Assembly: GCA_965237675.1 (NCBI GenBank)
Contig: OZ250150.1
Span: forward strand, 5,440,001 to 5,504,000
DNA length: 64,000 nt
Source of the DNA: Candidatus Latescibacterota bacterium
GTDB lineage: Bacteria; Latescibacterota; UBA2968; GCA-2709665
Direction of reading: 5' to 3'
In this document: positions 1-64,000 of the stretch, piece after piece
Position numbering within the stretch: the first letter of the stretch is position 1
Layout of the letters: every line of letters starts with the position of its first letter
The notes under the pieces: generated by a model
What the model was told of the DNA's origin: nothing
Databases searched by the model: none
Seen by the model: only the letters and a program-made list of their open reading frames with translations
Program-made: the position numbers and the translations under genes

Positions 1-552
1 GCAGGTGCCGTCCGCACGGCCGTTGTCCGCATCCAGGCCCGACGGAATATCGACGGCCAGGATGGGACAGGCAACGTCCCGTAGCGTATCGATTGCGCCA
101 GCGACAAGCCCGCGGGGACCGCCCCGAATTCCGGTTCCGAGCAGGGCATCTACCGCAGCAGACGCGCCGGAAAGTGCGCGCCTGATCCGTCCCAGATCAT
201 TGGGATCCCGGATTTCTTCGATGCGGAGACCGTTTTTACGGGAGCGGTCCAGGTGGTGGCGCGCATCGCCCTTGACCTGGTCTTCCGTTGCCAACAGAAA
301 AGCCGAAACGTAAGCGCCCGCGGATGCGGCGAGATCTGCGATAACGAACCCGTCGCCGCCGTTGTTGCCTTTGCCGCACAGGACAACGATCCTTCTGCCC
401 GGAAACCCGTCCACAAGTTCTCGAAGCACGCGTGCGCCGCAGCGCCCGGCGCGTTCCATCAGTTGGATGCCGGAAACCCCGCGCTCGATGGCTCTGCGAT
501 CGATTCGGGCCATCTGCGCGCCGGTAACAAGCGGGGCGTGGACTTGCGCCAC
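1..552 (-). CDS. nnr: NAD(P)H-hydrate epimerase (YjeF N-terminal domain), runs off the window edge
   Basis: Hand translation from GTG 552 (GGAGG upstream): MARIDRRAIE..LMERAG..VVLCGKGNNGGDG..VDALLGTG..LAVDIPSG. Not in the ORF track because it is open at the edge. Confidence 0.9.
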   Translation of the reverse strand, partial: MAQVHAPLVTGAQMARIDRRAIERGVSGIQLMERAGRCGARVLRELVDGFPGRRIVVLCGKGNNGGDGFVIADLAASAGAYVSAFLLATEDQVKGDARHHLDRSRKNGLRIEEIRDPNDLGRIRRALSGASAAVDALLGTGIRGGPRGLVAGAIDTLRDVACPILAVDIPSGLDADNGRADGTC

Positions 553-887
553 CAGGCCTCCGTGAGAAGCTGTCTTAAAACCCCCAGCAGTCTTCGCGCC
601 TGCCTGCTGCCGCAGGCAAGGCAGGCGGCTGCGAAAGCGTGCAGCAATCCGGACACTCGAGAACGCCTCAAACTTGCCTAATAATACAGGAATCGCCTGA
701 GTGACGCAACCGCAATTTTGAACCGGTGAAACCGGTGAAAAAAGACGATCCGCAAAGCCGAAACCGTCGACGTCAGGACGGCCGCGCGCCAGCCGTTTCG
801 AGAGACAAATGTCTTGACAGAGAACGCCCGTTTTCTGTAATTTTCCCGTAGGATCGCAGTAGATGTCAGGCCCGTATCGGTTGTGAC

Positions 888-976
888 GGTGGGGTGACGG
901 AGTGGTCGAACGTGGCGGTCTTGAAAACCGTTGATCCTTACCGGATCCGTGGGTTCGAATCCCACCCCCACCGCCA
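888..976 (+). tRNA. tRNA-Ser(UGA)
   Basis: GGTGGGG acceptor stem, anticodon arm GCGGT-CTTGAAA-ACCGT, long variable arm, GGTTCGAATCC, 3' GCCA. Confidence 0.95.
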
Positions 977-1181
977 GAAACGTCAAACGACCCGTGTGTT
1001 GTCTCCCGGCAAAGCCTCCAGGAAAGTAAGGAGGCCGTAGTCCCGCGGGTCGGCGTGCGTTGTGCCCTCTTCCAACAGAATAACGGAAAAACGGAGCATC
1101 GGTATCGATGTTGCGCTGCCGGTTTTTCCTTGATTTTGTCGGGCTGTTTTGGTAGTATAGGTACCGAAGAATTCATGATCC

Positions 1182-1274
<93 letters not shown>

Positions 1275-1355
1275 AAAAAACAAGCGCTCACCAACCCCCC
1301 GACCCCCCCACCCATCAGCGGTCAGTCGACAGCTGATATCATACGTTGATCTTCG

Positions 1356-2795
1356 ATGTCCGACACGGTCTTGCGTTTTGCGCCTTCGCCCACGGGCGGA
1401 TTTCACGTTGGCAACGCCCGGACGGCGCTGTTCAATTACCTTTACGCGCGTCACTATGGCGGCCGGCTGCATCTCCGCGTTGAAGATACCGACCGTGAAC
1501 GGTCAACCGAAGCCTCTCTGAAGACGATTCTGGACAGTCTGGATTGGCTCGGCATCGGCTTCGACGGCGAGCCGATCATCCAGTCGCACAATGCCGGAGC
1601 GCACCGAGAGGCTGTAGACCGGCTTCTGGAAATCGGACACGCTTATTATGCCTACGAGACCCCGGAAGAGGTGCGCGCCATGCAGCACCGGGCGCAGGCC
1701 GAGGGGCGGCGGGTCAGGTACAACCGTGAGATTACACCCGAACAGTGTGCGGCTTTTGAAGCCGAAGGCCGGCCGAAGACGGTGCGCTTCAAGGTCCCTC
1801 CTGGCGAGACGGTCTGGCAGGATCCCATCAGGGGCACGCAACGATGGGACAACCGCGAGGTTGAGGACTTCATCATCCTCCGGGCGGACGGATCGCCCAT
1901 TTACCACCTGGCGGTGGTTGTCGACGATCATGATCTGGGAGTGACCCTGGTGATTCGGGGCGCTGAGCATCTGTCCAATGCGCCCAAGCAGGTGATGCTT
2001 TTTCAGGCTCTGGGATGGGCGTTCCCCGCGTACGCGCACACGACATTGCTTATGGGACCCGATGGGAGGAAGCTGAGCAAACGCCTGGGCGCAACGACCG
2101 TCACCGAATACCGGCAGCGGGGCTATCTGCCCGAAGCGTTGTTTAATTTCCTGGCGCTTCAGGGTTGGGCGCCGAAAGATGGCCGGGAGGTGTTCACACG
2201 CGAGGAACTGATTGAGGCGTTTTCCGTCGAGGGGATGCTCAAGAAGAATGCGGAGTTCGACGATCGAAAGCTGGAATGGCTGAACGGGGAGCACTTGCGG
2301 GCGAAACCGGCTTCCGAACTCCTGGAGATGGCTGTTATTCGGTGGATCGACGCCGGCTGGATATTGGCCGACGATGCGAAAACCCGGAAGGCGGGTCTGC
2401 TTAAGGCGGTGAAACTGATGCGGCCGCGCATTCATACGGCGCGGGATTTTTTGAATTACGGGTATTTTTTCAACGATCCGGAAGTCTACGAGGATAAAGC
2501 CCGCAAAAAGCACTGGAAGGCCGATAGCCCGCCGCGGCTCGAGGCATTGATCGAGAGGCTGGAGGCGCTGGCCGATTTCGACGAGCGGGCGATTGAAGGC
2601 GCCACGCGCACGCTCTCAGGGCAACTGGGCATCTCTACCGGAAAGCTGATCCACCCCACACGCCTCGTGCTCAGCGGCACAGGCATCGGCCCGGGGCTGT
2701 TTGAAATGATGGCCGTGCTGGGTCGAGACACGTGCATCCGGCGAATGAAAACCGGCCTGGAAAGACTGGGACATAAGGAGACCAATCCTCGATAA
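1356..2795 (+). CDS. gltX: Glutamate--tRNA ligase
   Basis: RFAPSPTG.HVGN (HIGH-like), RVEDTD and KLSKR motifs; 479 aa. Confidence 0.96.
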   Translation: MSDTVLRFAPSPTGGFHVGNARTALFNYLYARHYGGRLHLRVEDTDRERSTEASLKTILDSLDWLGIGFDGEPIIQSHNAGAHREAVDRLLEIGHAYYAYETPEEVRAMQHRAQAEGRRVRYNREITPEQCAAFEAEGRPKTVRFKVPPGETVWQDPIRGTQRWDNREVEDFIILRADGSPIYHLAVVVDDHDLGVTLVIRGAEHLSNAPKQVMLFQALGWAFPAYAHTTLLMGPDGRKLSKRLGATTVTEYRQRGYLPEALFNFLALQGWAPKDGREVFTREELIEAFSVEGMLKKNAEFDDRKLEWLNGEHLRAKPASELLEMAVIRWIDAGWILADDAKTRKAGLLKAVKLMRPRIHTARDFLNYGYFFNDPEVYEDKARKKHWKADSPPRLEALIERLEALADFDERAIEGATRTLSGQLGISTGKLIHPTRLVLSGTGIGPGLFEMMAVLGRDTCIRRMKTGLERLGHKETNPR

Positions 2796-2822
2796 GTTAA
2801 CGATGCGTACAACCGATGTGGC

Positions 2823-2896
2823 TGCCCCCTCGTCTAATGGCAAGACATGCGGCTCTGGACCGTAGTATCGGGGTTCGAATCCCTGGGGGGCAGCCA
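2823..2896 (+). tRNA. tRNA-Gln(CUG)
   Basis: TGCCCCC/GGGGGCA acceptor stem, anticodon loop CTCTGGA, GGTTCGAATCC, 3' GCCA. Confidence 0.95.
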
Positions 2897-3224
2897 GAAT
2901 CTTTCTGCCAGGGTCGTAAGTTATCGCCGTCCCTGGGATTCGATCTCACTTCGTCGCATCTCCTGGCTGATCGGATTGCGGGTATTGACGACGTGCAACG
3001 TCTCAAGGAGTTGGACCGCGCGGCGGTCCAGGTATCCGGTCTCGAGGCATTCAGCCAATTGTTGGATCAGGAACCGAACTGACTTCCATACCCCAAATAC
3101 CCTTCGCCTGAAAAGACAAAACAGGCCAATGTACGCTTGTCGTGTGTTGTCCTGTTCTTATATCGATACGAGCGTACATGCCGTATCTCGATTGCAGAAT
3201 CCGGGTCCGGCCGGTATCAACCCA

Positions 3225-4028
3225 TTATCTGCACCCATATGCCCGTGGAATCTGTCGATATTGCCCGGGGGTCATTCCCGCCTGTTTGCGAAAGGCTTCG
3301 GATAATCGACTTTGACTCTTGAAGCCGCATTGTGCCGCAATGACGTGCATACGATCGCCCGTGAATCTGAGCATGCGCTTGGCCCTCTCGATCCGGTGAT
3401 ACCGCAGGCGATTTCGAAAGGATGTACCAAGCCGGTTACGAAACAGCTTCGAGACGTATGCAGGCGATAAATTGAATTGCCTGCCCAGATCGCTTCGACG
3501 AAGCGAGGGATTGGAGGCATGTTCTTTCAGATACACGTCCATCCGGCTCGCAAGGGTCTCCAGTTCAGGGTACAGGCGATCGAGCGATTCGTGGATCGAG
3601 GCAGACAGTTCATCTTCGTCAACCGGTTTGACGAGGACATCCCGGGCACCGGCCTTCATCGCACCAACGGCTGTCTCGGTGGCGTCGGTGTCGATCAGGA
3701 TGATGACGTCGGTGCGCGGGGATTCCTGCCGGACGGTCCGCAGAATTTCCAGACCGTTAAGATCCGGCAGGTCGATGTTCAGGATGTCAATATCGACATT
3801 CGAGGTACGGATGAATTGGAGCGCTTCGCGACCGAACCGGGTTGTCTGTACACGCCACGTCTCCGACGCCAGCCGGATGATGTTCCGCAGCCGCCTGCAA
3901 ACTGTGCTGTCGCGATCCGCGACGAGGAATCTGATGCTCCGGCCCGGTTCGCGAGACGTTGGAATCTGGTTGGCTGCGATTGACACAATAAGGAATGTTC
4001 TTTGAATTTCCGGAACTGAGGGTCGCAT
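3225..4028 (-). CDS. Response regulator with receiver-like domain and AraC HTH
   Basis: Degenerate REC domain (LPDLNGLEIL..AMKAGA..KP) and AraC C-terminus (IAAQCGFKSQSRLSEAFRKQAGMTPGQYR); start uncertain. Confidence 0.85.
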   Translation of the reverse strand: MRPSVPEIQRTFLIVSIAANQIPTSREPGRSIRFLVADRDSTVCRRLRNIIRLASETWRVQTTRFGREALQFIRTSNVDIDILNIDLPDLNGLEILRTVRQESPRTDVIILIDTDATETAVGAMKAGARDVLVKPVDEDELSASIHESLDRLYPELETLASRMDVYLKEHASNPSLRRSDLGRQFNLSPAYVSKLFRNRLGTSFRNRLRYHRIERAKRMLRFTGDRMHVIAAQCGFKSQSRLSEAFRKQAGMTPGQYRQIPRAYGCR

Positions 4029-4704
4029 CCCGTCTCACTGCACAGACGTGCCGGGTGAAAAAAGGTGTCCGCCTTCCTGGATAACCGTCGGTTTTCGACT
4101 TTGGCCGGTCAGGGAGCCGACGGTTTTTTAGTTCCGGCCGTACAGCGGATTTTCCTTCGGAACCGTTGTGCGCTGCGGCCCGGACGCCCTGATTTCCGGT
4201 GACGAACCCTGCGCCGGCTCCGCTTTCCTGATCATGAACACATCCGTTCCCAATGGTCGACTCGGACGACGCGCATGCCGACACAGATGGATAAAGGTTG
4301 GCACGCGTCCCGTAGCGGGAGCACGAAATTTGGTAAGACCTTTTAACAAAATTATAATATAACCCGGCGCCTGTGATCTGAATGTGGTAATAGAGTCCAT
4401 TCTGGTGGAATTTCGATGAAAACCGTGACTGTTCGACGCCATCGGACGCCGAACCGACGTCCGTGCCGGTGGTCCGAAGAGACAGCTCCCATTCCCTTCA
4501 ACAGACGGCGAAATCGTGCCATTGGTTGAACACGAACGGCGCCACATACTCGGCGTGTCGAATCCACCAACTGGCGGATAAAGGGGGCCAGGGGAGTGGC
4601 GGCGCTACTGGGATTGCCGCCATCAACCCTGTATGGAAAAATGAAAAAACTGGGAATAAAAAATCAAATTGGTTAGCGTAGATTGTATATTTGATGACGG
4701 CGAA

Positions 4705-5652
4705 ATGACGATACCGTTCGCGCAGGCTTTGGAGGAAGGAGATCTGTCCGCGATAAAGCACGCGCCGAAAGCCGAATACCACCGGCATCACTTCTTTGGA
4801 ACGCGGATCGAAAACGTGGAGCGGTGGCTCGGGCACGCGCTGGCGAGACCGATCTTCCCGATGCGAAGTCTGAGAGGGATGATGGACTACGCCGGCAGCG
4901 CCCTGAACCCCTATCTCAACTCCCGGGCAGGGTGTGAATTCACGTCCCGGGCGGCGGTGGAAGAAGCAATAGAAGACGGCATCCGGCGCCTTGAGATGAG
5001 TTTCGACGTGCGTTCGGCCGGGCACTTCGAGACCGGCCTGGCGGGTTTTGCGTCGTTCATCCGGGACCTGGTGGAGCGAAATCGCGACCGGATCGATCTC
5101 AGGCCGGAACTGGGGATCCCGCGGGAGATCGTCGGCGATAGGGTGATGGCAAATCGCGCCCGTGACGGAATCGAGTCCGGCCTGTTCCACTCCATAGACA
5201 TTTACGGGGACGAACACGCGTGTTCCCTCGACGACGTGCTTCCGCTCTACAGACAGGCGCGATCGGCCGGGATGAAACTGAAGGCGCACGTGGGTGAATT
5301 CGGCGGGGCTGATCGGGTGCGGGAAACCGCGGAAGCACTCGGGCTGGACGAAGTACAACACGGAATCGCCGCGGCGGAATCCCCGAGCGTCATGCGCTGG
5401 CTTTCGAACAACCGGATTCGCCTGCACGTCTGCCCGTCCGGCAACGTCATGCTGGGTGCAACCGACTCGTTGGCGTCACATCCCATCCGCACGTTGTTCG
5501 ATCAGGGCGTGGAAGTGACGGTCAATACGGACGATCCGATGATCTTCGGGCAGAGCGTGTCGCAAGAATATCTGAACCTGTTCGAAGCCGGAGTTTTCAG
5601 CGCGGAAGAGCTTGACGGGATAAGATCCGCATCGATGACGGAGCGATCCTGA
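4705..5652 (+). CDS. Adenosine/adenine deaminase family protein
   Basis: PKAEYHRH, AHVGE, HGI, VCPSGN and VTVNTDDP motifs. Confidence 0.88.
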   Translation: MTIPFAQALEEGDLSAIKHAPKAEYHRHHFFGTRIENVERWLGHALARPIFPMRSLRGMMDYAGSALNPYLNSRAGCEFTSRAAVEEAIEDGIRRLEMSFDVRSAGHFETGLAGFASFIRDLVERNRDRIDLRPELGIPREIVGDRVMANRARDGIESGLFHSIDIYGDEHACSLDDVLPLYRQARSAGMKLKAHVGEFGGADRVRETAEALGLDEVQHGIAAAESPSVMRWLSNNRIRLHVCPSGNVMLGATDSLASHPIRTLFDQGVEVTVNTDDPMIFGQSVSQEYLNLFEAGVFSAEELDGIRSASMTERS

Positions 5653-5762
5653 CGGTCACCCCTTTTTGCAGAATCGGACGTTCGATCACCCTGACTCATT
5701 CAGTCCTCTCTCTCGAGAAACAATCTCCAGCGGGCGCGAGGCCCTGATACGGAGTCCAACCC

Positions 5763-6752
5763 ATGCGTGATATCGTGTTGTTCGGCGGCACGGCACACCC
5801 GGAGCTGGCCGATAACATCTGCGAAAACCTGGGCGTTGCGCGCAGCAGAAGCACGGTGAACCAGTTCAGCAACGGCTGCATCCAGGTGCAACTGGAAGCC
5901 AACTGCCGGGAAGCCGACGTGTTTCTCATACAACCCCTTGTGATGCCCGTTCACGATCATCTGATGGAATTGCTGCAGATGCTGGACGCGGCACGGGGCG
6001 CATCGGCTGCTCGCACGACGGCCGTGATCCCCTATTTCGGATATGCGCGATCGGACAAAAAGGACGCCCCTCGTATCTCCATCGCCGCACGGCTGGTCGC
6101 GGATCTGCTCGTCACCGCCGGCGCCAGGCGCGTGCTCACGATGACGCTGCACGCGTCCCAGGTGCACGGATTCTTCAGTGTGCCCGTAGACCACCTCAAC
6201 GCGTTGCACATTCTGGCAGGCCATTTTCAGGGCCGGGACCTCGAGAATACCGTGGTGTTATCGCCCGACCTCGGCAGGGCGAAAGAGGCGGCCCAGTTCG
6301 CCAGGATGCTGGGATTGCCGGTGGCCGCGGGCAGCAAACGCCGGATCAGCGACCGGAAGGTCGTCATCGACGCGATCGTGGGCAACGTCAACGGAAAACG
6401 GGTCATTGTCCTGGACGACGAGATCGCCACTGGCGGGACGATTGTCGAATTGATCCGCCGGCTCCAGGATCAGAAGGTCAACCATATCACCATCGCCTGC
6501 ACCCACGGCCTCTTTACGGGCGATGCCCTCGAGCGCTTCTGCACATTCGACGAAGTGCGTGAAATGGTCACAACGGATACGGTCCCCCGGCCCGCGGCGA
6601 TTCAGTCGCACCCGAAACTGGCGACTTTGTCCGTGGCGCCCCTGCTTGCGGAAGCCATTCGCAGAATTCACAATGGTGAGTCGGTCAGCAGCCTGTTCAC
6701 GGCGCCGGAATGGATCACGGCAGATGATGCTGAGCGTGCACCCTCCCCCTGA
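5763..6752 (+). CDS. prs: Ribose-phosphate pyrophosphokinase
   Basis: VIPYFGYARSDKK, SPDLG and LDDEIATGGT motifs. Confidence 0.95.
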   Translation: MRDIVLFGGTAHPELADNICENLGVARSRSTVNQFSNGCIQVQLEANCREADVFLIQPLVMPVHDHLMELLQMLDAARGASAARTTAVIPYFGYARSDKKDAPRISIAARLVADLLVTAGARRVLTMTLHASQVHGFFSVPVDHLNALHILAGHFQGRDLENTVVLSPDLGRAKEAAQFARMLGLPVAAGSKRRISDRKVVIDAIVGNVNGKRVIVLDDEIATGGTIVELIRRLQDQKVNHITIACTHGLFTGDALERFCTFDEVREMVTTDTVPRPAAIQSHPKLATLSVAPLLAEAIRRIHNGESVSSLFTAPEWITADDAERAPSP

Positions 6753-6962
6753 TGCGCTCACGGCGGTTCCGTTTCCTGTTTTCACGATTCCTGTCGTAAG
6801 GCTTGTCGCATAACGCCAGAGGTTTTATATTGGATGCGCGTTGTGATTCTCAGGAGATCCACAACCGGGTCACCCGATGTTTTGAAGTGTTCTTGCCTGC
6901 AATGATGCGGCGCAGCCCGCTTCGGCGCGTTCGATGGCTGGAGATCGATTCTTCGATATGAG

Positions 6963-8696
6963 GTGATGACGATGAAGGATGCAGTCGCCAACGGCGTCGG
7001 CGTTGAAGACGAAACCCCTTCGGATTTCATCCGTGACGCCATCCGGCAGGACCTGGCAGCCGGCCGGTACGATAGTGTGATGACCCGCTTTCCCCCCGAA
7101 CCGAACGGTTATATGCATATTGGCAACGCCTTCGGGTTCTGCCTGAATTTCGGCGTGGCCGACGACTTCGGCGGGGTGTGCAATCTTCGCTTCGACGATA
7201 CGAATCCGGTACGGGAAGAGACGGAATTTGTCGAATCCATCAAGGAGGATATCAGGTGGATGGGGTTCGACTGGGACGACCGACTGTATTTCGCGTCGGA
7301 CTATTTCGGCGATCTTTATGAATTGGCCGTCAGGTTGATCAAAAAGGGCAAGGCCTACGTGTGCGATCTGAGCGTTGAGGAAATCCGGGAATACCGGGGC
7401 ACCCTGAACGCGCCGGGAAAGGACAGCCCCTATCGCGGCCGGCCGCCCGAGGAGAACCTGGACCTGTTCGCGCGGATGAAAGCAGGTGAATTTGCCGAGG
7501 GGACCCGAACGCTGCGCGCGAAGATCGACATGGCGTCTCCGAATATCAATATGCGCGACCCGGTGATGTACCGGATTATCCACGCGGAACATCACCGGAC
7601 GGGCGACACCTGGTGCATCTATCCGACGTACGATTGGGCGCACGGTCAGTCGGACGCCATCGAGGGCGTCACCCATTCGCTGTGCAGCATCGAGTTCGCC
7701 GATCACCGACCCCTTTACGACTGGTACATCGAGAAACTGGGGATTTTCCCGTCGCGGCAGATCGAATTTTCCCGGTTGAATCTGACGTATACCGTGGTGA
7801 GCAAGCGGCATCTGCGACCCCTGGTGGAAGAGGGTCACGTAACGGGCTGGGACGATCCTCGCATGCCCACGCTGAGGGCCAAGCGCCGGGCCGGGGTGCC
7901 GCCGGAGGCGATCCGGGATTTCATCCGGCGGGCGGGATTGAACCGGCGGTCCACGCTGGCGGAGATGGAACTCTTCGAATCGTACGTGCGCGAACATCTG
8001 AACAGGACGTCGCCACGCGTCATGGGGGTGATCGATCCGCTCAAGGTGGTGATCGAAAATTATCCTGAGGATCTGGAAGAGACGTTCGAGGCGCAGATCA
8101 ATCCGGAGGATCCGTCGGCTGGGACGCGCGCGGTGCCGTTCTCGCGCGAGATCTACATCGAGCGGGAGGATTTCATGGAAGACCCGCCTCGCAGATTCCA
8201 CCGCCTCGCTCCGGGACGGGAGGTCCGGCTGCGCGCGGCCTGCTACGTCACGTGCAGGGAGGTCGTCAAGGACAACGATGGAAACGTCGTGGAATTGCGC
8301 TGTACGTTCGATCCGGAAAGCCGCGGCGGGTCGTCGCCGGACGGCCGCAGGGTACGCGGCACCCTGCACTGGGTGTCGGTCAGACACGCCGTTGAGGCCG
8401 AGGTCCGGTTGTACGACCGTCTCTTCAGGGTCAAGAACCCGCAGGAGATCACGGATGACTTTGCCGGCGCCCTGAACCCGGATTCGCTGGTTGTGCGGCC
8501 CAAGTGTTACGTGGAGCCCGGGCTGAAAGGCGCCGAACCGGGGAGCCGGTACCAGTTCGAGCGGCTGGGCTATTTCTGCGTGGACCCGGATTCGACGCCC
8601 GAAAAGCCGGTATTCAACCGGACGATCACGCTGCGGGATTCATGGGCGCGGATGCAGAAAAAAGGGAATCCGATCAAAACTCGGCGCAGGAAATAG
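6963..8696 (+). CDS. glnS: Glutamine--tRNA ligase
   Basis: [38 protein letters not shown]. Confidence 0.96.
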
Positions 8697-8883
8697 GTAA
8701 AGCCCGGACGCGTCCCTCTGTTACGTCGTAACGATAACTTTCCGGGAAAGCATTCAAATGGCGGTTGAACCCGAGACTTCGAGATTTTCCAGGGAGGATG
8801 AAAAAGGCGAGGCGCCCGTACGGCAGACCGGATGGGTATCGTTGTCTCCGGTACGGTTTGCGAACGGATAAGATATTCGGATC

Positions 8884-9264
8884 TTACTGCGCAGGAGTTT
8901 CACCGTTTTCATTGAAAGGCGGAGGCGTTTGAAATCGTGTCCCTCTTGCCTCTTCGTCGGCAATCCATTTTTCAACCTGTTGTCGTACTTCTTGACGGCC
9001 TTTTTCTAAGCCTTTTTTCAGATTTCTCGCCTTTACCCACTCAGTTATTGCACCCATTGCATCCTTTACCTCCACGAAAAAATATGCCGTCGTAACTGCC
9101 AGAATTCCTACGGTTATAAGGTCTTTCAGAAGCTCAAAGCCCCATTGCCAATCTCGGAAAACCCAGATTCGAAGAATCAGACCGACCACATATAGCACCA
9201 GGGAAACAATCCTGAACCAAAGCCGTTCATCTTCCTTGACGCTCCAGATTGATACCCACTTCAT
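8884..9264 (-). CDS. Hypothetical membrane protein
   Basis: ATG 9264; two hydrophobic segments and a charged tail (GLEKGRQE); low GC. Confidence 0.6.
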   Translation of the reverse strand: MKWVSIWSVKEDERLWFRIVSLVLYVVGLILRIWVFRDWQWGFELLKDLITVGILAVTTAYFFVEVKDAMGAITEWVKARNLKKGLEKGRQEVRQQVEKWIADEEARGTRFQTPPPFNENGETPAQ

Positions 9265-10315
9265 ATGTGCGCTTTTCTTCCCCAGATGCCGCCAATCCCA
9301 TGCTGGCTTTTTGCCCACACGAAACAATGCGAATGTAATAATGATATCAAACCAGGCTCCATAATTCAAGAAGGAATTCGGCGGACCGCATCGCGCCACA
9401 ATCAAAGGGCGGCAGCCACGAAAAGGATAACCTCCACCTTTTTTACGGTCACTGCAACCACGTCAAGGGGGATGAACCCATGGAATACCTGAACGCAAAA
9501 CTGAAAACCTCTGCTGGGTGATCCAAACCAGCCCCGCGATTGCCATTTGAGATATTTCGGAAAAATTGAACCTGAAGAGACGTGTCGCACATGCAGAATG
9601 CCCGCGCGGGTGAATTAACCGTCCGGGCATTCTCGTATAAGGTGTCGATTTAACGACTGGAGGCTTGTGTCCCGTCCCAGAAATATGTCACCATTCAACC
9701 GCCTGTCTGCGTGCGTGAGACTACACGCACAGGCAGGCCGATTCATCCCATCTCGCTGCGTTGCTAAAAGGCGGTGAGACGGAAGAGGTAAGCCGTGTTA
9801 GTTACTTTCCCGTATCACTCGTCCGCAAATGGACACTCGTTGTGCGAAACGAGAAGTGGATTGCGCAGCGGAGCGCAAGACCTACCCCCTTTCCCCTTCC
9901 TGAAGGAAGGGGAGAACTGGCATTGGTTGACGACATAACGACAGTTAAAGAATCCACGCGACAACTTGTTACGGGTCAACGCTCGTCTCCCCCTTTCCTT
10001 ATAGGTGCCAGCAGAGACGGCGTTCGCTTAATTTTTGTTTCGTGGCGGGTGAAATTTCGCAATCATGCGTATATTTTTATTAATATCAATTATTTATATT
10101 TGTTCTTAATTTGCTTCTCACCCTTCGACCGTGCCGTTCATGACCGGGGGAGCAGTTGTTTCTCCTGGCCGACATGTGAATCCGATGCACGCATGTGGCG
10201 AACAATCGACAGTCGCCGCGGTTGAAATTTGGGTTGTAAATCCGCCAGGGGTCGCTTATCGTAAAACGCCGATACCGGCGGACTTCCTCGGTGTCATCGG
10301 ATTGAATGGAAAAAG

Positions 10316-10780
10316 ATGTCCGATAGACAATTGAAATTGAAAGTCATGTGTTCACAGTTACCGGGACTTCGTTTCGAAGACCCTTACAATCATGAACCAA
10401 AATTAAAGGCGCCTGTCTACCTTGGCATCCAGCGCGGGACCGAGGTTATCGATCAGGTTCCCGCGGACCGTCATCGGGCGGTGTTCTATCCCGAGTTCCA
10501 GATCCGGAAGAAACCCGACGGTTCGCCGAACCTCCTGGGTCCGTACGCCCAGGGCAGGCCCCTGGACCGGTTCTTCTATCTCTCCTGGGGCGTGAAGCGG
10601 TCCGATCGATTTGAGATGTTCCGGCGGCTGAAGATCCGCCTCACCCATTTGCAATGGCCGCAGATCGACCGAGCGCTTGACGCTGACGAACCCATTGTCG
10701 TGAAGCTCAGGCTTACGGACGACCGCGGCGGCCCCCTTTGCGGAACGCCGGACAGTGCGCGGATTACGTGGGAACGCTAA
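10316..10780 (+). CDS. DUF5990-like protein
   Basis: GPYAQG...RFFYLSWG..MFRRLKI..LTDDRGGPLC pattern. Confidence 0.7.
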   Translation: MSDRQLKLKVMCSQLPGLRFEDPYNHEPKLKAPVYLGIQRGTEVIDQVPADRHRAVFYPEFQIRKKPDGSPNLLGPYAQGRPLDRFFYLSWGVKRSDRFEMFRRLKIRLTHLQWPQIDRALDADEPIVVKLRLTDDRGGPLCGTPDSARITWER

Positions 10781-10835
10781 TCACTTTACGGATACTCGAA
10801 TATTGCGATCCATTCCTCTCAGAAGACGATATACT

Positions 10836-11006
10836 ATGAAAACGAAGAAGACCTTTGATTGTGTTGAAATGAAACGACGTGGCTCTGAACGAATCCAAAG
10901 TCTGACCGCAGGCATGACGATCGAAGAACAGTTGGATTTCTGGAAGGAACGGACGGAGATGTTGCGAAATCACCAGAAATCGGAGAGGAAACTAAATGGC
11001 CGTTGA
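10836..11006 (+). CDS. Small hypothetical, antitoxin-like protein
   Basis: MKTKKTFDCVEMKR..GMTIEEQLDFW, a type of ORF often found next to PIN genes. Confidence 0.55.
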   Translation: MKTKKTFDCVEMKRRGSERIQSLTAGMTIEEQLDFWKERTEMLRNHQKSERKLNGR

Positions 11007-11661
11007 ACCCGTCGCGTTGAAATTTCTGGCGACAGAGGAGAAGGGCGATGTGTCGGCGTTGATCGCGCGGCCCAGCGGCGGGAAAGCGCTACTGGTGTTG
11101 GGCCATGGAGCGGGCACCAACATACGTCACCCGTTTATCCATGACTTGAGCGATGCGTTGAACGACGCAGGCGTTGCCTCGTTTCGTTTCAACTATCCCT
11201 ATTCCGAGAAGGGCGGCGGCATGGACGGCGAGAAGGTGCGCCTGGCAACCGTGCGCGCCGCGATCGCAACCGCGATGAAGGAGGCGGGAGGGCTGCCGGT
11301 GTTCGCCGGGGGACATTCCATGAGCGGGCGCATGGTCTCGATGGCCTGTGCCCGGGAACCGATAGAGGGATTGAAGGGCCTCGTGTTTTTCGCATTTCCC
11401 CTGCACTCGGGCAGGCCGAATACGGAGCGCGCGACGCATCTCCATGATGTCACGGTGCCCATGCTGTTTCTGTCGGGCCAGCGGGACAAGATGGCGGATC
11501 TGCAACTTCTGGAGCCGGTGGTGGAGAATCTGGACCGGGCGACGCTCCACGTGGTGGATACGGCGGATCACGGATTCAAAGTGCTGAAACGGAGGAACAC
11601 CGACGAACCCGTGCTGGCGGAACTGGCACGGGTGGCGGGCGGTTGGATGCAGGGAATTTGA
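10996..11661 (+). CDS. Alpha/beta hydrolase
   Basis: HGAG, GGHSMSGR nucleophile elbow, G.RD and ADHGF motifs. Confidence 0.85.
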   Translation: MAVEPVALKFLATEEKGDVSALIARPSGGKALLVLGHGAGTNIRHPFIHDLSDALNDAGVASFRFNYPYSEKGGGMDGEKVRLATVRAAIATAMKEAGGLPVFAGGHSMSGRMVSMACAREPIEGLKGLVFFAFPLHSGRPNTERATHLHDVTVPMLFLSGQRDKMADLQLLEPVVENLDRATLHVVDTADHGFKVLKRRNTDEPVLAELARVAGGWMQGI

Positions 11662-11712
11662 AGAATCCAGATTATCGCTCGCCGACGAACGACGATTCGG
11701 AGGGACAGCAAT

Positions 11713-12171
11713 ATGATCGAAAAAATCAATTTATCGGACATCGAAGAGATATCGCGCCATTCACCCAAACGAAAATTCCAGGTGTCGCGGAAGGATGTCT
11801 CCGGCGCATTGAAGACTGAGGGGCAGCCGTTCGAGGTCGATTGGGTGCGGTTGCAGCCGGGCATGACCAACTTCCCCTACCACGCGCACCAGGTCCAGTG
11901 GGAGTTCTACATCGTGGTCAGCGGACGGGGCATCGTGCGGCGCAACGACCGCACGTTCGAGGTGGGCGCAGGCGACGTGTTCGTTCAACCGCCCGGCACG
12001 GCGCACCATATCCGCAATCCCAGCGCGGATGAGGAACTGATCTACTACGTGATTGCCGACAATCCCGTATGCGACCCGTGCTATTATCCCGATTCCGACA
12101 AGTGGGCGATCCGACCGCCGGGGAAACTGGGCCGCATCACAGACGCGGAATACTACGACGGGGAAGAGTAA
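11713..12171 (+). CDS. Cupin domain protein
   Basis: PYHAH..WEFY.VVSGRG and PPGTAH cupin motifs. Confidence 0.85.
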   Translation: MIEKINLSDIEEISRHSPKRKFQVSRKDVSGALKTEGQPFEVDWVRLQPGMTNFPYHAHQVQWEFYIVVSGRGIVRRNDRTFEVGAGDVFVQPPGTAHHIRNPSADEELIYYVIADNPVCDPCYYPDSDKWAIRPPGKLGRITDAEYYDGEE

Positions 12172-12358
12172 ACCGTCGAGAGAAACACCCGGCGAAAAGC
12201 CGGTCCCGTATCGCGCGGGCGTTTCAGGTCCTTCACGAGGTCGAGGCGGCATCGCCCCTGATTTTTCGAAGAGCCCGCATCCGGGCGATCTTGACAAAAC
12301 CGTCCGTCTGACGTATATTATTTAGAAAATGATACGTCACATCAGCCGAGAGATCGTC

Positions 12359-12589
12359 ATGCAGACCAAACTCACGCTGCGGATGGACGAGGAACTCATC
12401 CGCATCGCCAAGGATTTCGCGAGGTCCAGCGGAAAGTCCCTGTCACGGATTGTGGCCGACTATTTCGCACTCCTGGGAAGGGAGAATCAGGATGCCGAGA
12501 TGTCACACGTGGTTCGGTCTTTGAAGGGCTCGTTGCGGGGTGCTGACACAGAAACTGATCAGCGGTATCTCGAAGACAAGTACTTGTGA
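12359..12589 (+). CDS. DUF6364-like antitoxin
   Basis: MQTKLTL..AK.FA..GKSLS.IVADYF..YLEDKYL; overlaps the PIN gene start. Confidence 0.8.
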   Translation: MQTKLTLRMDEELIRIAKDFARSSGKSLSRIVADYFALLGRENQDAEMSHVVRSLKGSLRGADTETDQRYLEDKYL

Positions 12590-13023
12590 AGATCCTCTTC
12601 GATACCAACGTGGTACTGGATCTTCTTCTGGATCGTAAGCCGTTCTCAGCCATCGCCGCGCGCCTTTTTTCCAGTGTCGACGCGGGCGATCTGTCGGGCT
12701 CCATCTGTGCGACAACGGTGACGACCGTCCACTGCCTCGCACGCAGGACGGTTGGAGATCGGCGTGCGCGCCGCGAAATCGGAAATATGTTAGACCTGTT
12801 TGACGTCGCGCCGGTAAGCCTGGCCGTGCTGGAGGGAGCTCTCGAATCGAAATTCAGGGACTTCGAGGATGCAGTAATGTATCATGCAGCCCTGAACGTG
12901 AATGCGGACGGAATCGTAACCAGAAACACCGGCGATTTCAAACGCGCAACGATCCCCGTATACGCGCCTGAAGAACTGGAACGTCTGGTTCAGGTGACGG
13001 GGGCGAGTATTTTCTATGGTTGA
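12586..13023 (+). CDS. PIN-domain (VapC-like) toxin
   Basis: ILFDTNVVLDLL..DFEDA..IVTRN.GDF. Confidence 0.9.
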   Translation: MKILFDTNVVLDLLLDRKPFSAIAARLFSSVDAGDLSGSICATTVTTVHCLARRTVGDRRARREIGNMLDLFDVAPVSLAVLEGALESKFRDFEDAVMYHAALNVNADGIVTRNTGDFKRATIPVYAPEELERLVQVTGASIFYG

Positions 13024-13215
13024 CATAGCAGTTGCATTTAATCAGCGGCAACTTCGTCTTGGAAGTCGTGATCTAGCTTGAGGTAATTGCGTCGGGCAAA
13101 GCGGACAGCGCTTGGAATCCGGTGAAACTCCTTACTGAGCAATCTGTCCTTATTATTACTCTGACGGAAAACGGATTGTGTCAGAGATCTTATACGGTTA
13201 TACTTCGATTGTCAT

Positions 13216-13578
13216 ATGCTCTGCGATTGGTTGCTTTATCTTTCAGCAGGAGAGTCGGGTGTGGGAGACCTCTTGGAAAAGGAAATTGTATCTCGTTTGC
13301 ATATGTACGATGAAGAGGAGTTAATCGACTTAGTTGAAGAGTACACTTTAACCGCGCTTGGTGATATACCCAAAACTGGTGATTATATCATTAGTCCTTG
13401 GGTTTTGCCTAGTCTTGATCGAAAAGACCCTAAGAACCGAACGATATATGAGGTAGTTTCACGTTACTTTCTGCCCAAGAATGGAAAAGAAGAAGAAGAT
13501 TGGGTATATATTGCTCTTGTCGTAAAAGAAAGAACAATGAACAAGGCCGAGTCTACGCTACTTGTAGCTTCTCCATAA
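13216..13578 (+). CDS. Hypothetical protein in low-GC islet
   Basis: Open 120-codon frame in an AT-rich segment; start uncertain. Confidence 0.5.
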   Translation: MLCDWLLYLSAGESGVGDLLEKEIVSRLHMYDEEELIDLVEEYTLTALGDIPKTGDYIISPWVLPSLDRKDPKNRTIYEVVSRYFLPKNGKEEEDWVYIALVVKERTMNKAESTLLVASP

Positions 13579-13596
13579 TTCGCAAAGGATGAGTTT

Positions 13597-14073
13597 ATGG
13601 GTATTGCCGTTATGGGAGTGCCGGTTGCGCGAAAGATGGGAACTTATATTTTTCATTCAGCTGAACAAAGTAAGGCACTGATACAACAACACGAAGAACA
13701 AACGGCAGAAGAAGAAGCTTTTCGTAACTTGGAGGAGACTAATGCTGTCGTATTGGCAACTACAGCTGAATGGTATGAATTCCTGGAGTTGCTCGAGCAA
13801 GAGCCTGAAAATTATGTTAAAATGTGCCCAAATGGAGATGTAGAACGCACGATTAGAGGTTTGGAGCAATTTGGACGAACCGTACGAAAACCCAATTGGA
13901 TTAGTCTAGGTGAAGACGCTAAACGGAATTATCCTGAATTACATGAAAAATTCAAAATAGTGGATGATAATCTTATAGCTTTTGAAGCACTCTTACGTGA
14001 GGTAAGTTGGAGTTTATCAATATTGCATAAGGCAGATAATCTTGATGAAACACAATTTATACTGGTAGAGTAG
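13597..14073 (+). CDS. Hypothetical acidic protein, possible antitoxin
   Basis: 158 aa, AAGGA upstream, precedes a RelE-like frame. Confidence 0.55.
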   Translation: MGIAVMGVPVARKMGTYIFHSAEQSKALIQQHEEQTAEEEAFRNLEETNAVVLATTAEWYEFLELLEQEPENYVKMCPNGDVERTIRGLEQFGRTVRKPNWISLGEDAKRNYPELHEKFKIVDDNLIAFEALLREVSWSLSILHKADNLDETQFILVE

Positions 14074-14095
14074 TTTCTAAGGGGAGGAAGTGACG

Positions 14096-14442
14096 GTGGG
14101 TAGCAGTGAAACTGCATTTCTACCAGTCGTAAAAAAGATATATTTCTTTGACTCTAATGTAAAAAAGATGTAGAGAAATTCACTAAACCTACGCGAACTC
14201 GATATGTCGAATTCTTAGCTGATTTACGTCTTGGAAAGATCCCCCTGACAGGAAAAAATATCGCGCGACAAGGCGGCGTCTTAAAATACCGATTAAACGA
14301 TAGTATTCGAATTGCATTTATTGTTCAAGGTGATAAAGAGAAGAGGGTGGTTATTTTAGGTATTGGTGACCATCCTAAAATGGAAAGAATCATGCCTAGA
14401 TTGGAAGACATGATGAAGCAATACGGGAGAGAGCGGCTGTAG
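14096..14442 (+). pseudogene. RelE/ParE-like toxin split across two frames at an A_AAA_AAG site
   Basis: GGGGAGG then GTG; frame 0 stops at 14173; the -1 frame gives DVEKF..LKYRLNDSIRIAFIV..VVILGIGDH. Confidence 0.6.
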
Positions 14443-14471
14443 GACGACGGCCACACAAAGACATGCATCGA

Positions 14472-14503
14472 AAAGCCCCGGAGAATCGCTTCTCCGGGGC
14501 TTT
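14472..14503. terminator. Bidirectional intrinsic terminator
   Basis: AAAGCCCCGGAGAA-tcgc-TTCTCCGGGGCTTT between convergent genes. Confidence 0.85.
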
Positions 14504-14526
14504 GTTTTGTCGTAAACGCGGACGGC

Positions 14527-15513
14527 TCATGGAATTGACGCAACCAGGTATTCCGCGGCGGACTCGTCGCGACGGACGACCGCGAAGTCGCGCCCCGCTG
14601 GAATCAGAAAGGTGTCGCCCTTCCTGGCGCGGAAAGATTCGTTGGCGCCGAGGACATCGGCGTCCCCTTCGATAAATGTGACCGCTGCGACGGAAGCGCA
14701 GGGCAAATGTTCGGTCCTGCGCTCGGAGGGACTGAAACGCTCCAGGCGGAAGTGTTCGGATTCAACCAGCAGGGTCTGCCCAGGGCGTGAGCCGAACAGC
14801 GCGGACGAGGCGACGGGCTTCGGGTGGGGTCCTTCGAAGGCAATGACGTCCAGGGCGCTTTCGATATGCAATTCTCTGGGTTTCCCGTCGGCCCCCGGCC
14901 GGTTGTAGTCGTAAATGCGGAAGGTGATATCGCTGGATTGCTGGACCTCGTACACGATGACGCCGGCGCAGAGGGCGTGGACCGTCCCGGGAGGGATGAA
15001 GACGACGTCGCCCGGTCGGGCGTCGAAAAACTCGACGGCATCCGAGACGCGGTTGTCGTTGATGGCGTCCACGAACGCGGATTTGTCAACGCCCGGTTTC
15101 AGACCGCAGGCGATGCGCCCGCTATCGGATTGGAGCACGTACCAGGCCTCCATTTTTCCGAATTTTCCAAGATGCTTCATCCGGGCGTATCCATCGTCGG
15201 GGTGGACCTGAATGGAAAGATCCTGGTGCGCGTCGAGCAGCTTGACAAGCAGCGGGAATTCGCCGTTGTAACGGTCGAATGCCGACGCGCCAAGCAACTC
15301 GCGGCCGTGCGTTTCCACCAGACCGCGAAGCGACCGGCCTGACAATGGACCTGCCGCAACGACGCTTTCCATGCCCGGGTACGCGGAAACCTCCCAGGAT
15401 TCGCCGAAATTCCGGCCGCGCGGCAGGGACTTATCGTACTGGTCCCGCAGCCTGCGGCCGCCCCAGATCATTTCTCTGAAATAGGGTTTGAGAGGAAGCA
15501 CACTCGGGAGCAT
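14527..15513 (-). CDS. manA: Class I mannose-6-phosphate isomerase
   Basis: IWGG, GESWEVS, FPLLVKLLDA..LSIQVHPDD, EVQQSSDITFRIYDY. Confidence 0.92.
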   Translation of the reverse strand: MLPSVLPLKPYFREMIWGGRRLRDQYDKSLPRGRNFGESWEVSAYPGMESVVAAGPLSGRSLRGLVETHGRELLGASAFDRYNGEFPLLVKLLDAHQDLSIQVHPDDGYARMKHLGKFGKMEAWYVLQSDSGRIACGLKPGVDKSAFVDAINDNRVSDAVEFFDARPGDVVFIPPGTVHALCAGVIVYEVQQSSDITFRIYDYNRPGADGKPRELHIESALDVIAFEGPHPKPVASSALFGSRPGQTLLVESEHFRLERFSPSERRTEHLPCASVAAVTFIEGDADVLGANESFRARKGDTFLIPAGRDFAVVRRDESAAEYLVASIP

Positions 15514-15852
15514 GTCAGATCCCGTATTGCATGGTTTTGAAAAACCGACAATGAACGCTTCGTTCAAGATATCGCGTACGTATCGAGATGTCAATGTCGT
15601 TCCCGTGAACTGGCGCGCGCCAAACCGCTACCTCCGGACACCGTTTCATAGACGCCATATCAACGGCGCCGGTGTGACCGTCGGACCCGGGGATGTTTTC
15701 CCAGCGGATATTCATTCCGCTTGCGGCGCTTCGGCTCAGGCATTAGGTTATGGGCCCCGCCGGTGGATTTGCCTGGCGCGGGAAGTTGCGGCCATTCAAG
15801 ACGATGACATGTGTGCCGGGATCGGACATCGGATAGGCGTGAAAGGGTCGGC

Positions 15853-15996
15853 ATGTCGAACGATAGAATCATGGAACCCGAACGGCGCATCGGCGAATTG
15901 ACGGCGGAACTCCACGACCTCCAAAAGGCCAGCCCGGGAACGCCCGTCCCCGATTACACGTTTGAAACGATCGCCGGACAGAACGTGCTCGGCTGA
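15853..15996 (+). pseudogene. Truncated DUF899-like fragment
   Basis: RIGELTAELHDLQKASPGTPVPDYTFET, then an early stop. Confidence 0.45.
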
Positions 15997-16053
15997 AGCC
16001 GGGGAAACGCGCGCGTCGAACGTTTGCAGCAGGCATGGTGAAATGAGGCCCTG

Positions 16054-17484
16054 GTGAATCTGATCGTCCTTTGCAGCGACACCTTTCGAGTGGATCATCT
16101 GAGTTGTTATCGGGATGATTCGCCGGTCAAAACGCCCAATATCGACCGCCTGGCGGCAGAGGGCGTGCGGTTCAATTCGGCGTTCGGGGAGGGCACGCCC
16201 ACGCTGCCCGCGCGCCGGGTGCTCTATACCGGCCGGCCGATTTTCCCCTTTCTGTGGGCGCCGCAGAAGGGGGACCGCGTGCAGCTTCCCGGATGGCATC
16301 CGCTGTTCTACGAGGACGTGACGCTGGCGGAGTGGCTGGTCGAACGCGGGTATACCACAGGGTTGATCAGCGATTTGCCGCACCAGTTCAAGCCCGGAAA
16401 GAACTTCCACCGGGGGTTCGTGCAGTTCAACTGGGAACGCGGCCAGGAAATGGACTACCTGGTGGCGGGGCCGCGAAGCGCCGTGCCCGTTGAAAGGTTC
16501 GATCCCACCGGACGGGCCACCCCGGTGCTGACGCAGTTTCTGATGAACAGCCGGGATTGGAAAGACGAGACCGATTGGTGCAGCGTGCGGGTGCTTCGGA
16601 AGGGCATCGATTTCTTAAGAGAGAATGCCGGCCAGCAGCCGTTCATGCTCTGGCTGGAGTGTTTCTTTCCGCACGAACCGTGGTTTGCGCCGCCGGAACT
16701 GGTGGAACAGCATTACGAGGGGGACGACCACGACGGCGTGGAGTGGATATTTCCTCCGGCCAACACCGACGGGATGAGCGAGAACCAGGTGCATCGGGTG
16801 CGGGCGCACTACCGTGGCCTGTGCGCGTTGATTGACCGGTGGTTCGGCCGGCTGATGGAGACCGCGGAGGAACTCGGTCTGTTGGAGAACTCTATCGTGG
16901 TTTTCCTCTCCGATCACGGCACGATGATGGGAGAACAGGGACAACTCCATAAGGGTCCCGACCGGCTCCGCTGGCAATGCACCCAGGTGCCCCTGATCCT
17001 GCGGCATCCGAACGTGGACGCCTTTGGCGGCAACGTTGTCGATGCCTTTGTGCAACACCAGGATCTCATGCCGACACTCCTGGGGCTGATGGAAACCGAT
17101 GCGCCGGATCGCTGCCTCGGAGAGGATCTCTGGCCGTACGTCAGGGGGGATAAGGACGGCGGGCGGGACCACGTGATTACCGCATTCGGGAATTATGCCA
17201 GCGTACGCGGCCGGAACTGGAATTTTCAGACGCCCTGGGTGAAAAACGACCCCAAGGCGGCGGACGGGAATCCGCCGGCGCTGTCACCGCCGGAGCTGTA
17301 CGATCTGACGTCGGATCCCGATGAACTGTACAATGTGGTGGACGCCCATCCAGACGTCGCGTTGGAATACTACGATCTGCTGATGGCGTATGTTGAGAAG
17401 AACAGACCGGTGACAGAAGGTTCACTGGAAGTGGGCAACACGGCGTTGTCCCACGTGCCGCTATTCGATCAGTCACGGTTGTAG
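16054..17484 (+). CDS. Sulfatase-like hydrolase (Thr at the nucleophile position)
   Basis: DTFR.DHL, TPNIDRLA.EG, TLPARRVLYTG, SDHG, ELYDL..DP.E. Confidence 0.88.
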   Translation: MNLIVLCSDTFRVDHLSCYRDDSPVKTPNIDRLAAEGVRFNSAFGEGTPTLPARRVLYTGRPIFPFLWAPQKGDRVQLPGWHPLFYEDVTLAEWLVERGYTTGLISDLPHQFKPGKNFHRGFVQFNWERGQEMDYLVAGPRSAVPVERFDPTGRATPVLTQFLMNSRDWKDETDWCSVRVLRKGIDFLRENAGQQPFMLWLECFFPHEPWFAPPELVEQHYEGDDHDGVEWIFPPANTDGMSENQVHRVRAHYRGLCALIDRWFGRLMETAEELGLLENSIVVFLSDHGTMMGEQGQLHKGPDRLRWQCTQVPLILRHPNVDAFGGNVVDAFVQHQDLMPTLLGLMETDAPDRCLGEDLWPYVRGDKDGGRDHVITAFGNYASVRGRNWNFQTPWVKNDPKAADGNPPALSPPELYDLTSDPDELYNVVDAHPDVALEYYDLLMAYVEKNRPVTEGSLEVGNTALSHVPLFDQSRL

Positions 17485-17562
17485 TCGAAATGCCGGGTCG
17501 CGGGTAACTCCAAAAAGAAGCCCGGTTACCCGCCACTCAATAAACACTCCAAGGGGGTTGAG

Positions 17563-18657
17563 ATGGCCGATAAACTGGGGGTTCTGGTTCATGGCGCGGG
17601 CTGGGTTTCCACGCAGCACATCATGGCCTATACCAAGAATCCACATACGGAGGTCGTGGCGGTATCCAGCCGTAAACTGTCAAGCGCGCGGACGCGGGCT
17701 GAGGAGGCCGGCCTGGAAGACATCGGGCTGTACGATAACTATGAGCAGGCGCTGTCGCACGACGGTGTGGACATCGTGTGCGTATGTACTCCGCAGCGCT
17801 TTCACGCCGGGAATACCATCGCCGCCGCGGAGGCGGGGAAACACATCGTCATCGAGAAGCCCATTGCCAACAGTCCGGACGAGATGAGGGCGATGCGCGA
17901 GGCCGTGCGCAAGGCGAACGTCCGGACGGTGGTGAGTTTCGTACTGCGCTGGAATCCGCTGTTCGAGACGGTCAAGGCGATGGTTGCGGACGATGCCCTG
18001 GGAGACGTCTATTACGTGGAAACGGACTACCAGCACGATATCGCAAGCTGGTGGACGGGCTGGGACGAGGCCCGGAAAACAAACACCGGGGTGAGTGCCT
18101 TTCTGACAGGGGGTTGCCATGCGATCGACTCGCTGCGCTGGTTCGCCGCCCGGGGCGAGTTCGAGGCGGCCGAGCCCGTGGAGGTCTTCGCCTATTCCGG
18201 AGGCTATCGGAAGGGACTCAAGAAAGAGTTCGACTATCTGGCCAACAAATGGGTGGACGGGTTGCCCCTGGAATACGAAGACCTGGAAGTGGCCCTGGTG
18301 AAGTTCTCCAACGGCGCCGTCGGAAAAGTCTCCGTGAATTACGGATGCATTATGCCATACGCGTTCCCCGTGGAAATCTTCGGTAACAAGGGGACGGTAA
18401 AGGACAACAAGGTCTGGTCACACAAGTATCCGGGGCAGAACGACTGGGTGGAAATCCCCGCCATTCTGCCGGATAGCGCGGATGTGTCCCACCACCCGTT
18501 CCAGGGACAGATGGATCATTTCGTGAAATGCATACAGTCAGATACGGAATCACACTGTAATCTGGACGACGCGATCGTGACGCACGAAATCGCATTTGCG
18601 GCGCTGCAATGTTACGAGACCGGACAGCCGGTGCAACTCCCGTTGTCGAATGGATGA
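17563..18657 (+). CDS. Gfo/Idh/MocA oxidoreductase
   Basis: GAGWVS..H, AGKHIVIEKP, GCHAID. Confidence 0.9.
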   Translation: MADKLGVLVHGAGWVSTQHIMAYTKNPHTEVVAVSSRKLSSARTRAEEAGLEDIGLYDNYEQALSHDGVDIVCVCTPQRFHAGNTIAAAEAGKHIVIEKPIANSPDEMRAMREAVRKANVRTVVSFVLRWNPLFETVKAMVADDALGDVYYVETDYQHDIASWWTGWDEARKTNTGVSAFLTGGCHAIDSLRWFAARGEFEAAEPVEVFAYSGGYRKGLKKEFDYLANKWVDGLPLEYEDLEVALVKFSNGAVGKVSVNYGCIMPYAFPVEIFGNKGTVKDNKVWSHKYPGQNDWVEIPAILPDSADVSHHPFQGQMDHFVKCIQSDTESHCNLDDAIVTHEIAFAALQCYETGQPVQLPLSNG

Positions 18658-18738
18658 GTCCTCGCAGGGCGATGGGATCAGGGGATTACCCTATCCCTCT
18701 CGCCCGTCCTTTGCAGAGACGGAAAGGGTTCCAGGACC

Positions 18739-20154
18739 GTGAAAAAACCCAATCTGCTGTTTTTCGGCGTGGACAGCCTGTGGGCGGCCCACATGAGTTG
18801 TTACGGGTACGAACGTTTGACAACGCCATACGTGGACAGGCTGGCCGCGCAGGGGGTGTTGTTCGAAAAGAATTACAGCCCGCACATTCCAACCACGTCG
18901 GCCTACGCGTCGATGCTGACGGGTCTGGATTGTTTTTCAACCCAGGTCGTGGCATTACGCCACCAGGGCGGGTTGAGACCGGAGGTAACGAGCCTGCCCG
19001 AAATTCTGGGCGATGCCGGCTACAGTACGACCTGCGTCGGGTTCACGGGCAACCCCAGTTCGCGCGGGTTCGACCAGTACCTGGGTTACGAGGCCTGGGG
19101 CTCGTGGGAGCAACGGCCCCTGCGAAAGGCCGAATGGCTGAACGACGTGACAATTCCGGAACTGGAGCGGCTGGCGGCGGCTGACGAACCGTTCTTCCTG
19201 TTTCTCCGGCATATGGATCCGCACGCGCCCTACCTCCCGCCTTCCCCGTACGATACGATGTTCTACAGCGGCGATCCCTGCGATCCGACCAGGACTTCGA
19301 TGGACCCGGTGCGGAATTTCAAGCCGTTTCGGGATTTCCATCTGAGCTGGATGCCGCCCGGCATCACGGACGCGGACTATGTGATTGCGCAGTACGACGG
19401 CGAAGTCGCGTATATGGATGCCTGCATCCAGCGCATCCTCACGCGCCTGGAGGAACTGGGTCTGGCCGAAGACACGCTCGTCGTATTCAACGGAGACCAC
19501 GGTGAGACGCTGGCGGATCACGATTGTTATTTCGATCATCACGGGATGTACGATTGCACCCTGCATGTGCCGCTCATACTGCGGCTCCAGGGCGTGCTGT
19601 CCGAAGGGCGGCGTGTGAAGGGATATTCAAACCACGCCGATCTTGTGCCGACCGTATTGGAGCTTCTGGGAATGGAATCGGAGATCGGGTTCGACGGAGA
19701 GAGCCTGTTGCCGCTGATTCGAGGAGAACGGGCATCGAACCGGTCCGAATTCTACATTACCGAGGCCACCTGGATGCGCAAGCACGGGTGGCGCACGCCG
19801 GAATGGAAGCTGATTGTGGCGCTGGAGCCGGATTTTCACGGAAAGCCGGAGGTCGAGCTGTACAACCTGGTGGAAGACCCCGGCGAGAACGTGAATCTTG
19901 CAGAAAAGGAACCCGGGGTGGTGCGGATGCTGCGAAACCGCATGGAGGCGTGGATTGCGAAACGAGAGGTGGAAACGGGCCTGACGAATCCGATGTACAC
20001 CAATTTACAGTGGCACGGCACCCGAAACGAAGGCCCCTTTCCCAGTTCCGAAGCGGCATATAACGCCCTCTACATCGGTTCGCCGAAAACGGCAAGGAAA
20101 CTGCAGGCGCGGGATGCCGAGGAGAACGAAGACAAAGAAGACGGCGAATCGTGA
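18739..20154 (+). CDS. Sulfatase-like hydrolase (atypical motif PTTSAYASMLTG)
   Basis: KPNLL..DSL, TTPYVDRLA, DPHAPY, GDHGE, ELYNL.EDPGE. Confidence 0.88.
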   Translation: MKKPNLLFFGVDSLWAAHMSCYGYERLTTPYVDRLAAQGVLFEKNYSPHIPTTSAYASMLTGLDCFSTQVVALRHQGGLRPEVTSLPEILGDAGYSTTCVGFTGNPSSRGFDQYLGYEAWGSWEQRPLRKAEWLNDVTIPELERLAAADEPFFLFLRHMDPHAPYLPPSPYDTMFYSGDPCDPTRTSMDPVRNFKPFRDFHLSWMPPGITDADYVIAQYDGEVAYMDACIQRILTRLEELGLAEDTLVVFNGDHGETLADHDCYFDHHGMYDCTLHVPLILRLQGVLSEGRRVKGYSNHADLVPTVLELLGMESEIGFDGESLLPLIRGERASNRSEFYITEATWMRKHGWRTPEWKLIVALEPDFHGKPEVELYNLVEDPGENVNLAEKEPGVVRMLRNRMEAWIAKREVETGLTNPMYTNLQWHGTRNEGPFPSSEAAYNALYIGSPKTARKLQARDAEENEDKEDGES

Positions 20155-20203
20155 CCCATTCACGGTTTTTACGCCGCCGCCTTCGTAAATGAGAGGCACG
20201 CCA

Positions 20204-21301
20204 ATGAGCCATGGAATTCCGCTGCTCGAGGTTTCAGGAGCGCCCTTGAATCGCGGGCAGGCGCACGGAGAGGTATTTCGGGAAGAGATCCGCGCGTTGC
20301 TTCCCGCCTATTTTGCGTATCTGGAGCATTTGAGCCGCAGCCATCGAGTACCGGTGTTGAGCAAGTCGCGGGTTCTTGAAATCACCGGGACCTACGCCAA
20401 ACCCGCGGAAGCATACGCCCCGGACCTGGTCGAAGAGGCACGGGGAATTGGCATCGGGGCGGGCGTACCGTACGAGGAGATTCTGGCGCTGAACGGGTTC
20501 CTGGACGTCTTCGACTGCCTTTCTCCCAACTTCGTGGAGGCGGGCTGTACGACGTTGATGGTTCCGGACAACGTAGACGGGGCGGGGGCCGCCATCGGGC
20601 AGAATTACGACCTGCCGGAGATTTTCTCGGCCTCCGCGGCGCTGCTGAAGATCACCGGCGACGGCCCGGACGCGCTGATGTACACAACGGCGGGCATGCT
20701 GGGCTGCGCGGGCCTGAACGGCGAAGGCATCGGCGTCGTCATCAACAACCTCGTCCCCGCCGACGCCGGCCCCGGCGTTCCCTACCCTTTCGTCATTCGG
20801 CGAATACTGGCCTCCGCAGGGATCGGAGACGCAATCGACGCGGTGGTCTCCTCCCGCCGTGCGTCGGGCATGAATTATGTTCTGTGCGACCGGCACGGGG
20901 AGATATACAACCTGGAAACCACGGCAGCGGACTACGAGGCCACCTGTCCGTTCGACGGACCGATGGCGCATTCGAACCACTATCTGGCAGACCGCCTGAA
21001 AACACTCGAGCGGCGGGCCTGGGATCAGCGAGGGCAGAGCCTCGCACGTTGGGGCCGGGCCACGCGGCTCCTGCGGGGATCAGCCGACCCCGATGCCGAG
21101 ACGATCAAGTCCGCGCTGAGAGACCACGTCAACAGCCCCGTCTCGATCTGCAGGCACAGCGTGGCCGGATGCGGGCAGACGATATGCGGCATTGTGCTGG
21201 AACCGTCGAATGGGCGGGTGTGGTTTTCCCGGGGGCCTTGCTGCGAGCACGCGTGGGTGGAGTACCGGCTGTTCGAGGCCGCGGGCCGGCAGGTTGCATA
21301 G
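20204..21301 (+). CDS. C45 family autoproteolytic acyltransferase/hydrolase
   Basis: RGQAHG, GCT cleavage motif, GQNYD, AHSNHY, SICRH. Confidence 0.85.
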   Translation: MSHGIPLLEVSGAPLNRGQAHGEVFREEIRALLPAYFAYLEHLSRSHRVPVLSKSRVLEITGTYAKPAEAYAPDLVEEARGIGIGAGVPYEEILALNGFLDVFDCLSPNFVEAGCTTLMVPDNVDGAGAAIGQNYDLPEIFSASAALLKITGDGPDALMYTTAGMLGCAGLNGEGIGVVINNLVPADAGPGVPYPFVIRRILASAGIGDAIDAVVSSRRASGMNYVLCDRHGEIYNLETTAADYEATCPFDGPMAHSNHYLADRLKTLERRAWDQRGQSLARWGRATRLLRGSADPDAETIKSALRDHVNSPVSICRHSVAGCGQTICGIVLEPSNGRVWFSRGPCCEHAWVEYRLFEAAGRQVA

Positions 21302-21345
21302 GCAGCGCCTCTCGCATTCACGGCGTACTTCAAGGGGCATCTGAC

Positions 21346-22047
21346 ATGGCAGTGAAAATCGAACGATGGTTCAGGGCGCCATACGCGATGCCGAACGGCG
21401 TGCAGGTTACCGGCGGCGGCATCTGGGTGGCGGACCAGGTTACGGATCGCGCGGCGCTGCTGGAAGTATCGGACGCCGATGAATACGGGATATTGCGGCT
21501 GCGTTCCGAGGTGCCCACCGAGTCGTCCAACACCAGCGGGCTGGCCTGGGGCGACGGATCGCTCTGGCTGGCGGCCAACGGTCCTGCGGAGAAGTGGCGT
21601 GCGGCTCGTGACAACGACGCGACGACGGGTGCGATCCTGCGGGTGGATCCCGATACCGGAAAAACCCAGGGGCGATGGCCGTTGCCTGGGGGCGGCGGAA
21701 CGCACGGGCTGGAATACGATTCGTATGAACCCGGAACGTTGTGGCTGACCACGTTGAAAGACCAGACGCTGACGCAGGTGCGGATTTCCGATTGGTCCAT
21801 TCAACGCGTGATTCACCTTCCGTACGGAAGAGCGCACGGCGTTGTGCGCGTGGAAGACGGCGTGTGGGTTGTACACACGTCGGAGCGGACGATCGTGAAA
21901 CTGGATCTGCATGCGGGAAACGAACTGGGTCGGATCGAGGTCCCTCACCCGGACCCGGAGCCGCACGGGCTTTCCGCCTTCCACACGGGATTTCTCTATT
22001 GCGACGCGACATCGGGATGGGTAACAAGAATCGACATGGATGCATAA
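21346..22047 (+). CDS. Hypothetical beta-propeller protein
   Basis: Repeated SGL/HGL/HGV..LW blades; true start ATG 21346 within the longer ORF. Confidence 0.7.
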   Translation: MAVKIERWFRAPYAMPNGVQVTGGGIWVADQVTDRAALLEVSDADEYGILRLRSEVPTESSNTSGLAWGDGSLWLAANGPAEKWRAARDNDATTGAILRVDPDTGKTQGRWPLPGGGGTHGLEYDSYEPGTLWLTTLKDQTLTQVRISDWSIQRVIHLPYGRAHGVVRVEDGVWVVHTSERTIVKLDLHAGNELGRIEVPHPDPEPHGLSAFHTGFLYCDATSGWVTRIDMDA

Positions 22048-22085
22048 CGGTTGTTTCATACGACGCGCGAGCGATACGGCCAGGC

Positions 22086-24905
22086 ATGATTAAGCACAAG
22101 GTACTCTCCAAAACGGGCTCAACGCGGGGCACCGCGTATACGATGAGCAACAAGATCCTCACCCACGGCGGAAAGACCCACGTGGCGTGGCTGGATCAGA
22201 TTTGCAAGATCTACGTACGGACCTACCATCACAGGACCAGACGCTGGGGCAGGCCGGTCTGTGTCGGAACCGGGGACGACAACCACGCCGGGGCGGCGTT
22301 TGCGATGGATTCACGGGGATAACTGCATCTTGCGTTCGGCCCTCATCACAATCCGGTCCGGCATATGGTGAGCAGACGCCCCAATACCGCAACCTCGTGG
22401 GTGGAACAACCCTCGTTCGGGGGGAAAACGGCGACCTATCCGAGCCTGGTGTGCGACGAGGACGATACGTTGCACGCCTGTTACCGGGGGTCGTTCGCCG
22501 GGGAGCGGCCGTGGTCGCTGGTTTATCAGAAAAGAGCAAAGGGCGGGGAATGGACGGATCCGGCCAAGCTCGTGGACCCGGAGGGGCCGCCGGCATATAC
22601 GCAGTTCGAGAACGCGCTTCACATCGACAAGAGCGGAACGCTGGTTCTGGCCTACCACATCGTAAGGGCTACCGAAGCGGATTACAGCGAAACAAGAGGC
22701 AGGGGCTTCGGCGTGATGCGCTCCGGTGACGGGGGCGAGACCTGGGAAACCATGGACGGACATGCGTTGTCCCTGCCCACAACGCCGGCCTCCCCCTGTG
22801 TGATCGAGTTCGACGAAGGACTGGATGTCCGTATGGGCAACGTCGTATGCAAAAGCCGGGGAGCACCCTGCTTTACGCTGAATCGCCGAGACGGCGGCGC
22901 TGCGGAGACGTATTTTTATGCCTGGGACAAGAGTGGCTGGCGGGTCGTTTCGCTGATGCCCGAGGCAGAGCGGCTCTATGGCCCCTGCGAAATGTCCGAT
23001 GTTTGCGCGCTCAGCATTGCGCACGACGGGGTGATATACGCGGCCGGGGTGGTCTGTCAACGGGGCGGCGGATGGGCGGATTCCAGCAACGAGATCGCGC
23101 TGTTTACGTCGCGGGACGGCGGGGAGACATTTTCTGGCTACGGAATATCGCCGGGAGAACCGGTCGCATCGAACTGGTTGCCCAGCCTGGAACGGCAAAC
23201 GGGACACAACCGGGTTGACGTTCCGCGTCTGGTCTATACCCATGGACATATCGGCGAGGGGTGCAGCCCGGATATCGATACAGAGATCCGACACGTATCG
23301 CTGGTCGATATCGCGGATGCGGAAGCAAGTGTCGTCGACGCCGATATCGCGGGGTCGGAACGGCTGAGCGGAATCCGTTTTACCGAAAAACAGCGCGGGA
23401 AAATGCGGCGGGACGTCGAGCAATATCGACTCCGGTACCGGGAACTTCGCGAGGTCGACGTGGGCTACAACGTGAGCCCGGCGTCGATATTCCTGCCCGG
23501 CGTAAAACCGCCGCCATCGGGAGAACAGCGGGCGTTCCGGCTCAATCCCGCGGAGGTCGACAGGCCGGCATCCGCGGAAGACCTGGCTTTCCTGCCTGTG
23601 AGCGCGCTCGCCCGATTGGTGGAAACCCGGGCCGTGTCACCCGTGGAACTGATCCGGCTCTACCTGGATCGGCTGGACGCATTCGGCGAGAAATTGCATT
23701 GCGTGGTTTCGCTCACCGAAGACCTGGCCATGGCGCAGGCGAAGGCCGCGGAGGCGGAGATCATGGCCGGAAAATACAGGGGGCCGCTCCATGGCATTCC
23801 GTGGGGCGCCAAGGACCTGCTGGCCACGAAGGGAATCCGGACCACGTGGGGCGCCACCCCCTTCAAGGAACAAACCGGCGAAACCGACGCGGCCGTAGTG
23901 GAACGGCTTCGGGATGCGGGCGCGGTCCTGGCGGCCAAGCTCTCAACCGGGGCGCTTGCCACGGGGTCGCACTGGTTCGGGGGAATGACACGGAATCCGT
24001 GGGACGTCGAGACGCAGTCCAGTGGATCGTCGGCGGGTCCGGGCGCCGCGACCGCCGCCGGCCTCGTCGGGTTCAGCATCGGTTCGGAAACGCAGGGATC
24101 CATCGTTTCGCCCAGCCACACCTGCGGGGTGGCTGGGCTGCGGCCGACCTACGGCCGCGTGAGCCGATATGGAACGATGTCGCTCGCCTGGACCATGGAC
24201 AAGTTGGGCCCCATGTGCCGCGGCGTTGAAGATTGCGCGGCGGTCTTCAGCGCCATCCACGGACCGGACGGGAGAGACCGTTCCGTGGTCGACGCGCCGT
24301 TCAATTGGCCCGCGGCCCCCGACATGAAGGCCCTGCGAGTGGGGTTCATACAGCCGGAATTCGATGCGTTACACGAAGCCCGGGAGCGGGAGGTCTACCA
24401 GGCCGCGTTTCGGAAGTTTGAGGATCTCGCAATGAGCGTTGCGCCGGTGGCGCTTCCGGAGTGTCCCCACGGAGCCGTTTCGATGATGCTGTGCGTGGAA
24501 GCGGCCGCCGCGTTCGACAGCGCGACCCGAGCGGGCGAACTGGATTCCATGATCGATGCGGACGGCAGTTCCTGGCCGACGATTTTTCGCAGCTACCGGA
24601 TGGTGCCCGCGGTGGAGTATCTGCGAGCGCAACAGGTGCGTTCCCTGATGATTCGGGACCTCGAGGAACTCATGGCGAATTGGGACGTGCTGCTCGCACC
24701 CGGCAAGGCCGGCGCGAGTCTGACCATGACCAATCTGACCGGGCATCCGGCGCTGACGCTGAAGTGTGGATTTGTTGACGGGATGCCCCGGGGATTGACG
24801 CTGATCGGCAGACTCTACGACGAGGCGACCCTGCTGTCCGTGGGCCTGGCGTACGAGCAGTCAACGGACTGGCACACTCAACATCCGAATGTGGGGGAAC
24901 GGTAA
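22086..24905 (+). pseudogene. BNR-repeat propeller plus amidase fusion with one in-frame TAA (22320-22322)
   Basis: DNHAG..MDSRG*LHLAFGPH continues in frame into the 846-aa ORF; SGDGGETW and SRDGGETF Asp-boxes; amidase signature GSSAG..GSETQGSI. Confidence 0.8.
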
Positions 24906-25064
24906 CGGCTCAGGGTCCGCCGGCCCGGGAAGCGTCGACCGGCCAGGCAACGTCCCGGAGCCCGGCGACATGATCAGCGATCCGGTGGATACAAAGTCAC
25001 CTTGGATCGGTTGCATCGTCAGGTTCTTTTTTTCCGGCATCATCAATCAATGGAGGTTTGAAAC

Positions 25065-26147
25065 ATGTCAGAGGAATTCAGAGGCATGCCGTGCCGGCGT
25101 GTCGGAAACTCCGGTCTGTTCGTGTCCGCGGTGGGGCTGGGAATGTGGAAATGGGGCGATCCGGTGTACGATGGATCTCGCATAGGGGATCACGAGGGGT
25201 TCGAGGTCCTGGACCGGGCCCTGGAACTCGGGGTCTTTCATTGGGACACAGCATGTTCCTACAACCTGGGATCGGGAAATTCAGAACGTCTGCTGGGACG
25301 TTATTTCGCCGCCCGTCCGCGTTCCGTCAGGGAGCAGGTCGTCTTAGCGACCAAGATTCACAACCCGGTGCGCGCGGAGCACGCCATGCAGGCCGACTTC
25401 ACGCCGAATCAACTCGGCGCCTCGCGGACGTATATTCACTTTGGCGTGGACAAGTGCCTGGAGCGGTTGCAGACGGATTATATCGACCTGCTCTATCTGC
25501 ACCAGAACGGCACCGACGACGACGGGAACTACCGGGTTCCGATCGAGGAAACCTGGGGCGCGTTCGACGATCTGGTCTCACAGGGAAAGGTGCGTTACCT
25601 GGCGGTATCCAATCATTCGGCGAAGCAGATGAGGAATGCGGTCGCGGCGCTCGGGAAGGTGGGCAAGGACGTGTCCCGGCGAATCGTGGCCGTGCAGAAC
25701 CGGTACAATCTCGTGCAGCAGGTTGCGCTGGCGGTGGATGAGGGCGGCAGGGCGTCGGATGTCCTGAAGGCGGCGGCCAGAGCGGGCGTGGGGGTGATTC
25801 CCTATTATCCGCTGGCAAGCGGTCTGCTCACCGGCCGATACCGCAAGGGAAGGCTGGAAGAGGCGGCGGGGCGGATTATCGACGACGGCGACGAGGCCGA
25901 GTTTCTGACCGAACCCTACCTGGATGCCGTTGAAGGGCTGTTGGAGGTCGCGGAGTCGAAAGGCATTTCACTCGCCCAACTCGCCATCGCCTGGCTGCTG
26001 GCCAACGAGCAGGTGCCGTCCGTGATCGCCGGCGTCACCGAAATGGGGCACCTGGAGGACAACGTGAATGCGTCCGGCGTGGAATTGACGGGCCACGACA
26101 TGGCGCGGATCGATAAGATTGTGGAAGCCGCGCTGGGGCGCAATTAG
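25065..26147 (+). CDS. Aldo/keto reductase
   Basis: WDTA.SY..GNSE, LATK, LQTDYIDLLYLH, PLASGLLTGRY. Confidence 0.92.
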   Translation: MSEEFRGMPCRRVGNSGLFVSAVGLGMWKWGDPVYDGSRIGDHEGFEVLDRALELGVFHWDTACSYNLGSGNSERLLGRYFAARPRSVREQVVLATKIHNPVRAEHAMQADFTPNQLGASRTYIHFGVDKCLERLQTDYIDLLYLHQNGTDDDGNYRVPIEETWGAFDDLVSQGKVRYLAVSNHSAKQMRNAVAALGKVGKDVSRRIVAVQNRYNLVQQVALAVDEGGRASDVLKAAARAGVGVIPYYPLASGLLTGRYRKGRLEEAAGRIIDDGDEAEFLTEPYLDAVEGLLEVAESKGISLAQLAIAWLLANEQVPSVIAGVTEMGHLEDNVNASGVELTGHDMARIDKIVEAALGRN

Positions 26148-26272
26148 GAAACCATTTCGAAGCGGCCGTATTTCCTCGGCACACGCCACCGGCCATCGCG
26201 CGGCGAGCGCCCGGCGCGGACGCGACGACGCGTTCTGTTTCCATCCTACTTATTCCTTGAGGCCGGACCGTA

Positions 26273-27133
26273 ATGCTCGTAGAACGGATCGCCACCTTTG
26301 GGCGGATGATCAAATTTTCGCACAGTGTATTCGCCCTTCCGTTCGCGTTCAGCGGCGCAGCGCTGGCGGCGTTGGAAGTGGACATCCTCCCTGCCCAGGT
26401 GTTCTGGATTGCCGTGGCGATGGCGGGCGCCAGGAGCGCCGCGATGGGGTTCAACCGGCTCGTCGACCGCGTCGTGGATGCGGCGAATCCCAGGACCGCG
26501 GGCCGGGAGTTGCCGCAAGGCCTGATCTCGCCGGGCGCCGTGCGCCTGTTCGTCGCCATTTCCTCCGCGGCCCTGATCGTCGCGGCCTGGCGGCTGAACC
26601 CGCTCTGCTTCGCGCTATCGCCGGTGGCGCTTGGCATCGTGTTTTTCTATTCTTATACCAAACGGTTCACATGGGCCACACAGTTTTTTCTCGGGCTGGC
26701 GCTGTCGGTCGCGCCCATCGGCGCATGGATCGCCATTACCGGGCGTCTGGACGCGGCGATCCTGCTGCTGGCCGGGGCTGTATTGGCGTGGGTTTCCGGT
26801 TTCGATATCATCTATGCCTGCCAGGACGTCGAGTTCGACCGCGGCCACGGGATTTTTTCAATTCCGCAGCGATTCGGTGTGCGGCGGGGGCTGGCGATCG
26901 CACGCGGATTGCACGTCATTTCGTTTCTTCTGATGGCGGCGGTGGGTGTGTACTTCGGGTTGGGCGGCATCTATGCGGCAGGGTTGATCGTGGTGGCGGG
27001 GTTGATTCTGTATGAGCACTCGCTGGTGAAGCCGGATGACCTTTCGAGGCTGGGTGTGGCGTTCATGAATGCGAATGCCGCGATCAGCACCGTCTTTTTC
27101 GCCTTTACGCTAGGAGACGTGCTGTGGCGGTGA
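26273..27133 (+). CDS. UbiA-family prenyltransferase (MqnP-like)
   Basis: IKFSHSVFALPF, NRLVD..DAANPRT, YSYTKRF, FDIIYACQD. Confidence 0.9.
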   Translation: MLVERIATFGRMIKFSHSVFALPFAFSGAALAALEVDILPAQVFWIAVAMAGARSAAMGFNRLVDRVVDAANPRTAGRELPQGLISPGAVRLFVAISSAALIVAAWRLNPLCFALSPVALGIVFFYSYTKRFTWATQFFLGLALSVAPIGAWIAITGRLDAAILLLAGAVLAWVSGFDIIYACQDVEFDRGHGIFSIPQRFGVRRGLAIARGLHVISFLLMAAVGVYFGLGGIYAAGLIVVAGLILYEHSLVKPDDLSRLGVAFMNANAAISTVFFAFTLGDVLWR

Positions 27134-27732
27134 ACCGCATTGCGGTTGCGATCACGGGCGCCAGCGGGGCGATTTATGCCCTGCGCACCCTGCGCGCGCT
27201 GCTTTTGAACGGGCACGAAGTCCATCTCATCGTGTCCGCGTTCGGATGGATGCTTCTGCGCGAGGAGGGCGGCTTCGAGGGGAAGCAGTCCGAGTTCCAG
27301 GGTTTCCTTTTCGATCGATACGGCGCGGGAATCGAGAACGGGCGGGTGGTCATTCACCAGATCGGCAATATGGCGGCCCCTGTCGCGAGCGGGTCCGTGG
27401 GTTCGCGCGGAATGGTCGTCGTGCCATGTTCAATGAAGTACCTCTCCAATATCGCCCACGGCGCGTCCGGAAATCTGATCGAGCGCGCTGCGGACGTGAC
27501 ACTCAAGGAACGGCGGCCGCTGATCCTGGTCCCCAGGGAAACGCCCATGAACCTGGTCCACCTTCGGAACATGACGGCCGCCGCCGAGGCAGGAGCCGCC
27601 ATCCTTCCGGCCATGCCCGCGTTTTACCAGAAGCCCGAAACCTTTGACGACCTGGCGGATTTCATCGCGGGACGCATCCTGAATCTGCTGGGGATCGAAA
27701 ACAAGCTGTTTCCGCCATGGACGGGCATGTGA
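27130..27732 (+). CDS. ubiX: Flavin prenyltransferase
   Basis: ITGASGA.Y, ASGS, RAADVTLKE, PRETP, PAFY. Confidence 0.93.
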   Translation: MNRIAVAITGASGAIYALRTLRALLLNGHEVHLIVSAFGWMLLREEGGFEGKQSEFQGFLFDRYGAGIENGRVVIHQIGNMAAPVASGSVGSRGMVVVPCSMKYLSNIAHGASGNLIERAADVTLKERRPLILVPRETPMNLVHLRNMTAAAEAGAAILPAMPAFYQKPETFDDLADFIAGRILNLLGIENKLFPPWTGM

Positions 27733-27771
27733 CAACGCGTCAACCTCGGGATCGACTCAAGGGAGTATCCG

Positions 27772-29070
27772 ATGTACACGGACCTGATGCACCATATCAA
27801 CGAAACGGCGCTGGTCGATACGCACGAACACCTGCGAAAAGAACCGGAATGGGTGAACGAGGGACCCGATATCCTGCAGGATCTGTTCGGAAACTACGTC
27901 CCGGCCGATCTTCACACGGCCGGCGCATCGTCCGAGGCCCTCAGTCGGTTGATGGACGGTTCGGACCCCGACATCGCCGGGCGATTCGAAGGAATTCGTG
28001 AAGCGTGGGAGGCCACGCAGTTCACCGGGTACGGAGAGGCTGTGCGCCTGATCGCCTCGCATGTCTACGGCCTCGACGCACTCACGGCGGATGCACTCCA
28101 GGCCGCCCGGGAAAAGATCCATTCCCTGCGGCGCCCCGGTGAACGGCATCGCCTGCTGTGCGACCTCGCCAACCTGGATCACGTTCAGACGGACGATTTC
28201 AGTTGGGCCTGTCTTCCGGATGCGTCAGGACTCGATTTTTTCCTGTACGATCTCTCCTGGGCGGGATTCTGCAACGGCCAGGTCGATCCCGGGCAGATCC
28301 ACGCAGAGACGAATATTGAGGTGACCGGTCTCGACACCCTCAGGCGGGCGATGGAGGAGATCTTCTCGAAATATGCCGGATGCGCCATCGCGGTGAAGGC
28401 ACAACACGCCTACAGTCGCACACTGAATTGGAGTGAACGGCACCACCCGGAGGCGGAGGCTGCGCTTGAAAGCATATTGAGAGGGCCGGAAGGGGAGGTT
28501 TCCGTCGAAGCGCGCCTGTGCCTGGGGGACTGGTGCTGGGCGCGCGGTGTGGAACTCTCGATCGCGCACGATCTGCCGTTCAAGATCCACACCGGGTACT
28601 ACGCGGGCAACGACCGAATGCCGGTGAGCCGCATCTCGGCCGGGAATATGTGCGCGCTATTCGCACGCTATCCGGACGCCCGGTTTGTCCTGATGCACAT
28701 CGCCTATCCTTATAGCGACGAACTGGTGGCGCTGGCGAAGCACTACCGTAATACCTGGGTCGATCTCTGCTGGGCATGGAGCATCGATCCCTATAGTTCG
28801 CGAGACTTTCTGCGCCGCTTCCTGCACGCGGTCCCATCCAACAAGCTGTTTGCGTTCGGGGGCGATACGGGTTGGCCCACGGGCGCGCTCGCGTACTCCA
28901 TCCAGGCGCGGAATGAGATTCGCCGGGCGCTCGACGCGGAAATTGCGGAAGGGTATATGACGGAGAAACAGGCGATGGACGTGGCGACGCGCATCATGCG
29001 GAAGAATCAGTACGCCTGTTTCGATATACAGGGAACGCGAGCGAATATACGCGCGGCCGCCGGTGCGTAA
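27772..29070 (+). CDS. Amidohydrolase family protein
   Basis: DTHEH, KIHTG, LMH, FGGD. Confidence 0.85.
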   Translation: MYTDLMHHINETALVDTHEHLRKEPEWVNEGPDILQDLFGNYVPADLHTAGASSEALSRLMDGSDPDIAGRFEGIREAWEATQFTGYGEAVRLIASHVYGLDALTADALQAAREKIHSLRRPGERHRLLCDLANLDHVQTDDFSWACLPDASGLDFFLYDLSWAGFCNGQVDPGQIHAETNIEVTGLDTLRRAMEEIFSKYAGCAIAVKAQHAYSRTLNWSERHHPEAEAALESILRGPEGEVSVEARLCLGDWCWARGVELSIAHDLPFKIHTGYYAGNDRMPVSRISAGNMCALFARYPDARFVLMHIAYPYSDELVALAKHYRNTWVDLCWAWSIDPYSSRDFLRRFLHAVPSNKLFAFGGDTGWPTGALAYSIQARNEIRRALDAEIAEGYMTEKQAMDVATRIMRKNQYACFDIQGTRANIRAAAGA

Positions 29071-29096
29071 ATCAAAATGAGCGAGGTGGAGAATCG

Positions 29097-29471
29097 ATGC
29101 CGGTTACAGACGCTCTGCTTGACGAGATGGTACGGACTATCGTCCACGAAGTTGATCCTGAACAGGTAATCCTGTTCGGCTCGTACGCACGCGGTACCGA
29201 AACCGGCAATTCCGACGTGGATCTACTGATAATCGAATCAGAACCATTCGCGAATGCGCAATTGAGGTACGACGAGGGACTGAGGCTTTACAATGCACTG
29301 TCTCGCTTTCACGTTCCCAAAGATATTCTGGTCTATAGTCGCGAACGGGTCGAGTATTGGCGCGACTCCCTTAACAATGTTGTAGCGCGAGCCCTGCGCG
29401 AAGGACGGGTGCTCTATGAGCGACCCCAAACAGGCACGCACGTTGATCGAAGCTGCCGAGCGAGACATTAG
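29097..29471 (+). CDS. Minimal nucleotidyltransferase (MNT) antitoxin
   Basis: ILFGSYARG..SDVDLL. Confidence 0.88.
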   Translation: MPVTDALLDEMVRTIVHEVDPEQVILFGSYARGTETGNSDVDLLIIESEPFANAQLRYDEGLRLYNALSRFHVPKDILVYSRERVEYWRDSLNNVVARALREGRVLYERPQTGTHVDRSCRARH

Positions 29472-29565
29472 GACGGTCCGTCTCATGGCTTCCAATGTCG
29501 ATTTCCCTGACGAAAACTTCGGTTTCAACGTACAGCAGGGAGCGGGCGTTCTAAATCTGGTATAA
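29416..29565 (+). pseudogene. Truncated HEPN-domain partner
   Basis: MSDPKQARTLIEAAERD..FGFNVQQ, then the sequence diverges and stops after 49 aa. Confidence 0.65.
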
Positions 29566-29635
29566 AAACAACCGCCGGTTGCGCCCAACCGGCGGTATTG
29601 TGCTGTACCTCATTCGGAATCGTGAGGAGTCCGTC

Positions 29636-30919
29636 CTACCGATACGGGTCGGCGTTGAAGTTGACACGCATCGAGACGAGCAGGCGCACCGTGCGCACCT
29701 GGTCCTGGCGATTGCCTTCCGTCTGTTTGTACCCGCCAAACACAGCGGCCAGATCCACCGCAAAATACCGATCCAATTCAGCGCCGATCCCAAGCGTCCA
29801 CGCATCGCGGTCCGTCTCGATTCGCACCTCGGGTACGGGGCCGCCTCCCACGTACCGAACCGGATCGCGATAGTATCCGCCCCTCACGGCGACGCCCCGC
29901 CCCGGAATGGCGTATTCACCGCCCAGATGGATCCGCACCGCGCTTCGGTATTGCCGGCGGAAATCGTCGACATGCGGCGTGATGTTCCGAGCCAGGACGC
30001 TGTAGGTGACTTCCTGTAAATCTCCGTAATGCACATCGCCGCTCAATGTCAATCCCGCCGAGGACCATCCCAGACCGAGTCCCAGCGAGAGCGGCTGGCG
30101 TATCTCGTACCTGTCCGCGTAGGCGTCGCGCGGATAGATATCCGTCCGATCGTCAAACGTATCTTCGAATTTGTCCGCCAGTTCAGCCGACACCCGGATG
30201 GGGGTCGCCGCGGAAACCGTAATGCCAAGCCGGAAATTGGACGGATGCCAGTAGCGGATGCCGCCCTGGACGCCCAACGCGGAAAAGCGGTCGTCGGATT
30301 CGAAACGCTGGAAAAGGCGAACGGTATCCGCGTGGACCTGCCGCACGTCTTCAAGTGTCAATTCCTGCATGAATCGGTTGGTGCCACGCCATTTGTACAA
30401 AGAAACCCCCGCGGACAGGCGCGGCGCCAAGTCGACTGCAACGCCCAGCGTCCACGCGCCGAGGGTGCCCCTGTCTTCCGAAAAACCCGACTTTTCGAAT
30501 TCGGCGATTTCATCGTACGCGTCGATCCGCAATCCACTGTCGAAGTGCCGGTTGCGCCCGAACCCCCCCGCAAAAACCAGGCTGCCCCGATAGACCGGCG
30601 CCGGGTACACGATGCCCACCGACGCGATGCGCGTACTGTTCAATTCAAATGCCGAAGCGCCGCTGAAAAAACGCGAATCGTTCCGAAAACGATCGTGTGA
30701 CATCCCCCACGATACAGATCCGCGCCGGACCCTTGCCAATCCCGCCGGGTTCCAGAAAAGACCGGAGAAATCATCCGATACCGTAACATACGCGCCGCCC
30801 ATCCCCATTGCGCGGGCGCCGATTCCGGAAAACCCGTCCAGTGCGACCTCCTGCGCGTTAAGGGCTGCCGCCCAGGCGCAGAACGCCAGCATCGGGACAA
30901 TTGGACGGGCCCGCCTCAC
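29636..30919 (-). CDS. Outer-membrane beta-barrel (FadL/OmpP1-like)
   Basis: Signal peptide, GARAMGMGGA..WNPAGLA, alternating beta pattern. Confidence 0.8.
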   Translation of the reverse strand: MRRARPIVPMLAFCAWAAALNAQEVALDGFSGIGARAMGMGGAYVTVSDDFSGLFWNPAGLARVRRGSVSWGMSHDRFRNDSRFFSGASAFELNSTRIASVGIVYPAPVYRGSLVFAGGFGRNRHFDSGLRIDAYDEIAEFEKSGFSEDRGTLGAWTLGVAVDLAPRLSAGVSLYKWRGTNRFMQELTLEDVRQVHADTVRLFQRFESDDRFSALGVQGGIRYWHPSNFRLGITVSAATPIRVSAELADKFEDTFDDRTDIYPRDAYADRYEIRQPLSLGLGLGWSSAGLTLSGDVHYGDLQEVTYSVLARNITPHVDDFRRQYRSAVRIHLGGEYAIPGRGVAVRGGYYRDPVRYVGGGPVPEVRIETDRDAWTLGIGAELDRYFAVDLAAVFGGYKQTEGNRQDQVRTVRLLVSMRVNFNADPYR

Positions 30920-31590
30920 CTCATCCCTCCTCTACGCCGCTGGCCCTCGCGCTTCTCCTCGCGCTTTTCCTCCTGCTTTTCCTCTTCGTTCTTCGAGGAT
31001 GACTTACCGCTTTCCGTACTGGGTGGTTTCGAGGCAGTTCTCGTTGCGCCGCTCGCCCTCTTCGGCTTCGGATTGGCTCGGATCGCGCCGGCTGCCGGTC
31101 CACGGCGCCTTCGCGTCGTCCTGGTTACCCCGCTGCCCTTACGGACCGTACCGGCGGATGCGGGCTCGCCACCCCGCAATCCGGTATGTCTGATGCGCAG
31201 GCGCGGTTCGTGAAGATCGATCGGGTAAGGTTCGGTCGGGCGATACGTGTACGTGGGAGCGGGTAACCGTCCGCGCGCGAGAATCCGCCGCATCCACCCT
31301 CGCCACCACGGCCCGTATGCGGCCGTCCAGTAGGAATATCTCCATGGGAAACCCCGTCTCGCCCAGGACGGATATCCGGGAAAATACGGTTCAAAATACG
31401 GCGCGGGGTCCCACCCGTACGGATCGAAATAGTTGTACACATACTGTTTGTATACCGTAACACCGGGCAGTTCCGTGGACGCCCCGGACTCATCCCGGCT
31501 TTCCGATTCATATCCGGGCGGCCGAATCTGGGTATAGCACCCTGCAAGTGCAAGTAGACCTATCATTACGAGGCAGATACGATAAACCAT
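30916..31590 (-). CDS. Putative lipoprotein
   Basis: LALAGC lipobox followed by YT, a Y/W/P-rich region and a charged tail. Confidence 0.65.
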   Translation of the reverse strand: MVYRICLVMIGLLALAGCYTQIRPPGYESESRDESGASTELPGVTVYKQYVYNYFDPYGWDPAPYFEPYFPGYPSWARRGFPWRYSYWTAAYGPWWRGWMRRILARGRLPAPTYTYRPTEPYPIDLHEPRLRIRHTGLRGGEPASAGTVRKGSGVTRTTRRRRGPAAGAIRANPKPKRASGATRTASKPPSTESGKSSSKNEEEKQEEKREEKREGQRRRGGMR

Positions 31591-31776
31591 GGCAGCCTCC
31601 CAGGATGTGAAATGCCGTCCGTCCAACCGAGCTGTCCCTGCCCTGCCCCACCTGTTTACAAAATAGCTGATTTTTGACTTCGACACAATACCCCGAAACC
31701 CAATTGGGCCTGCTGCTTCGGTTTCGTCCAGTTTCTGTTTTCCCTGGTATCGGAATACTTTACCACATCCGGCGGA

Positions 31777-32118
31777 TCAACCGGCTTTTCGCAAAAGCAT
31801 CGCAACAAGGGATCTGAACCCCTTTCGTCTCCGTTGGGCAGGCTCAGCTTCCTGACAGCAGGATTCTGAACGAGAACCGCTGTTTCCTTTTCGTGCGGCG
31901 AGGCGGGATTCAATCTCCACGTGCTCAGGGAACCGACCTTCTTTCAATTTGGAAAAGATCGCTTCCCCGTCCACAGTGAGTTCAAAGCGTCCCCTGCCCG
32001 AGGGAACCAGTGTGAAACGTGAGATATCCGTCTTGTATTTTTCCAGCAGATGGCGCGCCAAACTGACGGCCTGGTCTTCATACCCTCACATCGAGCAGTA
32101 AATGAGTTCGATGTCCAT
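31777..32118 (-). CDS. Rdx (SelT/SelW/SelH) family selenoprotein
   Basis: GGAG then ATG: MDIELIYCSM(UGA)GYEDQAVSLA..LVPSGRGRFELTVDGE.IFSK..GRFP; CxxU with TGA at 32086-32088. Confidence 0.88.
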
Positions 32119-32864
32119 TGTCGATCTCCTTATGGTTTCTGTCATTGCCTATAAATCGTAGACGCATGAATCACGATGCCTGTTTCAATCTGTCGGTCCA
32201 GATGGGGAATTTCGTGCCATAATCGACATGGGAACGAATAGATTCTCCCCCACCCCTAACGTCCCCTATTCCCTTGCCCTTTTTCTTGCTTCGCCCAAGA
32301 AAAAGGGCGAAAAAGAAGGGCGCCACTCAAACGCCGCGGGGCTGCTTTTCCGCGAATCACGTCTGTGGAAGAAACGCGAAGTCGTTGGCCTGCGTCCTCC
32401 GCTGGTATTCCTGGACCACGTTGCTGAACGGATTGGCGCGGAAAAGCCCCCACCTCACTACCGTCCGCCTGATAGCTCCTCAAGAGATACGGTTAGGTAG
32501 TGCGGCACGTTTAAGGCCGCGAACAAAAACCCCCAACACCACCCAACGTGCGTGAGGTAGGCCGGCGATGACTACCGCGTGGATGTGCGGTTCTGCCGCG
32601 CGTCGAAGGGGGCGGTTCGCGAACCGTCCCTACAAAGAGCAGCCATACGTGATATTGATGTCACCCGGTCCAGCTGACGGCTCTGTCTGAGGGGCCGAGG
32701 GGAGAGGTCCCGGGATCGAGGGCATCCTGCCCTCGCCGCGACCCTCCTGTTGCGACCACGTCCCTGCGCAGACGTCGATTGATGTCGGTTCTGGCTGATA
32801 GCTCTGTCTGCTGACAGCTGATCGTTGGCGGCCGGGTGGGGCGTGGCCTTCTTACGTCTCCCGT

Positions 32865-33500
32865 CTACCGTCTCACCTCTTTCAGAAAGTTCCTGCCGAG
32901 GCGATGCGCTGTTGCCAGATTGCTGGCTCTCACCTCCGGCGCAGTCTGCACATCTGCCGCGCCTGACAGAATGACCACCTCGCAATGGGCAACGCCGGTT
33001 CCCGGCTGCAGGCGGTCGTTCTTGTAGATGCGCTTCATACTCTCGGCCAGGCCCGACTGTTCCAGAGCCTCTCCCGTGTTTCCGGCGGTGCAGAGGACAA
33101 GAGCCCTCGCGATCGACAGTCTCGGAAACGGATAGGTCTCGTCCGGAATTCCGTAATCATAGGCGTACCCGCAAACCCAGACGCGATCAAACCACCCCTT
33201 CAAATTGGCCGGGCAGTCGCTCCACCAGACGGGAAACACGAATCCCAGACCGTCGGCACGACAGATTTTTTCATGTTCCTCCCTGACATCAGCCGGAAGC
33301 GGACTGTGCGCCCGGTTGCCATGCACGTTTGTTTCGCGCCCATATTCGGCGAGCGACATGTCGGATCTGAACTCCATAGCGTACAAATCCCCAACCTCGC
33401 AGGTATGTCCTCCCTCTTCCAGACCCCGACATAGCTCCGCCAGTACAGCTCCCGTAAATGACTTCCTGGTCGGGTGCGCAAAGACGATATATGCGTGCAT
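32865..33500 (-). CDS. NAD(P)H-dependent oxidoreductase (flavodoxin-like fold)
   Basis: AHP..SFT, DLYA, FPVWW..PANLKGWFDRV. Confidence 0.88.
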   Translation of the reverse strand: MHAYIVFAHPTRKSFTGAVLAELCRGLEEGGHTCEVGDLYAMEFRSDMSLAEYGRETNVHGNRAHSPLPADVREEHEKICRADGLGFVFPVWWSDCPANLKGWFDRVWVCGYAYDYGIPDETYPFPRLSIARALVLCTAGNTGEALEQSGLAESMKRIYKNDRLQPGTGVAHCEVVILSGAADVQTAPEVRASNLATAHRLGRNFLKEVRR

Positions 33501-33764
33501 GGGCGCCTCCAGGTTTATCTTCGACCAGCAATGGGGGCGGCTGACAGGGGTATTCCGCCATCCGACCGTGAGAACCCGGTCCGTCTCCAACTGTGGACCA
33601 TCGAGGGCCCGACTGCGGGGCAGTTTTGCCTCAATCGTGACTCTATATCCTCTGGACTCTCCAGTGTCATGCGATCAGTGCGGAAGACCATCTGTATTGT
33701 GTACCTCAACGGTGTACTAATGATGCGTTTCGATGCCATAATGAGTCATGTTCATTCTGTTTCA

Positions 33765-34139
33765 TCACGCCCGCAAATTATGAACCCAAACGAAGAGGCA
33801 CAGCACAATTGCGCCAATGGATATTCCATCTCGACTACCCTGCGAACAACGGATCCAGGCGTTTTCAAACCACGATGGAAACAATGCCATCCATATAGCC
33901 GATCCGACAATCAAAAAAGAGAATGGGTGGTACCGCCACGCGTCTTCGATATGTCCATGCGTCAGGCTAAGGCACGCTCGCGTCATCCCACACCCGGGAC
34001 ACGGAACATCTGTCGCAATAAAAAACACGCAAGGAATCGAAACAACCTCTGCCAGGGACACACCAGACACTGCGACGAAGATGCCCGCCGCACCCAACCC
34101 AATTAGAAAAAGACGCGCGATAGCCGCGTGGTTAAGCAT
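33765..34139 (-). CDS. DUF2752 membrane protein
   Basis: PC.F..TDVPCPGCGMTRA..HG..AW.YHP. Confidence 0.85.
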   Translation of the reverse strand: MLNHAAIARLFLIGLGAAGIFVAVSGVSLAEVVSIPCVFFIATDVPCPGCGMTRACLSLTHGHIEDAWRYHPFSFLIVGSAIWMALFPSWFENAWIRCSQGSRDGISIGAIVLCLFVWVHNLRA

Positions 34140-34146
34140 TGGACGT

Positions 34147-34518
34147 TTATCCGTAAAGTCTGTTAATCTGATACTGTTGAACGGCAAGGGAAGCGATACC
34201 AAGACCGAAGATCGCCAGCAGAACACAGATAACCGGTAGATCCGAATTGGATTCCAGATCATTGCCAGCCTGAACTTCATTGATACCGACTGCCATCTTA
34301 TACTCATAATAAATGCCGAAGATGCCGCAGGTGATAATGGATAGAAATAACCAGAGCCAGAAGGAATACTCATTTCTCCCAAGCCAGGCATTGAGCGTCA
34401 CCATCTGCTTATATTGCCAATAAAGCCCATAGATACCGAAGGTTACAAGAGACAGCAGGATTCCCGCCACTAAACTCCGCCTGGCCTGAAACTCTGGATA
34501 GGGATATCCATTAGGCAT
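34147..34518 (-). CDS. DUF4234-like membrane protein
   Basis: Twice-repeated LS.(V/I)T.GI(Y/F)G.Y and terminal Q..IN. Confidence 0.8.
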   Translation of the reverse strand: MPNGYPYPEFQARRSLVAGILLSLVTFGIYGLYWQYKQMVTLNAWLGRNEYSFWLWLFLSIITCGIFGIYYEYKMAVGINEVQAGNDLESNSDLPVICVLLAIFGLGIASLAVQQYQINRLYG

Positions 34519-34652
34519 GTAGACCTCCGTTTTGTTTTGACGGTACGAACCTGACCTGCAAGGAAATATCGACTTTAAACCCCACTGTTTTCACTGCAAG
34601 ATGCCGTCACGACGAGGCGGGACCTGTCCCGGTCGCCACGGCCTACTGTCAC

Positions 34653-34760
34653 TAACAGCCCGTTGAAAAAGTCCATCCGGGCTGCGGCCGGCTCTTGTGG
34701 CCGAATCATTGCGCTGCGCTCCCTCCCCGAATCCCCCGATTCGACTCGGTCGCGCGCCGT
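34653..34760. mobile_element. Truncated MITE-like element (left half of the 39570-39735 element)
   Basis: CAGCCCGTTGAAAAAGTCCATCCGGGCTGCG.. closely matches 39573 onward and stops 3 nt before a CRISPR-like repeat. Confidence 0.75.
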
Positions 34761-34763
34761 GAG

Positions 34764-34799
34764 GTTTCAATCCACGTCTGATGGTTGATTCCTAACGGT
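34764..34799 (-). repeat. Solitary family-2 CRISPR-like repeat (degenerate)
   Basis: gtttcaatccacgt-ctgatggttgattcctaacggt aligns end to end with the 53544 copy. Confidence 0.7.
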
Positions 34800-34983
34800 C
34801 ACGTCGTTGACGAGACTGAGGACGCCCCCCCGACGGCGCGGCGCGCCGACCGCGGTTCATGCCGACCCCGCCGAGCAGCTGATCGACGAGTCCGCGCAAG
34901 CGCCACATCCAGTCGCCGTAGTACCAGCCATTGGCGACGCCAATTCGCCCTATGGGGGCAAACGCGGTGTCGGGGGCGCCCAC
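34800..34983 (-). pseudogene. Internal fragment of an SDR/DUF2867-type gene
   Basis: AFAPIGRIG.ANGWYYGDWMWRLRGLVDQLLGGVGMNRGRR; GC-rich; ends next to the repeat. Confidence 0.65.
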
Positions 34984-35621
34984 GAGGATTGCGCCTACTA
35001 ACCCAACGGCGGCGCGGGCAGGGCTTAGACCTCAAGATGTAAACGTTGGCTTCTGAAAACCGCTATTTGGTGAGTCGACACGAACTCCCGTACCGATATG
35101 AATATACGAAAGGGGGGCGCGAGATTCAAACCGTCACGCCCCTTCATTCGGAAGTCAGGGAGAAGCGATCAGGACATCATCAGGGTCGTTATGTACATGG
35201 GCTTACCACACCGCCGGCTTTGCCCCAATCCGTCTCGATTAACAATCCAAAAACCCAAGGCATGCCGCACGGAAAACTTCACTGATTCTTGGGGATATTT
35301 ATCTCATTTAGTTTGACATATTCCGCCGAATGTCATATAATCGCGGAAATTGCGCATGCCGCACCCTGGCAACTGACGCAGCAAACGATCAGGCCTGTCG
35401 AAATAGGGGTTGTCCGGGAACTCGCTGAAAATGTCCGGGTTGATCTTGCGCTAATGGAACAGACGGATCTCAAGCGTAGTTTTGAATCCGAATACATCCG
35501 GAAGTACGGCGGACACCTCGTTACGGACCGCAAGCGTATGTTGGATAGCCCTTTCCGGCGTCCCGGTCCATTGTGGACTGTGGCTGGCTGTGATGTGAAC
35601 TAAACATATTGGAGGGATATA

Positions 35622-36287
35622 ATGCGTTTTTTTGTGGGTTTCTTGTCTATACTTGTTGCCTTTATTCAAACCGTACCGGCACAGACGGCAGATGTTGCAA
35701 GTCATGTTGCGGCGCTTAAAGGCAAGACGTTCTGGATCAAAATCGCTTTTGTAGAGGTAAATGACGGGATTCGAGGCATTGATGCTGCGAACGTCCTGGA
35801 GAATGGAGAGGTCTCATACCGCGCTACAATAGGCGGTTTTCGTCAGTCTCAATCTCAGTCGGCTGAGGATTTCGCCGAAGAGGTCCGGAATATCATTACG
35901 AGAGATGCGCTCTCGGGGTGGAGCGTGCGGGTTATTCAAAGGGGCGCGAAAGTCGTAATCCGAAAAGCCGAGGCAAGGGAAAAAGACGTATATATTGAAC
36001 TCGACAAACTGTCAGGTGCTCGCCATGCCGTTCGCCTTAAAGTCAATAGAGATAAGTACACAATCCCCGAAGTTGAACGCCTTTTCAATGTCGCCTTTGC
36101 AGCAAGCGAAGCGGAATTAGCAGGTCCCGAGGAAACCGTTTTGCTTAAATTGAACATGTCCATTGAAGAAGTGATCGCCCGGAAAGGCAAACCCAGGACG
36201 CGCGTTGAACTCGGCGACAAGACCATTCTCGCTTATGAAGACTTGAAGTTGATATTCAAGGACGGGAGGTTGGCGGATGCCGAGTAA
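35622..36287 (+). CDS. Hypothetical exported protein
   Basis: GGAGG RBS, signal peptide, C-terminal MSIEEVIARKGKP motif. Confidence 0.75.
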   Translation: MRFFVGFLSILVAFIQTVPAQTADVASHVAALKGKTFWIKIAFVEVNDGIRGIDAANVLENGEVSYRATIGGFRQSQSQSAEDFAEEVRNIITRDALSGWSVRVIQRGAKVVIRKAEAREKDVYIELDKLSGARHAVRLKVNRDKYTIPEVERLFNVAFAASEAELAGPEETVLLKLNMSIEEVIARKGKPRTRVELGDKTILAYEDLKLIFKDGRLADAE

Positions 36288-36595
36288 TTGAACACCTGTG
36301 ATCCCTGCACATTTTCCAGTACATACGTCATTACTCCACCCTCTTCGCGGAACCATTGCATCAAAACGCCCACATCGGTTCCCACACAAAGGAATTCCAC
36401 TCCCATATCCAAATATCGCTTCGCGCCTTTGGCTTCCCCGAATTCCGCTCGAGTCGGTATTTCAATCGCATATTTTCCCGCTACTCGGACGTTATCCCTG
36501 CCATAGCCGGCCTTGATAGGCCGGTAATTAAAGAATAATCCGACGGGTCGATTTGTATCAATCGGTTCCCCCCTTCATCCGCCAGTCCATCTTTT

Positions 36596-36625
36596 TGTAA
36601 GGGCGACCGGCCGGTCGCCCCTACA
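36596..36625. repeat. REP-like palindrome
   Basis: TGTAAGGGCGACCGGCCGGTCGCCCCTACA; related copies at 37435-37458, 37366-37390 and ~32607-32633. Confidence 0.75.
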
Positions 36626-36655
36626 GATCCCGTGCGTAGGTAGGAAGTCAGCGTT

Positions 36656-37230
36656 TCATCGGAAGATCCGCGCCACGATTTCGCTGCCGGGTGCGCGCTG
36701 TATCTCCTCCGGTGTCCCGCACTGTACGATACGGCCGCCTTGCAGCACCGCGATCCGGTCTGCGACCGCCAGGGCATCTGAGACGTCTCGCGTGGCATAA
36801 ATCACCGTGCGGTGCCGTCGGGGGAATGAATGGTCAGGGAGGGGTTGTCCGCGTGCTCGGATAAATCGCCGGGAGGTTCGCGGTGGGATCCGTCCAGCGC
36901 CATGTTCGGAAACGCATAGCGCCGGATCCACACCCCCCGCCATCTTTCCGACCGCCACTCGGGCGGGAAAGCGTCGACACCCCCGGAGAAACGCCAACCG
37001 CGGATTATGCCGGGACTGGTCTCGTCTTCGTACCCATCCGAACCGATATGCACGCCGCCCTGCCGGTCCGAGCGTTTGCCGACGTATCGCAGCAGCGTCG
37101 TCTTGCCGGCGCCAGCCTCCCCGACGATCGCGACAATCTCCCCCGACCGTACAAAAAGCGTCAGCCCGTCGAGGACGGGCGTCTTTGTGCCTTTGTATCG
37201 AAAGGTGATATTGTCGAGGAAAACGAACAT
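36656..37230 (-). pseudogene. Degraded ABC transporter ATP-binding gene
   Basis: Walker A-like GEAGAGKTTLL in one frame and DALAVADRIAVLQGGRIVQ.GTPEEI in another; signature region missing. Confidence 0.75.
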
Positions 37231-37693
37231 TTCGGATAATCCATCAGGGTGGATATAACTTTCAGTTGTGGCAATTACTGCGAAAAAGAATGCAGCGATC
37301 AGTCGACAGCGGTCAGCCAAAAAACGCAAAGGCGATCTATTCACGTCAGCGCATCTAGAGAATCTGTAGGGGCAACCCTTGTGGTTGGCCAGGTCGCGGG
37401 TGACTGCATGCAGCGGGCAGCGACATCGGGTCTTGTAGGGGCGACCGGCCGGTCGCCCTCGTTACGATCGAGCAGCGGTAAACAGTCAGCGTAACGCAAT
37501 CAGTCAAACAATCGAGGTCCGCGGGCCGCAACGCGAATCACTTCGATTTCTTCCAGGCGGAACAAGCGTTCACAGCAGGCCAAAATATGTAACACCATGA
37601 CGTTGAGGGAACGCATGGCGAGAGAATCAGTTGACAACGCGCATCAAATCTCGTAGTAATATTGCAGGTAATCAACCGAAACGGAGGCTTCCG

Positions 37694-37948
37694 GTGAAAA
37701 CCGCTCTCGTTCAAATCGGGAATTCGCGCGGCATCCGTATCCCCACGGAGTTCCTGGAACAGTGCCAACTTCGAGACGTCGTGGAACTCGAACTTCGCGG
37801 GGGTCACTTAATCATCCGTCCGACTACCCAAACCCGAAGCGGTTGGGAAGACGCCTTTCGCAACATGCGCATACACCAGGACGATACGCTTCCTGATGAA
37901 ACATATCGGTCTGCTACAGAATGGGACACTACGCAGTGGGAATGGTAG
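37694..37948 (+). CDS. mazE: AbrB/MazE antitoxin
   Basis: IGNSRGIRIP..RSGWEDAF..WEW; overlaps the mazF start. Confidence 0.85.
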   Translation: MKTALVQIGNSRGIRIPTEFLEQCQLRDVVELELRGGHLIIRPTTQTRSGWEDAFRNMRIHQDDTLPDETYRSATEWDTTQWEW

Positions 37949-38244
37949 TTGCGCGTTTCGACGTCTGCCAGGTGGGGCTCGATCTTGCACAAGGGCGGGA
38001 GATTCAGAAAACGCGCCCTTGTGTTGTAATATCTCCCGATGAGATGAACAGGCATATCGGAACCGTCATCGTTGCCCCGCTGACTACAAAAGGTCGCGCC
38101 TATCCCACCCGTATCCCTCTCCGTTTTCAGAGAAAAAGCGGACAGATCGTGCTCGATCAGGTACGCACGGTTGACAAAACCCGCCTGGTACGTCGTCTGG
38201 AAAAATCAGCGACAAGGCTGCCCTCGAAGTCCTGGCCGTGCTGA
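37942..38244 (+). CDS. mazF: PemK/MazF toxin with an apparently frameshifted C-terminus
   Basis: GREIQKTRPCVVISPDEMN..DQVRTVDK.RL; expected tail ISDKAALEVLAVLREMFA is in the -1 frame from 38205. Confidence 0.85.
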   Translation: MVVARFDVCQVGLDLAQGREIQKTRPCVVISPDEMNRHIGTVIVAPLTTKGRAYPTRIPLRFQRKSGQIVLDQVRTVDKTRLVRRLEKSATRLPSKSWPC

Positions 38245-38406
38245 GGGAGATGTTCGCGCGAGTAGGTTTTGCGCGTTCGAGGACCTTAACCAGCATATTT
38301 GCGACGCGGCGCGGCACGGGTATCCCCAGGGCGTTCCTGGAACCGTGCCAACTTCTTACAGTAAGCGGAAGTTGAACAGTCACTCAAACCGGAAGGGAGA
38401 ACCTGA

Positions 38407-38628
38407 ATGAACGCAGCAAGCGAATTGTCCGAACGGCAGGCCCGGCTTGAAGGCATCATTGAGCAAATGGACCGCCGCTTTGAGTCCATTGATCGCCGCC
38501 TGGATTCCATCGACCGCCGCCTTACGGGCATCGAGTCCAGCATGCGTCAGGGCTTTTTCTGGATCGTCGGCATTCAGATTACCACCCTCTTGACGCTTGG
38601 CGCGTTGATTCTCATCAAGCTCGGATAG
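38407..38628 (+). CDS. Small coiled-coil protein with a C-terminal TM helix
   Basis: RBS, SIDRRL heptad repeats, hydrophobic tail. Confidence 0.7.
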   Translation: MNAASELSERQARLEGIIEQMDRRFESIDRRLDSIDRRLTGIESSMRQGFFWIVGIQITTLLTLGALILIKLG

Positions 38629-38697
38629 CCACCCGCCTCCCGAAAGAACACCCAAGTGAACGCCATCGCCCACACAAACGCCGACATCACCAACCTG

Positions 38698-38771
38698 TCT
38701 AGCAGACAGCCAGACCACCGAAGTGAGGGGAGATGGGGACGGCTTTGCCGCGGTCCTTCACGACGCGGTAT
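38698..38771 (-). CRISPR. Displaced partial type I-C repeat plus 37-bp spacer-sized segment
   Basis: 38715-38734 ccaccgaagtgaggggagat is identical to 20 nt of the array repeat, in the same orientation; 38735-38771 separates it from a family-2 repeat. Confidence 0.8.
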
Positions 38772-38808
38772 GAGTCGGTCCTTGTTCTGATGGAAGATTC
38801 TCGACGTG
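38772..38808 (-). repeat. Solitary family-2 CRISPR-like repeat
   Basis: gagtcggtccttgttctgatggaagattctcgacgtg. Confidence 0.85.
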
Positions 38809-38836
38809 TCCGCCTTCGATTGTTCATTTAAGCCTC

Positions 38837-39160
38837 TCATGGGATGCCTGCCGCTGCTCCAAACGCCTCTTGTGCTTCCCGTATCTTGACGTCCAACAAC
38901 GCCTCTTGTATCTCCTCTTGTATGTCCTGCTCCGCTTGCGTAAAGACATCGGCGGACCGCCGCCGGTAAACTTCCGTTCGGAATTCTTGGTTGTCCTCCC
39001 TGATCTTGTCTTGAAAAGCTTCCCGTACCGCCACTTCCATATCCGTCGCTATCGACGGGTTTTCTAGCACGGCATTCTTTACCGCCTGCTTCAGTATTTC
39101 TCGCGGTTCCCCTTTTTGTGCCCCAGCGTCCCACAACACCCGTACCGCCTGCTTCAGCAT
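38837..39160 (-). CDS. Hypothetical helical protein (cassette cargo)
   Basis: 107 aa with internal repeat MLKQAV/ILKQAV; fills the interval between two repeats. Confidence 0.55.
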   Translation of the reverse strand: MLKQAVRVLWDAGAQKGEPREILKQAVKNAVLENPSIATDMEVAVREAFQDKIREDNQEFRTEVYRRRSADVFTQAEQDIQEEIQEALLDVKIREAQEAFGAAAGIP

Positions 39161-39198
39161 TTCTCACCTTGGATTGCTCATTTAAGCCCTCCCAGATG

Positions 39199-39235
39199 GT
39201 TTAAATCCTTGTTCTGATAGAAGATCTTCACCGGG
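39199..39235 (-). repeat. Solitary family-2 CRISPR-like repeat
   Basis: gtttaaatccttgttctgatagaagatcttcaccggg. Confidence 0.88.
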
Positions 39236-39236
39236 A

Positions 39237-39424
39237 TTAGCGGCGGCACCTGGCGGTGCGTTTTTCAGCCGCTCGTTCGGCGTCGGCTTTGGCCCACAGG
39301 GCCAACTGGGACAAGGTAGGAACCGGCAGGCCGCCTTGTAGTCGGCAGGAGCAAACGGCGTCCCGTCGGGATGCCAGCCGCGGCCGAATATCTTCGTGTA
39401 CTTTTCTTTAGGTAGGGTAGGCAT
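39237..39424 (-). pseudogene. Small WHxDGTPFxPADY protein, frameshifted copy
   Basis: Homologous to 47018-47227; 4-nt deletion after KAAC; the restored frame reads LPVPTLSQLALWAKADAERAAEKRTARCRR with TAA 1 nt before the repeat. Confidence 0.7.
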
Positions 39425-39427
39425 AGA

Positions 39428-39464
39428 GATTCAATCCTTGTACTGATGGAAAATTCTCGCCGGG
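39428..39464 (-). repeat. Solitary family-2 CRISPR-like repeat
   Basis: gattcaatccttgtactgatggaaaattctcgccggg; ATG follows 3 nt downstream on the minus strand. Confidence 0.88.
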
Positions 39465-39470
39465 TCTATC

Positions 39471-39560
39471 TCAATCGAACCAATCCCGGGGCGTAAAGTA
39501 TTTGATTCCAATAACCACCACAAGAATGACAGCAAGCAAGAGTATAAATCCCAAAATCAT
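39471..39560 (-). CDS. Small single-TM peptide (cassette cargo)
   Basis: MILGFILLLAVILVVVIGIKYFTPRDWFD; stop 6 nt before the repeat. Confidence 0.45.
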   Translation of the reverse strand: MILGFILLLAVILVVVIGIKYFTPRDWFD

Positions 39561-39569
39561 AGCGGCCCG

Positions 39570-39735
39570 TATCAGCCCGTTGATAAAGTCCATCCGGGCT
39601 GCGTCCGGTCCTTGTGGCCGAAATACTGCGTTGCACTCCCTCTCCGAATCCCCGGATTCGACGCGGTCGCGCGCCTTGTCTTCGGCCACAATGACTCGGC
39701 CTCGCCTGCAGAGCGACTTTTTCAACGGACTGCTA
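39570..39735. mobile_element. MITE-like element with terminal inverted repeats
   Basis: CAGCCCGTTGATAAAGTC ... GACTTTTTCAACGGACTG ends, internal palindromy, partial second copy at 34653. Confidence 0.8.
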
Positions 39736-39749
39736 TATACTTGTTTTCC

Positions 39750-39785
39750 GTTTCAGTCCTTGTTCTGGGGAAGATTCCGAGCGGG
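39750..39785 (-). repeat. Solitary family-2 CRISPR-like repeat
   Basis: gtttcagtccttgttctggggaagattccgagcggg. Confidence 0.85.
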
Positions 39786-39810
39786 ACTGTGGGTTGGGCC
39801 ACGGCCGCTT

Positions 39811-40362
39811 TTATTCATCTCCGCGGATCCTGGCCAGCGCCTCGCTCGCAGCATCTGCCATGAAATCCAGAGAGTCCTTAAGATTCTCGCGTATCCATTC
39901 GAGATACCTGACCGCCCGTTGCTCTCGAAACTCACCGAGTTGCCGGATGATCGTCTCCCCCAGACCGGTGCCCAAAGGGTATCGGTCTCTGGCCATGTGC
40001 TCGAAAACGCTCTCGAGCAGATTCAGCAGGTGTTGGCGAATTTCCTCCGAATCCGGTGAGGGTCTCCAGACGTAACGCGGGTTTTCCCAGGACACCCACT
40101 CGTCGGGTCGACCGGCTTGCACGCGCCGTTCCTGTTCCCAGCCGCCATGGCGCATCACCGGCCCGATCGGGATGCGATCGCGATCGGGCCGGCGATGTGG
40201 ATGGTTCGCACAATAGGTGTAGAAGGGATTCTCTATCGCGATGTCCCTGATCTCGCAATAGGGCGGTATGCTCTTGTCAGCGTGCCGCGACCAGTCGCGC
40301 TCGCCCTGGTTCGTTCGATTGAACCAACAGGTTCCGCAACAGTCGGATCCTCCGTTGGGCAT
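39811..40362 (-). CDS. Hypothetical Cys/His-rich protein
   Basis: GGAGG RBS; MPNGGSDCCGTCWFN..YCEIR..YCANH; HEAT-like tail; ends 25 nt before the repeat. Confidence 0.75.
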   Translation of the reverse strand: MPNGGSDCCGTCWFNRTNQGERDWSRHADKSIPPYCEIRDIAIENPFYTYCANHPHRRPDRDRIPIGPVMRHGGWEQERRVQAGRPDEWVSWENPRYVWRPSPDSEEIRQHLLNLLESVFEHMARDRYPLGTGLGETIIRQLGEFREQRAVRYLEWIRENLKDSLDFMADAASEALARIRGDE

Positions 40363-40699
40363 CGCTCAGCCCTCCTCCCGGTTGAAACTCCGCAACATCT
40401 CCCACAACCCGTCATGTAGTAGCGCTCGCACCGTCACATCGTTCGGTCCAATTGGAATCCTCCGCCAGGCATAACATAAAGTCCATTTGTCGCAAGTATT
40501 GCGACAACATTAAAAAAGCTATCGGCTGTTAGCGTGCAGCCGTCAGCCAGAAACAGTGAGAAAAGGAACCGGTGTGAAGGTGGGGCGGACATTCCTGTCT
40601 GCCCTTATCATTGTCCTTCTGTCGCGATACAGACAGAAGCAAGGCTTGCGCCGTCCTCTTTCCAGTGGGGGAGACGGCGGCGAGTCGCGGCGTGCCCAG

Positions 40700-41260
40700 A
40701 CACAGGATTCTATCGGTCTGTGACGGGATCTCCGACCACGGTGATTACTACCGGGTCGGTACGTGGGAAGTGCTGGACTTCGCAGGCCGAGCACTGGCGT
40801 ACCTGACCGCCGCGCCTGGCAACCGTGGGCTGTCCGCATGCGGAGCAGAAGCCGTTGCGCACATGCCAATGAACGAGCGACCGCGCCTGGGCCAGGATGC
40901 CGGTTTCCCGACCCGCAAGCACGGTCCCGGCGTTGCGGCAATCCTCGAAACGCCAGTCCTGAGCGTCTGCTACCCGGCTGGCTGCCTCGGGGAAGGGAGA
41001 CAGGTCTACGGCGAAGTGCGCGACGCGTCCAATAGGCCGAGGAATATCGGCGCCGCGTCAGGCGTCAGGGTCCGGATACGCTGCGTGTTCAGCCAACCAA
41101 GCCGCGGAGGAAGGCGGTCGTGGATAAACTCCTCCAGGTTTCGGAAGGCCAGAAACCTGCTACCGGCGGCGCGTCCGGCGCGCTCAATCCAGGTTTCATC
41201 CCGACGTTCCCGTTCGCCACGGTCGAGGCGATTGCCGGAGAATGGATATGGAACTCTCAT
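40700..41260 (-). pseudogene. nudC: NADH pyrophosphatase remnant
   Basis: FSGNRLDR..RRDETW in one frame, ARSLVHWH..FCSACG..C..C..HFPRTDPVVI in another; Nudix box absent. Confidence 0.8.
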
Positions 41261-42262
41261 CGTTTGGGGTTACCGAAGGAGGAAAGCGGAAGGGAGGCGA
41301 GGGTCTATCCAGCCCATAGACGGCGCGAGTTCACGTCCAACTCCCGCGGCGCGACCGCTCGAGAACAGCGATGATGCGGCCTATTGTGCCGACGGCTTTT
41401 TCAGGCAACCCAGTGTGCACATCTTTCGGAAATTATGCAAATCCGCACGCAACGCCAACGTGGAACCCGCGGTGGAAGCATGGGCGCGCTATTTCCTGGA
41501 AACTGGACACTTTCCATGAACAAAGGGCAGAAAGCGACGAGGGGAACCCAATGACAAGCGGCCATTGCAGGCAACCGGATTCCATGGAGAGATTCGCCCT
41601 TTAGAGGGTCCGCCAACGGACACGTTGATCGAAATAGCCATTGCAGGATAATTTACAGACATTGTTTTGAAATGGTAGGATCAGGAAACGACCCGCGCAG
41701 ACTATAGATGGGACCAGACCCCCGTCTTGTCACTTGAAATCGCCGAAATGTCTAAGGAAGAAGATCCGTATCGCGCCATAGAGATCTGAGAAATGATGGC
41801 CGAGTCTGCGAGCAGCCGCGTTGAAGATATCGGATACCGGGAAGCCGTCGATTAACTCCGCAAAGTCCGAGACACCTTTAGACATCTCAACGTCGAGGAC
41901 GATTTGAGCGCATCGAGAGTCGGAAACAAAATAAAATCGCGTTGTGTGGAAGTACCCGATGTTCTGGCAGGCAAGCGTTTTATCGATAGTGCATCGGTTA
42001 TGCATGAACGATAGTCGGAATTTTCATTTTGTCCGGGTACCTATCCAATCCGACATGCACGTCACCCTGTCGATCCGAACGTCTGTCAACGAAACGCGGC
42101 AGCAAATGGTTGTGACCGCCAAACCCATTGCCGATGCTGACTTTACTCCAGGTCGGCAATGCCGCGTGCCGGGGCGTAGCAGGATTGCGCCGAGCGCCGT
42201 GTATCTGACTAAGATGGGGGCGAAGTTCCTGTGAGCCCCGGCCATGGCGTACCACTACCTGC

Positions 42263-45100
42263 TCACCTGAACAGCCCCGAGTACTTAAAGGTCATAATGT
42301 AGTCCTGCGAACCCTGCTTCCTGGCCAAGGGTCGATTGTCGTAAATGTCCCATCCCAAACCGAAGAGAAACTGATCCTTGAAAAAAGAAACGGCCACGCC
42401 CAGAGAAATGGCCAGCGATTTTTTGGTTGAAAGGGCTTCGAGGACGTTGCCGATAACGGTCAGATGGATGCCGGAAATCGACGGGTTATCCACGTTGTGC
42501 CAGCCGGCAAAAGCGAGTCCGGGCAGGCCAAGCAGGCGCTCAGTTCTGCCTTGGACCGCTTTGCCATCGGCGTCTGTATAATCGCGCCCAGGGCGAATCG
42601 TCAAAAAGGAAATCAGCGGCTTGGCCTCAAACTCCCACTTCCAGCCCCCGGCTTCCAGAATCTGCGATACGCTCTGAGACTCCGCACCCGGGTGACTTCG
42701 GGTTGTGATTCTGAGTCGCACTCGGCGATTGTCGTCTTCTGACAGCTGCAAATTGAGATCCTCGGCTAAGACCCGCCCGCCGCTCGATTCGTTGATTCTA
42801 ACCTTCAGCTTTCGGTTACTGCTATTGCCTTTGGGGGCGTAGTTTTCGTCAAGCCGCGTCCACTCGACGACCATCTCGCGACCGATTAGCGCCCGCCGCA
42901 GCGAGTCGGGAATCGCAAAGGACACATCCACTTTGGTGCCGTCTTTTTGCACGACGGGGACATTGTTCCAACTAACGGCCAAGGGTTGGGTCTTCTCGCC
43001 GCGGGTGACCCGGACCTCGACAATCTGCGCCAAGTCGATGTCTGCGAGTACCCCGTGCCCCTTGTATTCGAGCGGACGGGCGCGATCCTTGACGTTGTTG
43101 CTGACCAATAAAACGCGCCCTCGGCGATCGCCTAAAGCATCGGGCGCAAAAAAGAGCGTGACGTCCGCTGACTTGCCCGCGGCCAGCGCGAATTGCGCCG
43201 GTGCAACATGGGCTTCGTTGTTTAGGGGATGCGCCTCAACTCGCAGCACGGTATCGCCGACGTTGGTGACCACGAAGGTCCTTTCCGCCTGCTCTCCCAA
43301 GACCGCATAGCCAAAATCAATGATGCCCTCCGGATTCAACTCGATTTCCGCGGCCACGCCGTGGCCCTTGAGCAAGATGTCGAGCGCCAATTTCTCATTC
43401 GCGCCCCAGCCGTCCAAGCGCAAGGTCCCCGAAATCGCTCCACGGGTCGACGGGCTGAAGGTTACGTCTAGCGGCAAGGTGTGCTGGCTGTGGGCCGGCA
43501 GCAAGAACCTACTGTCGGCGTCGATTGAGGTGTGGGCTGTAAACTGGGCGCTCGTCGAGCGAAGCTGGTAAATCTCAAAATCGGCGTTGCCCACATTGGC
43601 TATTTCGACGACTCGGCTGCTGCTTTCGCCGACGGCAACGCGGCCGAAGTCTACGGTTGCCGGGCTGAGGGCAAAAAATCGGCCTACACCCTGCAAGTGC
43701 ACGGTCTGACGCTCGGCTTCGGCCTCGACATGGAGAATGGCTTTGTGAGTACCGGATTCCTTGGGCGAGAAACTCAGCGCCACCTGCGCGCTGGCTCCGG
43801 GCTGAATGAGGACGGAGTGCTGCGCGAGATCAAATTCAACGCCCTCGTCCGCGACTACAGAGACCTGCACCACGCCCGGCCGGCCACCCTTGTTCCACAA
43901 TAGCAAATGGCTGCGCGCGCTCCCGCCGATAGGCACGCTGCCGAAGTCAATGTCGCCATTAATGATCTCGATGCGCGGTGGTCTGATTTGGCCCCGACCC
44001 GCGAGGGGGATGGCGACGTTAGCAGCTTGCGGATCGTTGGTGTACAGGCGCAGGATGCCGCTTTGGTCGCCTTCGCTCTGCGGCACAAACGCTGCGCTCA
44101 GATCAAGTCGTCCCTCGGGAGCAATGGTCGCCGACGAGTCTCCTATTCCAAGGGTAAATGCTGCACCCTCGATGGCGACGTTTTCAACATGCAACTCGGC
44201 TTGGCCCTGATTGAGAACGGTCACGTGGCGCGTTAGGCGCTGACCCATTTCGACGGAGCCAAAATCGAGGCCCACTTGCGGGAGGGGAGAAAAAGCCGCT
44301 TGCGGTACCAAACCGCTCCCCTGCATGGGAATGGACCAATCCCCAAAGTCGGGTGCGGTGACGACGAATTCAGTCGCGACTAGCCCCGCGCCCGTCGGTG
44401 CAAACGCAACGTCTATCCGCGTTTCACCGCCGGGAGCGGGCCAAGGGCCGACATCGCCCTCAACGCTAAAGGGGCCTTGTAGGTCGGCTACTTCCATCTG
44501 CCCAACCGCCACGGGCACGGTTCCAGTATTTCTGAAGATAACAACCGCCATCGCCACTTGCCCGACGGGAACCGCGCCAAAATCCAGCCCCTCGGCTGGC
44601 AAAAGCACCAAGGTCGGAACGACGGCTGCCGCTTGGAGCGGCACGACTAAGCGCTGGTCTATGAACAAGGCGGCTACCTGCAACGTCAGTTCGCCCGAAT
44701 ACTCCCCAGCCGCAGTTGCGCTGAATCTCACTTCGACGCTACTGACGCCCTTGCCGTCCAAGCGCAGCGTATCTGAGAACGCGCGAAAGCCGTCGCCGCT
44801 AATACCGACGATCATCTCAAGCGCGTCGTCTTGCAGATTTTCTATGGAAACGGACGCCCGCGTCTCCACGCCGACGCCGACTACACCCAAGTCAAGCGCA
44901 TCTGGGTCAATGGCGAGGGGTTGCGCGCGCAGAAACACTGGCAGGCACAGGAGGGCGAGCAGAAGAACAAAAGAAAAGCAGACAACCCACCAGAATTTCG
45001 AACTCCATGGTTGTCGGAGATTCACGTCGCAGAGGTGCCGAAGATGACGCCTGACGTATTCTTTGCGCCGATTCATGTGACCCTCGTTTCGTCCATACAT
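42263..45100 (-). CDS. Large surface protein with tandem Ig-like (choice-of-anchor D/ASH-type) domains
   Basis: N-terminal hydrophobic signal; about six (L/I/V)DFG.V..G..N.G..L.G.G units; start uncertain. Confidence 0.85.
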   Translation of the reverse strand: MYGRNEGHMNRRKEYVRRHLRHLCDVNLRQPWSSKFWWVVCFSFVLLLALLCLPVFLRAQPLAIDPDALDLGVVGVGVETRASVSIENLQDDALEMIVGISGDGFRAFSDTLRLDGKGVSSVEVRFSATAAGEYSGELTLQVAALFIDQRLVVPLQAAAVVPTLVLLPAEGLDFGAVPVGQVAMAVVIFRNTGTVPVAVGQMEVADLQGPFSVEGDVGPWPAPGGETRIDVAFAPTGAGLVATEFVVTAPDFGDWSIPMQGSGLVPQAAFSPLPQVGLDFGSVEMGQRLTRHVTVLNQGQAELHVENVAIEGAAFTLGIGDSSATIAPEGRLDLSAAFVPQSEGDQSGILRLYTNDPQAANVAIPLAGRGQIRPPRIEIINGDIDFGSVPIGGSARSHLLLWNKGGRPGVVQVSVVADEGVEFDLAQHSVLIQPGASAQVALSFSPKESGTHKAILHVEAEAERQTVHLQGVGRFFALSPATVDFGRVAVGESSSRVVEIANVGNADFEIYQLRSTSAQFTAHTSIDADSRFLLPAHSQHTLPLDVTFSPSTRGAISGTLRLDGWGANEKLALDILLKGHGVAAEIELNPEGIIDFGYAVLGEQAERTFVVTNVGDTVLRVEAHPLNNEAHVAPAQFALAAGKSADVTLFFAPDALGDRRGRVLLVSNNVKDRARPLEYKGHGVLADIDLAQIVEVRVTRGEKTQPLAVSWNNVPVVQKDGTKVDVSFAIPDSLRRALIGREMVVEWTRLDENYAPKGNSSNRKLKVRINESSGGRVLAEDLNLQLSEDDNRRVRLRITTRSHPGAESQSVSQILEAGGWKWEFEAKPLISFLTIRPGRDYTDADGKAVQGRTERLLGLPGLAFAGWHNVDNPSISGIHLTVIGNVLEALSTKKSLAISLGVAVSFFKDQFLFGLGWDIYDNRPLARKQGSQDYIMTFKYSGLFR

Positions 45101-45339
45101 ACGTTCAAATTACCCACCGTGTATTGTGTAGAAGATCAGTTACAAGGCCCAGACGAGCCGAGGATAGCGGTTCGAACTATGACCAGCCGGTACGTGTTGG
45201 CCAACGAGGACGTCGGCAAACAGCTATTCGGCACGTCGACACACGCCTCCGCGTCGATAAGAATATACAGAGGAAAACGCGGGATTCAATCCCGACCTGG
45301 AATATTCACTGTTGTTGAACCGAATAATAGTTGAATCTA

Positions 45340-46975
45340 GGAGTCTGCGCCGCAGGAAAATTCATTTCAATGGACAGGTAAAGGTAGGTATAATGGGTCG
45401 TGTAGTTCGGAAATGTCAAGCAGTAAAGAGGTTGTGAGTTGTGTCAACGGAGGGAGCTATCGATGCCGACGACCTTTCGTGCGTATCACCCGGACCAGAT
45501 ATTGCTGTTGGCGCCTGATCTTCGGGAGTGGGTGCCTGAAGGGCATCTGTCGCACCAGGTGAGCGATCTGGTGGATTCACTGGATCTGGGGTCGTTCTAC
45601 GCGCCGTATGAAGGCGATGGGCGTCGCAACGCGCCTTATGAGCCATCGATGATGTTGAAGGTATTGATATATGGGTACGCGACGGGTGTGTATTCGTCTC
45701 GTGGGATCGCGCGGAAGCTGGAGGAGGACGTGGCGTTTCGTATGTTGGCGGCAGGCAATTTTCCACAACACCGGACGATCTGCGAGTTTCGTCGTCGTCA
45801 CCTAAAAGATTTCGGGCGTTTGTTCGTGGAGGTGGTTCGTGTGGCGCGGGAGATGGGTCTGGTACGTTTCGGGACGCTATCTTTGGACGGCACGAAGGTA
45901 CGAGCGAAGGCGAGCAAGCGCAAGGCCATGAGTTACGGGCGGATGTTGAAGGAACAGGCTCGTCTGGAGAAAGAGATCGGGGCGTTGCTGGCGGGGGCTG
46001 TGTCGATTGATGCCGAGGAGGACGCGCGTTACGGCGCGGATGTTCGTGGCGACGAGTTACCGGTCGAGTTGCAGCGCAGGCAGGTTCGTCTGGCGGCGAT
46101 CAGGGCGGCTCGGGAGCGTCTAAAAGCATCGCAACGAGCCGTCGACGATGCGCGCGGTCGCAAGCCCGGTCAGAAGTGCAACCCGAAGGGCGGGCGGCCA
46201 TACAAAAGGGCCTATGGCGAGCCCGACCCGAAGGCGCAGAGCAACTTCACGGACCCCCAGTCTCGGATCATGAAGACGAGCGCGGAGGGGTTCCAGCAGT
46301 GCTACAACGCCCAGACGGTGGTGGACGCCGAGCGTCAGATCATCGTGGCTGCGCATCTGGGGTCAGCGGCCACCGATCAGGGCTTTATGCTCCCTTTGCT
46401 GGATGGGGTGCAAGAGACATTCGGGGTCAAGCCGGCGGTGGTTCTGGCGGACGCGGGATACTGCAACGAGGAGGACCTGGCCACGCTTGAGGAACGTGGC
46501 ATCGACGGTCACGTGGCGCTGGGGCGGGAGGGCAGGGAAGGGGTGGACGTCGATTCGGAGACGCTTCCAGCGACGCATCGCATGGGCGAAAAACTGGCGA
46601 GCCCGGAAGGTCGGGGCCTGTATGCGATGCGCAAGTGGCTCTCCGAGGCGCCGAACGGATGGATCAAGGAGATACTGGGCTTCCGGCGCTTCAGCTTCCG
46701 GGGTCTGGAAAAGGTGCGGGGCGAGTGGGACCTGGTCTGCCTGGCGTTGAACGCCAAGCGGATGGCAGCGTTGACGATGTGTTGAGGCATGAGTTCGGGC
46801 GTCCTGTGCTTGTGGACTCGACATACGGGAAGCCACGATCCCTAATATCTCGTCCTCAACACGCCTGACTGCCACGATGCCCCCGCCCGAAACTCATCAT
46901 CCCACTCCCAACATAACACCGAACCCAACACAGACACATCTCGCCCTTTGCAAAAACTCCTGCGGCGCAGACTCC
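45340..46975 (+). mobile_element. IS1182-family insertion sequence
   Basis: Perfect 18-bp inverted repeats GGAGTCTGCGCCGCAGGA (45340-45357 and 46958-46975) around a transposase. Confidence 0.93.
45463..46785 (+). CDS. IS1182-family transposase
   Basis: PSMMLKVLIYGY..SSR.I, LDGTKV.A.AS, NFTDPQSRIMK, LADAGY, GFRRFSFRG. Confidence 0.93.
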   Translation: MPTTFRAYHPDQILLLAPDLREWVPEGHLSHQVSDLVDSLDLGSFYAPYEGDGRRNAPYEPSMMLKVLIYGYATGVYSSRGIARKLEEDVAFRMLAAGNFPQHRTICEFRRRHLKDFGRLFVEVVRVAREMGLVRFGTLSLDGTKVRAKASKRKAMSYGRMLKEQARLEKEIGALLAGAVSIDAEEDARYGADVRGDELPVELQRRQVRLAAIRAARERLKASQRAVDDARGRKPGQKCNPKGGRPYKRAYGEPDPKAQSNFTDPQSRIMKTSAEGFQQCYNAQTVVDAERQIIVAAHLGSAATDQGFMLPLLDGVQETFGVKPAVVLADAGYCNEEDLATLEERGIDGHVALGREGREGVDVDSETLPATHRMGEKLASPEGRGLYAMRKWLSEAPNGWIKEILGFRRFSFRGLEKVRGEWDLVCLALNAKRMAALTMC

Positions 46976-47014
46976 CAGGGCAATATGAGCATTCACTGGG
47001 AACCCTACTTAAGC

Positions 47015-47051
47015 GTTTCAATCCTTGTTCTGGTGGAAGACGTTCGACGAT
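47015..47051 (-). repeat. Solitary family-2 CRISPR-like repeat
   Basis: gtttcaatccttgttctggtggaagacgttcgacgat. Confidence 0.9.
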
Positions 47052-47227
47052 TCGGCCGCACGCTCAGCGTCGGCACGGGCCCACAGGGCCAATTTGGACA
47101 GGGTGGGGACAGGCAGGCAGGCCGCCTTGTAGTCAGCAGGTGAGAACGGCGTGCCGTCCTCGTGCCAGGCGGGGCCGTTAAAAGTGTCTGCCATCTTGTT
47201 GGGTTTGTTGGGCGTGTCGATAGTCAT
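47018..47227 (-). CDS. Small WHxDGTPFxPADY protein ending inside the repeat
   Basis: GGAG RBS; 69 aa; uses the TGA of GATTGAAAC as its stop; homolog at 39237-39424. Confidence 0.7.
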   Translation of the reverse strand: MTIDTPNKPNKMADTFNGPAWHEDGTPFSPADYKAACLPVPTLSKLALWARADAERAAESSNVFHQNKD

Positions 47228-47338
47228 CGTTCAGGTCTCCCATATAGTCCCACCGGATATCCCCAACGTGGTCCCCCGGCAGGTTTTCGCGAAAAGCCTC
47301 AATGGACCGCTCGCCACCCGGCAACTTCTGGGCGTCGG

Positions 47339-47375
47339 GTTTCGATCCTTGTTCTGGTGGATCTACATTTGCGGG
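47339..47375 (-). repeat. Solitary family-2 CRISPR-like repeat
   Basis: gtttcgatccttgttctggtggatctacatttgcggg. Confidence 0.85.
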
Positions 47376-47899
47376 CGCTCAGGACCGCCACCACTGTCCC
47401 GATCTGGACAATAACCGCCTTGCAGCACCGCGACCCGGTCCGCGACCGCCAGGGCGTCGCAGACGTCTCGCGCGGCCCAAATCATCGTGCGGCACCGCAG
47501 TTTTGTACGTCGTGCGAAGAGATCGCGCGGATAAATATAGATTCGTGGTGTCGCAATTACTGCGACAAAAAGCAGCTTTCAGCAATCAGCCGACAGCAGT
47601 CAGCCAATAACGAAAAGGCGATCTATTCACGTCAGCGCATTTGGAGTATCTCCAGGGGCATCCCTTTCGGTTGCCCAAGTCGCGTCGAGTAACAGGCCAC
47701 AGGAGGCAATTGGGGGTTCCGTCGGGAGACCCCGCGGGGCGTCATCGTTTTTGTCGATCAGAGGGCATCAGTCGAGATAAGGAAGCGTCGTGTAACCGTA
47801 CGCCCAAATCGCCAACCGGCGGCGCTCGATGATTTTGGCTCTCTTCTCTCGAACCTCCTCATCGAGTAAATAAACGCAGGCAGACACGGGAACTCTATA

Positions 47900-47936
47900 G
47901 AGTAAATCGTTGTTCTGATGGAAGTTCTCATTGGGC
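47900..47936 (-). repeat. Solitary family-2 CRISPR-like repeat (degenerate)
   Basis: gagtaaatcgttgttctgatggaagttctcattgggc. Confidence 0.75.
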
Positions 47937-48174
47937 GAAGAGCCCTTTTGGGACTCGCGCCAGCGTCGGAACTCGTACTGCTTGGTGAAGACCAGCACTT
48001 CGGTTGCCGCCAGCAGGCCGTGCAGGGTCGCATAGAGGCACTCGGAAAAGCGGATCCGAAGGACGCTATGCTACTGATTTTGGCGACTATGTTAAAAACA
48101 ACGCGATCGAATTTCACCCGAGGCAAAAATGTCCAGAGGCAGTACCGGAATTTTTCGCAAACCCCTTGCTGCGT

Positions 48175-49929
48175 CTACGATGTTCCCCGGTCGCTCCGAT
48201 TCGTACTAAGCAGCCCTCGCAGCCTGTGATGCAGACGGTCGCGACGGGCTTCGTAGAACGCGTTGAACCCTGTGATTTCCGTTGGGATCTCACCCAAGTC
48301 ATTTCGAGAGACGAAATCGCTCGCCGCTTCGGAATCATAGGTATTAGCGATCCACTCGTGCGGCAACCTATCGCGCTTGCTTTCGTTGGCCTCCCCGGTG
48401 AGCAACTGCAGATTGGGGAGGCGGTTGACACGGTCGAGGTACTCCGGGATGTGGTCTTCAGCCACTCCGACCTGGCGTAGACGCCCACGCGTGAACCGGC
48501 TCTTCGGAAACACGTGATCGATATGGAACCTGTTGCTTTGCACATCCACGAAGGGGTATAAGACGGACAGTAGCGCGAACGTACGGTCCTTCGACTCCAC
48601 GAGATCCTCTATTTCTTCTTCCTCGAATGCCAGGCTCTTGCCGCGCACCCGCATCCCAGCTTCCAGTTTCGCCGACGGGAATGCCTCTGCGCCATGTGTA
48701 TCGATCAGGCTCCTGAGCGAGGTGAGCAGGGTGTCCAGACCGCTGCCCCAAATCCCTCGCTTGAGCAGTGATCGCAATAGCCAATCTCGGATATCATCTC
48801 GATCCTGGCGGTACAACGATTGAGACAAGAATCCCGTGGGTGTATCCTTGCAATACAGGTAGTGAGCAATGGGCAGAACTGCGTAGTTTGCGCTTAGACT
48901 GGCCTGGGAAAAACCAAACCTTGCCACCAATTCCACGGCTGTGCGTACTGCGCGCGTTATCGGGTCCCAGTTCTCTTCAAGGAGCTTCATGTTGTTCCGA
49001 TTGAAATTGGTCGCCCTGAAACGAACGTTCGCGACCCCTGCAAGCATAAGGCCTGCTTTGAGCAGGAAGTCCTGAGTGAACGCGAAGCCCGTCCCGATGC
49101 GGTTTATTTCGTCCACCGTGCCGTGTATTGCCTCGCGGGCATCCAGTTTCTCCCACTGTGCGGTGGCCATACTCATCAGCATGTCTGAATAGCTCAGCGT
49201 CGTACCACCACTGTTGGTACGGATAAAGATGTCAAGAACCTTGTCTATATTTTGGTCAGGTTCCTCGTAGTGCGCGATAACCGGATCCGTGTGCACAACC
49301 TTTTGTAGCTTCCCTAGGACGTTGCCTGGGCGGCGTTCATTGCCAAGTTGTCTGTTCACGAGAATTTCGTTGAGATCCTGCCACTCCTCAACCTGTAGGA
49401 TCTCGCCAACGGGGTACCAGCAGTGCGTTTCGTCCCGCCGTTCGGCCTCTTCGCTGGTCAGAAATCGAAAATCGTACTGCATGTTTTGCTCGTTCTCCTC
49501 CGCGTCCGCGAGAAGATTCAGGTATAGTTTCCGCTTTGGAAATGCGTCTGGGTTGTTCCACCATAGACGCGGCAGTTTGTAGGCGTAGGTACCCCGTAGC
49601 CCGATGTTCAAACCCGTTAGTCGTTGCTGGCCGTCGAGCACTGCGGTAACTTCATCTCGGGTGAGGGCTCCTATTGGATCGCAATGGGGGTTATCTCTCT
49701 CGTGATAGTTAAGCATTAAGTCGTAGAACTTGTACTTAGCGATGCTCTCTCGTTCGACGATCCAGAACAGGAACGACCCAATCGGGTACCCGCGCATCAG
49801 GCTGTCGAAGAGACATTGGATCTGTTCAGGCCGCCACACGAATTCCCGCTGAATCGCAGGAAGCACATACTGCCTACCTTCAATAGCCCCGAGGGCCTTG
49901 CTGATCGTGATAGGAGTCTGGAATCCCAT
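48175..49929 (-). CDS. DUF262 plus HNH (GmrSD-like) restriction protein
   Basis: LPAIQREFVW, DSLMRGYPIG, LDGQQRLT, IFIRTNSGG, HIDHVFP..NLQLL..N. Confidence 0.9.
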   Translation of the reverse strand: MGFQTPITISKALGAIEGRQYVLPAIQREFVWRPEQIQCLFDSLMRGYPIGSFLFWIVERESIAKYKFYDLMLNYHERDNPHCDPIGALTRDEVTAVLDGQQRLTGLNIGLRGTYAYKLPRLWWNNPDAFPKRKLYLNLLADAEENEQNMQYDFRFLTSEEAERRDETHCWYPVGEILQVEEWQDLNEILVNRQLGNERRPGNVLGKLQKVVHTDPVIAHYEEPDQNIDKVLDIFIRTNSGGTTLSYSDMLMSMATAQWEKLDAREAIHGTVDEINRIGTGFAFTQDFLLKAGLMLAGVANVRFRATNFNRNNMKLLEENWDPITRAVRTAVELVARFGFSQASLSANYAVLPIAHYLYCKDTPTGFLSQSLYRQDRDDIRDWLLRSLLKRGIWGSGLDTLLTSLRSLIDTHGAEAFPSAKLEAGMRVRGKSLAFEEEEIEDLVESKDRTFALLSVLYPFVDVQSNRFHIDHVFPKSRFTRGRLRQVGVAEDHIPEYLDRVNRLPNLQLLTGEANESKRDRLPHEWIANTYDSEAASDFVSRNDLGEIPTEITGFNAFYEARRDRLHHRLRGLLSTNRSDRGTS

Positions 49930-50727
49930 CAGTGAAAACCTCCTTCGAATCGGGTTTACAGCGGCGACAACGGAAAGTGCTAATACACGCACCACCGGTG
50001 GGTACGGGTGCGCCGTCTGGATTCTATGCCATGGACTTTGCGGCTAGGGCCAAAAGCCGGTACCGTGAGCGTTAATCTCCTTCTGGGCCTTGGCGGAGAC
50101 TCTGCGTCGCTTGTACGCGTTTCCTGGTAGCCTCGTAGACCTTCATTCGAAGAAAGCAAGGGGTGCCGAGATTGCTATGGTGCCCGATGTGCCACTGCCT
50201 GCGCCTATGCAGGAACCACATGAATGGATTGACTGTGACCGCCGAGCATTTCTGGGGGTATTCGCACACTCAGGGTTCGCGGTCCAAGTGTATGTTGCCG
50301 CGCAACAGGTGTGGGCTCAACATGCCGATGGACGCGTACGCAGTCGCTTGCACGGTACTGGGTACAGCGGTTGGTGGTACTTGTGGTCCGTCAATTCAGG
50401 GTCAAGATTGATGTTCCAGCGTGCCAGTCCAAAGATGCGCCCGAATAGGCTTTTGAGCCACCGGGTACAGAACGTGGTGCGATGCGAGAGTTGGTGCACC
50501 GCATCTATTGCACAAGTACCTCTCGGTAGATCCGCGACCGTTTCCGGTCCAACTTGACCGAGGTATAGGAGACAAATTCATTCGACTCGACAATATGACA
50601 ACGTGCAGAGCAAACGTCGCCTGATCGTCGGGTTCGTTCACGTTTCGATTCCGGTTCCTGTGGAAAATGCACTGCGGATTGTCGTGCGTACACAACGCAC
50701 CTCGGCCATTCGGTCTCTTGGCGCTGC

Positions 50728-51642
50728 TTAAGCAACCTCGAACAGGTAGCGCACCCACTTGTTTGCGACGTCGGAGATGCCATCCACGTCAATTACGAAT
50801 TCCTGCCCTGGGCCTTCCGAGGTGACATGGATCCACGGCGCGGCGCGCCGCCGCATTTTGACTTTACGCTTAAGGCGCCTGCAACCGTCGGCTGGCCAGA
50901 ACCATTCAGGCAGTCTCCAGTGTGAGCATCGGGATGATGCTCCCTTTTCAACTTCCTCCGGCTCGGTCAAGATGATACGGCAGTCTTCGTTCTGAAATAC
51001 GCCGCCTCCGGGTGCGTCGGTTCCAGCGATACTGAGCTTCGGAGTCGAAACGTAGACCGTGTTGTTCATCGGCCTCCGAGGATTGTCGCCCGGTTCCCGG
51101 AATGATCCGTTCAGATGTGGGTGGTCCGATAGCCACGGATACTTGCCCAGAGCGCGGTCGTAGTCCGCAACTGTATGAAGTGCCAAAACTTCATGTACCT
51201 GAAGCCAACCGAAAATCAGATGGACTCTCGGTGCGGTTCTGACGAAACACCAACCGCCGCTGCCATCTTCCTCGACCCGCCGGAACGTTCCGAAGAACAG
51301 GAAAAGGTCACCCTGACAGACGCCCTGATTGGCCAGGTGGGTTTGAGATTCATCTACCAGTCCGAATGCTGGCCGCCATCCGGATTGCCGTGGGATCGCT
51401 TCGTCTCGAAGGTCTGGATCCAGGTGGCACCAACAGTCTTGCCTAACTTTACTCAGGCACTCCACAATCGGCGCGAGCGAGCGACCAACCCACAGAACAT
51501 CGCTAAACCGTTTCGAAGATTGAGGATAACGCTGGGGCGTCGGAATAGGGAGGGAGAGGATTCTCCCGTCTGGGAAAATCGGGCTATGGCTCTTTCCAGT
51601 TTTCGAGTCGAATCCCTTGCGGCTGAGCACGATTCTCTTCAT
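50728..51642 (-). CDS. Nmad3-like nucleotide-modification-associated protein
   Basis: MKRIVLSRKGFDS..SPIFPDG..SLPIP..CHLDPDL..GDLFLFFG.F..IFGWLQV..HPH..QEFV. Confidence 0.8.
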   Translation of the reverse strand: MKRIVLSRKGFDSKTGKSHSPIFPDGRILSLPIPTPQRYPQSSKRFSDVLWVGRSLAPIVECLSKVRQDCWCHLDPDLRDEAIPRQSGWRPAFGLVDESQTHLANQGVCQGDLFLFFGTFRRVEEDGSGGWCFVRTAPRVHLIFGWLQVHEVLALHTVADYDRALGKYPWLSDHPHLNGSFREPGDNPRRPMNNTVYVSTPKLSIAGTDAPGGGVFQNEDCRIILTEPEEVEKGASSRCSHWRLPEWFWPADGCRRLKRKVKMRRRAAPWIHVTSEGPGQEFVIDVDGISDVANKWVRYLFEVA

Positions 51643-51646
51643 CGGT

Positions 51647-51683
51647 AAAGTCCTCGTTGTTCTGATGGAAAATTCCCTGTCTA
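51647..51683 (-). repeat. Solitary family-2 CRISPR-like repeat (degenerate 3' end)
   Basis: aaagtcctcgttgttctgatggaaaattccctgtcta; ATG of the Nmad3-like gene follows 4 nt downstream. Confidence 0.72.
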
Positions 51684-51785
51684 CAATCTCCTCAAGTCCG
51701 GCGCCTAATGGGCCGGCCGGCACGATTCGACTCGAACCCACAACGTGCATCCGGACAAAGCGGCGGCTTGTCGCGTGAGGTGGAT

Positions 51786-52340
51786 CTAACGCATCTCCAA
51801 CCGTTCGCCGCGCCGAAGCAGCCCGAGGCTCTCGGCGATGCGCCGCTCCCGAGTTGCCTCGCGTTTGGCCGTCCCTATCCACGTGATGAACTGGCGCTGG
51901 TACGAAGGCGCCAGGGTGTTCCAAAAGGCTTGAGCATTGGGATCGGCTTCCAAGGCGGCTGAGAACGCGTGCGCCATCTCGAACCGAGCCGCCTCAGGCT
52001 TCCAACCCCAGGTTCCGCTACGCTTCGCTTCGTCGATCAGGCGCTGGCCGGCGGCCGTCATCTTGCCGGACGCGCGCAGCCGGTCGACGCGCTTACGGTT
52101 CGTTTCCGACCACCGGCTCCCCGGCCTTCTCGGCGTGAAGCGGTGCATGTAGCGCTCGTCGTCGATCCGCTGCTTCGTCCCGTCGATCCAGCCAAAACAC
52201 AGCGCTTCCTCGACCGCGTCGTTGTACGTCGCTGTCGGTTTGTCCACGTGTTTCTTGTAGAACACCACCCAGACCGCGTCGACGCGATCGTGGTTCGCGC
52301 ACAGCCAGCGTCGCCAACAGGACCGGCTTCTCGGGGTGAA
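51786..52340 (-). CDS. YdeI/OmpD-associated family protein, N-terminus unclear
   Basis: WRRWL..NH, AVEEALCFGWIDG, FTPRRPGSRWS.TN, AKREATRERRI. Confidence 0.85.
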   Translation of the reverse strand, partial: FTPRSRSCWRRWLCANHDRVDAVWVVFYKKHVDKPTATYNDAVEEALCFGWIDGTKQRIDDERYMHRFTPRRPGSRWSETNRKRVDRLRASGKMTAAGQRLIDEAKRSGTWGWKPEAARFEMAHAFSAALEADPNAQAFWNTLAPSYQRQFITWIGTAKREATRERRIAESLGLLRRGERLEMR

Positions 52341-52941
52341 GCGCCGCTCCGGCGTGGACCTCGCCGCCTGCCTCGACCTGCCGGGAAGGGAAACATCGAC
52401 TGCTTTCTTGTCCGAATCAGGCATGAGGATCTCCGTTATTCCCATTTGGAAGCGCAACGCTACAGGCACGCGAAGGCCAGCGCGGTAAAGCCACGACCGA
52501 TCGACAGCTGTATGGCGCCGGGATGCCCCACGTATCTGGGCGTCGCTTCAACTCGCTCAGCAACCCCACTGGGCACCAATTCCACCTCTTTGAACTCGAA
52601 CAGTTACACATTGCTGTTGAAGCGTACCGCCATGTCCGGACGACCCGGGTGGCGCAGAAACCCTTTTCACGTCAGCTTACGGAGCCCGTGGACGACATTG
52701 AACGCCGACGGTATATCCGGTAACTGGTCTACCCGCTCCCCAGGGCGTGCCCGGGGAAAATCGCCCGAACCTGCGAGAATCGGTTCAGTAGTGGCACCGC
52801 TGATCGGCGCTGCCCATATCGGTATTAACTATTGGGGCTTGAAACAGATGGACAAAGCTGCAAACATCCGTAGCCTCCACGTCGATGCGTCTCGAAAAAA
52901 CGTAAGCCCCTGCTCACTGGTGAAGACATGGCCTGCCGTGG

Positions 52942-53190
52942 TTAGAAAATGCCTCCGCCGAGCGCAAGGCGTATGATGCCAAAAAACAGCGCCACAATGC
53001 AGCATACTAAGCCCGCGATACCGCAGCTCTTGGAGTTGCTGCCCGCCGTAACCAGCGCGATGCCGCAGACGATGACGCCCAAGCCTGCAAAAGGGATATT
53101 GAGCCAGTTTAGCGAGCCGAGACAAGGAAAAAAGCCCACCACCATTCCAACAATAGCCAGAATTCCCCAAAGCAAACTAAGCACCCGCAT
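52942..53190 (-). CDS. Small membrane protein
   Basis: AGGAGG RBS; FFPCLGSLNWLNIPFA; three hydrophobic segments. Confidence 0.75.
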   Translation of the reverse strand: MRVLSLLWGILAIVGMVVGFFPCLGSLNWLNIPFAGLGVIVCGIALVTAGSNSKSCGIAGLVCCIVALFFGIIRLALGGGIF

Positions 53191-53194
53191 GATG

Positions 53195-53512
53195 TTACCT
53201 CCTTTTGTGCATCCGGCGCATCATGAAAACGGCGACCACTAGCTGATTGGCGAGCAAAGCTCCAAGAATGGCGACCGACCCTCGATTGTAGATAAGAGCT
53301 GCCGAGAAGTCGCCACGTGCAGTGGCCGCGAATGCGCGCGTCATGCCGCACAAAGCGCAGGTTTCCCCGTTGCGATGCGGCACCTTAAGAGCCTCGCTCG
53401 TGGAAAAAAGCGTTTCCTCCGGCACAAGGTAGGGCAAGATCAATATGAAAAGCAGCACAGTTGACGCCACCAACCACGCCGCCAAAAGGGTCCTCCTGGC
53501 ATAGCGGTCCAT
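53195..53512 (-). CDS. DUF2752-like membrane protein
   Basis: CALCGMTRAF..GDF.AA..YN; starts 31 nt after the repeat. Confidence 0.75.
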   Translation of the reverse strand: MDRYARRTLLAAWLVASTVLLFILILPYLVPEETLFSTSEALKVPHRNGETCALCGMTRAFAATARGDFSAALIYNRGSVAILGALLANQLVVAVFMMRRMHKRR

Positions 53513-53543
53513 TGCGTCGGCTCCGTCGTGAAATACGAGGATT

Positions 53544-53580
53544 GTTTCAATCCTTGTTCTGATGGAAGATTCCCGACGGT
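53544..53580 (-). repeat. Solitary family-2 CRISPR-like repeat (best-conserved copy)
   Basis: gtttcaatccttgttctgatggaagattcccgacggt. Confidence 0.9.
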
Positions 53581-53661
53581 GTGTGGAGCGCACGCGAGGC
53601 ACTGCTGTTCTGTGGGGTGCGTCTCATGTACGGTTAAGGCGCGGGGACGCACTATCCGCGG

Positions 53662-54744
53662 TCATGCCAGGTTGGCGACGCGGCGTTCGGCGGCGGCGAT
53701 GTCGGCGGCGCCGTCGAGCACGGTGATCTCCAGGTGGAACTCGCGTGTGGCGCCGGGTTCCAGGTACTCCAGGAAGTCGTGCCTGCGGTTCCAGGCGCGC
53801 CCGAGGGGCGAGCAGTTGCCCGGCTCCACGCCGGTCACGTAGCCGGCGGCGGCGAAGTGCTGCCACTGGGTGACCAGCGGCAGCTCGGCAGCCGGCATGC
53901 GCCACTGCAGGCCGTACGCAAGCCGGTCGTTGATCAACGCAACGGTCACGTTGCCGTTGGCGTCCGGTACCGGCCGGTGCACGTAGACGTCGTCGCCGGC
54001 GCCCGGCTCCGGGGCGCGCGCCCGCTCGTACTCCGCGGCATCGACCGGGCGGTCCTGCAGCCACTCGGTGCTGAACTGGCTGTTGACCACGAACCGGGTA
54101 CCCTCGTCGAGCAGCGGGAAGCCGGGATTGGTGTGGTACAGCAGCATCAACGGCGAGCGCAACCCGCCTAGGTTCTCCACTCGGTCGTGGATGCTGATGC
54201 GGCGCTCGCCCAGCGTAGTGGTGATTTCGCGGCGTAGCTCGAGGGTGGTGCCAAGTGCCACCGCTTCGCGCATGGTGCCGGCGATGCGCAGGCGGTATTG
54301 GTCTCCCTGCCAGCTTCCGCCGGCGCTCACGTCGCGCGCCGGGATGGCGGACAGCCGCCCGTGCAGGCCCAGCTCCTCGCCTTCCTCCTCCGGGTCGGTT
54401 TCGGGATGGCCGACGAAGGTCAGGCCGCAACTGATGAGCAGGCCGCCGAAGAAACTGCGCATCCAGCCGTAACCGCCGGGCTCGAAGAATGCCGGGCCGA
54501 CGTCACCGGTGGCGCTGCGGAAACACAGCGACCGCCCCCGGTAGGTGGCGGCAGCGATGTCGAGCGCCCGTCCGGGCAGCACCGAGAAGCTCAGTCCGGA
54601 GGCGTTGCTCACCTCGATCAATCCGGCGCCGCGCTCGTTGCCCTCGGTCAGCTCGGCGCGGCGAACGGCGGCGAGCTGGCTCATATCGCCGACCAACCGC
54701 AGCAGCTCCGCCTTCGTGTAGTCACGTCCAAACAGATGCGCCAT
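53662..54744 (-). CDS. Aldose 1-epimerase-like (DUF4432) protein
   Basis: GDMSQLA, LPGRALDI, FFGGLL.SCGL, LHGR, LYHTNPGFPLL, YVTGVEP; very GC-rich. Confidence 0.85.
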   Translation of the reverse strand: MAHLFGRDYTKAELLRLVGDMSQLAAVRRAELTEGNERGAGLIEVSNASGLSFSVLPGRALDIAAATYRGRSLCFRSATGDVGPAFFEPGGYGWMRSFFGGLLISCGLTFVGHPETDPEEEGEELGLHGRLSAIPARDVSAGGSWQGDQYRLRIAGTMREAVALGTTLELRREITTTLGERRISIHDRVENLGGLRSPLMLLYHTNPGFPLLDEGTRFVVNSQFSTEWLQDRPVDAAEYERARAPEPGAGDDVYVHRPVPDANGNVTVALINDRLAYGLQWRMPAAELPLVTQWQHFAAAGYVTGVEPGNCSPLGRAWNRRHDFLEYLEPGATREFHLEITVLDGAADIAAAERRVANLA

Positions 54745-54856
54745 GCTCGCTCTCTCCTCTCGTGGACGGGCGGCGCCCGGTCAGCGGTCGTGCCAGCGGG
54801 TGTTGCTGCCGGTGCCGCCGGTGAGGCCGATCACCCGCCCCATGATCGCCGCGCCG

Positions 54857-55002
54857 TTACGCCGGGTGCCTCGCCGGGGCAACGTGAGCGCGGCCGATCT
54901 GTCCTACCGAGGTACAGCCGATGAGCGCCATGGTGCGGCTCATCTCCTCGGCCAGCAGGCTTACCGCGTAGTCGACCCCCGCTTCGCCGCCGTTGCCAGA
55001 CT
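54857..55002 (-). pseudogene. C-terminal fragment of an FMN-dependent alpha-hydroxy-acid oxidase, cut at the array repeat
   Basis: GNGGEAGVDYAVSLLAEEMSRTMALIGC begins immediately after ATTGAAAC of the last array repeat. Confidence 0.75.
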
Positions 55003-57672
55003 GTTTCAATCCGCTCCCCCCACCGAAGTGAGGGGAGATGTCATCTCGGGCGCGTGCGCGAAGTCCTTCCACGAGTTTCAATCCGCTCCCCCCACCGAAG
55101 TGAGGGGAGATATTCAGGATGTTTCCGCGTCTATCGTTCCGTCTCCGGTTTCAATCCGCTCCCCCCACCGAAGTGAGGGGAGATATGGACGAAGAAGTCA
55201 TACACTACGACTCCCGGATAGGTTTCAATCCGCTCCCCCCACCGAAGTGAGGGGAGATTTTTATGATGGACTGGATAGACGCCGAAAGAAACAGTTTCAA
55301 TCCGCTCCCCCCACCGAAGTGAGGGGAGATCTGTATCCGTGCGCCTCATCGCCCTCGACCTCTCACAAGTTTCAATCCGCTCCCCCCACCGAAGTGAGGG
55401 GAGATCAGCGCGGGTATGCCTTCCTCGCGCACGACATCCAAAGTTTCAATCCGCTCCCCCCACCGAAGTGAGGGGAGATGAATCTGACGGGTATCGTACC
55501 CGCCGTCCCACTCGAGTTTCAATCCGCTCCCCCCACCGAAGTGAGGGGAGATCCTTCGCGTATGACGAGGGCCTTGATCCTTTCATGAGACAGTTTCAAT
55601 CCGCTCCCCCCACCGAAGTGAGGGGAGATCGCTTGCTCGGTGGCTGAGAGTTGCGATACTTACGTGTTTCAATCCGCTCCCCCCACCGAAGTGAGGGGAG
55701 ATCTCCCAGGCGGCACAATGGCGGTTAGTGGGAACCAGGTTTCAATCCGCTCCCCCCACCGAAGTGAGGGGAGATCGCCGGGCGGCGACCTGTGGGAAGC
55801 GTCGGGGATGGTCGTTTCAATCCGCTCCCCCCACCGAAGTGAGGGGAGATGCCGTGGGCGTTTTCATTCCGGGAAAGGCTGACATGTTTCAATCCGCTCC
55901 CCCCACCGAAGTGAGGGGAGATCAGGGGCCGCTTGCCGGGGTTACCATCAAGGATCCGCGTTTCAATCCGCTCCCCCCACCGAAGTGAGGGGAGATCTCT
56001 GTCGGGCATGGCGAAAAGAACCAACAAAAGCAAGTTTCAATCCGCTCCCCCCACCGAAGTGAGGGGAGATATCCTTATCTCGCGCCGGCACTGTTGGGTA
56101 CGACGAGTTTCAATCCGCTCCCCCCACCGAAGTGAGGGGAGATTTAAACCGGGGCCACAATACAGGAGGGTAAATAATGGTTTCAATCCGCTCCCCCCAC
56201 CGAAGTGAGGGGAGATGTCGGCCGGAATTCTTGCCGAACACGATAGCGCAGTTTCAATCCGCTCCCCCCACCGAAGTGAGGGGAGATTAATGCCTGATTT
56301 TACTGGCGAACAAAAGAAAAAGTTTCAATCCGCTCCCCCCACCGAAGTGAGGGGAGATGGGCGCACAGATCGCCTCTGAGCGTTCCTTTTGTGGTTTCAA
56401 TCCGCTCCCCCCACCGAAGTGAGGGGAGATTCCTGTCTTCATCCGTGAATACATATCCTTCAGGCATGTTTCAATCCGCTCCCCCCACCGAAGTGAGGGG
56501 AGATCTACGATGCGGTATCGGATGTCGGTGCCTGCAATGTTTCAATCCGCTCCCCCCACCGAAGTGAGGGGAGATAGACAGCGGGTGGGCATTGACGACT
56601 GACGCGATAGGTTTCAATCCGCTCCCCCCACCGAAGTGAGGGGAGATTTGTCTGCCGGACGCGGCGCAATGCCGTCGCCATAAGTTTCAATCCGCTCCCC
56701 CCACCGAAGTGAGGGGAGATCCCGAAATGCAAGGGTGGTGGGACAAGTGCACTCAGGACGTTTCAATCCGCTCCCCCCACCGAAGTGAGGGGAGATGCGC
56801 GATGACGCCAAGACAAAAGTCATTCACAATGTTTCAATCCGCTCCCCCCACCGAAGTGAGGGGAGATTCGTAACCGTGCACGAACTGCTCAAAAGCGTCG
56901 ATGGTTTCAATCCGCTCCCCCCACCGAAGTGAGGGGAGATCCACGCCCCGCGCGGGTTCGCGCAACTCGTAGGAATGTTTCAATCCGCTCCCCCCACCGA
57001 AGTGAGGGGAGATTGCCTGTCTCCTCTTGAATCAGTGACGCGCTCAGGTTTCAATCCGCTCCCCCCACCGAAGTGAGGGGAGATTCATTTTCGTGCCTAC
57101 CTGCACAGCGAAAGACACGGTGTTTCAATCCGCTCCCCCCACCGAAGTGAGGGGAGATTCCCCGACCCCTCCCCTCCCACGGCCGTTCCTCCACGTTTCA
57201 ATCCGCTCCCCCCACCGAAGTGAGGGGAGATCAGGTTGCTCGACAAGGCCGTCCCAGGGGCTACGTGTTTCAATCCGCTCCCCCCACCGAAGTGAGGGGA
57301 GATGTGTCGCCTGTGGCCCTGGGGGTTTTGACCCGTACAGGTTTCAATCCGCTCCCCCCACCGAAGTGAGGGGAGATCCGTGGTGTCCTGGGCCTTGCCC
57401 TGGGTCTATACTGGTTTCAATCCGCTCCCCCCACCGAAGTGAGGGGAGATGTGCCGTCGCGGGCGTACGTCACCTCGGAACCAAAGGTTTCAATCCGCTC
57501 CCCCCACCGAAGTGAGGGGAGATCCAGGGGCGTCCGTGGGAGAGGCGGGTGGTGGGTCCGGGTTTCAATCCGCTCCCCCCACCGAAGTGAGGGGAGATGT
57601 ACGTGGTCGCGGCGGCTTACGCCGCGCTGGGTACGGTTTCAATCCGCTCCCCCCACCGAAGTGAGGGGAGAT
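55003..57672 (-). CRISPR. Type I-C CRISPR array, 37 repeats and 36 spacers
   Basis: 37-nt repeat ATCTCCCCTCACTTCGGTGGGGGGAGCGGATTGAAAC (minus strand); spacers of about 34-40 bp; counted by eye. Confidence 0.98.
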
Positions 57673-57852
57673 GCTGGTTGCTACAACCAGCAGAATACCA
57701 AAGGTTTACACAGGCGGATGCGCGATTCCATCGAATCGGTAACAAACAATCCTGAATTCAACATCGATGAGCCCTCCAACCTGTTATTAAACAAAAGGTT
57801 TCGCAACCCGCGAAACCCCAGGCAAAATTCCGTCACTCTACGTTCGCGCAAC
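57673..57852 (-). promoter_or_regulatory. CRISPR leader
   Basis: Lower-GC noncoding segment between cas2 and the first repeat. Confidence 0.75.
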
Positions 57853-58140
57853 CTATAAAACCAGCGGACCCGATAGGTCCACGGGTTTACTGATACCGTG
57901 ATGCTCTGTCTCCTTTCCGGTGTCTTCGTCCAGGTGATAGATTCGAAGGGAGTCTTGCTCATGATCGATTTCCTTTAACAAACGATTTCGGAGCACGGCC
58001 CATTCCGTTTTTCCGACCTTACATTCAAACAGCGACTTTTGTACTCGTACGCCGAAATCCTCACAGGCTCTTGCGACGCGCCGCAGTCGCTTTTGTCCAG
58101 CCCGGTCAATCGTCGAGACGTCGTACGCGATCAGTTTCAA
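57853..58140 (-). CDS. cas2: CRISPR-associated Cas2
   Basis: IAYDVST..RLRRVARAC..GVRVQKSLFEC..DSLRIY; probable TTG start at 58140 within a repeat-like sequence. Confidence 0.93.
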   Translation of the reverse strand: MKLIAYDVSTIDRAGQKRLRRVARACEDFGVRVQKSLFECKVGKTEWAVLRNRLLKEIDHEQDSLRIYHLDEDTGKETEHHGISKPVDLSGPLVL

Positions 58141-58176
58141 TCCGCTCTCCTGCAATAGAACAGGTGAAATCCTACT

Positions 58177-59238
58177 TCATTTGGGTATGTACGGGATATA
58201 GTCGGGAATATCGCCACGGAGCTTTCGCGCCAGCAACCTGGCTTGAATGCTGAACACCTGCCCTAAACGGATATTTTCCTTGAACAGCGCGTGCTTTACC
58301 TCGGTTTGCTTCCGGCGTTGCCAGGCCTGGATAACCTCTTTCCTGCCCCGGTCGGTAAACTCCACTGCGCCGCCTTCGCGCTCGAGGAAGTGTCCAGGTT
58401 CAATCTGGCGACGATTGATCAGGGTCAATGCCAGCCGCTCAGCCAAACAGGGTCGGAACTCTTCCATCAGATCCAGCGCACAAGCCGGCCTACCAGCCCT
58501 TGTGGCATGGAGCCAGCCGACGTACGGGTCCAGCCCAGCGGTCGTCAACGCGGCCAAACAGTCGTGCCGCACCAGTGCGTAGATGAAGGAAAGCAGGCAG
58601 TTTACCCGGTCACGGGGCGGACGCCGCGAGCGCGTAATAAATCTGAAGTCTTCCCGCTGTTGTTTAAGCATGTACTGGAAGGCCGAGAAATATTTCCTGG
58701 CGCCCAGACCTTCCATACCCCTGATCGGATCGAGTGCCTCCCGAAGCCCGCAATTCGTTGCAACGGGTGGAGCATTGCCGAGTTGATCGATCAGCCGGGC
58801 TAATTCATCTGCGGCACCCACCAACTCCCTGCGGTCCGAATCCGTCTCGGCTTCGCGGCCGGACCGCAATAGATTGGAACGCGAATTCTGCAGCTTTCCG
58901 GCGACGAACTGCCGGGCAATGCGAGCAGCAACCTCCGGGCTGTCCGCCGCCGCGTATTGAGCCCGGCGGAGCAGATACCGGGTGTCTCCGCTTCCCAGAA
59001 CCTGCGCCAGCAGATGTCCGTTCTCGGTATGGTAATGGACGGCAACCTGATGCTGCCAGCACAGGGACATTGCAGGTGGCGTAACCACGACCCGACCGAA
59101 CGCGCAGATACTTTCCAGGTGATGAATCGGCACGGTCAATCGTGTTTGTTTTTCGATTTCGACCCGGAGCGTCAAATGATCCCTGTGGACAACAGTGCCC
59201 GGAGTCGTCAGATACAGGGTGTTCTGGATGATAGCCAT
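58177..59238 (-). CDS. cas1: CRISPR-associated Cas1 (type I-C)
   Basis: NTLYLTT, RGMEG.GA..YF, RSRRPPRD.VN.LLSF.Y, GLDPY.G.LH, ALDLMEEFR. Confidence 0.97.
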   Translation of the reverse strand: MAIIQNTLYLTTPGTVVHRDHLTLRVEIEKQTRLTVPIHHLESICAFGRVVVTPPAMSLCWQHQVAVHYHTENGHLLAQVLGSGDTRYLLRRAQYAAADSPEVAARIARQFVAGKLQNSRSNLLRSGREAETDSDRRELVGAADELARLIDQLGNAPPVATNCGLREALDPIRGMEGLGARKYFSAFQYMLKQQREDFRFITRSRRPPRDRVNCLLSFIYALVRHDCLAALTTAGLDPYVGWLHATRAGRPACALDLMEEFRPCLAERLALTLINRRQIEPGHFLEREGGAVEFTDRGRKEVIQAWQRRKQTEVKHALFKENIRLGQVFSIQARLLARKLRGDIPDYIPYIPK

Positions 59239-59281
59239 AACAGGTCCGTAAGCCAGGTTTGGCCTGTGGAACCAGGCAAAT

Positions 59282-59983
59282 TTAGTCTGAGGTGTCGAAC
59301 ACCTCCCGGCCGGCTTGAAGAAGGATGGGCGGAGCGCTGGTTATTTCGGGAAGGCAGTAATGAAAAAGCGAGCACTCCGAACATTGTGGCTTATGGACGG
59401 CTTGGGGGACCACTTCCTCTTCGATAAGCCGATGCACGGCTTCGATGGCGTGTTCTGTGAGTCGGCGCAGATCGCCGTCAAACTCAACTTCTCGCCGGCG
59501 CCTGCTCGTGGCGTGGTAGATAGCCCCTCGGGGAATCTCCAATTCGAACATTTCTTCGAGGCACAACGCTTGTGCGCAAAGCTGGGCGTCATCGTTGTCG
59601 AACTTGCGGCGTTTGCCCTTCTTATATTCAACTGGATAGACGCTTTCGACATTATCCGGCAAATATCGGGTTTTTTTTCGCTTAGAAGAACGTTTGAGTT
59701 TCACCTCAACAATATCGCATTTTCCAGAGAGCCCCAGCCTTTGGGACCATACCGGCAATGCCCGAAGCACTTCTGTATGTGCCGCCTTCTCGTACCCTGG
59801 TACATCGGCCTGCTCGTGAAATTGACTGCCGATTAGCGTGTGCTCGTTTTCGGTGAAAGTACCCTCGACATGGATCAAGCCCGCCCGCCGAGGGCAATAG
59901 AGGTACTGGTTGATAGCGGAGAGCGGAATGATCCGCTCTCCGCTATCGTACGGGTGGATCGGCTGGAAAACGGATTCATTCAT
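59282..59983 (-). CDS. cas4: CRISPR-associated Cas4
   Basis: YCPR, G..DIVE, PVEYKKG, QLCAQALCLEEM, C..CSL..C. Confidence 0.96.
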   Translation of the reverse strand: MNESVFQPIHPYDSGERIIPLSAINQYLYCPRRAGLIHVEGTFTENEHTLIGSQFHEQADVPGYEKAAHTEVLRALPVWSQRLGLSGKCDIVEVKLKRSSKRKKTRYLPDNVESVYPVEYKKGKRRKFDNDDAQLCAQALCLEEMFELEIPRGAIYHATSRRRREVEFDGDLRRLTEHAIEAVHRLIEEEVVPQAVHKPQCSECSLFHYCLPEITSAPPILLQAGREVFDTSD

Positions 59984-60929
59984 GACGCCTATTTAAGCAA
60001 ATGCCGGCGGGCAGATCGACACTGTCCCATCCGCAGCCAACCTCATAATCGGCGAAGGATTGCGGGAATTCCACGCTGTCCTTCAGTTTTACCTCTATTC
60101 CCTCAAAAAGCTTGTGGGCATGGGCACAGCCGAGGCGGGCTTCGCGTTTTTTTTGTTCGGCATTATTTTCATGTTGGGTGCCAACGTGCTCAAAGTCGTA
60201 AATCCCTCGCACCACCATTTCACCGCGAGCAGCGGAGCGGTCATGCTCGAACATCTGGTTGAGCGCATCGAAGAGGACATCGAGGTCGGCGTTAGTGAAC
60301 CCGGTGCGTTCGGCAAAAGCAGGCGAGACGTAAACCTTGGCGGCGAAGAGGGCATAGGGTACGATGTGCTTATTGCCCATGGTGCGTTCCTTGTCTGCGT
60401 CCTCCTCTTTTGTGACGGCACCGCGAGTAATGGAGATCTCCAGTGGCGTGATAGGATGGTACGACTGGCCAAAGGTGAACTGCACCGGACCGCGCACCTG
60501 ACCCCAAGCGGAGCCTTTCATGATGCTTTCCCCTACGCCGAGTACACCGCCGAACGCACGCACATCAAAGAACTCACGGCACAGCCATTTCATGGCAGCT
60601 TCTTGCTTCTCGTTCTTGGAAGCACCCGAGTCCAAACTCTCGGCACTTTTCTCAACGCCATTGTCGATCTCGTTATTGATTATGGCACCCTGCCTTATCA
60701 ACAGATTATAGCCGTTGGCATCATCTTCAGCCCGTTCGGGCGAGAACATTTCAACGAAGTTGCGCACCTTACGCTTGAGGCACACGTCGGAGACGAGACC
60801 CCGATTGGTGTTGTGATCTTGACGCGGCATGTTACCAGCATCGGGATCGCCATTGGGATTTCCGTTGGTGACCTCGAAGAGCAGCAAAACGTCGTGCCGA
60901 TTGGTGAGAATATCGTTGTTTCGATTCAT
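59976..60929 (-). CDS. cas7: Cas7c (Csd2)
   Basis: NGNPNGDPDAGNMPR, DVCLKRKVRN, FFDVRAFG, GPVQ, MFEHDRSAARG. Confidence 0.96.
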   Translation of the reverse strand: MNRNNDILTNRHDVLLLFEVTNGNPNGDPDAGNMPRQDHNTNRGLVSDVCLKRKVRNFVEMFSPERAEDDANGYNLLIRQGAIINNEIDNGVEKSAESLDSGASKNEKQEAAMKWLCREFFDVRAFGGVLGVGESIMKGSAWGQVRGPVQFTFGQSYHPITPLEISITRGAVTKEEDADKERTMGNKHIVPYALFAAKVYVSPAFAERTGFTNADLDVLFDALNQMFEHDRSAARGEMVVRGIYDFEHVGTQHENNAEQKKREARLGCAHAHKLFEGIEVKLKDSVEFPQSFADYEVGCGWDSVDLPAGICLNRRHE

Positions 60930-60954
60930 TGATGAATTCCTTTCTGTGAAAGAT

Positions 60955-62802
60955 TTATTGGTTGCTTTCCTTTTTTTCTTGTGCTGCCTCGCGGGCGACG
61001 CGGTCGGCGGCTTTTTGCTGGTAAAAACCGAGGGCGAAACGCCCCTGCGCGTGCAAATCCAACGTACGGGGGAATGGGTAGATTTTGGTTGACACTTCTT
61101 GAATAGCCTCGTCCAAGAAGCGGTCATGTCCTTTGTACTTATCGGACTTGCGGATATTGTTGAGATGGTGGCGGTTGAGCTTGAGGAGGACCGGAAACAC
61201 CGAGGCTGGCGAGGCCATGGCAGTACCAAAATAACGCTCGGCGACTCCGGCTCCTTCGAGCTGATAATCATGTGCCTTGGCTTGGGCCTCGGTGAGCACA
61301 GCGAGCAACCGTCCGCATTGATAGGCGGCATCTTCCGCCTTTGCGTCCTGTTGTTCAGTAATTTCCATGGTGTTTCCCTTTCGGTTTCGATTGAGAACGA
61401 GCTTTGCCAAGGCTAACCGGGAATGGTTCAACAATGCCGTGCTTCCATCGCGTGCCATATCAACGCGCAGGCGGTTCAACAGGGGATGCAAAAGAGCAAG
61501 TGAGGGCGCGGTCCCTTCCAGCGCGGCGCGAAATAACTGAGCGGTCACTTCCGTCTGCAAATCTTTTGCGTCGCGTACTGTAGTGCAAGCCAGTCGGAAC
61601 AGGGCTAATGGCGGCATCTTTTCTTTGCCAGTGGGCAGGCGCACCGGCTCCAGATCGAGATCGCGGAACCAGCGCCGCAGATTTTCCGTGGCGGTTTCCA
61701 GCGTCGTTTGCATCCAGTGGCGCACAACGATGCGGCCACTATTGCCCGCGAGAGTGACGGCATGGAACTGCTCCTGCCGCATTGCATCGCGTTCCTGTCC
61801 GACCCACGGGGACTTCAAAAAATGCGCCACTGCCATGGGATCGGCTTGGTTGAGTAAAACACCCCAATCGCTGGTGGCGTCCGTTTCATTCCGAGTCCAA
61901 AAACAGCATGATGCCTGCCCTAAGCGGATGGAATGATCTTTGCGGCCAAGCATCGCGTTGAGCGCGGTGCAATAGGCGGTGGCCGCCCGGGTGGAGGTGG
62001 AAGCATTTAGACTTTGCTCAAAACCGTAGGAGGCGAAGGCATCCTTATCAAACGAGACAATCGACGCGCCGAAGGCTTGGGTGTTGGGCACGCCTTGGAC
62101 TTTGGGGTTGTGGGTCATCGCAATAGGCTGATCGCTCTCCCCGGTGACCAAACAGAGTCCGTGGGGCGCATCCGCCTCGTGGTCTTCATTTTCCTTCTCG
62201 AATTGATTCCGCCAAAAGGGCCGGATGTGAATTTCATCCTCCAGAAGCAATTGCTCCTCCACGCGGAATGAAAAGTTGTCCGGCCCTAGTTTAACCTCTC
62301 CGCCATCGGCTTTGGTGATCCACCAAGCAGGTTTCTCCTTGGGCTTGGCGTCAGAACTGATACCCCAGCGCATAAAGGACAGCATCTGTCCCGGTTCGGG
62401 CTTGAACGCCAACAGGGTCTTGAGCGTCAGACTGAGTGTGTGCTCCTGCGCCTTTTCAATCTGCGCCCAAAAGTCATTGTACTTACGCAAATTGTTCTCA
62501 TTACGGTCCTTCCGCTTCTTTTCGGACATAGGTTGTTCCGGGTTCGCGTCAAATCCGAACACGGCCGTAATGCCATCCGCCATGAACTCGGCCACCCCGC
62601 CAGCCACCTTGGGCCGAGTTGTCTTTGGACAATCGAACTCCTTGCCTCGGTTCCTTTCCCCCTCGGTTTCCACCGGCCCTTGGCCCACGAGATTGCCCAT
62701 CGTGTCCAAAGTAACGATCCATCGCACTGCCTTTGGTTTGAAAGCTAGGTTATTCAGCAGTTTTCGAGATTTCGCGAAATCGTTCAAATGTTGCAGCAGC
62801 AT
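60955..62802 (-). CDS. cas8c: Cas8c (Csd1)
   Basis: CLVTG, IVSFDKDAF.SYG..Q, NSGRIVVR.W, AYQCGRLLAVL, QGRFALGFYQQ. Confidence 0.95.
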   Translation of the reverse strand: MLLQHLNDFAKSRKLLNNLAFKPKAVRWIVTLDTMGNLVGQGPVETEGERNRGKEFDCPKTTRPKVAGGVAEFMADGITAVFGFDANPEQPMSEKKRKDRNENNLRKYNDFWAQIEKAQEHTLSLTLKTLLAFKPEPGQMLSFMRWGISSDAKPKEKPAWWITKADGGEVKLGPDNFSFRVEEQLLLEDEIHIRPFWRNQFEKENEDHEADAPHGLCLVTGESDQPIAMTHNPKVQGVPNTQAFGASIVSFDKDAFASYGFEQSLNASTSTRAATAYCTALNAMLGRKDHSIRLGQASCCFWTRNETDATSDWGVLLNQADPMAVAHFLKSPWVGQERDAMRQEQFHAVTLAGNSGRIVVRHWMQTTLETATENLRRWFRDLDLEPVRLPTGKEKMPPLALFRLACTTVRDAKDLQTEVTAQLFRAALEGTAPSLALLHPLLNRLRVDMARDGSTALLNHSRLALAKLVLNRNRKGNTMEITEQQDAKAEDAAYQCGRLLAVLTEAQAKAHDYQLEGAGVAERYFGTAMASPASVFPVLLKLNRHHLNNIRKSDKYKGHDRFLDEAIQEVSTKIYPFPRTLDLHAQGRFALGFYQQKAADRVAREAAQEKKESNQ

Positions 62803-62804
62803 TA

Positions 62805-63602
62805 TCAAATCCCTTTTGGTTCGAGAATTTCAACTTCGTCGGGATGACAAACCAAGGTGGAATCCTTCATCTTGGCGCGGAAGAAACAGGCTTCGGGTCG
62901 AGCCAATTCGCCGACAAAACGTGCGGTATTCTTCTTGGGTCCCAGTTCATCGGGGCGTTTCCAGCGAAAGCCCTGAGCACGTGCCGTGGGCGGAAAAACA
63001 TCATAGAGCATCAAGCCCAAGTCCTCCACGGGCTGTCGCCAACTGATGCCCAGCTCAGTAGCTCGCCCTTCCAGCGCGGCCTGGGGATCATCAACCCACT
63101 CGAAATCCGCCGCGAATTCACGCATACCCAAGGCGGGCCGGTGGAAGCACTTGCCCTGCTGAGCGCGGCGCTTGAACTCGACGAAATACTTCACCGGTGT
63201 GTCGTTCGGGCGATTCGCCAACGGTGTGGTACGCAGTTCGGCACTGATGATGTATTCCACCTCTTGGAGAGCCAACATATTGCGCTGAGTGCCGTCAGGT
63301 GCGCCGCCCCCAGCCTCAATGGGCGATACCTTCTCCGGCTGAGCCATCCATTGGCCGACATTGCGCAGGCTGATGACTGACTGCACTTCATTGCGCCGAA
63401 TCGAGGCCCAGCGTCCTCGCCGAACCACCCGGACGACAGCGACGCAATAACAAACTTGAGGTTCCCAAAACACGGCTTCCAAAATGCCACGTGCGGCAGA
63501 GGGCGTCATCACCGAATAGCTGACGCGCTCCACTTTCATTTCGGGGCGAGTGAAACAAGCCCAATCGCCCCATACTCTGAGATGTACATGATTGTTTTTC
63601 AT
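62805..63602 (-). CDS. cas5c: Cas5c (Cas5d)
   Basis: VWGDWACFTRPEMKVERVSY..TPSAARGILEA, GKCFHRP.LG.REF, DLGLMLYD. Confidence 0.96.
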   Translation of the reverse strand: MKNNHVHLRVWGDWACFTRPEMKVERVSYSVMTPSAARGILEAVFWEPQVCYCVAVVRVVRRGRWASIRRNEVQSVISLRNVGQWMAQPEKVSPIEAGGGAPDGTQRNMLALQEVEYIISAELRTTPLANRPNDTPVKYFVEFKRRAQQGKCFHRPALGMREFAADFEWVDDPQAALEGRATELGISWRQPVEDLGLMLYDVFPPTARAQGFRWKRPDELGPKKNTARFVGELARPEACFFRAKMKDSTLVCHPDEVEILEPKGI

Positions 63603-63640
63603 GTTTCAATCCATTCCTCATACTGATGGAAAGGGGAAAC
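63603..63640 (-). repeat. Repeat-derived sequence directly abutting the cas5c ATG
   Basis: Minus strand TTTCCATCAGTATGAGGAATGGATTGAAAC|ATG; resembles family 2 with a short insertion. Confidence 0.65.
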
Positions 63641-63682
63641 CTTCCTGCGGTGTGCGGATGCTAAACACAATTCGACCTCGCT

Positions 63683-63866
63683 TCATAACAAGAAATCCTC
63701 GGTCGGACGTTGGTCGATAACTACGCCGAGATGTTCGTGATAGGCTGCTTCATCCAGTACGCTCAACTCCATACCGGGCAACACCGGACGAAGCAGTCCC
63801 ATTTTATCAGCTTTCTGAAAGTCGCGCAAATGAAGATTCACCATAAAACGTTGGAGGTCGCGCAAA
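63683..63866 (-). pseudogene. cas3: C-terminal remnant of cas3, interrupted by an IS
   Basis: LRDLQRFMVNL..Y.EHLG typical of the I-C Cas3 tail, in the expected position; frame closed upstream (TGA 63908-63910). Confidence 0.75.
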
Positions 63867-64000
63867 GGGCAAGTACTATTATTAGTTGAAATAGCAGAGG
63901 CGTTCAATCAGCGGCGAAAGCGTTTTGCGTGTCATGATCGAGCGCGAGATGATTGCGTAGGGCAAGTCTGAGTACGGGAAGAAAGCGGTATCCTTTGATC
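63867..64000 (-). mobile_element. Right end of an IS256-family element (partial)
   Basis: Frame IKGYRFLPVLRLALRNHL..AAD* resembles IS256 transposase C-termini; end GGGCAAGTACTATTATTAGTTGA resembles IS256 inverted repeats. Confidence 0.7.

Follow-up and report, generated by a model that had tools for sequence, protein, structure and literature searches.

Between a type I-C CRISPR array and a truncated copy of that array's repeat, the window (the whole 64,000-nucleotide stretch of the Candidatus Latescibacterota contig OZ250150.1 analysed here) carries nine solitary repeats of a second kind, which delimit gene-bearing units. We call the two repeats R1 and R2, respectively; R2 is a genuine type I-B CRISPR repeat. 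The reading that we somewhat prefer is that the block consists of repeat-bounded units in what was once the trailer of a composite array, that recombination between repeats has shuffled them, and that R2 is kept as an expression signal. An earlier sequence-only reading had described this layout and proposed that genes were captured as giant spacers or cassettes; its observation is confirmed and its interpretation partly supported. It knew of no described system of this kind, and none was found in the literature searched.

Structure of the locus

The array next to the block had been read as type I-C, and Pfam matches to Cas_Cas5d, Cas_Csd1, Cas_Cas7, Cas_Cas4, Cas_Cas1 and CRISPR_Cas2 bear this out. 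R1 sequence brackets the block on both sides, as the array itself and as a 20-nt 5' piece. The features are as follows:

57853–63602, minus strand: type I-C cas genes cas5d, csd1 (cas8c), cas7, cas4, cas1 and cas2, in that order
55003–57672, minus strand: R1 array, 37 identical 37-nt I-C repeats with spacers of 34–40 nt
53544–53579, minus strand: R2 copy a, 26-nt core matched with 0 mismatches; profile match
51647–51682, minus strand: R2 copy b, truncated; only the 5' two thirds, continued by the 5' leader of Nmad3
47900–47935, minus strand: R2 copy c, core scan and profile
47339–47374, minus strand: R2 copy d, core scan and profile
47015–47050, minus strand: R2 copy e, core scan and profile
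39750–39785, minus strand: R2 copy f, core scan and profile
39428–39463, minus strand: R2 copy g, core scan and profile
39199–39234, minus strand: R2 copy h, core scan and profile
38772–38807, minus strand: R2 copy i, core scan and profile
38735–38771, minus strand: 37-nt stretch of spacer length that separates the last R2 from the truncated R1
38715–38734, minus strand: truncated R1 (its 5' 20 nt), marking the block's conserved distal end

All nine sites, which span 38772–53579, are thus where they had been reported and on one strand, and the reported segment sizes follow from their coordinates; not all nine are full repeats, since the 51647 copy is truncated, and there is a tenth, weak copy at 50642. 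When the genome was scanned with the 26-nt R2 core, all 7 matches with ≤5 mismatches were minus-strand sites of this locus (38772, 39199, 39428, 47015, 47339, 47900 and 53544); the copy at 39750 has 7 mismatches, and seven further 7-mismatch matches are dispersed in the genome on both strands. With an nhmmer profile of 70 solitary copies from other genomes (the scanned genome's own copies being excluded), the top nine matches in the 5.6-Mb genome are the nine reported sites, all on the minus strand (E 2e-10 to 0.047; the next genome match has E 0.41). The motif keeps to the CRISPR locus and shows no REP-like scatter over the genome. Separately assembled contigs from public runs cross the repeats at 38772, 39199, 39428, 47015, 47339, 47900 and 51647 without differences, a check of contiguity that is incompletely independent because one spanning run may be the source sample.

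R1 and R2 share their last 10 nt, GGATTGAAAC. R1 is predicted to form a hairpin of 10 bp with an 11-nt tail after it (−19.1 kcal/mol); folding of R2 gave no hairpin like that of R1 and none of the attC kind. The truncated R1 structure is also present in relatives G008 (there a 16-nt insertion separates it from the repeat's other half) and G012. The 38735–38771 stretch is identical in G012 and has no other convincing match.

R2 is the repeat of a type I-B system

Relatives of the same genus contain conventional R2 arrays adjoining cas6b-cas8b-cas7-cas5-cas3-cas1; G010, for example, has about 65 regularly spaced R2 repeats next to these genes. The suggestion that the solitary motifs are CRISPR repeats, and that a conventional array using them might exist, is therefore borne out by a type I-B system still present in relatives. 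Of 41 related genomes, 28 contain an 18-nt R2 pattern (≤2 mismatches) and none its reversed control. At least 20 R2 copies at a period of about 74 nt are found in 14 genomes, 13 of which have Cas6b_C, a domain present in 13 of the 41 overall. The I-B genes are absent from the genome studied here (tblastn), which has no cas6b and no I-B effector. Release of the units by Cas6 cleavage, as had been proposed, cannot operate in this genome because there is no cas6b. Release by Cas5d, also proposed, is likewise unsupported, and R2 lacks the hairpin present in R1.

The layout recurs among the relatives. Low-mismatch R2 copies are clustered and co-oriented at one locus per genome in G001, G008, G011, G013 and G014, and dispersed copies lie on the trailer side of the R2 array in G010 and G003 and of the R1 array in this genome, G008 and G011. 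Compared over its 5' 10 nt, the solitary R2 is nearer to the pooled solitary consensus than to the resident array repeat in 17 of 18 cases, which means that the solitary repeats were not freshly copied from an array repeat.

This last observation bears on the proposal that Cas1-Cas2 inserted gene-sized DNA as giant spacers with repeat duplication. The units are indeed flanked by direct repeats in array orientation, and cas1, cas2 and cas4 are present; however, the units lie at the trailer and not beside the leader, the 5' ends differ as above, and one unit is flanked by R1 or R2 depending on the genome. Cas1-Cas2 integrases use a length ruler, and the units are far longer than any spacer ruler would allow; all 277 extracted ordinary spacers measure 28–50 nt (by the selection used), and no intermediate lengths were seen. 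Such capture is unsupported, and we consider it very improbable.

Alternatively, a solitary R2 and the sequence after it could form a guide-like RNA for promoter repression by Cascade, on the model of CreTA/CreR or of the Shmakov et al. mini-arrays. This is a frequent role of standalone repeats in CRISPR loci, above all in type I-B (10.1101/2023.03.03.530964), a pair formed by R2, 37 nt and truncated R1 is present at 38715–38807, and a hydrophobic 29-aa ORF (39471–39560) recalls toxin genes. But most R2 copies are single and directly followed by a conserved protein-coding ORF, with no spacer-like stretch between two repeats; the sole stretch of spacer length has no partial genomic target beyond chance, none of the 277 spacers matches the cassettes, and the I-B effector is absent from this genome. 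Such a role appears very improbable here.

Genes and insertions between the repeats

The following features lie in the block:

53662–54744, minus strand: DUF4432 gene (Pfam, E 1e-90), first cassette past the last R1 repeat
51786–53602, minus strand: segment with a DUF2752-like ORF, a 113-aa ORF and an OmdA/YdeI-domain ORF (Pfam)
50728–51642, minus strand: Nmad3-domain gene (Pfam, E 3e-57), ATG 51642, start aligned with relatives
48175–49995, minus strand: GmrSD-family gene with DUF262-type N domain (Pfam GmrSD_N, E 1.6e-27)
47018–47227, minus strand: intact small-protein gene, 69 aa, last codons and TGA inside R2 copy e
45337–46978, plus strand: IS1182-like insertion sequence, transposase ORF 45439–46785 (Pfam DDE_Tnp_1, DUF772)
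42263–45100, minus strand: 945-aa Ig-like/ASH/DUF1573 repeat protein (Pfam)
39811–40362, minus strand: 183-aa ORF of no known family; R2 follows it also in G008, G013, G003 and G012
39570–39735, no strand assigned: MITE-like element inside a unit (blastn)
39471–39560, minus strand: 29-aa hydrophobic peptide ORF, read from sequence
39239–39424, minus strand: frameshifted small-protein gene, two HMM fragments in two frames
38837–39160, minus strand: 107-aa ORF of no known family

As had been noticed, the cargo lies on the array strand except for the DDE transposase, and this holds for all genes with a Pfam match. The ATGs said to follow repeats by 3–4 nt do so: 39424 lies 3 nt past R2 copy g, and 51642 (Nmad3) 4 nt past the aligned R2 core of copy b, which joins the Nmad3 leader at a GAACAA microhomology. 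The GmrSD-family gene adjoins Nmad3 in G013 too, and in relatives larger cargo, partly of defence type, lies between other R2 copies.

Two segments do not strictly fit the description as a cassette array. That at 39464–39749 is mostly the MITE-like insertion, and the 29-aa ORF is likely, judging from its sequence, to be the original content; the element has 52 blastn matches in the genome on both strands, about 30 of them covering the whole ~166 nt, and G012, like contigs of runs X18 and X19, lacks it here. The 7.2-kb segment holds the insertion sequence, which has two more full copies in the genome (96% identical), and a relocated gene, that of the Ig-domain protein, which G010, G013 and G001 have outside the repeat block.

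A small-protein family framed by R2

A lineage-specific family of 57–67-aa proteins has its ATG 2–5 nt past an R2 and its stop shortly before the next R2. An alignment (A1) contains 14 intact members. The 41 HMM domain matches, in 15 region sets, share the strand of the array without exception, and a repeat adjoins 27 of 29 merged loci. An ATG lies 0–6 nt past the repeat in 34 of 78 solitary R2 copies (9.2% at random positions), and an ORF of at least 50 aa begins there in 25 of the 78 (3.9% at random), although counts across genomes are not independent events, since these are related genomes with many orthologous copies. Within the genus 12 of 14 genomes have the family; in the sister family, which does have R2 arrays, 0 of 31 do. 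Repeat and ORF form tandem units of 203–246 bp, and their geometry is kept in at least three diverged subfamilies and in 13 genomes. Among 21 cassettes (210 pairs) mean identity is 0.77 in the upstream R2 (0.81 in its core), as against 0.44 at third and 0.64 at first plus second codon positions, but R2 copies were found by likeness to the consensus, which inflates their apparent conservation. Conversion among solitary R2 copies could also mimic selection.

R2 and intact small genes persist without cas6b in G001, G011, G013 and G014, so Cas6b is not required for their expression. The small protein belongs to no known family or fold, and no function therefore backs the explanation that we propose.

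The main competitor of that explanation is neutral decay, in which the R2 copies are leftovers of a dead I-B array without present function, IS, MITE and defence-gene insertions are random, and the repeat-ATG geometry is one ancestral accident spread by tandem duplication. IS and MITE insertions into arrays are clear here and in G003, many solitary R2 copies are degenerate (4–8 mismatches), and the cognate cas genes are gone from this genome. Of its two small genes, moreover, one is frameshifted (the same frameshift is present in G012) and the other has no directly adjacent upstream repeat. On the other hand, R2 upstream of the small genes outconserves first and second codon positions while third positions of the paralogues are near saturation, the geometry has survived in the diverged subfamilies, and the repeats persist where no ordinary spacers are left between most solitary copies. 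We regard neutral decay as possible but rather doubtful.

Probable recombination between repeats

Units vary among strains and among species, and some of the breakpoints fall in or at repeats. In the strain of run X3 (depth 61) the sequence skips from 39447 to 39769, exactly one R2-to-R2 unit, with both breakpoints at the same register within the two repeats. This loss is the one strain-level indel seen to break at repeats, as had been expected of strain differences, and no gain was observed; other differences end elsewhere than at repeats, namely a 171-nt indel at 54781–54953, the IS and MITE insertions, and the 51647 junction at a microhomology. The DUF4432 cassette, which has six different neighbourhoods across four genomes, follows R1 here and R2 in G008 and G012 (two copies each), and its alignment with G012 begins at GGATTGAAAC; recombination within the shared 10 nt, one of the routes suggested earlier, thus has one junction exactly there. 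G012 has [small gene-R2-DUF4432] duplicated, one on each side of its R2 array, and two units of G011 are tandem copies (95% identical). Plain homologous recombination, or recombination at microhomology, could account for the exchange seen.

In the explanation that we favour, the block would be the old trailer of a composite CRISPR locus, with solitary R2 of type I-B; the I-B cas genes would have been lost, and the I-C module with its own R1 array would now occupy the leader side. Repeat-bounded stretches would act as units that are deleted, duplicated or given new neighbours by inter-repeat recombination, including R1-by-R2 exchange within the shared 3' end, and ordinary insertions (IS, MITE, defence genes) would enlarge the mosaic. 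One class of cargo, the genus-specific small-protein genes, would be tied to R2. We infer that transcription coming from the array reads through these genes, with R2 as their intercistronic signal, which would explain why R2 is better conserved than the coding sequence. AAGGA in R2 could serve as a ribosome-binding site; the 16S 3' end carries CCUCCU.

Relation to known systems

Integron arrays, like this block, consist of co-oriented, mostly promoterless genes split by a recurring short site, with expression presumed from one end. One cassette occurs in different orders between strains in both cases, but no IntI, attI or hairpin-forming attC was found here, and the site is a CRISPR repeat. 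An integron-like platform, in which a dedicated site-specific recombinase uses the repeat, would fit the cassette-like layout and the changing neighbourhoods of one unit, and prophage integration into CRISPR repeats as attachment sites is a precedent (10.1101/2020.10.09.333658). It is nonetheless highly improbable: a search by family for tyrosine recombinases found none within ~70 kb of the window (the genome has five, the nearest at 5,369,057), no recombinase domain was found among 40 scanned ORFs, and R2 lacks an attC-type hairpin.

Among CRISPR-associated elements, the standalone repeat-like elements and mini-arrays of Shmakov et al. (10.1101/2023.03.03.530964) likewise lie outside the regular array in or beside CRISPR-cas loci, show conservation among related loci and are often met with in type I (I-B included). 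They comprise one or two repeats and a spacer partly complementary to a promoter, whereas a locus here has as many as nine or ten single repeats, which stand before or after protein-coding genes, in part as tandem 203–246 bp repeat-ORF units with no target complementarity found; the supplements of that paper may list such loci. CreTA of type I-B loci (same source) shares the I-B context, degenerate repeats and a small toxic-looking element nearby (here the 29-aa ORF), but CreA is a two-repeat mini-array between cas genes that needs Cascade, and here single repeats persist in the trailer without the I-B effector. Recombination and spacer deletion between array repeats were described by Kupczok et al. 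in 2015 (PMC4524480) and resemble the unit loss and mosaics among relatives found here, although our units are gene-bearing and 0.2–7 kb long, and two repeat families recombine via a shared 10-nt end. In Clostridioides difficile, type I toxin-antitoxin genes adjoin I-B arrays (PMC5961336), and small hydrophobic-peptide genes are thus tied to such arrays there as well; those genes have antisense RNAs and lie beside the arrays, unlike here neither between repeats nor framed by them.

Where Cas6b is present, R2 could be its cutting site. In engineered operons punctuated by Csy4/Cas6, a Cas6 site between cistrons yields separate mRNAs. Unlike those operons, many R2 carriers have no cas6b; if Cas6b were to cut R2 in these transcripts, the layout would be a natural counterpart of Csy4/Cas6-punctuated operons.

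The type I-C locus and its trailer

The locus of R1, the repeat of the resident CRISPR array, is of type I-C, with the cas gene set, the regular array and a hairpin repeat with an 11-nt tail (R1 folds into a 10-bp hairpin followed by that 3' tail, -19.1 kcal/mol); cas3 is placed by tblastn just past the window edge. On the trailer side of this array lies a block, 38715-55002, in which solitary copies of a second 36-nt repeat, R2 (minus-strand consensus CCGGTGAGAATCTTCCATCAGAACAAGGATTGAAAC), stand between genes at intervals of 192-7229 nt, apart from one spacer-length pair at 38715-38807. The features are as follows.

Features of the R1 locus and the R2 block
57853-63602, minus strand: type I-C operon cas5d, csd1 (cas8c), cas7, cas4, cas1, cas2 (Pfam matches)
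57672 down to 55003, minus strand: R1 array, 37 identical 37-nt repeats, adjoining the I-C cas genes
Starts 53544, 51647, 47900, 47339, 47015, 39750, 39428, 39199, 38772, array orientation (minus strand): nine solitary R2 copies
47018-47227: intact small-family gene, ending on a TGA inside R2
39570-39735: MITE-like element of about 166 nt, 52 blastn matches in the genome (about 30 full-length, both strands)
39239-39424: frameshifted small-family gene, with the identical frameshift in the related genome G012
38715-38734: truncated R1, first 20 nt of the repeat, 37 nt (one spacer length) past the last R2
Between other R2 copies: DUF4432; DUF2752 with a 113-aa ORF and OmdA; Nmad3 with GmrSD; a 183-aa ORF
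Further cargo: a 945-aa Ig-like protein beside an IS1182-like element

A genome-wide scan with the 26-nt R2 core gave seven matches with at most five mismatches, all seven at block sites. When a profile was built from 70 solitary copies in other genomes, leaving out the source genome's own, the nine sites took the top nine places in the 5.6-Mb genome, every one on the minus strand (E 2e-10 to 0.047), and the tenth match had an E value of 0.41. Because the profile puts the nine block sites first and on one strand, R2 is not a dispersed REP-type element. The sequence-only reading had described nine co-oriented solitary repeats with I-C repeat sequence on both sides of the block, and both observations hold, the R1 sequence being the 37-repeat array on one side and the 20-nt piece on the other; the choice it had left between clustering at a CRISPR locus and scatter across the genome falls to the former, R2 being limited to one locus. 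The contiguity it had wanted confirmed is borne out by separately assembled contigs from public sequencing runs, which cross seven of the nine repeats with zero differences (one of these runs may be the source sample). Neither the core scan nor the profile scan found a regular R2 array in this genome. R2 is unstructured, folding no better than shuffles (z +0.9 to +1.5), and the copy at 51647 is an R2 joined to the Nmad3 leader at a GAACAA microhomology.

The element at 39570-39735, unlike R2, is a dispersed repeat of the REP/MITE kind. It is missing at the orthologous G012 site, and without it the unit that holds it retains a 29-aa hydrophobic ORF. A second MITE-like copy lies at 34652-34761 with a weak R2-like match (E 0.82) alongside at 34764-34798, and each of the four public runs covers the element at very high depth. 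A 112-aa ORF overlapping the truncated R1 contains three tandem 21-nt repeats (38467-38534), which point to a repeat protein of heptad-like type.

R2 is a type I-B repeat

Of 41 related genomes, 28 contain an 18-nt R2 pattern, and none contains its reversed control. Fourteen related genomes carry the conventional R2 array that the earlier reading had proposed to look for, with 20 to about 140 copies, a period of about 74 nt and unique spacers. The array of G010 is neighboured by cas6b, a cas8b-like gene, cas7 (DevR/Csa2), cas5, cas3 and cas1, with matches to Cas6b_N/C, Cas_CXXC_CXXC (weak, E 9e-4), DevR/Csa2, Cas5, Cas3 and Cas1. R2 is therefore a type I-B repeat, found in relatives in regular arrays and beside cas6b/cas8b effector genes. 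Cas6b_C was detected in 13 of the 41 genomes, every one of which has R2 arrays, so that 13 of the 14 array-bearing genomes have it; the exception is G012, where neither Cas6b_C nor an I-B cas7 was found. The source genome has no I-B genes by tblastn with six G010 proteins, which matched only the I-C cas1 and cas3. Cas6b of other I-B systems cuts the repeat to leave an 8-nt 5' handle, and the predicted handle sequence, ATTGAAAC, is present at R2.

The G012 array (regions L043 and L044, oriented 12956-18520) is a uniform 76-repeat R2 array without a leader, directly downstream of a I-C module and its R1 array, and its first repeat is abutted by a truncated DUF4432 gene.

Solitary R2 copies in related genomes

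Low-mismatch R2 copies in G001, G008, G011, G013 and G014 are co-oriented and confined to one locus per genome. The array whose trailer side holds the solitary copies is an R2 array in G010 and G003 and an R1 array in the source genome, G008 and G011. In several places the two repeats interleave at distances like those of spacers: G008 has R2, 40 nt, a degenerate R1, 34 nt, R1, 37 nt and an R1 split by a 16-nt insertion; G001 has R1, 36 nt, R2 and then a gene; and G011 has R2, 8 nt, R1, 1.6 kb, R1, 25 nt and R2. One orthologous site carries an R1-type repeat in G011 and an R2-type repeat in G014. The block is a trailer of a kind common across the genus.

The G008 insertion splits R1 in its loop (record L014, oriented 19810-19890), and past the split R1 there is a terminator-like GC hairpin with a T run. 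A low-depth contig (8.9) of public run X1 joins 55240 back to 38707 with 23 other letters between, in a split-R1-like arrangement; this joint resembles the G008 split R1 and not a circle.

In 17 of 18 cases from genomes that have a regular R2 array as well, the 10 nt at the 5' end of the solitary copy are closer to a consensus pooled over solitary copies than to the array repeat of the same genome. The solitary copies thus move together with their units, and are neither fresh duplicates of array repeats nor homogenised from the array by conversion.

A private small-protein family framed by R2

In many cases an ATG stands 2-5 nt past a solitary R2 and opens a 57-67-aa ORF (motif WHPDGTPY..DYrKAGmPVPTpEQLAHWAE). 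The stop of this ORF lies 2-28 nt ahead of the following R2, so that the tandem units measure 203-246 bp. Over 15 region sets, 34 of 78 solitary copies have an ATG 0-6 nt past the repeat, against 9.2% of random positions, and 25 of the 78 open an ORF of at least 50 aa, against 3.9%. All 41 domain hits of the small-protein HMM are on the array strand, and R2 or R1 adjoins 27 of 29 small-protein loci (adjacent genes merged in the count). Within the genus, 12 of 14 genomes have the family; so does one of two genomes of a neighbouring genus, but none of 31 of the sister family, which has R2 arrays and Cas6b despite its lack of members. The arrangement of this private small-gene family relative to R2 is constant. 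Coding constraint on the small genes shows in their codon positions, with a pairwise identity of 0.44 at third versus 0.64 at first plus second. The R2 upstream of 21 cassettes exceeds both codon-position classes, with an identity of 0.77 (core 0.81) over 210 pairs, figures that, like the 17-of-18 count above, derive from kindred genomes and from copies picked by similarity to a consensus.

Pfam gave no match for the two window copies, the members scanned against it, nor NCBIfam for the 14 intact members of the family alignment. A profile search of 1.84 billion representatives returned 58 matches at E<=0.001 (20 at <=1e-10), several of which are long repeat proteins that share only the WHxDGTP motif. 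Caldilineaceae and Dehalococcoidia records carry a motif of this type within other proteins (ORFs read in one record, L036), and neither R2 nor CRISPR-like repeats were present in these records. A metagenome scan found one further locus with the repeat-ATG layout. The AlphaFold model (pLDDT 80) has two single-residue bridges, a short helix and a long helix; with it a PDB fold search found nothing at E<=0.001, and an ESM Atlas search with the protein gave no usable match. A mobile-element origin of the small protein or R2 was considered and rejected, there being no relative of the one and no match to the other among viral contigs.

Larger cargo

The larger cargo units recur in relatives in other orders and beside other neighbours. 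DUF4432 has six different contexts among four genomes, and the Ig-like gene sits outside the block in G010, G013 and G001. In G011, G014 and G009 an ORF of 402-403 aa starts 1 nt past a degenerate R2; the G011 copy (L021, 8312-9520), the one scanned, matches Pfam DUF6361 at E 4.5e-49, and the other two are putative DUF6361 genes. Genes with an Nmad3 domain recur in trailer loci of G001, G003 and G008 (L019, L020, L025, L014), those of G001 having as many as four or five tblastn matches, which suggests that Nmad3 is a second cargo family enriched in such loci.

A repeated module of about 150 nt with a palindrome of the TGTCGCAATTACTGCGACA type is found at 36735-37398, 40474-40553 and 47415-47684, upstream of P-loop ATPase-like ORF fragments; one copy lies within the repeat block and one in the trailer past the truncated R1. 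The module may be an operator or promoter region.

Loss and exchange of units at repeats

A strain in public run X3 (depth 61) skips from 39447 to 39769 and so has lost one R2-to-R2 unit, the deletion ends being at the identical position inside two repeats. The DUF4432 unit is preceded by R1 in the source genome and by R2 in G008 and G012, and its homology with G012 sets in at GGATTGAAAC, the 10-nt repeat end common to R1 and R2; recombination in these shared 10 nt, one of two routes offered by the sequence-only reading, thus finds support at this junction. The G012 order is R1 array, small gene, R2, truncated DUF4432, R2 array, small gene, R2, DUF4432, R2, R1. Were the last R1 and the first solitary R2 to recombine in their common 10 nt, with loss of the DNA between them, the R1-DUF4432 junction of the window would result. 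Between the source genome and G012, identity over the trailing units (183-aa ORF, peptide, small gene, 107-aa ORF, truncated R1) is 95-98%. Repeat-bounded units are lost and rearranged with breakpoints in repeats. The broader expectation that strain breakpoints coincide with repeats stands for the X3 unit loss and fails for a 171-nt indel at 54781-54953 and some other strain differences, whose ends are not at repeats. Two short-sided joints in the public runs, 47038 to 53538 (side 24) and 50861 to 53689 (side 21), and the low-depth 55240-38707 joint were left out of account.

Cas1-type capture, the other route offered, fits the data poorly. A casposon or other Cas1-mobilised element would carry cas1 between terminal inverted repeats and target duplications; a Pfam scan of the block ORFs found no cas1 inside the block. 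No recombinase gene was found near the block, and PF00589 (tyrosine recombinase) had no match within about 70 kb of the window.

Possible expression of the units

The units would be transcribed from the array side, with R2 acting as a signal between cistrons through the AAGGA 11-12 nt ahead of the ATG; the 16S 3' end carries CCUCCU. Where Cas6b exists, cutting at R2 may add to this intercistronic signal, though the persistence of R2 and intact genes in genomes without cas6b argues against cutting being essential. A promoter and terminator scan of the block gave counts equal to those of shuffles. RNA-library contigs of runs X18 and X19 cover parts of the block, where DNA carry-over and strain differences are possible. 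It is conceivable, though we think it rather improbable, that a gene-cassette array has taken over CRISPR repeats as its punctuation. On this view, genes bounded by repeats would be carried on the transcript of the array, each repeat would separate or start them (through Cas6b in genomes that have it), and it would be through the repeats that they pass from one array or strain to another. The block would then be a CRISPR-based counterpart of the integron with a dedicated family of small proteins and with defence genes. Self-targeting was also considered and rejected, none of 277 spacers (arrays of the 15 region sets) matching a cassette.

Relation to known systems

Integrons have an IntI tyrosine recombinase beside their cassettes and attC sites, imperfect inverted repeats that fold. 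The layout here is alike, but the block has no such recombinase within the distance searched, and R2 does not fold as attC does. Standalone CRISPR repeats known so far are sources of guide-like regulatory RNA or viral decoys. In CreA/CreR mini-arrays two repeat-like sequences surround a spacer-length stretch with partial complementarity to a promoter of the locus, an arrangement that the block R2 copies lack; a cr-like mini-array was rejected, as there is only the one spacer-length pair and its spacer has no target beyond chance. Among the nearest described cases are standalone repeat-like elements and mini-arrays, including CreTA, which in the available part of the source (bioRxiv 10.1101/2023.03.03.530964) show neither repeat-ORF units in tandem nor single repeats with kilobase cargo between them. 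Recombination within arrays is near as well, and the available part of its source (Kupczok et al. 2015, PMC4524480) covers neither feature. Full-text searches, which take in the main text of papers, found no description of genes framed by CRISPR repeats.

In this locus the repeats of a lost I-B system persist long as the borders of protein-coding units, and throughout a genus of uncultivated bacteria they hold a constant position with respect to the codons at which genes of a private small-protein family start and stop. Even on a modest reading, the locus records one CRISPR type laid over another, and it indicates that two repeat families can recombine via a shared 10-nt end and that recombination at trailer repeats acts on units of kilobase size. 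If the repeats are expression or exchange signals, CRISPR arrays can store and shuffle genes, beyond spacers, and the block would be a natural case of repeat-punctuated operons.

Follow-up and report, generated by a model that had tools for sequence, protein, structure and literature searches.

The unit at positions 38698-38808 of the window, by which we mean the whole stretch of 64,000 nt that was analysed, is probably a non-functional fossil: the final spacer of an old type I-C CRISPR array, with its truncated terminal repeat, joined to a CRISPR repeat of the I-B type. Two genes converge on this hybrid unit, which lies within the 208 nt that separate them, on the outer margin of the CRISPR island of this genome (G000), and the distance to the I-C array is 16.2 kb. 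Its parts, half an I-C repeat, then a spacer, then a repeat from another family (here called family 2), are listed together with the other features in Table 1.

The hybrid unit

The half repeat corresponds to the final 20 nt of the 37-nt array repeat in its + strand form, which in the sense of the transcript (- strand) are the 5' 20 nt, and it has the same orientation as the 37 repeats of the array. When the whole genome was scanned for this 20-mer (5.6 Mb, both strands, at most 2 mismatches) 38 copies were found, the 37 in the array and the one at 38715-38734. By our own arithmetic, some 1e-5 exact copies of a 20-mer would turn up by chance in 11.2 Mb, and the match here cannot be accidental. 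The direct reading and the scan both confirm the exact 20-nt match to the transcript-5' part of the I-C repeat that the preliminary description had pointed out. It had also called the 37 nt between the half repeat and the repeat at 38772 a normal spacer length, and this is correct, the spacers of the main array being 34–40 nt long (mode of I-C spacers 36) with 8 of the 36 measuring exactly 37 nt.

The missing part of the repeat was thought to have decayed in the way that trailer repeats do. This holds in so far as the transcript-5' half is kept and the 3' 17 nt are lost; the 17 nt to the left of the half repeat (38698-38714) match the rest of the I-C repeat at 4 of 17 positions, which is chance level. 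The loss is abrupt, however, and falls at repeat position 17/18, while the undisturbed trailer of the main array in the related genome G011 keeps 35 of its 37 positions, and this suggests a breakpoint rather than ordinary decay. In another relative, G008, the terminal repeat of a distal mini array is interrupted at nearly the same position, and the left flanks of the two interrupted repeats show a likeness that is not significant (local alignment, P = 0.10). The unit thus resembles a degenerate trailer repeat in its transcript-5' half, its normal-length spacer, its array orientation and its position at the outer edge, but differs from one in the abrupt loss and in its lack of continuity with an array of the same repeat, as the next repeat is of another subtype (family 2) and the array of its own family is 16.2 kb away.

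The family-2 repeat of the unit is not intact either. Four of its five differences from the copy at 53544 fall within the 10 nt that encode the handle and one in the other 25, a clustering with a P of about 0.004–0.017 (own hypergeometric arithmetic), and its 3' handle matches the 10 nt that are common to both repeat families at 6 of 10 positions. Changes at this same end are also seen in the terminal repeats of the G003 and G006 family-2 arrays. An assembly artefact as the source of the unit could be ruled out, because it is spanned in the G012 assembly and by contigs of two public runs (X4, 38390-39447, and X16, 38320-38881).

The 73-aa ORF that converges on the unit contains a 21-nt tandem repeat of 2.5 copies (38470-38522), and one unit of this repeat is absent from an RNA-library contig (X15).

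Table 1. Positions in the window of the hybrid unit, the CRISPR repeats, the type I-C locus and the small genes.
Feature	Position	Strand	Remark
Family-2 repeat, weak	34759		Left of the hybrid unit; found by nhmmer
Coiled-coil/membrane ORF, 73 aa	38407..38628	+	Converges on the hybrid unit
Half I-C repeat	38715..38734	-	Transcript-5' 20 nt, exact
Spacer of I-C-like length, 37 nt	38735..38771	-	Identical in the G012 copy; no other occurrence
Family-2 (type I-B-like) CRISPR repeat	38772..38806	-	5 differences from the 53544 copy
107-aa ORF, unknown family	38837..39160	-	Cassette between the first two family-2 repeats
Small 'W..DGTP' ORF family, frameshifted copy	39182..39424	-	Between two family-2 repeats
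Family-2 repeat, solitary	39199..39233	-	
Family-2 repeat, solitary	39428..39462	-	One end of the 321-bp deletion in the X4 contig
Family-2 repeat, partial	39750..39778	-	Other end of the 321-bp deletion
Family-2 repeat	47015..47049	-	Encodes tail and stop codon of the small ORF 47018-47227
Small ORF family, intact copy, 69 aa	47018..47227	-	Tail and stop from the 47015 repeat
Family-2 repeat, solitary	47339..47373	-	
Family-2 repeat, degenerate	47901..47927	-	
Family-2 repeat, divergent variant also in G003	50642..50676	-	Directly downstream of the Nmad3 gene
Family-2 repeat, partial	51657..51678	-	
Family-2 repeat 'F2a'	53544..53578	-	Orthologues in G012 and G008 preceded by I-C pieces
Main type I-C array	55003..57672	-	37 identical 37-nt repeats, 36 spacers
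Leader	57673-57852		Adjoins cas2
I-C genes cas2, cas1, cas4, cas7, cas8c (csd1), cas5d	57853..63602	-	Pfam

The resident type I-C system

The resident system is of subtype I-C. Cas5d, Csd1/Cas8c, Cas7, Cas4, Cas1 and Cas2 all exceed the Pfam cut-offs, the genes run on the - strand from cas5d (62805-63602) to cas2 (57853-58155), and a cas3-like match lies beyond the end of the window. The repeat is predicted to fold into a hairpin of 10 pairs (-19.1 kcal/mol, z = -3.7). The main array does end at 55003 with a perfect repeat and without a degenerate terminal copy, as the preliminary description had it, and there is no repeat-like sequence directly to the left of 55003. G012 has two copies of the unique sequence found there (to 54992), and in each case a family-2 repeat comes next, which implies that the present clean trailer would itself be the product of an exchange between the two families. 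At the other end of the array, the first codons of cas2 (58134-58150) match the last 17 nt of the I-C repeat, in transcript sense, at 16 of 17 positions; this may be a coincidence or a relic of a repeat on the leader side.

Identity of the family-2 repeat

Eleven copies of family 2 were found in G000 with nhmmer at E <= 0.65, all matching on the + strand and all within 34759-53590 of the window, on the trailer side of the I-C array. Seven further matches in the genome (E 0.7–7.3) are weak and partial. The repeats are not the edges of a mobile element, as they form regular arrays in relatives, with 65 repeats in the sister genome G010, 34 in G006, 63 in G024 and 76 in G012, and in G003 three blocks of 7, 4 and 26 repeats. 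The spacers in these arrays are 36–42 nt long (mode 39–40). The 65-repeat array of G010 adjoins genes for Cas6b (E 3.6e-32), Cas7 (DevR/Csa2), Cas5, Cas3, Cas1 and Cas4, whereas a Cas8b-like match there is weak, 19.7 bits as compared to a cut-off of 21. Family 2 is consequently a real CRISPR repeat, type I-B-like and associated with Cas6b in relatives. It shares its first 10 nt (+ strand), which encode the 3' handle, with the I-C repeat, and is otherwise unrelated to it; fold prediction gave no structure.

Two other identities were considered for family 2. A coding motif ('..FHQNKD' followed by a stop) was rejected as a general explanation, since the reading frames vary, some copies are intergenic and true arrays exist in relatives, and an integron attC was rejected by eye, the repeat being weakly folding and not palindromic. 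The exact 25-mer of family 2 had no matches in IMG/VR.

The genome of G000 contains no Cas6b, Cas8b, Cas7b or Cas5b. The profiles Cas6b_C, Cas_Cas6_C and CRISPR_Cas6 gave no match, and a tblastn search with the I-B proteins of G010 found solely the cas1 and cas3 of the I-C system. The MazEF pair, a 221-aa gene and a 945-aa gene with Ig repeats are common to G010 and to the window of G000, which shows that the I-B-like locus of the one and the I-C locus of the other occupy the same chromosomal site. It was also observed that the 76-repeat family-2 array of G012 (loci L009/L010, G012:C5:3031456-3037053) is well preserved beside an I-C array, and no match to Cas6b or another Cas6 was found in that genome, which is 95% complete.

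The unit in related genomes

We made comparisons with other genomes of the order, all of them MAGs or single representatives. The spacer of the hybrid unit was found in two of 53, G000 and its closest relative G012, which are MAGs labelled Latescibacterota and, going by the labels of the runs, live in association with sponges. In G012 the spacer is identical and the family-2 repeat has one difference, and the unit stands at the same locus, collinear with 30012-41282 of the window at 85–98% identity. Relatives could have carried the unit at a place unrelated to the array, and this is not seen in the only relative that has it. Within the unit there is 1 difference in 92 nt, and the surroundings are 98.2% identical over 785 columns; with such a background the conservation of the unit is uninformative either way.

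The distance between unit and I-C array is 15.5 kb in G012, and only 38772-41282 and 53543-54992 of the DNA between them are common to the two genomes. Elsewhere in the intervening DNA of G012 there are two I-C relics, one of them a degenerate repeat and the other a full repeat with 2 mismatches; 36 nt beyond the latter comes the orthologue of the 53544 repeat. Also present are the family-2 array of 76 repeats and a DUF4432 gene with family-2 repeats on either side, as well as a second, partial copy of the DUF4432 region. Relics of I-C among family-2 repeats also occur in four further genomes, G008, G001, G011 and G009. In G008 a distal mini I-C array lies 7.8 kb from the main I-C array. Its terminal repeat is interrupted by an insertion of about 17 nt; after this come a spacer, a perfect repeat, another spacer and a final repeat that is cut after about 16 nt, with the orthologue of the 53544 repeat about 46 nt further on. 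G001 has an I-C repeat, 37 nt and a family-2 repeat in succession, and the reverse polarity as well, and G011 has two junctions from family 2 to I-C; junctions of both polarities are present in G001 and G011. No I-C relic was found within the 36 kb examined in G010.

The spacers at the I-C-to-family-2 junctions are 36–37 nt long, which fits the I-C mode of 36 and not the family-2 mode of 39–40, and indicates that they were acquired by an I-C system and were once flanked by I-C repeats on both sides. Among 374 spacers from ten loci in nine genomes, that of the hybrid unit is the sole one common to two genomes. Between the main I-C arrays, with 36 spacers in G000 and 19 in G012, there is no overlap, and the split of the unit from the array therefore predates the divergence of the two genomes. 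The repeats exist in two variants. The one with an A is found in the half repeat, in the distal mini array of G008 and in the two trailer-most repeats of the main array in G012, and the one with a G in the other 18 repeats of G012 and in all 13 repeats of the G008 main array. The common A variant suggests that the distal I-C pieces match the oldest part of the arrays.

Origin of the hybrid unit

The preliminary description proposed that a piece of the array had been displaced. The general idea stands, since an I-C half repeat and its spacer are indeed stranded in the right orientation at the edge of the island, but the proposed cause, the insertion of one block (38772-55002) that would have separated the last full repeat of the present G000 array from the last spacer and pushed the trailer 16 kb away, is very unlikely. 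Removing 38772-55002 on paper does yield a half repeat, a 37-nt spacer and a perfect repeat; the main array has no degenerate terminal copy of its own, and the block holds an IS and defence-type cargo genes. However, in G012 the same unit is followed by DNA of other content and length, with two more I-C relics and the 76-repeat family-2 array, and in G008 the distal I-C fragment adjoins the orthologue of the 53544 repeat and not that of the 38772 repeat. Family-2 copies are found all through the block and also to the left of the unit (a weak one at 34759), which implies that the block is no single element with set boundaries, and the lack of common spacers between the main arrays of G000 and G012 speaks against it as well. 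A joint between 38771 and 55003 was not among the 15 of 34 joints listed from four runs; neither this nor the parts of the stretch that these runs leave uncovered is evidence of absence. Taken on the sequence comparisons, a single recent 16.2-kb insertion into the present array is contradicted.

The fossil origin of the unit would instead involve exchanges between the two repeat families. The type I-B-like repeat would have taken the place of a full I-C repeat originally next to the spacer, and a crossover within the common 10 nt would join an I-C spacer directly to an I-B-type repeat without any other scar. Repeated exchanges of this kind, together with gain and loss of genes between the repeats across the genus, could have turned one I-B/I-C locus into an island in which solitary repeats and cargo genes form a mosaic and where the half repeat would mark the outermost and oldest edge. 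Recombination from repeat to repeat between family-2 copies was directly seen: the X4 contig that spans the hybrid unit is without exactly the 321 bp between two family-2 repeats (39448-39768). In another X4 contig 116 nt of other sequence connect 45329 with 53543, which resembles the layout in G008. The crossover at 38772 itself we infer from the other junctions, since the common 10 nt of this copy are altered (6/10), and the order of events may be either way, with I-B-type DNA entering an I-C array or I-C pieces entering an I-B array.

The ancestor that this explanation postulates, the spacer joined to a full I-C repeat, had been suggested as something to look for in relatives and reads. It was found neither in the 53 genomes of the order nor among the 15 of 34 joints listed from the four runs, nor in the JGI metagenomes, which apparently do not contain this lineage and had no matches to the pattern of an I-C-to-family-2 junction either.

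Comparison with regulatory mini-arrays

The unit had also been suggested to act on its own as a crRNA-like regulator of the CreA/CreR/crlRNA type, which would load into the I-C Cascade and, by pairing partially with a promoter, repress it. We consider this very unlikely. Regulatory mini-arrays are widespread in type I loci (PMC10120712; 10.1101/2023.03.10.532045), and the unit is like them in that two repeat-like elements flank one spacer, apart from the main array, and in that it is kept in a close relative, although at 98% background identity this conservation is uninformative. An RNA-library contig (X16) covers the unit, which may reflect read-through transcription or DNA carry-over. The mini-arrays described (PMC10120712) lie inside cas loci, whereas the unit is outside the cas operon region, at a distance of 19 kb from cas2 and of over 24 kb from the cas5 start, and is without a PAM-adjacent partial target, a cognate 5' handle, an intact hairpin or a predicted promoter.

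The spacer of a regulatory mini-array would be expected to pair partially, over at least 10 nt that include the seed, with a cas or cargo promoter beside the cognate PAM. The best match of the spacer in the genome is 26/37, as compared to 25–26 for 10 shuffled spacers, which gives no target above chance. In the window one site combines a TTC PAM with a seed match of 9/12, where the null mean is 1.5. There is no exact match of at least 11 nt in positions 30001-75000 (the window and 11 kb beyond its end), and none of the three 10-nt matches there is at the seed with a TTC. The search for phage targets and for promoters with a TTC PAM, which the preliminary description had called for, thus gave nothing above chance: the 37-nt spacer had no match among the INPHARED phages or in IMG/VR with every sixth base left free, its only two matches to PLSDB plasmids are at chance level (20–28 nt, E = 0.4), and the 26-nt core was not found in the JGI metagenomes.

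Processing in an I-C system requires the hairpin and the handle. The upstream repeat of the unit is of another subtype, with 6 of 10 handle positions identical to those of I-C; of the 10 I-C hairpin pairs, 3–4 are left in the downstream half repeat, and the fold of the whole unit is no better than that of shuffled sequences (z = +1.0, as compared to -3.7 for the I-C repeat). No sigma-70-like promoter is predicted in 38300-39500, a prediction that does not cover the promoter type of this phylum, and the unit is placed between converging genes. Rfam at gathering thresholds gave only three tRNAs in the window. Nothing in G000 would be expected to process the hybrid unit into a guide.

Lone CRISPR repeats outside arrays and beside small genes are also known as the solitary repeat units and RNA anti-CRISPRs of mobile elements (PMC10651486). 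Compared with these, the repeats here are chromosomal, on the trailer side of the host's own array, conserved in the genus and many per locus, and the exact sequence is absent from IMG/VR.

Genes between the repeats

The family-2 repeats bracket the 107-aa ORF, genes for GmrSD, Nmad3, OmdA/DUF2752 and DUF4432, an IS and two copies of a small ORF family. The GmrSD-type restriction endonuclease and Nmad3 genes (48175-49995 and 50728-51924) represent defence-type cargo inside the CRISPR island.

The small ORFs are 57–69 aa long, with an invariant W, G, P and P and a near-invariant D, D, Y, V, T, A, W and A. Copies outside the window are found at the loci L018 (9782-9958, 10592-10768 and 10811-11014), L011 (10352-10528 and 10912-11085) and L015 (17644-17838). 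In 9 of 11 copies the ATG comes 3–5 nt after the upstream repeat, though the proteins are only 40–90% identical, and in the two exceptions it comes 10 and 111 nt behind it. The terminal tail of five out of 36 distinct members is encoded by the next repeat. The family has 35 clusters in a large protein collection, with no Pfam family, no name and no Atlas neighbour, and the AlphaFold model (pLDDT 80.9) matches no fold in the PDB at E <= 0.001. Viral relatives were also considered, and the match of two IMG/VR contigs to 30 residues inside a 156-aa phage ORF was judged to be a local resemblance. The arrangement of small ORF and repeat may have a function, or only reflect shared descent and homogenisation of the repeats.

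It is conceivable, if rather unlikely, that the trailer side of the array in this genus is a platform for gene cassettes with CRISPR repeats as working joints, where genes come and go and are rearranged between I-B-type and I-C repeats, and that the hybrid unit is the terminal joint and not mere debris. Solitary family-2 repeats stand at gene boundaries over 15 kb, and one cassette (39448-39768) is precisely absent in another strain, that of the X4 contig. Cassettes with DUF4432, Nmad3 and the small ORF recur in varied order beside family-2 or I-C repeats in G012, G008, G001, G010 and G011, and the fixed spacing of the small ORF starts fits the same picture. On the other hand, passive homologous recombination between 35-nt repeats, together with the decay of an old array, can yield all of these patterns. 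A single polymorphic cassette was seen, and G000 is without the Cas6b that would process transcripts of repeats and cassettes.

The island can also be compared with integrons. The recurring site of an integron is the palindromic attC. Like integron cassette arrays, the island has genes mostly in the same direction that are split by a short recurring site, with presence and absence of single cassettes exactly at these sites; the difference is that the recurring site here is a CRISPR repeat and that the exchange may be plain homologous recombination.

Other elements in and around the island

Several other elements were observed in this region. A MITE-like element of roughly 160 bp (39573-39732), absent at this site in G012, has a copy at 34653-34761; the two have an inverted 21-nt match, and the bin depth on metagenome contigs is up to 424. 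The IS at 45337-46978 has 21-nt inverted ends and a DDE_Tnp_1 transposase (45439-46785), and is placed exactly at the site of the distal mini I-C array in G008, adjoining the upstream region of the 945-aa gene. A segmental duplication (36735-37398 and 47415-47684, 85–87% identity) is a fragment that encodes a truncated ABC-type ATPase, and 33-nt inverted repeats lie around its first copy (36600-36632 and 37427-37459). The MazE/MazF (PemK) toxin-antitoxin pair (37631-38244) is located just outside the CRISPR island, and at the same site in G010 and G001.

Implications

The hybrid unit is best read as a scar, and it adds no new regulator. In the portions available of the literature on hybrid or chimeric CRISPR arrays and on ORFs between repeats, no description of this arrangement was found. 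Within one genus, a single chromosomal site carries the I-B-like or the I-C subtype depending on the genome, and the arrays of the two are mixed at the resolution of single repeats, plausibly via the 10 nt that both repeats have in common. This means that trailers, which are used for the dating of spacers, can be chimeric.

Should the cassette platform be real, CRISPR repeats would also be exchange points for genes of defence and of small proteins, and where Cas6b is present the array transcript could be cut at each repeat into almost leaderless mRNAs of a single gene. The fossil, for its part, shows that orphan repeats far from the array can hold the oldest memory of a locus, because its spacer alone is common to G000 and G012, whose active arrays have fully turned over.

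Follow-up and report, generated by a model that had tools for sequence, protein, structure and literature searches.

The window, a stretch of 64,000 nucleotides of contig OZ250150.1 from a Candidatus Latescibacterota bacterium (genome G000), carries on its minus strand eight orphan copies of a CRISPR repeat and one degenerate candidate, spread over 38.7-53.6 kb with genes in between. Two of the inter-repeat stretches hold copies of one small gene, WH. The features, in coordinates of the window, are as follows.

38772-38808, minus strand: R1, orphan CRISPR repeat with 4 mismatches in the 24-nt core and a degenerate, terminal-repeat-like 3' end
38837-39160, minus strand: 107-aa ORF that fills the R2-R1 cassette, with one weak Pfam match (E 0.057) below the cut-off
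39199-39235, minus strand: R2, orphan CRISPR repeat bracketing the segment of WH copy 1
39237-39424, minus strand: WH copy 1, a pseudogene, with its ATG 3 nt after R3 and its TAA 1 nt before R2
39428-39464, minus strand: R3, orphan CRISPR repeat whose AAGGA precedes the copy 1 ATG by 10 nt
39468-39593, minus strand: ORF for a small hydrophobic peptide (30-41 aa) in the R4-R3 cassette, the longer start lying within an inserted repeat element
39573-39741, minus strand: MITE-like hairpin element (163-169 nt) inserted in the R4-R3 cassette
39750-39786, minus strand: R4, orphan CRISPR repeat
39811-40362, minus strand: gene for a 183-aa Cys-rich protein, member of a large family without a name
40474-40553, minus strand: palindrome TTGTCGCAAGTATTGCGACAA with a hairpin, operator- or promoter-like, upstream of the 183-aa gene
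45340-46981, plus strand: IS element with inverted ends and a DDE transposase gene (45439-46785), inserted just downstream of R5
47015-47051, minus strand: R5, orphan CRISPR repeat that gives WH copy 2 its last 10 codons and TGA stop
47018-47227, minus strand: WH copy 2, an intact 69-aa ORF starting 111 nt after R6, with a GGGAG of its own 9 nt ahead of the start codon
47339-47375, minus strand: R6, orphan CRISPR repeat bracketing the segment of WH copy 2
47900-47936, minus strand: R7, orphan CRISPR repeat with a degenerate 3' end
51647-51683, minus strand: candidate degenerate repeat directly upstream of the Nmad3 gene, matching in its 5' two-thirds and not at its 3' end
53544-53580, minus strand: R9, orphan CRISPR repeat downstream of the DUF4432 gene; its 24-nt core is perfect
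53662-55002, minus strand: DUF4432 cassette, holding the DUF4432 gene (53662-54744) and, ahead of it, an FMN-dependent dehydrogenase gene of which only a 3' fragment is present
55003-57674, minus strand: regular type I-C CRISPR array of a different 37-nt repeat, which has only the GGATTGAAAC end in common with the orphan repeat
58177-63602, minus strand: type I-C genes cas5d, cas8c, cas7, cas4 and cas1

The gene of the 183-aa Cys-rich protein is the conserved upstream neighbour of a WH cassette in at least nine genomes, and the palindrome and hairpin module upstream of it has further copies at 37253-37323 and 47535-47610. No sigma-70-like promoter was predicted in 38200-40700. The dehydrogenase (FMN_dh) fragment directly follows the last type I-C repeat. 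Across R6, a tblastn search for continuity with an ABC-like ORF of a relative gave nothing useful, and that ORF resembles a pseudogene remnant.

The repeats ending in ATTGAAAC are full 37-nt CRISPR repeats, with a sharp drop of conservation at either end of the 37 nt. The core TCCTTGTTCTG was found nine times in the window in a single orientation, versus 0.77 expected (1 mismatch allowed; maximum of 4 in 100 shuffles), and the 18-mer CAGAACAAGGATTGAAAC six times versus 0.07 expected (up to 3 mismatches). All five genome-wide matches of the 24-mer in G000 (up to 3 mismatches) are confined to the region of the window. The start-to-start spacings of R1-R7 and R9 are 427, 229, 322, 7265, 324, 561 and 5644 nt, and regular spacing with spacer-sized unique inserts (about 30-45 nt) was not seen for these copies, which are orphan repeats and form no array in the usual sense. 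The Rfam family CRISPR-DR7 scored 30.2 bits at 47339-47375 and 26.5 bits at 47015-47051, both below the gathering score of 37. Terminal repeats are degenerate.

In four relatives of the same genus (G008, G010, G014 and G019) the same 24-mer forms arrays of 30-83 copies with a period of about 74. The array of G014 adjoins a type I-B operon (cas6b-cas8b-cas7-cas5-cas3-cas1-cas4), and that of G019 a type I operon that is devoid of Cas6. Since the 24-mer forms regular arrays beside cas genes in relatives, the orphan repeat is a true CRISPR repeat. Its cognate array is absent from G000, where no Cas6b_C match was found and where the only cas operon in the window is the type I-C one with its different repeat. 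We infer that the type I-C system took the place of the cognate array and cas genes in G000, which would have left relic repeats with their cassettes. Cas1, Cas5 and Cas6b are absent in G006, G013 and G015, all of which keep repeats and intact WH genes; Cas6b is also absent in ten further genomes of the genus, including G000, G009, G011, G012, G016-G019 and G007.

Orphan and degenerate arrays, stand-alone repeats and mini-arrays near cas loci, with type I-B among the types rich in them, were described by Shmakov et al. 2023 (PMC10120712), and the copies in the window resemble the elements covered in its pertinent passages in being diverged repeats of the resident type that lie outside a regular array, near CRISPR-cas and in array orientation. 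The mini-arrays of those passages, however, have a spacer-sized non-coding insert with a partial match to a promoter, whereas the inserts here measure 121 nt to several kb and are protein-coding. Here one gene family recurs between the repeats across the genus, and the two inserts that hold WH, of 192 and 287 nt, contain a conserved ORF, where a regulatory mini-array of the CreTA kind would have a spacer-sized guide between two degenerate repeats, with a seed match and PAM at a promoter; those passages of PMC10120712 mention no protein genes in that place.

The segments 39236-39427 and 47052-47338 are the exact stretches between R2 and R3 and between R5 and R6. A preceding reading of the sequence alone had proposed that they hold diverged coding homologs, and this was borne out by the comparison of the two copies: over 37 aligned codons, 15.0 of 27.8 synonymous sites differ (pS 0.54), versus 7.0 of 83.2 non-synonymous sites (pN 0.08). 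Its description of copy 1 also holds, as the gene fills its inter-repeat segment, with ATG and TAA placed as listed above, once the 4-nt deletion is read through. The frame is broken by the loss of 4 nt within a CTGCCTGCC run, and the same frameshift recurs in the relative G019 inside a stretch that is 95-98% identical. For copy 2, translation into the repeat confirmed that the family match extends as far as ...DAERAAE and is followed by a repeat-encoded tail, SSNVFHQNKD, the stop being the TGA of GGATTGAAAC. In the family tree (63 columns, unrooted, with many open forks) copy 2 clusters with G017 and P0035. One recent segmental duplication, the origin that would have undermined the sequence-only reading, does not explain the pair, as each copy stands for a different old lineage and has its orthologue in a further species.

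WH proteins are about 58-67 aa long and share the core W-H-x-D-G-T-P...D-Y-x-x-A-G-x-P-V-P-T. Profile matches, one to six per genome, were obtained in 13 of the 15 genomes of the genus, G000 included; G007, a member of the genus, has no WH gene. Outside the genus, one of two sister-genus genomes matched, and 31 genomes of the other family yielded one weak, stop-containing match. Within the genus, WH loci lie on the chromosome in syntenic positions. The gene is under purifying selection, with a median dN/dS of 0.39 over 138 pairs. Homologs outside the genus are ordinary free-standing genes without flanking CRISPR repeats; a distant one lies in a prophage between head-morphogenesis and scaffold genes, likewise with no flanking repeat, and among the 2.9 million viral contigs of IMG/VR there was no relative. 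The earlier suggestion that the protein derives from a mobile genetic element is plausible, given the one distant homolog in a prophage head module.

The WH protein has no Pfam match at E<=0.1 and no PADLOC match, and all 40 WH clusters in a set of 5.8 billion proteins are unnamed or 'hypothetical'. A profile search of 1.84 billion representatives returned 85 matches at E<=0.001, about half of them small WH-family proteins; large proteins matched in multiple stretches were rejected as repeat-protein look-alikes in which only the W-x-x-D-G-T-P motif was matched, repeatedly. Several database members bear tails translated from the repeat. A metagenome scan added only two true further WH loci, both with the same repeat, and one spurious match to a sensor protein. 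The AF2 model (mean pLDDT 72.9) consists of one long and one short helix plus a beta bridge. Foldseek against the PDB gave nothing at E<=0.001, the ESM Atlas had no usable match, and querying the PDB by sequence with the fused form P0180 returned nothing, so that structure and profile searches provided no functional lead; Pfam, PADLOC and the AF2 model revealed no toxin-like feature. Our guess is that WH is a small factor, either binding or regulatory, that belongs to the surrounding defence and DNA-repair island.

The gene is closely tied to these repeats: of 29 profile matches in the relatives, 27 are accompanied on one or both sides by a repeat no more than about 110 nt away, and 19 begin within 8 nt of one. 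The initial observation is confirmed and proved wider than first noted: most of the genus has a WH gene between CRISPR repeats. Nearly always the gene lies flush between two of them, in array orientation and on the trailer side; its ATG follows the first repeat by 2-5 nt, and its stop either precedes the second by 1-30 nt or falls within it. The gap between repeat and ATG is 2-5 nt in 23 copies from 15 genomes (111 nt in two more), and the 3' junction varies from about -22 to +89 nt. Among repeats that are not followed by a regular spacer (84 repeats; 21 loci in 15 genomes), an ATG stands at offset 3-5 in 30, and 23 are directly followed by a WH gene; among 147 regular repeats, 11 have an ATG at that offset and none is followed by a WH gene. 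Repeats in any one locus are all co-oriented.

We compared the divergence of the repeats with that of the genes behind them in 171 pairs of 19 intact genes. The 3' 24 nt of the upstream repeat differs by 0.17 and its 5' 13 nt by 0.35, versus a pS of 0.67 and a pN of 0.29 for the genes; these figures were unchanged in 82 pairs from genomes without the cognate array. The 3' end of the 16S rRNA is CACCTCCTTTCT, so the AAGGA of the repeat can pair with it, and since the gap between repeat and ATG is just 2-5 nt, there is no room for another ribosome-binding site. A role in ribosome binding accounts for the AAGGA but not for the even conservation across the 24-nt core.

Our preferred explanation, to which we give an even chance, is one old capture of a phage-type gene, multiplied by repeat recombination, with the repeat supplying the ribosome-binding site. 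A small gene of phage type would have been taken once into the type I array of an ancestor, as a gene-sized spacer flush between two 37-nt repeats, in array orientation and on the trailer side. Unequal recombination between the flanking repeats would then have produced several lineages of WH paralogues and spread them over the genus. The cassettes would be read on the strand of the array and operon, with the repeat as 5' untranslated region and AAGGA, 10-12 nt before the ATG, as putative ribosome-binding site. In other organisms the cut that processes crRNA lies 8 or 11 nt from the end of the repeat. Where Cas6b or Cas5 is present, the predicted cut would thus fall in or beside the AAGGA site, and processing may compete with translation. 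As for the present state in G000, copy 1 is dead through a 4-nt slippage deletion, and copy 2 is intact, with a ribosome-binding site of its own and its end inside the repeat.

The case for a single capture comes mainly from the shared 5' junction: the gap of 2-5 nt is kept in 23 copies across paralogues with saturated synonymous sites, which argues for one ancestral junction followed by duplication. The variable 3' ends would correspond to the small shifts expected of later insertions or deletions. Consequently, the independent capture events suggested by the sequence-only reading were not supported, as copies from 15 genomes share the same gap. Its other suggestion, that the protein is a dedicated component of the CRISPR system, has become doubtful, since G006, G013 and G015, without Cas1, Cas5 and Cas6b, keep intact WH copies; for the same reason, Cas-dependent processing cannot be required.

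Extending the sequence-only reading, Cas1-Cas2(-Cas4) might instead now and then integrate long DNA (190 bp to several kb) at a repeat and duplicate that repeat, each cassette then being an independent oversized spacer. Inserts flush with full repeats on both sides fit this reading, as do the diverse contents of the cassettes and the non-WH cassettes with arbitrary ends that cut genes, such as the FMN_dh 3' fragment after a repeat. Cassettes starting or ending in such repeat-flush gene fragments fit integrase-type capture no less than they fit recombination. The uniform repeat-ATG gap in all WH lineages is not expected of random capture, and in G019 the cassettes directly follow the array on the trailer side, not at the leader. 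Moreover, we found neither a source locus nor PAM evidence, nor a literature report of long inserts made by Cas1-Cas2, and genomes without Cas retain the cassettes. We regard such serial capture as unlikely.

Integron gene cassettes are co-oriented, mostly promoter-less small genes with a conserved boundary repeat (the attC palindrome, a recombination site), open to shuffling and adjoined by an IntI tyrosine integrase. The genes described here are likewise small, co-oriented, mostly promoter-less, open to shuffling and each bounded by a conserved repeat; however, the boundary is a CRISPR repeat and not attC, some boundaries cut genes, and GTTRRRY/RYYYAAC core sites were not seen by eye in the boundary element. 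A bolder reading would make the array double as an integron-like platform: gene-sized cargo would enter flush between two repeats through Cas1-Cas2 or repeat recombination and be co-transcribed with the pre-crRNA, the repeat would serve as ribosome-binding site and as Cas6b or Cas5 cleavage site, the state of CRISPR would gate translation, and the repeats would be selected even after the loss of cas genes. If so, the cargo would comprise WH as the most successful passenger, the hydrophobic peptide, and defence and DNA-repair genes. In synthetic operons, Cas6/Csy4 processing sites have been engineered as insulators between genes, and the locus is similar to this laboratory design in having a CRISPR repeat between the coding sequences of one transcript, although it would be a natural counterpart only under the bold reading, which we consider improbable.

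WH could also be an anti-CRISPR-like phage protein that travelled with a solitary repeat as decoy and recombined from a phage or plasmid into host arrays by way of the repeat they share, either selfish or a domesticated inhibitor. In viruses, candidate racr units (solitary repeat units, or RNA anti-CRISPRs) form clusters with acr genes, according to the parts of Camara-Wilpert et al. 2023 (PMC10651486) that treat them. WH shares with these units a CRISPR repeat beside a small uncharacterized protein gene and a possible phage link. It is a small protein of no known family with several diverged paralogues, its distant homolog has a moron-like position in the prophage head module, and cas genes have been lost from many genomes of the genus. 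On the other hand, unlike the solitary units as those parts describe them, WH copies sit in syntenic chromosomal regions, with a repeat on either side, as multiple tandem paralogues with no viral relative; the one homolog with a prophage location, among the virus, plasmid and prophage settings typical of such units, is distant and repeat-less. G014 and G019 have intact WH copies alongside long arrays in which the repeats are perfectly uniform, and purifying selection goes on in genomes that have no CRISPR-Cas to inhibit. This origin thus seems doubtful to us. None of the 197 unique spacers of G000, G008, G010, G014 and G019 matched non-array sequence of the examined loci, and hence none targets WH there.

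We hold it to be decidedly unlikely that the locus is functionless debris, i.e. an array decaying in a recombination hot spot, with genes and gene fragments stranded between leftover repeats as CRISPR-cas modules were replaced time and again, repeats kept alike by gene conversion alone and WH as a bystander. The module replacement in G000, where a type I-C system with another repeat stands in the place of the other array of relatives, would suit such decay, and so would the pseudogenes, IS and MITE in the region, the degenerate terminal repeats and the duplication of about 1 kb that brackets the array of G019. Yet the repeats are better kept than synonymous and even non-synonymous WH sites, also in the absence of an array to convert from; the 5' junction has not changed although divergence is saturated; and WH makes up 23 of the 84 cassette starts, far above the expectation for a bystander.

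In CreTA, as presented in the relevant parts of Cheng et al. 2021 (PMC8501985), a toxin is repressed by Cascade with a crRNA-like antitoxin, and the locus resembles such modules, built of degenerate CRISPR repeats in type I systems (PMC8501985; PMC10120712, in the portions concerned), in its type I system, degenerate flanking repeats and small gene with possibly Cas-dependent expression. According to the same parts, however, the RNA toxin is a separate element whose transcription is repressed by CreA, a short guide, whereas here the spacer itself is a conserved protein gene, and intact WH copies persist in cas-less genomes, unlike CreTA. A translation-level analogue, in which a harmful WH would be kept untranslated by Cas6b or Cas5 cleavage and Cascade loading and unleashed by the loss of Cas, would fit an ATG 2-5 nt from the end of the repeat and a predicted cut, placed as in other organisms, that parts AAGGA from the ORF, but is very improbable given the intact WH genes and well-kept repeats of G006, G013 and G015, the ten other genomes of the genus without Cas6b, the free-standing homologs elsewhere and a protein with no toxin-like feature. 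Type I toxin-antitoxin modules also adjoin type I-B CRISPR arrays in Clostridioides difficile (PMC5961336); as far as the passages on these modules go, they are similar in that type I-B arrays have small genes at their ends, and a neighbouring cassette here encodes the 30-41-aa hydrophobic peptide, but they lie beside arrays and not between repeats, and WH is not hydrophobic.

The locus holds a conserved, selected protein gene family in spacer position that has multiplied there, with flanking repeats that outlast the gene in conservation, even in cas-less genomes. CRISPR arrays are generally regarded as a memory made up of spacer-sized, non-coding pieces and nothing else, and the locus hints that whole genes can be housed and multiplied in them, and perhaps expressed as well. 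Confirmation would mean that CRISPR repeats can be co-opted as gene boundaries, recombination sites and translation signals, a natural counterpart of the engineered Cas6-site operons, and the locus would offer a testable case of adaptation or repeat recombination loading whole genes into arrays. Array finders and gene callers are both liable to mis-annotate such loci.

The WH repeat-to-repeat period of about 220-246 nt is near three array units, as it would be if the gene had arisen de novo out of internal repeats that decayed. This origin was rejected, as the 37-nt repeat aligned with 21 WH genes no better than with shuffled sequences (about 12), except for three genes that read into the downstream repeat.

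Metatranscriptome data hold small shares of the stretch in five runs. The four runs examined consist of assembled contigs, which carry no strand, end or processing information and in which uncovered parts do not equal silence. Parts of 38.3-40.9 kb are present in these data and one contig bridges R3; an RNA contig of a relative lacks the MITE-like insertion of the R4-R3 cassette.

The type I-C CRISPR-Cas system of the window consists of the following features, listed by window position:

62805-63602, minus strand, cas5d of type I-C
60955-62808, minus strand, cas8c of type I-C
59976-61331, minus strand, cas7 of type I-C
59282-59983, minus strand, cas4 of type I-C
58177-59238, minus strand, cas1 of type I-C
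55003-57674, regular array after the type I-C cas genes, 37-nt repeat with the 3' end GGATTGAAAC, period 73

Downstream of this array, at 38.7-53.6 kb, lies a second repeat type with the minus-strand consensus CCCGGTGAGAATC-TTCCATCAGAACAAGGATTGAAAC. It is present as eight copies and one degenerate candidate (R1-R9), always in the orientation of the array, with start-to-start spacings of 427, 229, 322, 7265, 324, 561 and 5644 nt. The core of the repeat matched nine times in the window (0.77 expected) and an 18-mer of it six times (0.07 expected), counts so far above expectation that more than chance is involved. All five matches of its 24-mer (up to 3 mismatches) in the whole 5.6-Mb genome fell in this region. 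Since neither Cas6b nor a regular array of the second repeat was found in this genome, the copies are orphans here; the Rfam CRISPR-DR7 model matched two of them, with scores below its gathering score. The 24-mer was present in 28 of the 53 genomes of the order, the studied one included, and four relatives (G008, G010, G014 and G019) carry it in regular arrays of perfectly uniform copies with a period of about 74. The G014 array adjoins a type I-B system (cas6b, cas8b, cas7, cas5, cas3, cas1 and cas4), and the G019 array adjoins a WYL regulator, cas5, a large unnamed gene, cas7, cas3, cas4 and cas1, without Cas6. Because regular arrays stand beside cas genes in these relatives, the orphans are genuine type I CRISPR repeats. 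The 3' 24 nt of the repeat are identical in all species, and the 5' 13 nt differ by species.

According to the sequence-only reading, the same small gene of unknown function occurs twice between pairs of repeats; its protein belongs to what is here called the WH family (about 58-67 aa, core W-H-x-D-G-T-P). This observation held in every detail: the two segments are exactly the stretches between R3 and R2 (copy 1) and between R6 and R5 (copy 2). Copy 1 starts 3 nt past R3; a 4-nt deletion in a CTGCCTGCC run shifts its frame, and beyond this shift the gene reaches a TAA 1 nt short of R2. Copy 2 (47018-47227) has an open reading frame of 69 aa, with its own GGGAG 9 nt ahead of the ATG; its own 3' end has been lost to the repeat, and R5 supplies the last ten codons and the TGA. 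The second-repeat region of this genome is a relic, in which copy 1 is dead and copy 2 intact. In the 37 codons that both copies share, 54% of synonymous sites differ, versus 8% of non-synonymous sites. Copy 1 recurs with its frameshift in G019, within a stretch 95-98% identical to window 38320-40711, and the closest relatives of copy 2 are found in G017 and in the metagenome cluster P0035, all with a 111-nt gap after the repeat. Since each copy has relatives of its own, the two are old paralogues and not a recent duplication.

A search with a WH profile (A1, built from eleven copies), as had been proposed, gave 1 to 6 matches in each of 13 of the 15 genomes of the genus, including this one, and matched one of two sister-genus genomes; the other family, represented by 31 genomes, gave a single match, which was weak and contained a stop codon. 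Among 5.8 billion clustered proteins, WH relatives made up 40 clusters, all unnamed or 'hypothetical', and about forty small proteins among 1.84 billion representatives matched along their whole length. No Pfam domain was found in the WH proteins, nor any WH relative in viral contigs. Codon comparisons show purifying selection on the gene (median dN/dS 0.39, 138 pairs). AlphaFold predicted a beta bridge, a short helix and a long helix (mean pLDDT 72.9), a model for which the PDB yielded no structural match at E<=0.001. Outside the genus, the homologs are free-standing genes without flanking CRISPR repeats. One, in a Binatia MAG, lies on the opposite strand between prophage head-morphogenesis and scaffold genes (PHROG matches), and another, in a Chloroflexota MAG, is extended at its C-terminus by about 90 residues. 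Two larger proteins (P0180 and P0182; 451 and 464 aa) each contain a single WH module, which is preceded by an unnamed N-terminal domain (about 290 aa, including a Cys cluster) and followed by an HTH-like C-terminus (HTH_73 / AbiEi_4, both weak matches). An origin of the WH gene from decayed internal repeats was rejected.

Within these loci, genes lie flush between full repeats and are co-oriented with the arrays; all repeats of a locus share one orientation, in every locus. Of 29 profile matches whose flanks were scored, 27 had a repeat no more than about 110 nt away on one or both sides, and 19 started within 8 nt past a repeat. A census of 21 loci in 15 genomes covered 84 repeats without a regular spacer after them and 147 regular repeats. 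In the former, an ATG stood at offset 3-5 in 30 cases and a WH gene opened at offset 2-5 in 23; the corresponding numbers for regular repeats were 11 and 0. Relative to the end of the profile match, the start of the next repeat ranged from -22 to +89 nt (29 matches), and several database WH members end in translated repeat (FHQNKD, SSIRTRIET). WH cassettes, the gene-bearing stretches between two repeats, lie on the trailer side, in G019 directly after the array; in G009, five WH copies belonging to three lineages follow one another in a single run, at periods of 219-246 nt. The proposal of independent capture events is opposed by the repeat-to-ATG gap, which stays at 2-5 nt across lineages of saturated synonymous divergence. 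The constant gap, set against a variable 3' junction, argues for one ancestral repeat-WH junction that was later duplicated; unequal recombination between repeats would be the simplest route. This reasoning relies mainly on the junction, as the WH tree, unrooted and built on a short alignment of 63 columns, resolves only part of the branching.

In total, 65 inter-repeat stretches exceeded 100 nt (20 loci), and their gene content was varied: a hydrophobic peptide of 30-41 aa, unnamed small proteins, Nmad3, NUDIX, Exo_endo_phos, UDG-like, SRAP, methyltransferase and GmrSD (PADLOC HEC-05) genes, and also housekeeping-type genes and transposases. The ends of the non-WH cassettes are flush and arbitrary, as expected if Cas1-Cas2 had captured them, but the invariant WH junction does not fit such capture, which we consider unlikely. 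The defence-type genes among the orphan repeats of the window are:

48175-49995, GmrSD (PADLOC HEC-05, E 1e-223)
50728-51924, Nmad3

Pairwise comparison of 19 intact WH genes that follow a repeat (171 pairs) gave differences at 67% of the synonymous and 29% of the non-synonymous sites, and the repeats ahead of these genes differed by 17% in the 3' 24 nt and 35% in the 5' 13 nt; the figures for gene and repeat were the same in the 82 pairs with no cognate array in either genome. By this measure, the repeat is conserved more strongly than the WH gene; its conservation is even over the 37 nt and drops to background at both edges. Three genomes (G006, G013 and G015), in which no Cas1, Cas5 or Cas6b was found, have intact WH genes behind well-kept repeats; this upkeep may reflect gene conversion among cassettes or a Cas-independent role. 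An anti-CRISPR function of WH, with the repeat as a decoy, would agree with the small size of the protein, the diversity of its paralogues and the phage link, but is improbable given the chromosomal synteny of the loci, the coexistence of WH with long uniform arrays and its persistence without cas genes. Neutral debris is a doubtful explanation too, since it leaves the better upkeep of the repeats unexplained, and a CreTA-like safeguard is very improbable in view of the intact WH copies in cas-less genomes. A full-text literature search found no description of protein genes in spacer position, and passages of papers on repeat-like regulatory elements (PMC10120712) and RNA anti-CRISPRs (PMC10651486) describe none. 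The gene-between-repeats arrangement is real and unusual, a new form of orphan or mini CRISPR arrays.

The cassettes would be read on the strand of the array and operon. With only 2-5 nt between repeat and ATG, the ribosome-binding site of WH would have to lie within the repeat. Its AAGGA is able to pair with the 16S end CCTCCTTT and lies at a distance of 10-12 nt from the ATG. When other organisms process the repeats of type I-B and I-C systems, the cut leaves a handle of 8 or 11 nt. A crRNA-type cut of this kind would hit in or beside AAGGA, so that, in the presence of Cas6b or Cas5, processing would compete with translation. Parts of 38.3-40.9 kb are represented in metatranscriptome contigs of three studies, one contig bridging R3; such contigs cannot show strand, ends or processing, and some of their depth is due to a multi-copy element inserted there.

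The DUF4432 cassette opens immediately behind a repeat, and its first part consists of the final codons, about 38, of an FMN-dependent dehydrogenase gene (Pfam positions 312-349 of 350, E 2.5e-8). This cassette start with the C-terminal fragment lies in these stretches:

54745-55002 in the window
5560-5950 in L075, a locus of a relative
18990-19330 in L074, a locus of a relative

The preceding repeat is the last type I-C repeat in the studied genome, whereas it is of the other type in G019 and G017, which shows that CRISPR modules were exchanged at this spot. The entire array of 83 repeats in G019 is bracketed by a duplicated stretch of about 1 kb, made up of the end of a WH gene, a repeat and the DUF4432 start. 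Window 39811-40362 encodes a 183-aa protein that has a Cys-rich motif at its N-terminus and is the usual, conserved upstream neighbour of WH cassettes; its family comprises 1402 clusters or more (identity 55-90% among the 120 listed) and has no Pfam or PADLOC match. After a WH cassette, G008 carries a pair of 687 and 1071 aa (PADLOC ZacB and ZacC; L085 6702-11977), and in G016 ORFs similar by length alone (687 and 1078 aa) follow the last degenerate repeat.

The element inserted in the R4-R3 cassette (39573-39741) is MITE-like. It measures 163-169 nt, is predicted to form a single long hairpin (-86 kcal/mol, z -7.3), has no Rfam match and gave 55 BLAST matches in the genome, about 30 of which were full-length at 87-97% identity; in metatranscriptome contigs, it has very high depth and varied flanks. 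A near-perfect palindrome of the TTGTCGCAAGTATTGCGACAA type follows a terminator-like hairpin at 37253-37323, 40474-40553 and 47535-47610. Downstream of this module, which looks like a shared operator/promoter, come the 183-aa gene at one site, an ABC-ATPase-like pseudogene at another and, at a third, a truncated copy of the pseudogene that ends at R6. An IS element is located between R5 and a 945-aa Ig-domain protein and is well represented in RNA-library contigs:

45340-46981, IS element with a DDE transposase (448 aa; DDE_Tnp_1, DUF772) and inverted ends GGAGTCTGCGCCGCAGGA

Downstream of R1, a 112-aa ORF contains 2.5 in-frame copies of a 21-nt unit (38470-38522), one of which is absent from a relative's RNA-library contig.

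Follow-up and report, generated by a model that had tools for sequence, protein, structure and literature searches.

What is a fragment of a metabolic operon doing between the repeats of a CRISPR locus? The question arises from the window analysed here, a stretch of 64,000 nucleotides within a 5.6-Mb contig of a genome labelled Candidatus Latescibacterota, in which the last repeat of a type I-C array is followed by more than a kilobase of DNA that opens inside a gene. An earlier note on this window had read that DNA as a giant spacer, an arbitrary chromosomal piece of another organism captured by the array and cut base-precisely at its last repeat.

The type I-C locus and the segment behind its array

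The CRISPR-cas locus comprises the following features:

57853-63602, minus strand: type I-C cas operon (Pfam and NCBIfam)
62805-63602, minus strand: cas5d
60955-62808, minus strand: cas8c
59976-61331, minus strand: cas7
59282-59983, minus strand: cas4
58177-59238, minus strand: cas1
57853-58155, minus strand: cas2
57673-57852, minus strand: presumptive leader, 180 nt between cas2 and the first repeat, assigned by position
55003-57672, minus strand: F1 array, 37 identical 37-nt repeats and 36 spacers (0 repeats expected by chance)

Just outside the window, upstream of the cas operon, we found cas3, a WYL regulator and an IS256-type (Mutator-family) transposase, which stands between cas3 and cas5d. 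The presence of cas3, cas5d, cas8c, cas7, cas4, cas1 and cas2 together with a hairpin repeat that has an 11-nt tail identifies the locus as type I-C. On the transcribed (minus) strand the F1 repeat terminates in ATTGAAAC, and it folds into a 10-bp hairpin (–19.1 kcal/mol) followed by the 11-nt tail, which ends in CGGAUUGAAAC. Rfam gave CRISPR-DR matches only, all of them sub-threshold. We rejected GGATTGAAAC as a common leader motif in the genome, as it occurs outside the locus 8 and 12 times per strand compared to 5.3 expected.

The segment between the repeats has the following parts, given in the direction of transcription:

54992-55002, minus strand: 11 nt, AGTCTGGCAAC, after the last F1 repeat, without homology to relatives or donor (alignment, sequence starts)
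54857-54991, minus strand: alpha-hydroxy-acid oxidase gene (FMN-dependent), 3' end only; frame open from 55000, stop at 54857-54859
54782-54844, minus strand: 20-codon remnant, the start of coaE fused to the last cupin codons, with ~970 bp of the donor-type operon missing in between
53662-54744, minus strand: intact DUF4432 (aldose-1-epimerase-like) gene, 360 aa; Pfam E 1.2e-90, GC3 88%
53579-53661, minus strand: 83-nt 3' tail of the segment, its first 22 nt common to all copies
53544-53578, minus strand: solitary F2 repeat, 35 nt, CGTCGGGAATCTTCCATCAGAACAAGGATTGAAAC on the minus strand, of an unstructured, type I-B-like family

The segment is flanked by the last F1 repeat on one side and the solitary F2 repeat on the other, and these repeat ends set its bounds at 53579-55002 (1424 nt). 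The earlier note had correctly placed its end at a family-2 repeat, with bounds slightly off (53581, 1422 nt), and what it had said of the contents stands: the segment opens mid-gene, in the last 47 codons of the oxidase, and holds a complete DUF4432 gene. The oxidase tail (47 codons and stop, 54857-55000) lies directly behind the last F1 repeat and matches PF01070 FMN_dh solely at the C-terminus of the profile (positions 312-349 of 350, E 2.5e-8), so that it is a gene fragment and not a complete TIM-barrel domain. As had been noted, the rest of the oxidase is missing from the window; a search with the FMN_dh profile found it nowhere in the entire 5.6-Mb genome, whose four matches are this fragment and three in other large proteins (profile positions ~208-312 only). 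The DUF4432 protein matches PF14486 over its full length (303.8 bits compared to a curated cut-off of 32.5; profile positions 2-304 of 304). Pfam found only these two domains in the segment and no transposase.

In length, the segment does not resemble a spacer. The 174 spacers of five arrays are 34-46 nt long, with no intermediate sizes, and the segment is 31-42 times as long as any of them. In the genome itself these 174 spacers have no protospacers, only chance matches of 17-21 nt, and therefore no PAM can be derived.

The segment is single-copy in the genome, and its GC content of 69.8%, which the earlier note had recognised as high, compares to 58.2 ± 3.8% for the genome (3935 same-size windows, 0.03% of which are as GC-rich). 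In the tree, Spirochaetota sequences form a 100/100 clade with its DUF4432, and the homologues from those Latescibacterota relatives that were searched fall elsewhere; the other DUF4432 gene of the genome has only 31% identity to it. A check for a donor, which had been proposed, succeeded to the extent that we found an intact oxidase-coaE-cupin-DUF4432 operon at 92-93% nucleotide identity in a 70% GC Spirochaetia MAG, the closest native context; the oxidase tail is 92.9% identical to that of genome G005. Among metagenome contigs, a degenerate 27-nt pattern built on the DUF4432 end matched at one locus only (L075), a further congener-type copy and not a donor. Base composition, phylogeny and operon context together establish that the DNA of the segment is foreign, as had been claimed.

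None of the six full-length DUF4432 copies is disrupted, and all 15 pairs compared have a dN/dS of 0.085-0.183, which establishes that purifying selection maintains the gene. The cassette and the F1 array are co-oriented, we found no terminator-like site on the transcribed strand from the array to the end of DUF4432, and the gene is probably expressed via read-through from the array. Contigs of one RNA library cover most of DUF4432 and cross F2 in a related arrangement; DNA carry-over may account for them and they are not counted as expression.

Copies of the cassette and the repeat-littered trailer

We compared the window genome with 14 other genomes of its genus, all from records labelled Candidatus Latescibacterota. 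The cassette is present at 93-97% nucleotide identity in four of the 14, and at no such identity in the remaining ten. Outside the genus, nine of the 16 genomes searched have matches at 64-73% and seven have none. As the cassette is common to related species, it is an old gene cassette passed on by inheritance rather than a recently acquired giant spacer.

Five different 5' joins were found for this one gene. In two congeners, four copies (G017a, G017b, G013a and G013b) have a complete F2 repeat ahead of the cassette (F2|GGCGCC...), and DNA homologous to the donor starts at the first base after it. In G008 and G012, a degraded F2-like relic and 18 nt precede the cassette. The join F1|AGTCTGGCAAC... 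is found in the window genome only, one of 15 in the genus. Where the oxidase tail is retained in relatives (four copies), the sequence always begins GGCGCCGGCGG; the window copy begins AGTCTGGCAAC instead, and homology to the relatives and to the donor-like oxidase sets in ~11 nt past the F1 repeat. Because these ~11 nt match neither, the F1 junction is probably a secondary deletion, which probably left the 11 nt as the start of an old spacer. The spacer to which they would belong is absent from all genomes searched, and we count this against the deletion. The cut is thus not exact at the F1 repeat, and, since the cassette is shared by congeners and the F1 junction is both unique and inexact, we reject that part of the earlier proposal in which the F1 array captured the piece at its last repeat.

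At the 3' end, the junction ...CACACAC|F2 repeat is common to the window, G017a and G013a, the only copies that share the 3' tail beyond its first 22 nt; in these three the segment runs up to a complete F2 repeat and stops at its first base. In G017a and G013a, F2 repeats that differ from one another at 3 or more positions flank the segment on both sides with exact boundaries, the 3' end being defined by the repeat and not by alignment to the donor. The internal deletion of ~970 bp in the window copy is also found in G017a. Behind its last F1 repeat, G017 has a small gene, then an F2 repeat and then the segment, an order that we take as the state before the deletion. A partial copy in G017 precedes an F2 array of 76 repeats, and at this join the starts of gene and repeat are alike at 8 of 10 nt (read by eye).

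The F2 family is the repeat of a type I-B-like system found in one congener. It shares only its last 10 nt with F1 and is unstructured (–2 kcal/mol, z +1.6), and two queries found no type I-B cas genes in the window genome. The F2 copy at 53544-53578 is solitary, a single repeat outside any regular array that matches a CRISPR repeat family, its 24-nt 3' part being common to the array repeats of G017 and G008. Behind it lies a trailer with further relics:

38715-53543, minus strand: array trailer with degraded F2 repeats
51657-51677, 50642-50676, 47905-47926, 47339-47361 and 47015-47049, minus strand: degraded F2 relics
39750-39783, 39428-39462, 39199-39233 and 38775-38806, minus strand: further degraded F2 relics
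45439-46785, plus strand: transposase of an IS in the trailer
38715-38734, minus strand: half F1 repeat, which with a normal-sized spacer forms the trailer end

Among the relics stand co-oriented genes for DUF2752, OmdA, Nmad3, GmrSD, HYDIN-like, 183-aa and 107-aa proteins and small 'WHxDGTP' genes, and the trailer also contains a ParA-like ATPase, an MTES_1575 nuclease-helicase, MazEF, IS elements and rve fragments. The other long units between repeats are whole co-oriented genes, and many start codons lie within ~40 nt past a repeat. The small conserved ORFs each have an F2-like repeat 0-10 nt after them, and these units are chromosomal and present in 12 of the 14 other genus genomes. Their protein has no Pfam or PHROG family and no Atlas neighbour, its AlphaFold model has a pLDDT of only 68.8, and in the viral contig collection we found neither a relative of the family nor an exact match to the 24-nt F2 core. 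The idea that solitary F2 repeats are under stronger constraint than their flanks was rejected: an orthologous pair is identical at 26 of 35 positions, and its flanks at 86%. Gene order varies between species and breaks at repeat relics, and normal-sized spacers between F1 and F2 repeats form hybrid arrays. Compared with G017, the window has 95-98% identity in the cassette and in the trailer end with the relics, 80-92% in cas and flanking genes, and 77-78% in blocks that lie between cassette and trailer end.

Origin of the segment

We consider it moderately probable that the segment is not an immune spacer but an old insertion of foreign genes into a repeat-littered trailer, rearranged since then by recombination at repeats or close to them. 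A fragment of the oxidase-coaE-cupin-DUF4432 operon of a high-GC bacterium would have landed in the CRISPR trailer of this genus, between solitary repeats of the type I-B-like F2 family, and would have lost ~970 bp from its interior, unless these were missing in the true donor to begin with. The unit of segment and downstream F2 repeat may then have acted like a spacer-repeat unit, which recombination at repeats, or a few bases past them, could have moved, duplicated and truncated, giving it new neighbours in each species. In the window genome, a deletion would have joined an F1 repeat and ~11 nt, the probable spacer start, to about base 7 of the cassette, removing the small gene and F2 repeat that still stand ahead of it in a congener and producing an apparently exact cut.

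Several results count against this insertion-and-reshuffling history. The repeat-precise starts of four copies in two congeners and the repeat-precise ends of three copies are not predicted by unguided illegitimate recombination, and we found neither an empty site nor an allele from before the insertion. The donor-like genome reads ...GGATTG immediately ahead of the captured fragment, which equals bases –10 to –5 of the repeat; a second donor-like sequence, from a metagenome, has GGTTTG there. A simple microhomology join at GGATTG was rejected, as the product retains the full repeat end AAAC. The exact ends are what capture by an integrase would leave: Cas1-Cas2 (with Cas4) of an F2-using type I-B-like system would have inserted a kilobase foreign fragment at a repeat in an ancestor, with complete repeats on both sides as for a spacer or a casposase/casposon insertion, and with recombination later. 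The fragment is arbitrary and cut in mid-gene, and the TTG ahead of it in the donor-like genome is close to the TTC/TTN motifs of type I-C and I-G systems. We nevertheless regard such capture as rather unlikely, as the segment measures 1424 nt, and earlier at least ~2.4 kb unless the donor already lacked the internal part, compared to spacers of 34-46 nt; there are 3 differences between the flanking repeats, both of which are of a solitary variant associated with the small genes, the consensus of no array; the other long inter-repeat units are whole genes rather than arbitrary fragments; and the 174 spacers, compared with the own genome, yield no PAM.

A mobile element seems an unlikely source too. 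A plasmid or virus with solitary Racr-type F2-like units next to small anti-CRISPR-like genes would have entered a former type I-B array through homologous recombination of its repeat unit with a repeat of the array, with DUF4432 as cargo and the trailer as the decayed remnant of the element. The trailer genes (ParA-like ATPase, Nmad3, GmrSD, MTES_1575, MazEF, IS, rve) are typical cargo of mobile and defence DNA, and the small ORFs with their F2-like repeats resemble the acr-racr operon, in which 11 nt separate the acr gene from the repeat unit behind it; the published work suggests that units of this kind could make integration into arrays possible (PMC10651486, PMC8616872). In contrast, the small proteins and the F2 core are missing from the viral contig collection, the small-gene units are chromosomal across most of the genus, and the model only shifts onto the element the question of how an oxidase fragment came to abut a repeat. 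A mis-joining at CRISPR repeats of a contig from a GC-rich organism is very improbable. A donor-like organism is present in the source community, and a contig of one public run (X1) leads on from 54992 into an oxidase gene in its native form; contamination of the CheckM type is 8%, and among the pieces listed from the four runs, all of them contig sets, none bridges 55002/55003, an absence that itself weighs neither for nor against the join. However, the cassette also stands in the CRISPR trailers of four other independent assemblies, in two of which complete F2 repeats flank it, an error-free 370-nt contig of a public run spans the F2/segment junction (53400-53699), the window lies in a contig of megabases, and all 14 other genus members have listed contamination values of 4-10%. 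We give almost no credence to the possibility, which the earlier note had raised against itself, that the segment is native and the CRISPR-cas locus inserted into a resident oxidase gene. The truncated gene itself, and nothing more, speaks for it; no FMN_dh N-terminal part, expected beyond the cas operon, exists anywhere in the genome, the GC content is extreme, the phylogeny is foreign, and ten of the 14 other genus genomes lack the segment.

Relation to known systems

The solitary F2 repeats resemble Racr units (Camara-Wilpert et al., 2023, PMC10651486, and Faure et al., 2019, cited there) in that they match the repeat family of a congener and small ORFs end 0-10 nt before them. The F2 solos differ from Racr units, which viruses or plasmids encode and which are expressed as small RNAs that bind Cas proteins: they are chromosomal, lie in the trailer of a host array, are conserved across the genus and known from their sequence, with viral contigs negative and no type I-B cas found in the window genome by the two queries.

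Like integron cassettes, the trailer has co-oriented, packed ORFs with a short recurring separator, a promoter-bearing element upstream and an order that varies between relatives. Unlike integrons, no tyrosine recombinase (IntI) was found among the 18 window ORFs scanned, and the separator is an unstructured CRISPR repeat and not an attC hairpin site. It is quite unlikely, in our estimate, that the trailer is an integron-like platform for gene capture, in which repeats would serve as recombination sites, Cas1-Cas2 or repeat-directed recombination would capture and shuffle promoterless genes transcribed from the array, and the repeat 3' end ..AAGGATTGAAAC would supply the ribosome-binding region for a gene starting a few bases on, with oxidase-DUF4432 as an example of such capture in progress, an arbitrary foreign piece placed exactly where a repeat ends. 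By analogy, a casposon may also be compared, as a kilobase insert flanked by direct target repeats is what a Cas1-family integrase would yield; unlike a casposon, the segment has neither cas1 nor terminal inverted repeats. If an adaptation integrase made the repeat-exact junction of the relatives, Cas1-Cas2 would have inserted DNA of kilobase length in nature, a case relevant to the proposal that CRISPR adaptation arose from casposons.

Word searches of open-access text found no report of a non-transposon gene fragment between CRISPR repeats. Long array inserts have so far been read as transposon damage; here the insert is a non-mobile foreign metabolic operon fragment, selectively kept and shuffled among species along with its repeat, which suggests that array trailers with many near-identical short repeats can be landing and exchange sites for ordinary genes. 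Kupczok et al. (2015, PMC4524480) attribute most spacers of 100 nt or more to transposon insertion and also document that arrays recombine with one another. The segment resembles these long spacers as kilobase non-spacer DNA between array repeats and differs from them in having no transposase, terminal inverted repeats or target site duplication; it is a metabolic operon fragment with a selected gene, bounded by repeats and interrupting neither a repeat nor a spacer. As in the array recombination described there, the unit of insert and downstream repeat has varied neighbours and is duplicated and truncated, and F1/F2 arrays are hybrid; unlike in that description, genes of 0.2-3 kb shuffle rather than 35-nt spacers, and two repeat families are involved. 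Real IS insertions are also present in these loci, in the array of G008 and at window positions 45439-46785.

The type I-C locus and the segment beyond its array

The window covers positions 5,440,001-5,504,000 of a contig 5.6 Mb long, and GC in the genome as a whole is 58.2%. It carries a type I-C CRISPR locus on the minus strand, and we found that the last repeat of its array (family F1) is followed by the tail of an oxidase gene, a short gap, a DUF4432 gene, an 83-nt tail and a repeat of a second, type I-B-like family (F2).

In the window, minus strand: type I-C cas operon, cas5d, cas8c, cas7, cas4, cas1 and cas2 (Pfam/NCBIfam profile matches)
Between cas operon and F1 array, minus-strand locus: leader, 180 nt
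55003-57672: F1 array, 37 identical 37-nt repeats (0 expected by chance)
Directly after the last F1 repeat, minus strand: oxidase 3' end, 47 codons and stop, with a match confined to the final 38 FMN_dh profile positions
53662-54744, minus strand: complete DUF4432 gene
Between DUF4432 and F2 repeat: tail, 83 nt
53544-53578: F2 repeat, 35 nt

Folding gives the F1 repeat, on its transcribed strand, a 10-bp hairpin followed by ...CGGAUUGAAAC and leaves the F2 repeat unstructured; only the last 10 nt are common to both. The cas3 gene lies just outside the window and is separated from cas5d by a transposase gene of the Mutator family (IS256-type; G000:C1:5503904-5505193), and a WYL/WCX regulator gene lies further upstream of the operon, outside the window.

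The 1424 nt between the F1 and F2 repeats have 69.8% GC, a value reached by 0.03% of 3935 equal-length windows of the genome, and the segment occurs there once. A whole-genome profile search found no remainder of an FMN_dh gene of the segment's kind; the three other FMN_dh matches cover only profile positions ~208-312, within larger proteins. The oxidase 5' part, which would lie beyond the cas operon had the locus simply inserted into a resident gene, is thus nowhere in the genome. A domain scan and a comparison of the segment's ends found neither a transposase nor terminal inverted repeats in it.

Origin of the cassette and its distribution among congeners

The earlier note had taken the segment for foreign DNA, and this is borne out by its extreme GC and by its grouping with a Spirochaetia copy. 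In a maximum-likelihood tree of 21 DUF4432 proteins, the array-embedded copies and the copy of G005, a Spirochaetia MAG, form one clade (support 100/100), which three further Spirochaetota sequences adjoin (94/90). Homologues from other Latescibacterota genera and families are 61-65% identical and are placed apart. The genome's other DUF4432 gene (C1:2,098,852-2,099,799) has 59.6% GC, and its protein is only 31% identical to that of the segment copy. In G005, GC is uniform at ~70% across 20 kb around DUF4432, and the intact operon that the note had proposed to look for in a donor is present, with two genes between the expected ones: FMN_dh (406 aa), CoaE, Cupin_2 and, as the final gene, DUF4432. 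At the nucleotide level the window matches G005 at 92.9% in the oxidase tail and 91.8% in DUF4432. Retained in the window are the oxidase tail and a fusion of the first ~16 coaE codons to the last ~7 cupin codons; ~970 bp of a G005-type operon are missing between the coaE start and the cupin end. Transfer from a GC-rich, Spirochaetia-like donor to the Latescibacterota lineage is well supported, with G005 as a donor-like genome and not the actual donor.

The source genome shares its genus (g1) with four MAGs publicly labelled Candidatus Latescibacterota. Of 14 further g1 genomes searched, four (G008, G012, G013 and G017) have the cassette at 93-97% nucleotide identity, and the remaining 10 have no copy at that identity; genomes of other genera give matches at 64-73%, or none. 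G013 has two copies, and G017 one full and one partial copy. The same arrangement is present in a 2.7-kb contig binned as Tectimicrobiota (L008). The window's internal deletion is also present in the G017a copy. Downstream, the window, G017a and G013a share one junction, at which ...CGCTCCACACAC runs into a complete F2 repeat. The six full-length DUF4432 copies are all intact, and dN/dS lies between 0.085 and 0.183 in 15/15 pairs; the gene is therefore maintained by selection in its new hosts.

The cassette also lies in a CRISPR trailer in four further independent assemblies, and in two of these it is flanked by complete F2 repeats. One 370-nt contig from a public run covers the F2/segment join (53400-53699) without errors. 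No public-run contig listed bridges the F1/segment join, which therefore comes from the 5.6-Mb contig alone. The segment is a gene cassette, inherited and under selection, that lies in a CRISPR trailer littered with repeats.

Junctions and possible routes of first insertion

Four copies (G017a, G017b, G013a and G013b) have GGCGCCGGCGG... immediately after an F2 repeat that is complete (...AAGGATTGAAAC or a close variant), and from there onward the sequence is exactly that of the donor-like oxidase. In G017 the segment lies beyond the last F1 repeat, separated from it by a 55-codon gene and then an F2 repeat. G008 and G012 carry a shorter cassette without the oxidase tail, preceded by a degraded relic of an F2-like repeat and 18 other bases. 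The window has AGTCTGGCAAC after the F1 repeat and only then GGCGGCGAAGC..., a junction present in 1/15 g1 genomes, namely the source genome. The segment does directly abut the last F1 repeat, as the note had described; the exact cut that it read there is only apparent, since the 11 nt after the repeat match neither the donor-like genome nor the relatives. A full spacer to which these 11 nt might belong was not found in the g1 genomes searched. On the simplest reading, a deletion would have run from within an F1-array spacer to about base 7 of the cassette, removing elements that G017 retains. What remains of the note's overall claim is a real feature of foreign origin, and not a capture at the last F1 repeat, because the cassette is common to congeners and the cut is apparent only.

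An integrase of the Cas1 family that placed a foreign fragment beside a repeat would produce junctions of the kind seen here: four copies in the relatives start exactly after a complete repeat, and three copies, the window's among them, end at one. Against this, the segment is 31-42 times longer than any of 174 measured spacers, with no intermediates, the two repeats flanking it differ from each other, they belong to a solitary variant tied to small genes, and the 3' end was compared with the other copies and not with a donor flank. The repeat-exact junction in relatives keeps this bolder reading open, at low probability. Alternatively, a mobile element with F2-like units may have entered a former type I-B array by recombination, and its cargo would have stayed there. 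This possibility builds on what PMC10651486 and PMC8616872 propose for solitary repeat units carried by mobile elements. Neither the F2 core nor the neighbouring small protein had a copy in the viral contigs searched.

The proposed model leaves unexplained that the six bases preceding the fragment in the donor-like genome, GGATTG, equal repeat bases -10 to -5. A second donor-like sequence, from a metagenome, has GGTTTG at this position. A simple microhomology join at GGATTG was rejected: it would lack AAAC, yet the product has AAAC.

Probable recombination in the trailer, and the F2 repeat family

In G017, the F1 array is followed by a small gene, F2, the partial segment (to DUF4432 codon 193), a 76-repeat F2 array, a small gene, F2, the full segment, F2, a 36-nt spacer and an F1-like repeat. 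Where the partial DUF4432 joins the first array repeat, the sequences are 8/10 nt alike (read by eye). Trailer gene order varies across species, with breaks at repeat relics: in G008 and G012, Nmad3 is directly followed by DUF4432 and then a 183-aa gene, genes that lie several kilobases apart in the window. Comparison of the window with G017 gives 95-98% identity for the cassette and for the trailer end that bears relics (38.3-40.7 kb), 77-78% for intervening blocks, ~80% for cas genes and 84-92% for flanking genes; this unevenness suggests exchange between species. The window (38715-38806), G017 and G013 also have hybrid stretches, in which spacers of normal size separate F1 from F2 repeats. 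Recombination would act at repeats, or a few bases after them, on a unit of insert plus downstream repeat, and the junctions, gene orders and hybrid stretches fit such units. Recombination between CRISPR arrays is documented, and long spacers (100 nt or more) are described as mostly transposon insertions, in passages of PMC4524480.

The trailer's far end (38715-38806) is made up of 20 nt, or half, of an F1 repeat, a 37-nt spacer and a degraded copy of F2. Further out come a MazE/MazF pair (37631-38244, plus strand) and an ABC-transporter ATPase gene (36802-37344, minus strand) that is truncated and probably shows where the whole locus first inserted. An OmdA/YdeI-like gene (51786-52469, minus strand), where local GC peaks a second time at ~66%, may likewise be a foreign cassette. 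Duplications of 80-110 nt (85-87% identity) between the trailer and DNA just outside hint at further rearrangements:

34653-34761 and 39570-39678
36735-36817 and 47415-47497
37320-37398 and 47606-47684

In the source genome, F2 copies are all solitary and more or less degraded, and they are confined to 34.8-53.6 kb of the window plus one relic just upstream of cas5d; outside the locus, GGATTGAAAC occurs at chance-level frequency. The genome has one cas1, the putative G008 cas6 matches nothing in it, and its F2 copies are therefore relics. G008 has an F2 array directly 3' of a cas operon whose Cas7 (Csh2) and Cas5 (Cas5h) are type I-B-like and are followed by cas3, cas1, cas2 and cas4.

A family of 55-70-aa proteins is encoded in the window (47018-47227 and 39240-39426, both minus strand) and at loci L041-L070, with the core W-H-x-D-G-T-P-(F/Y)...D-Y...A-G-(L/M)-P-V-P-T...Q-L-A-x-W-A. 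It occurs in 12 of the 14 other genomes of the genus, often as tandem units of ~220-245 bp in which the start codon comes 1-19 nt after an F2-like repeat and the stop codon 0-10 nt ahead of the next; these genes are, in effect, protein-coding 'spacers'. The family has no match in Pfam, PHROG or Atlas, and its AlphaFold model is helical (pLDDT 68.8).

Repeat remnants also adjoin other genes. An F2-like element (63603-63631, minus strand) stops one base short of the cas5d ATG, a 17-nt F1-like 3' end, GGAGAGCGGATTGAAAC (58134-58150, minus strand), overlaps the cas2 start, and a GTG-initiated ORF begins immediately after the relic at 50642-50676. In G008 (C5, loci L037/L038), insertions break the F2 array into blocks of 26, 4 and 7 repeats; one gap of ~5.5 kb holds IS21-type and DDE transposase genes, and the second, of ~1.6 kb, an rve-integrase gene.
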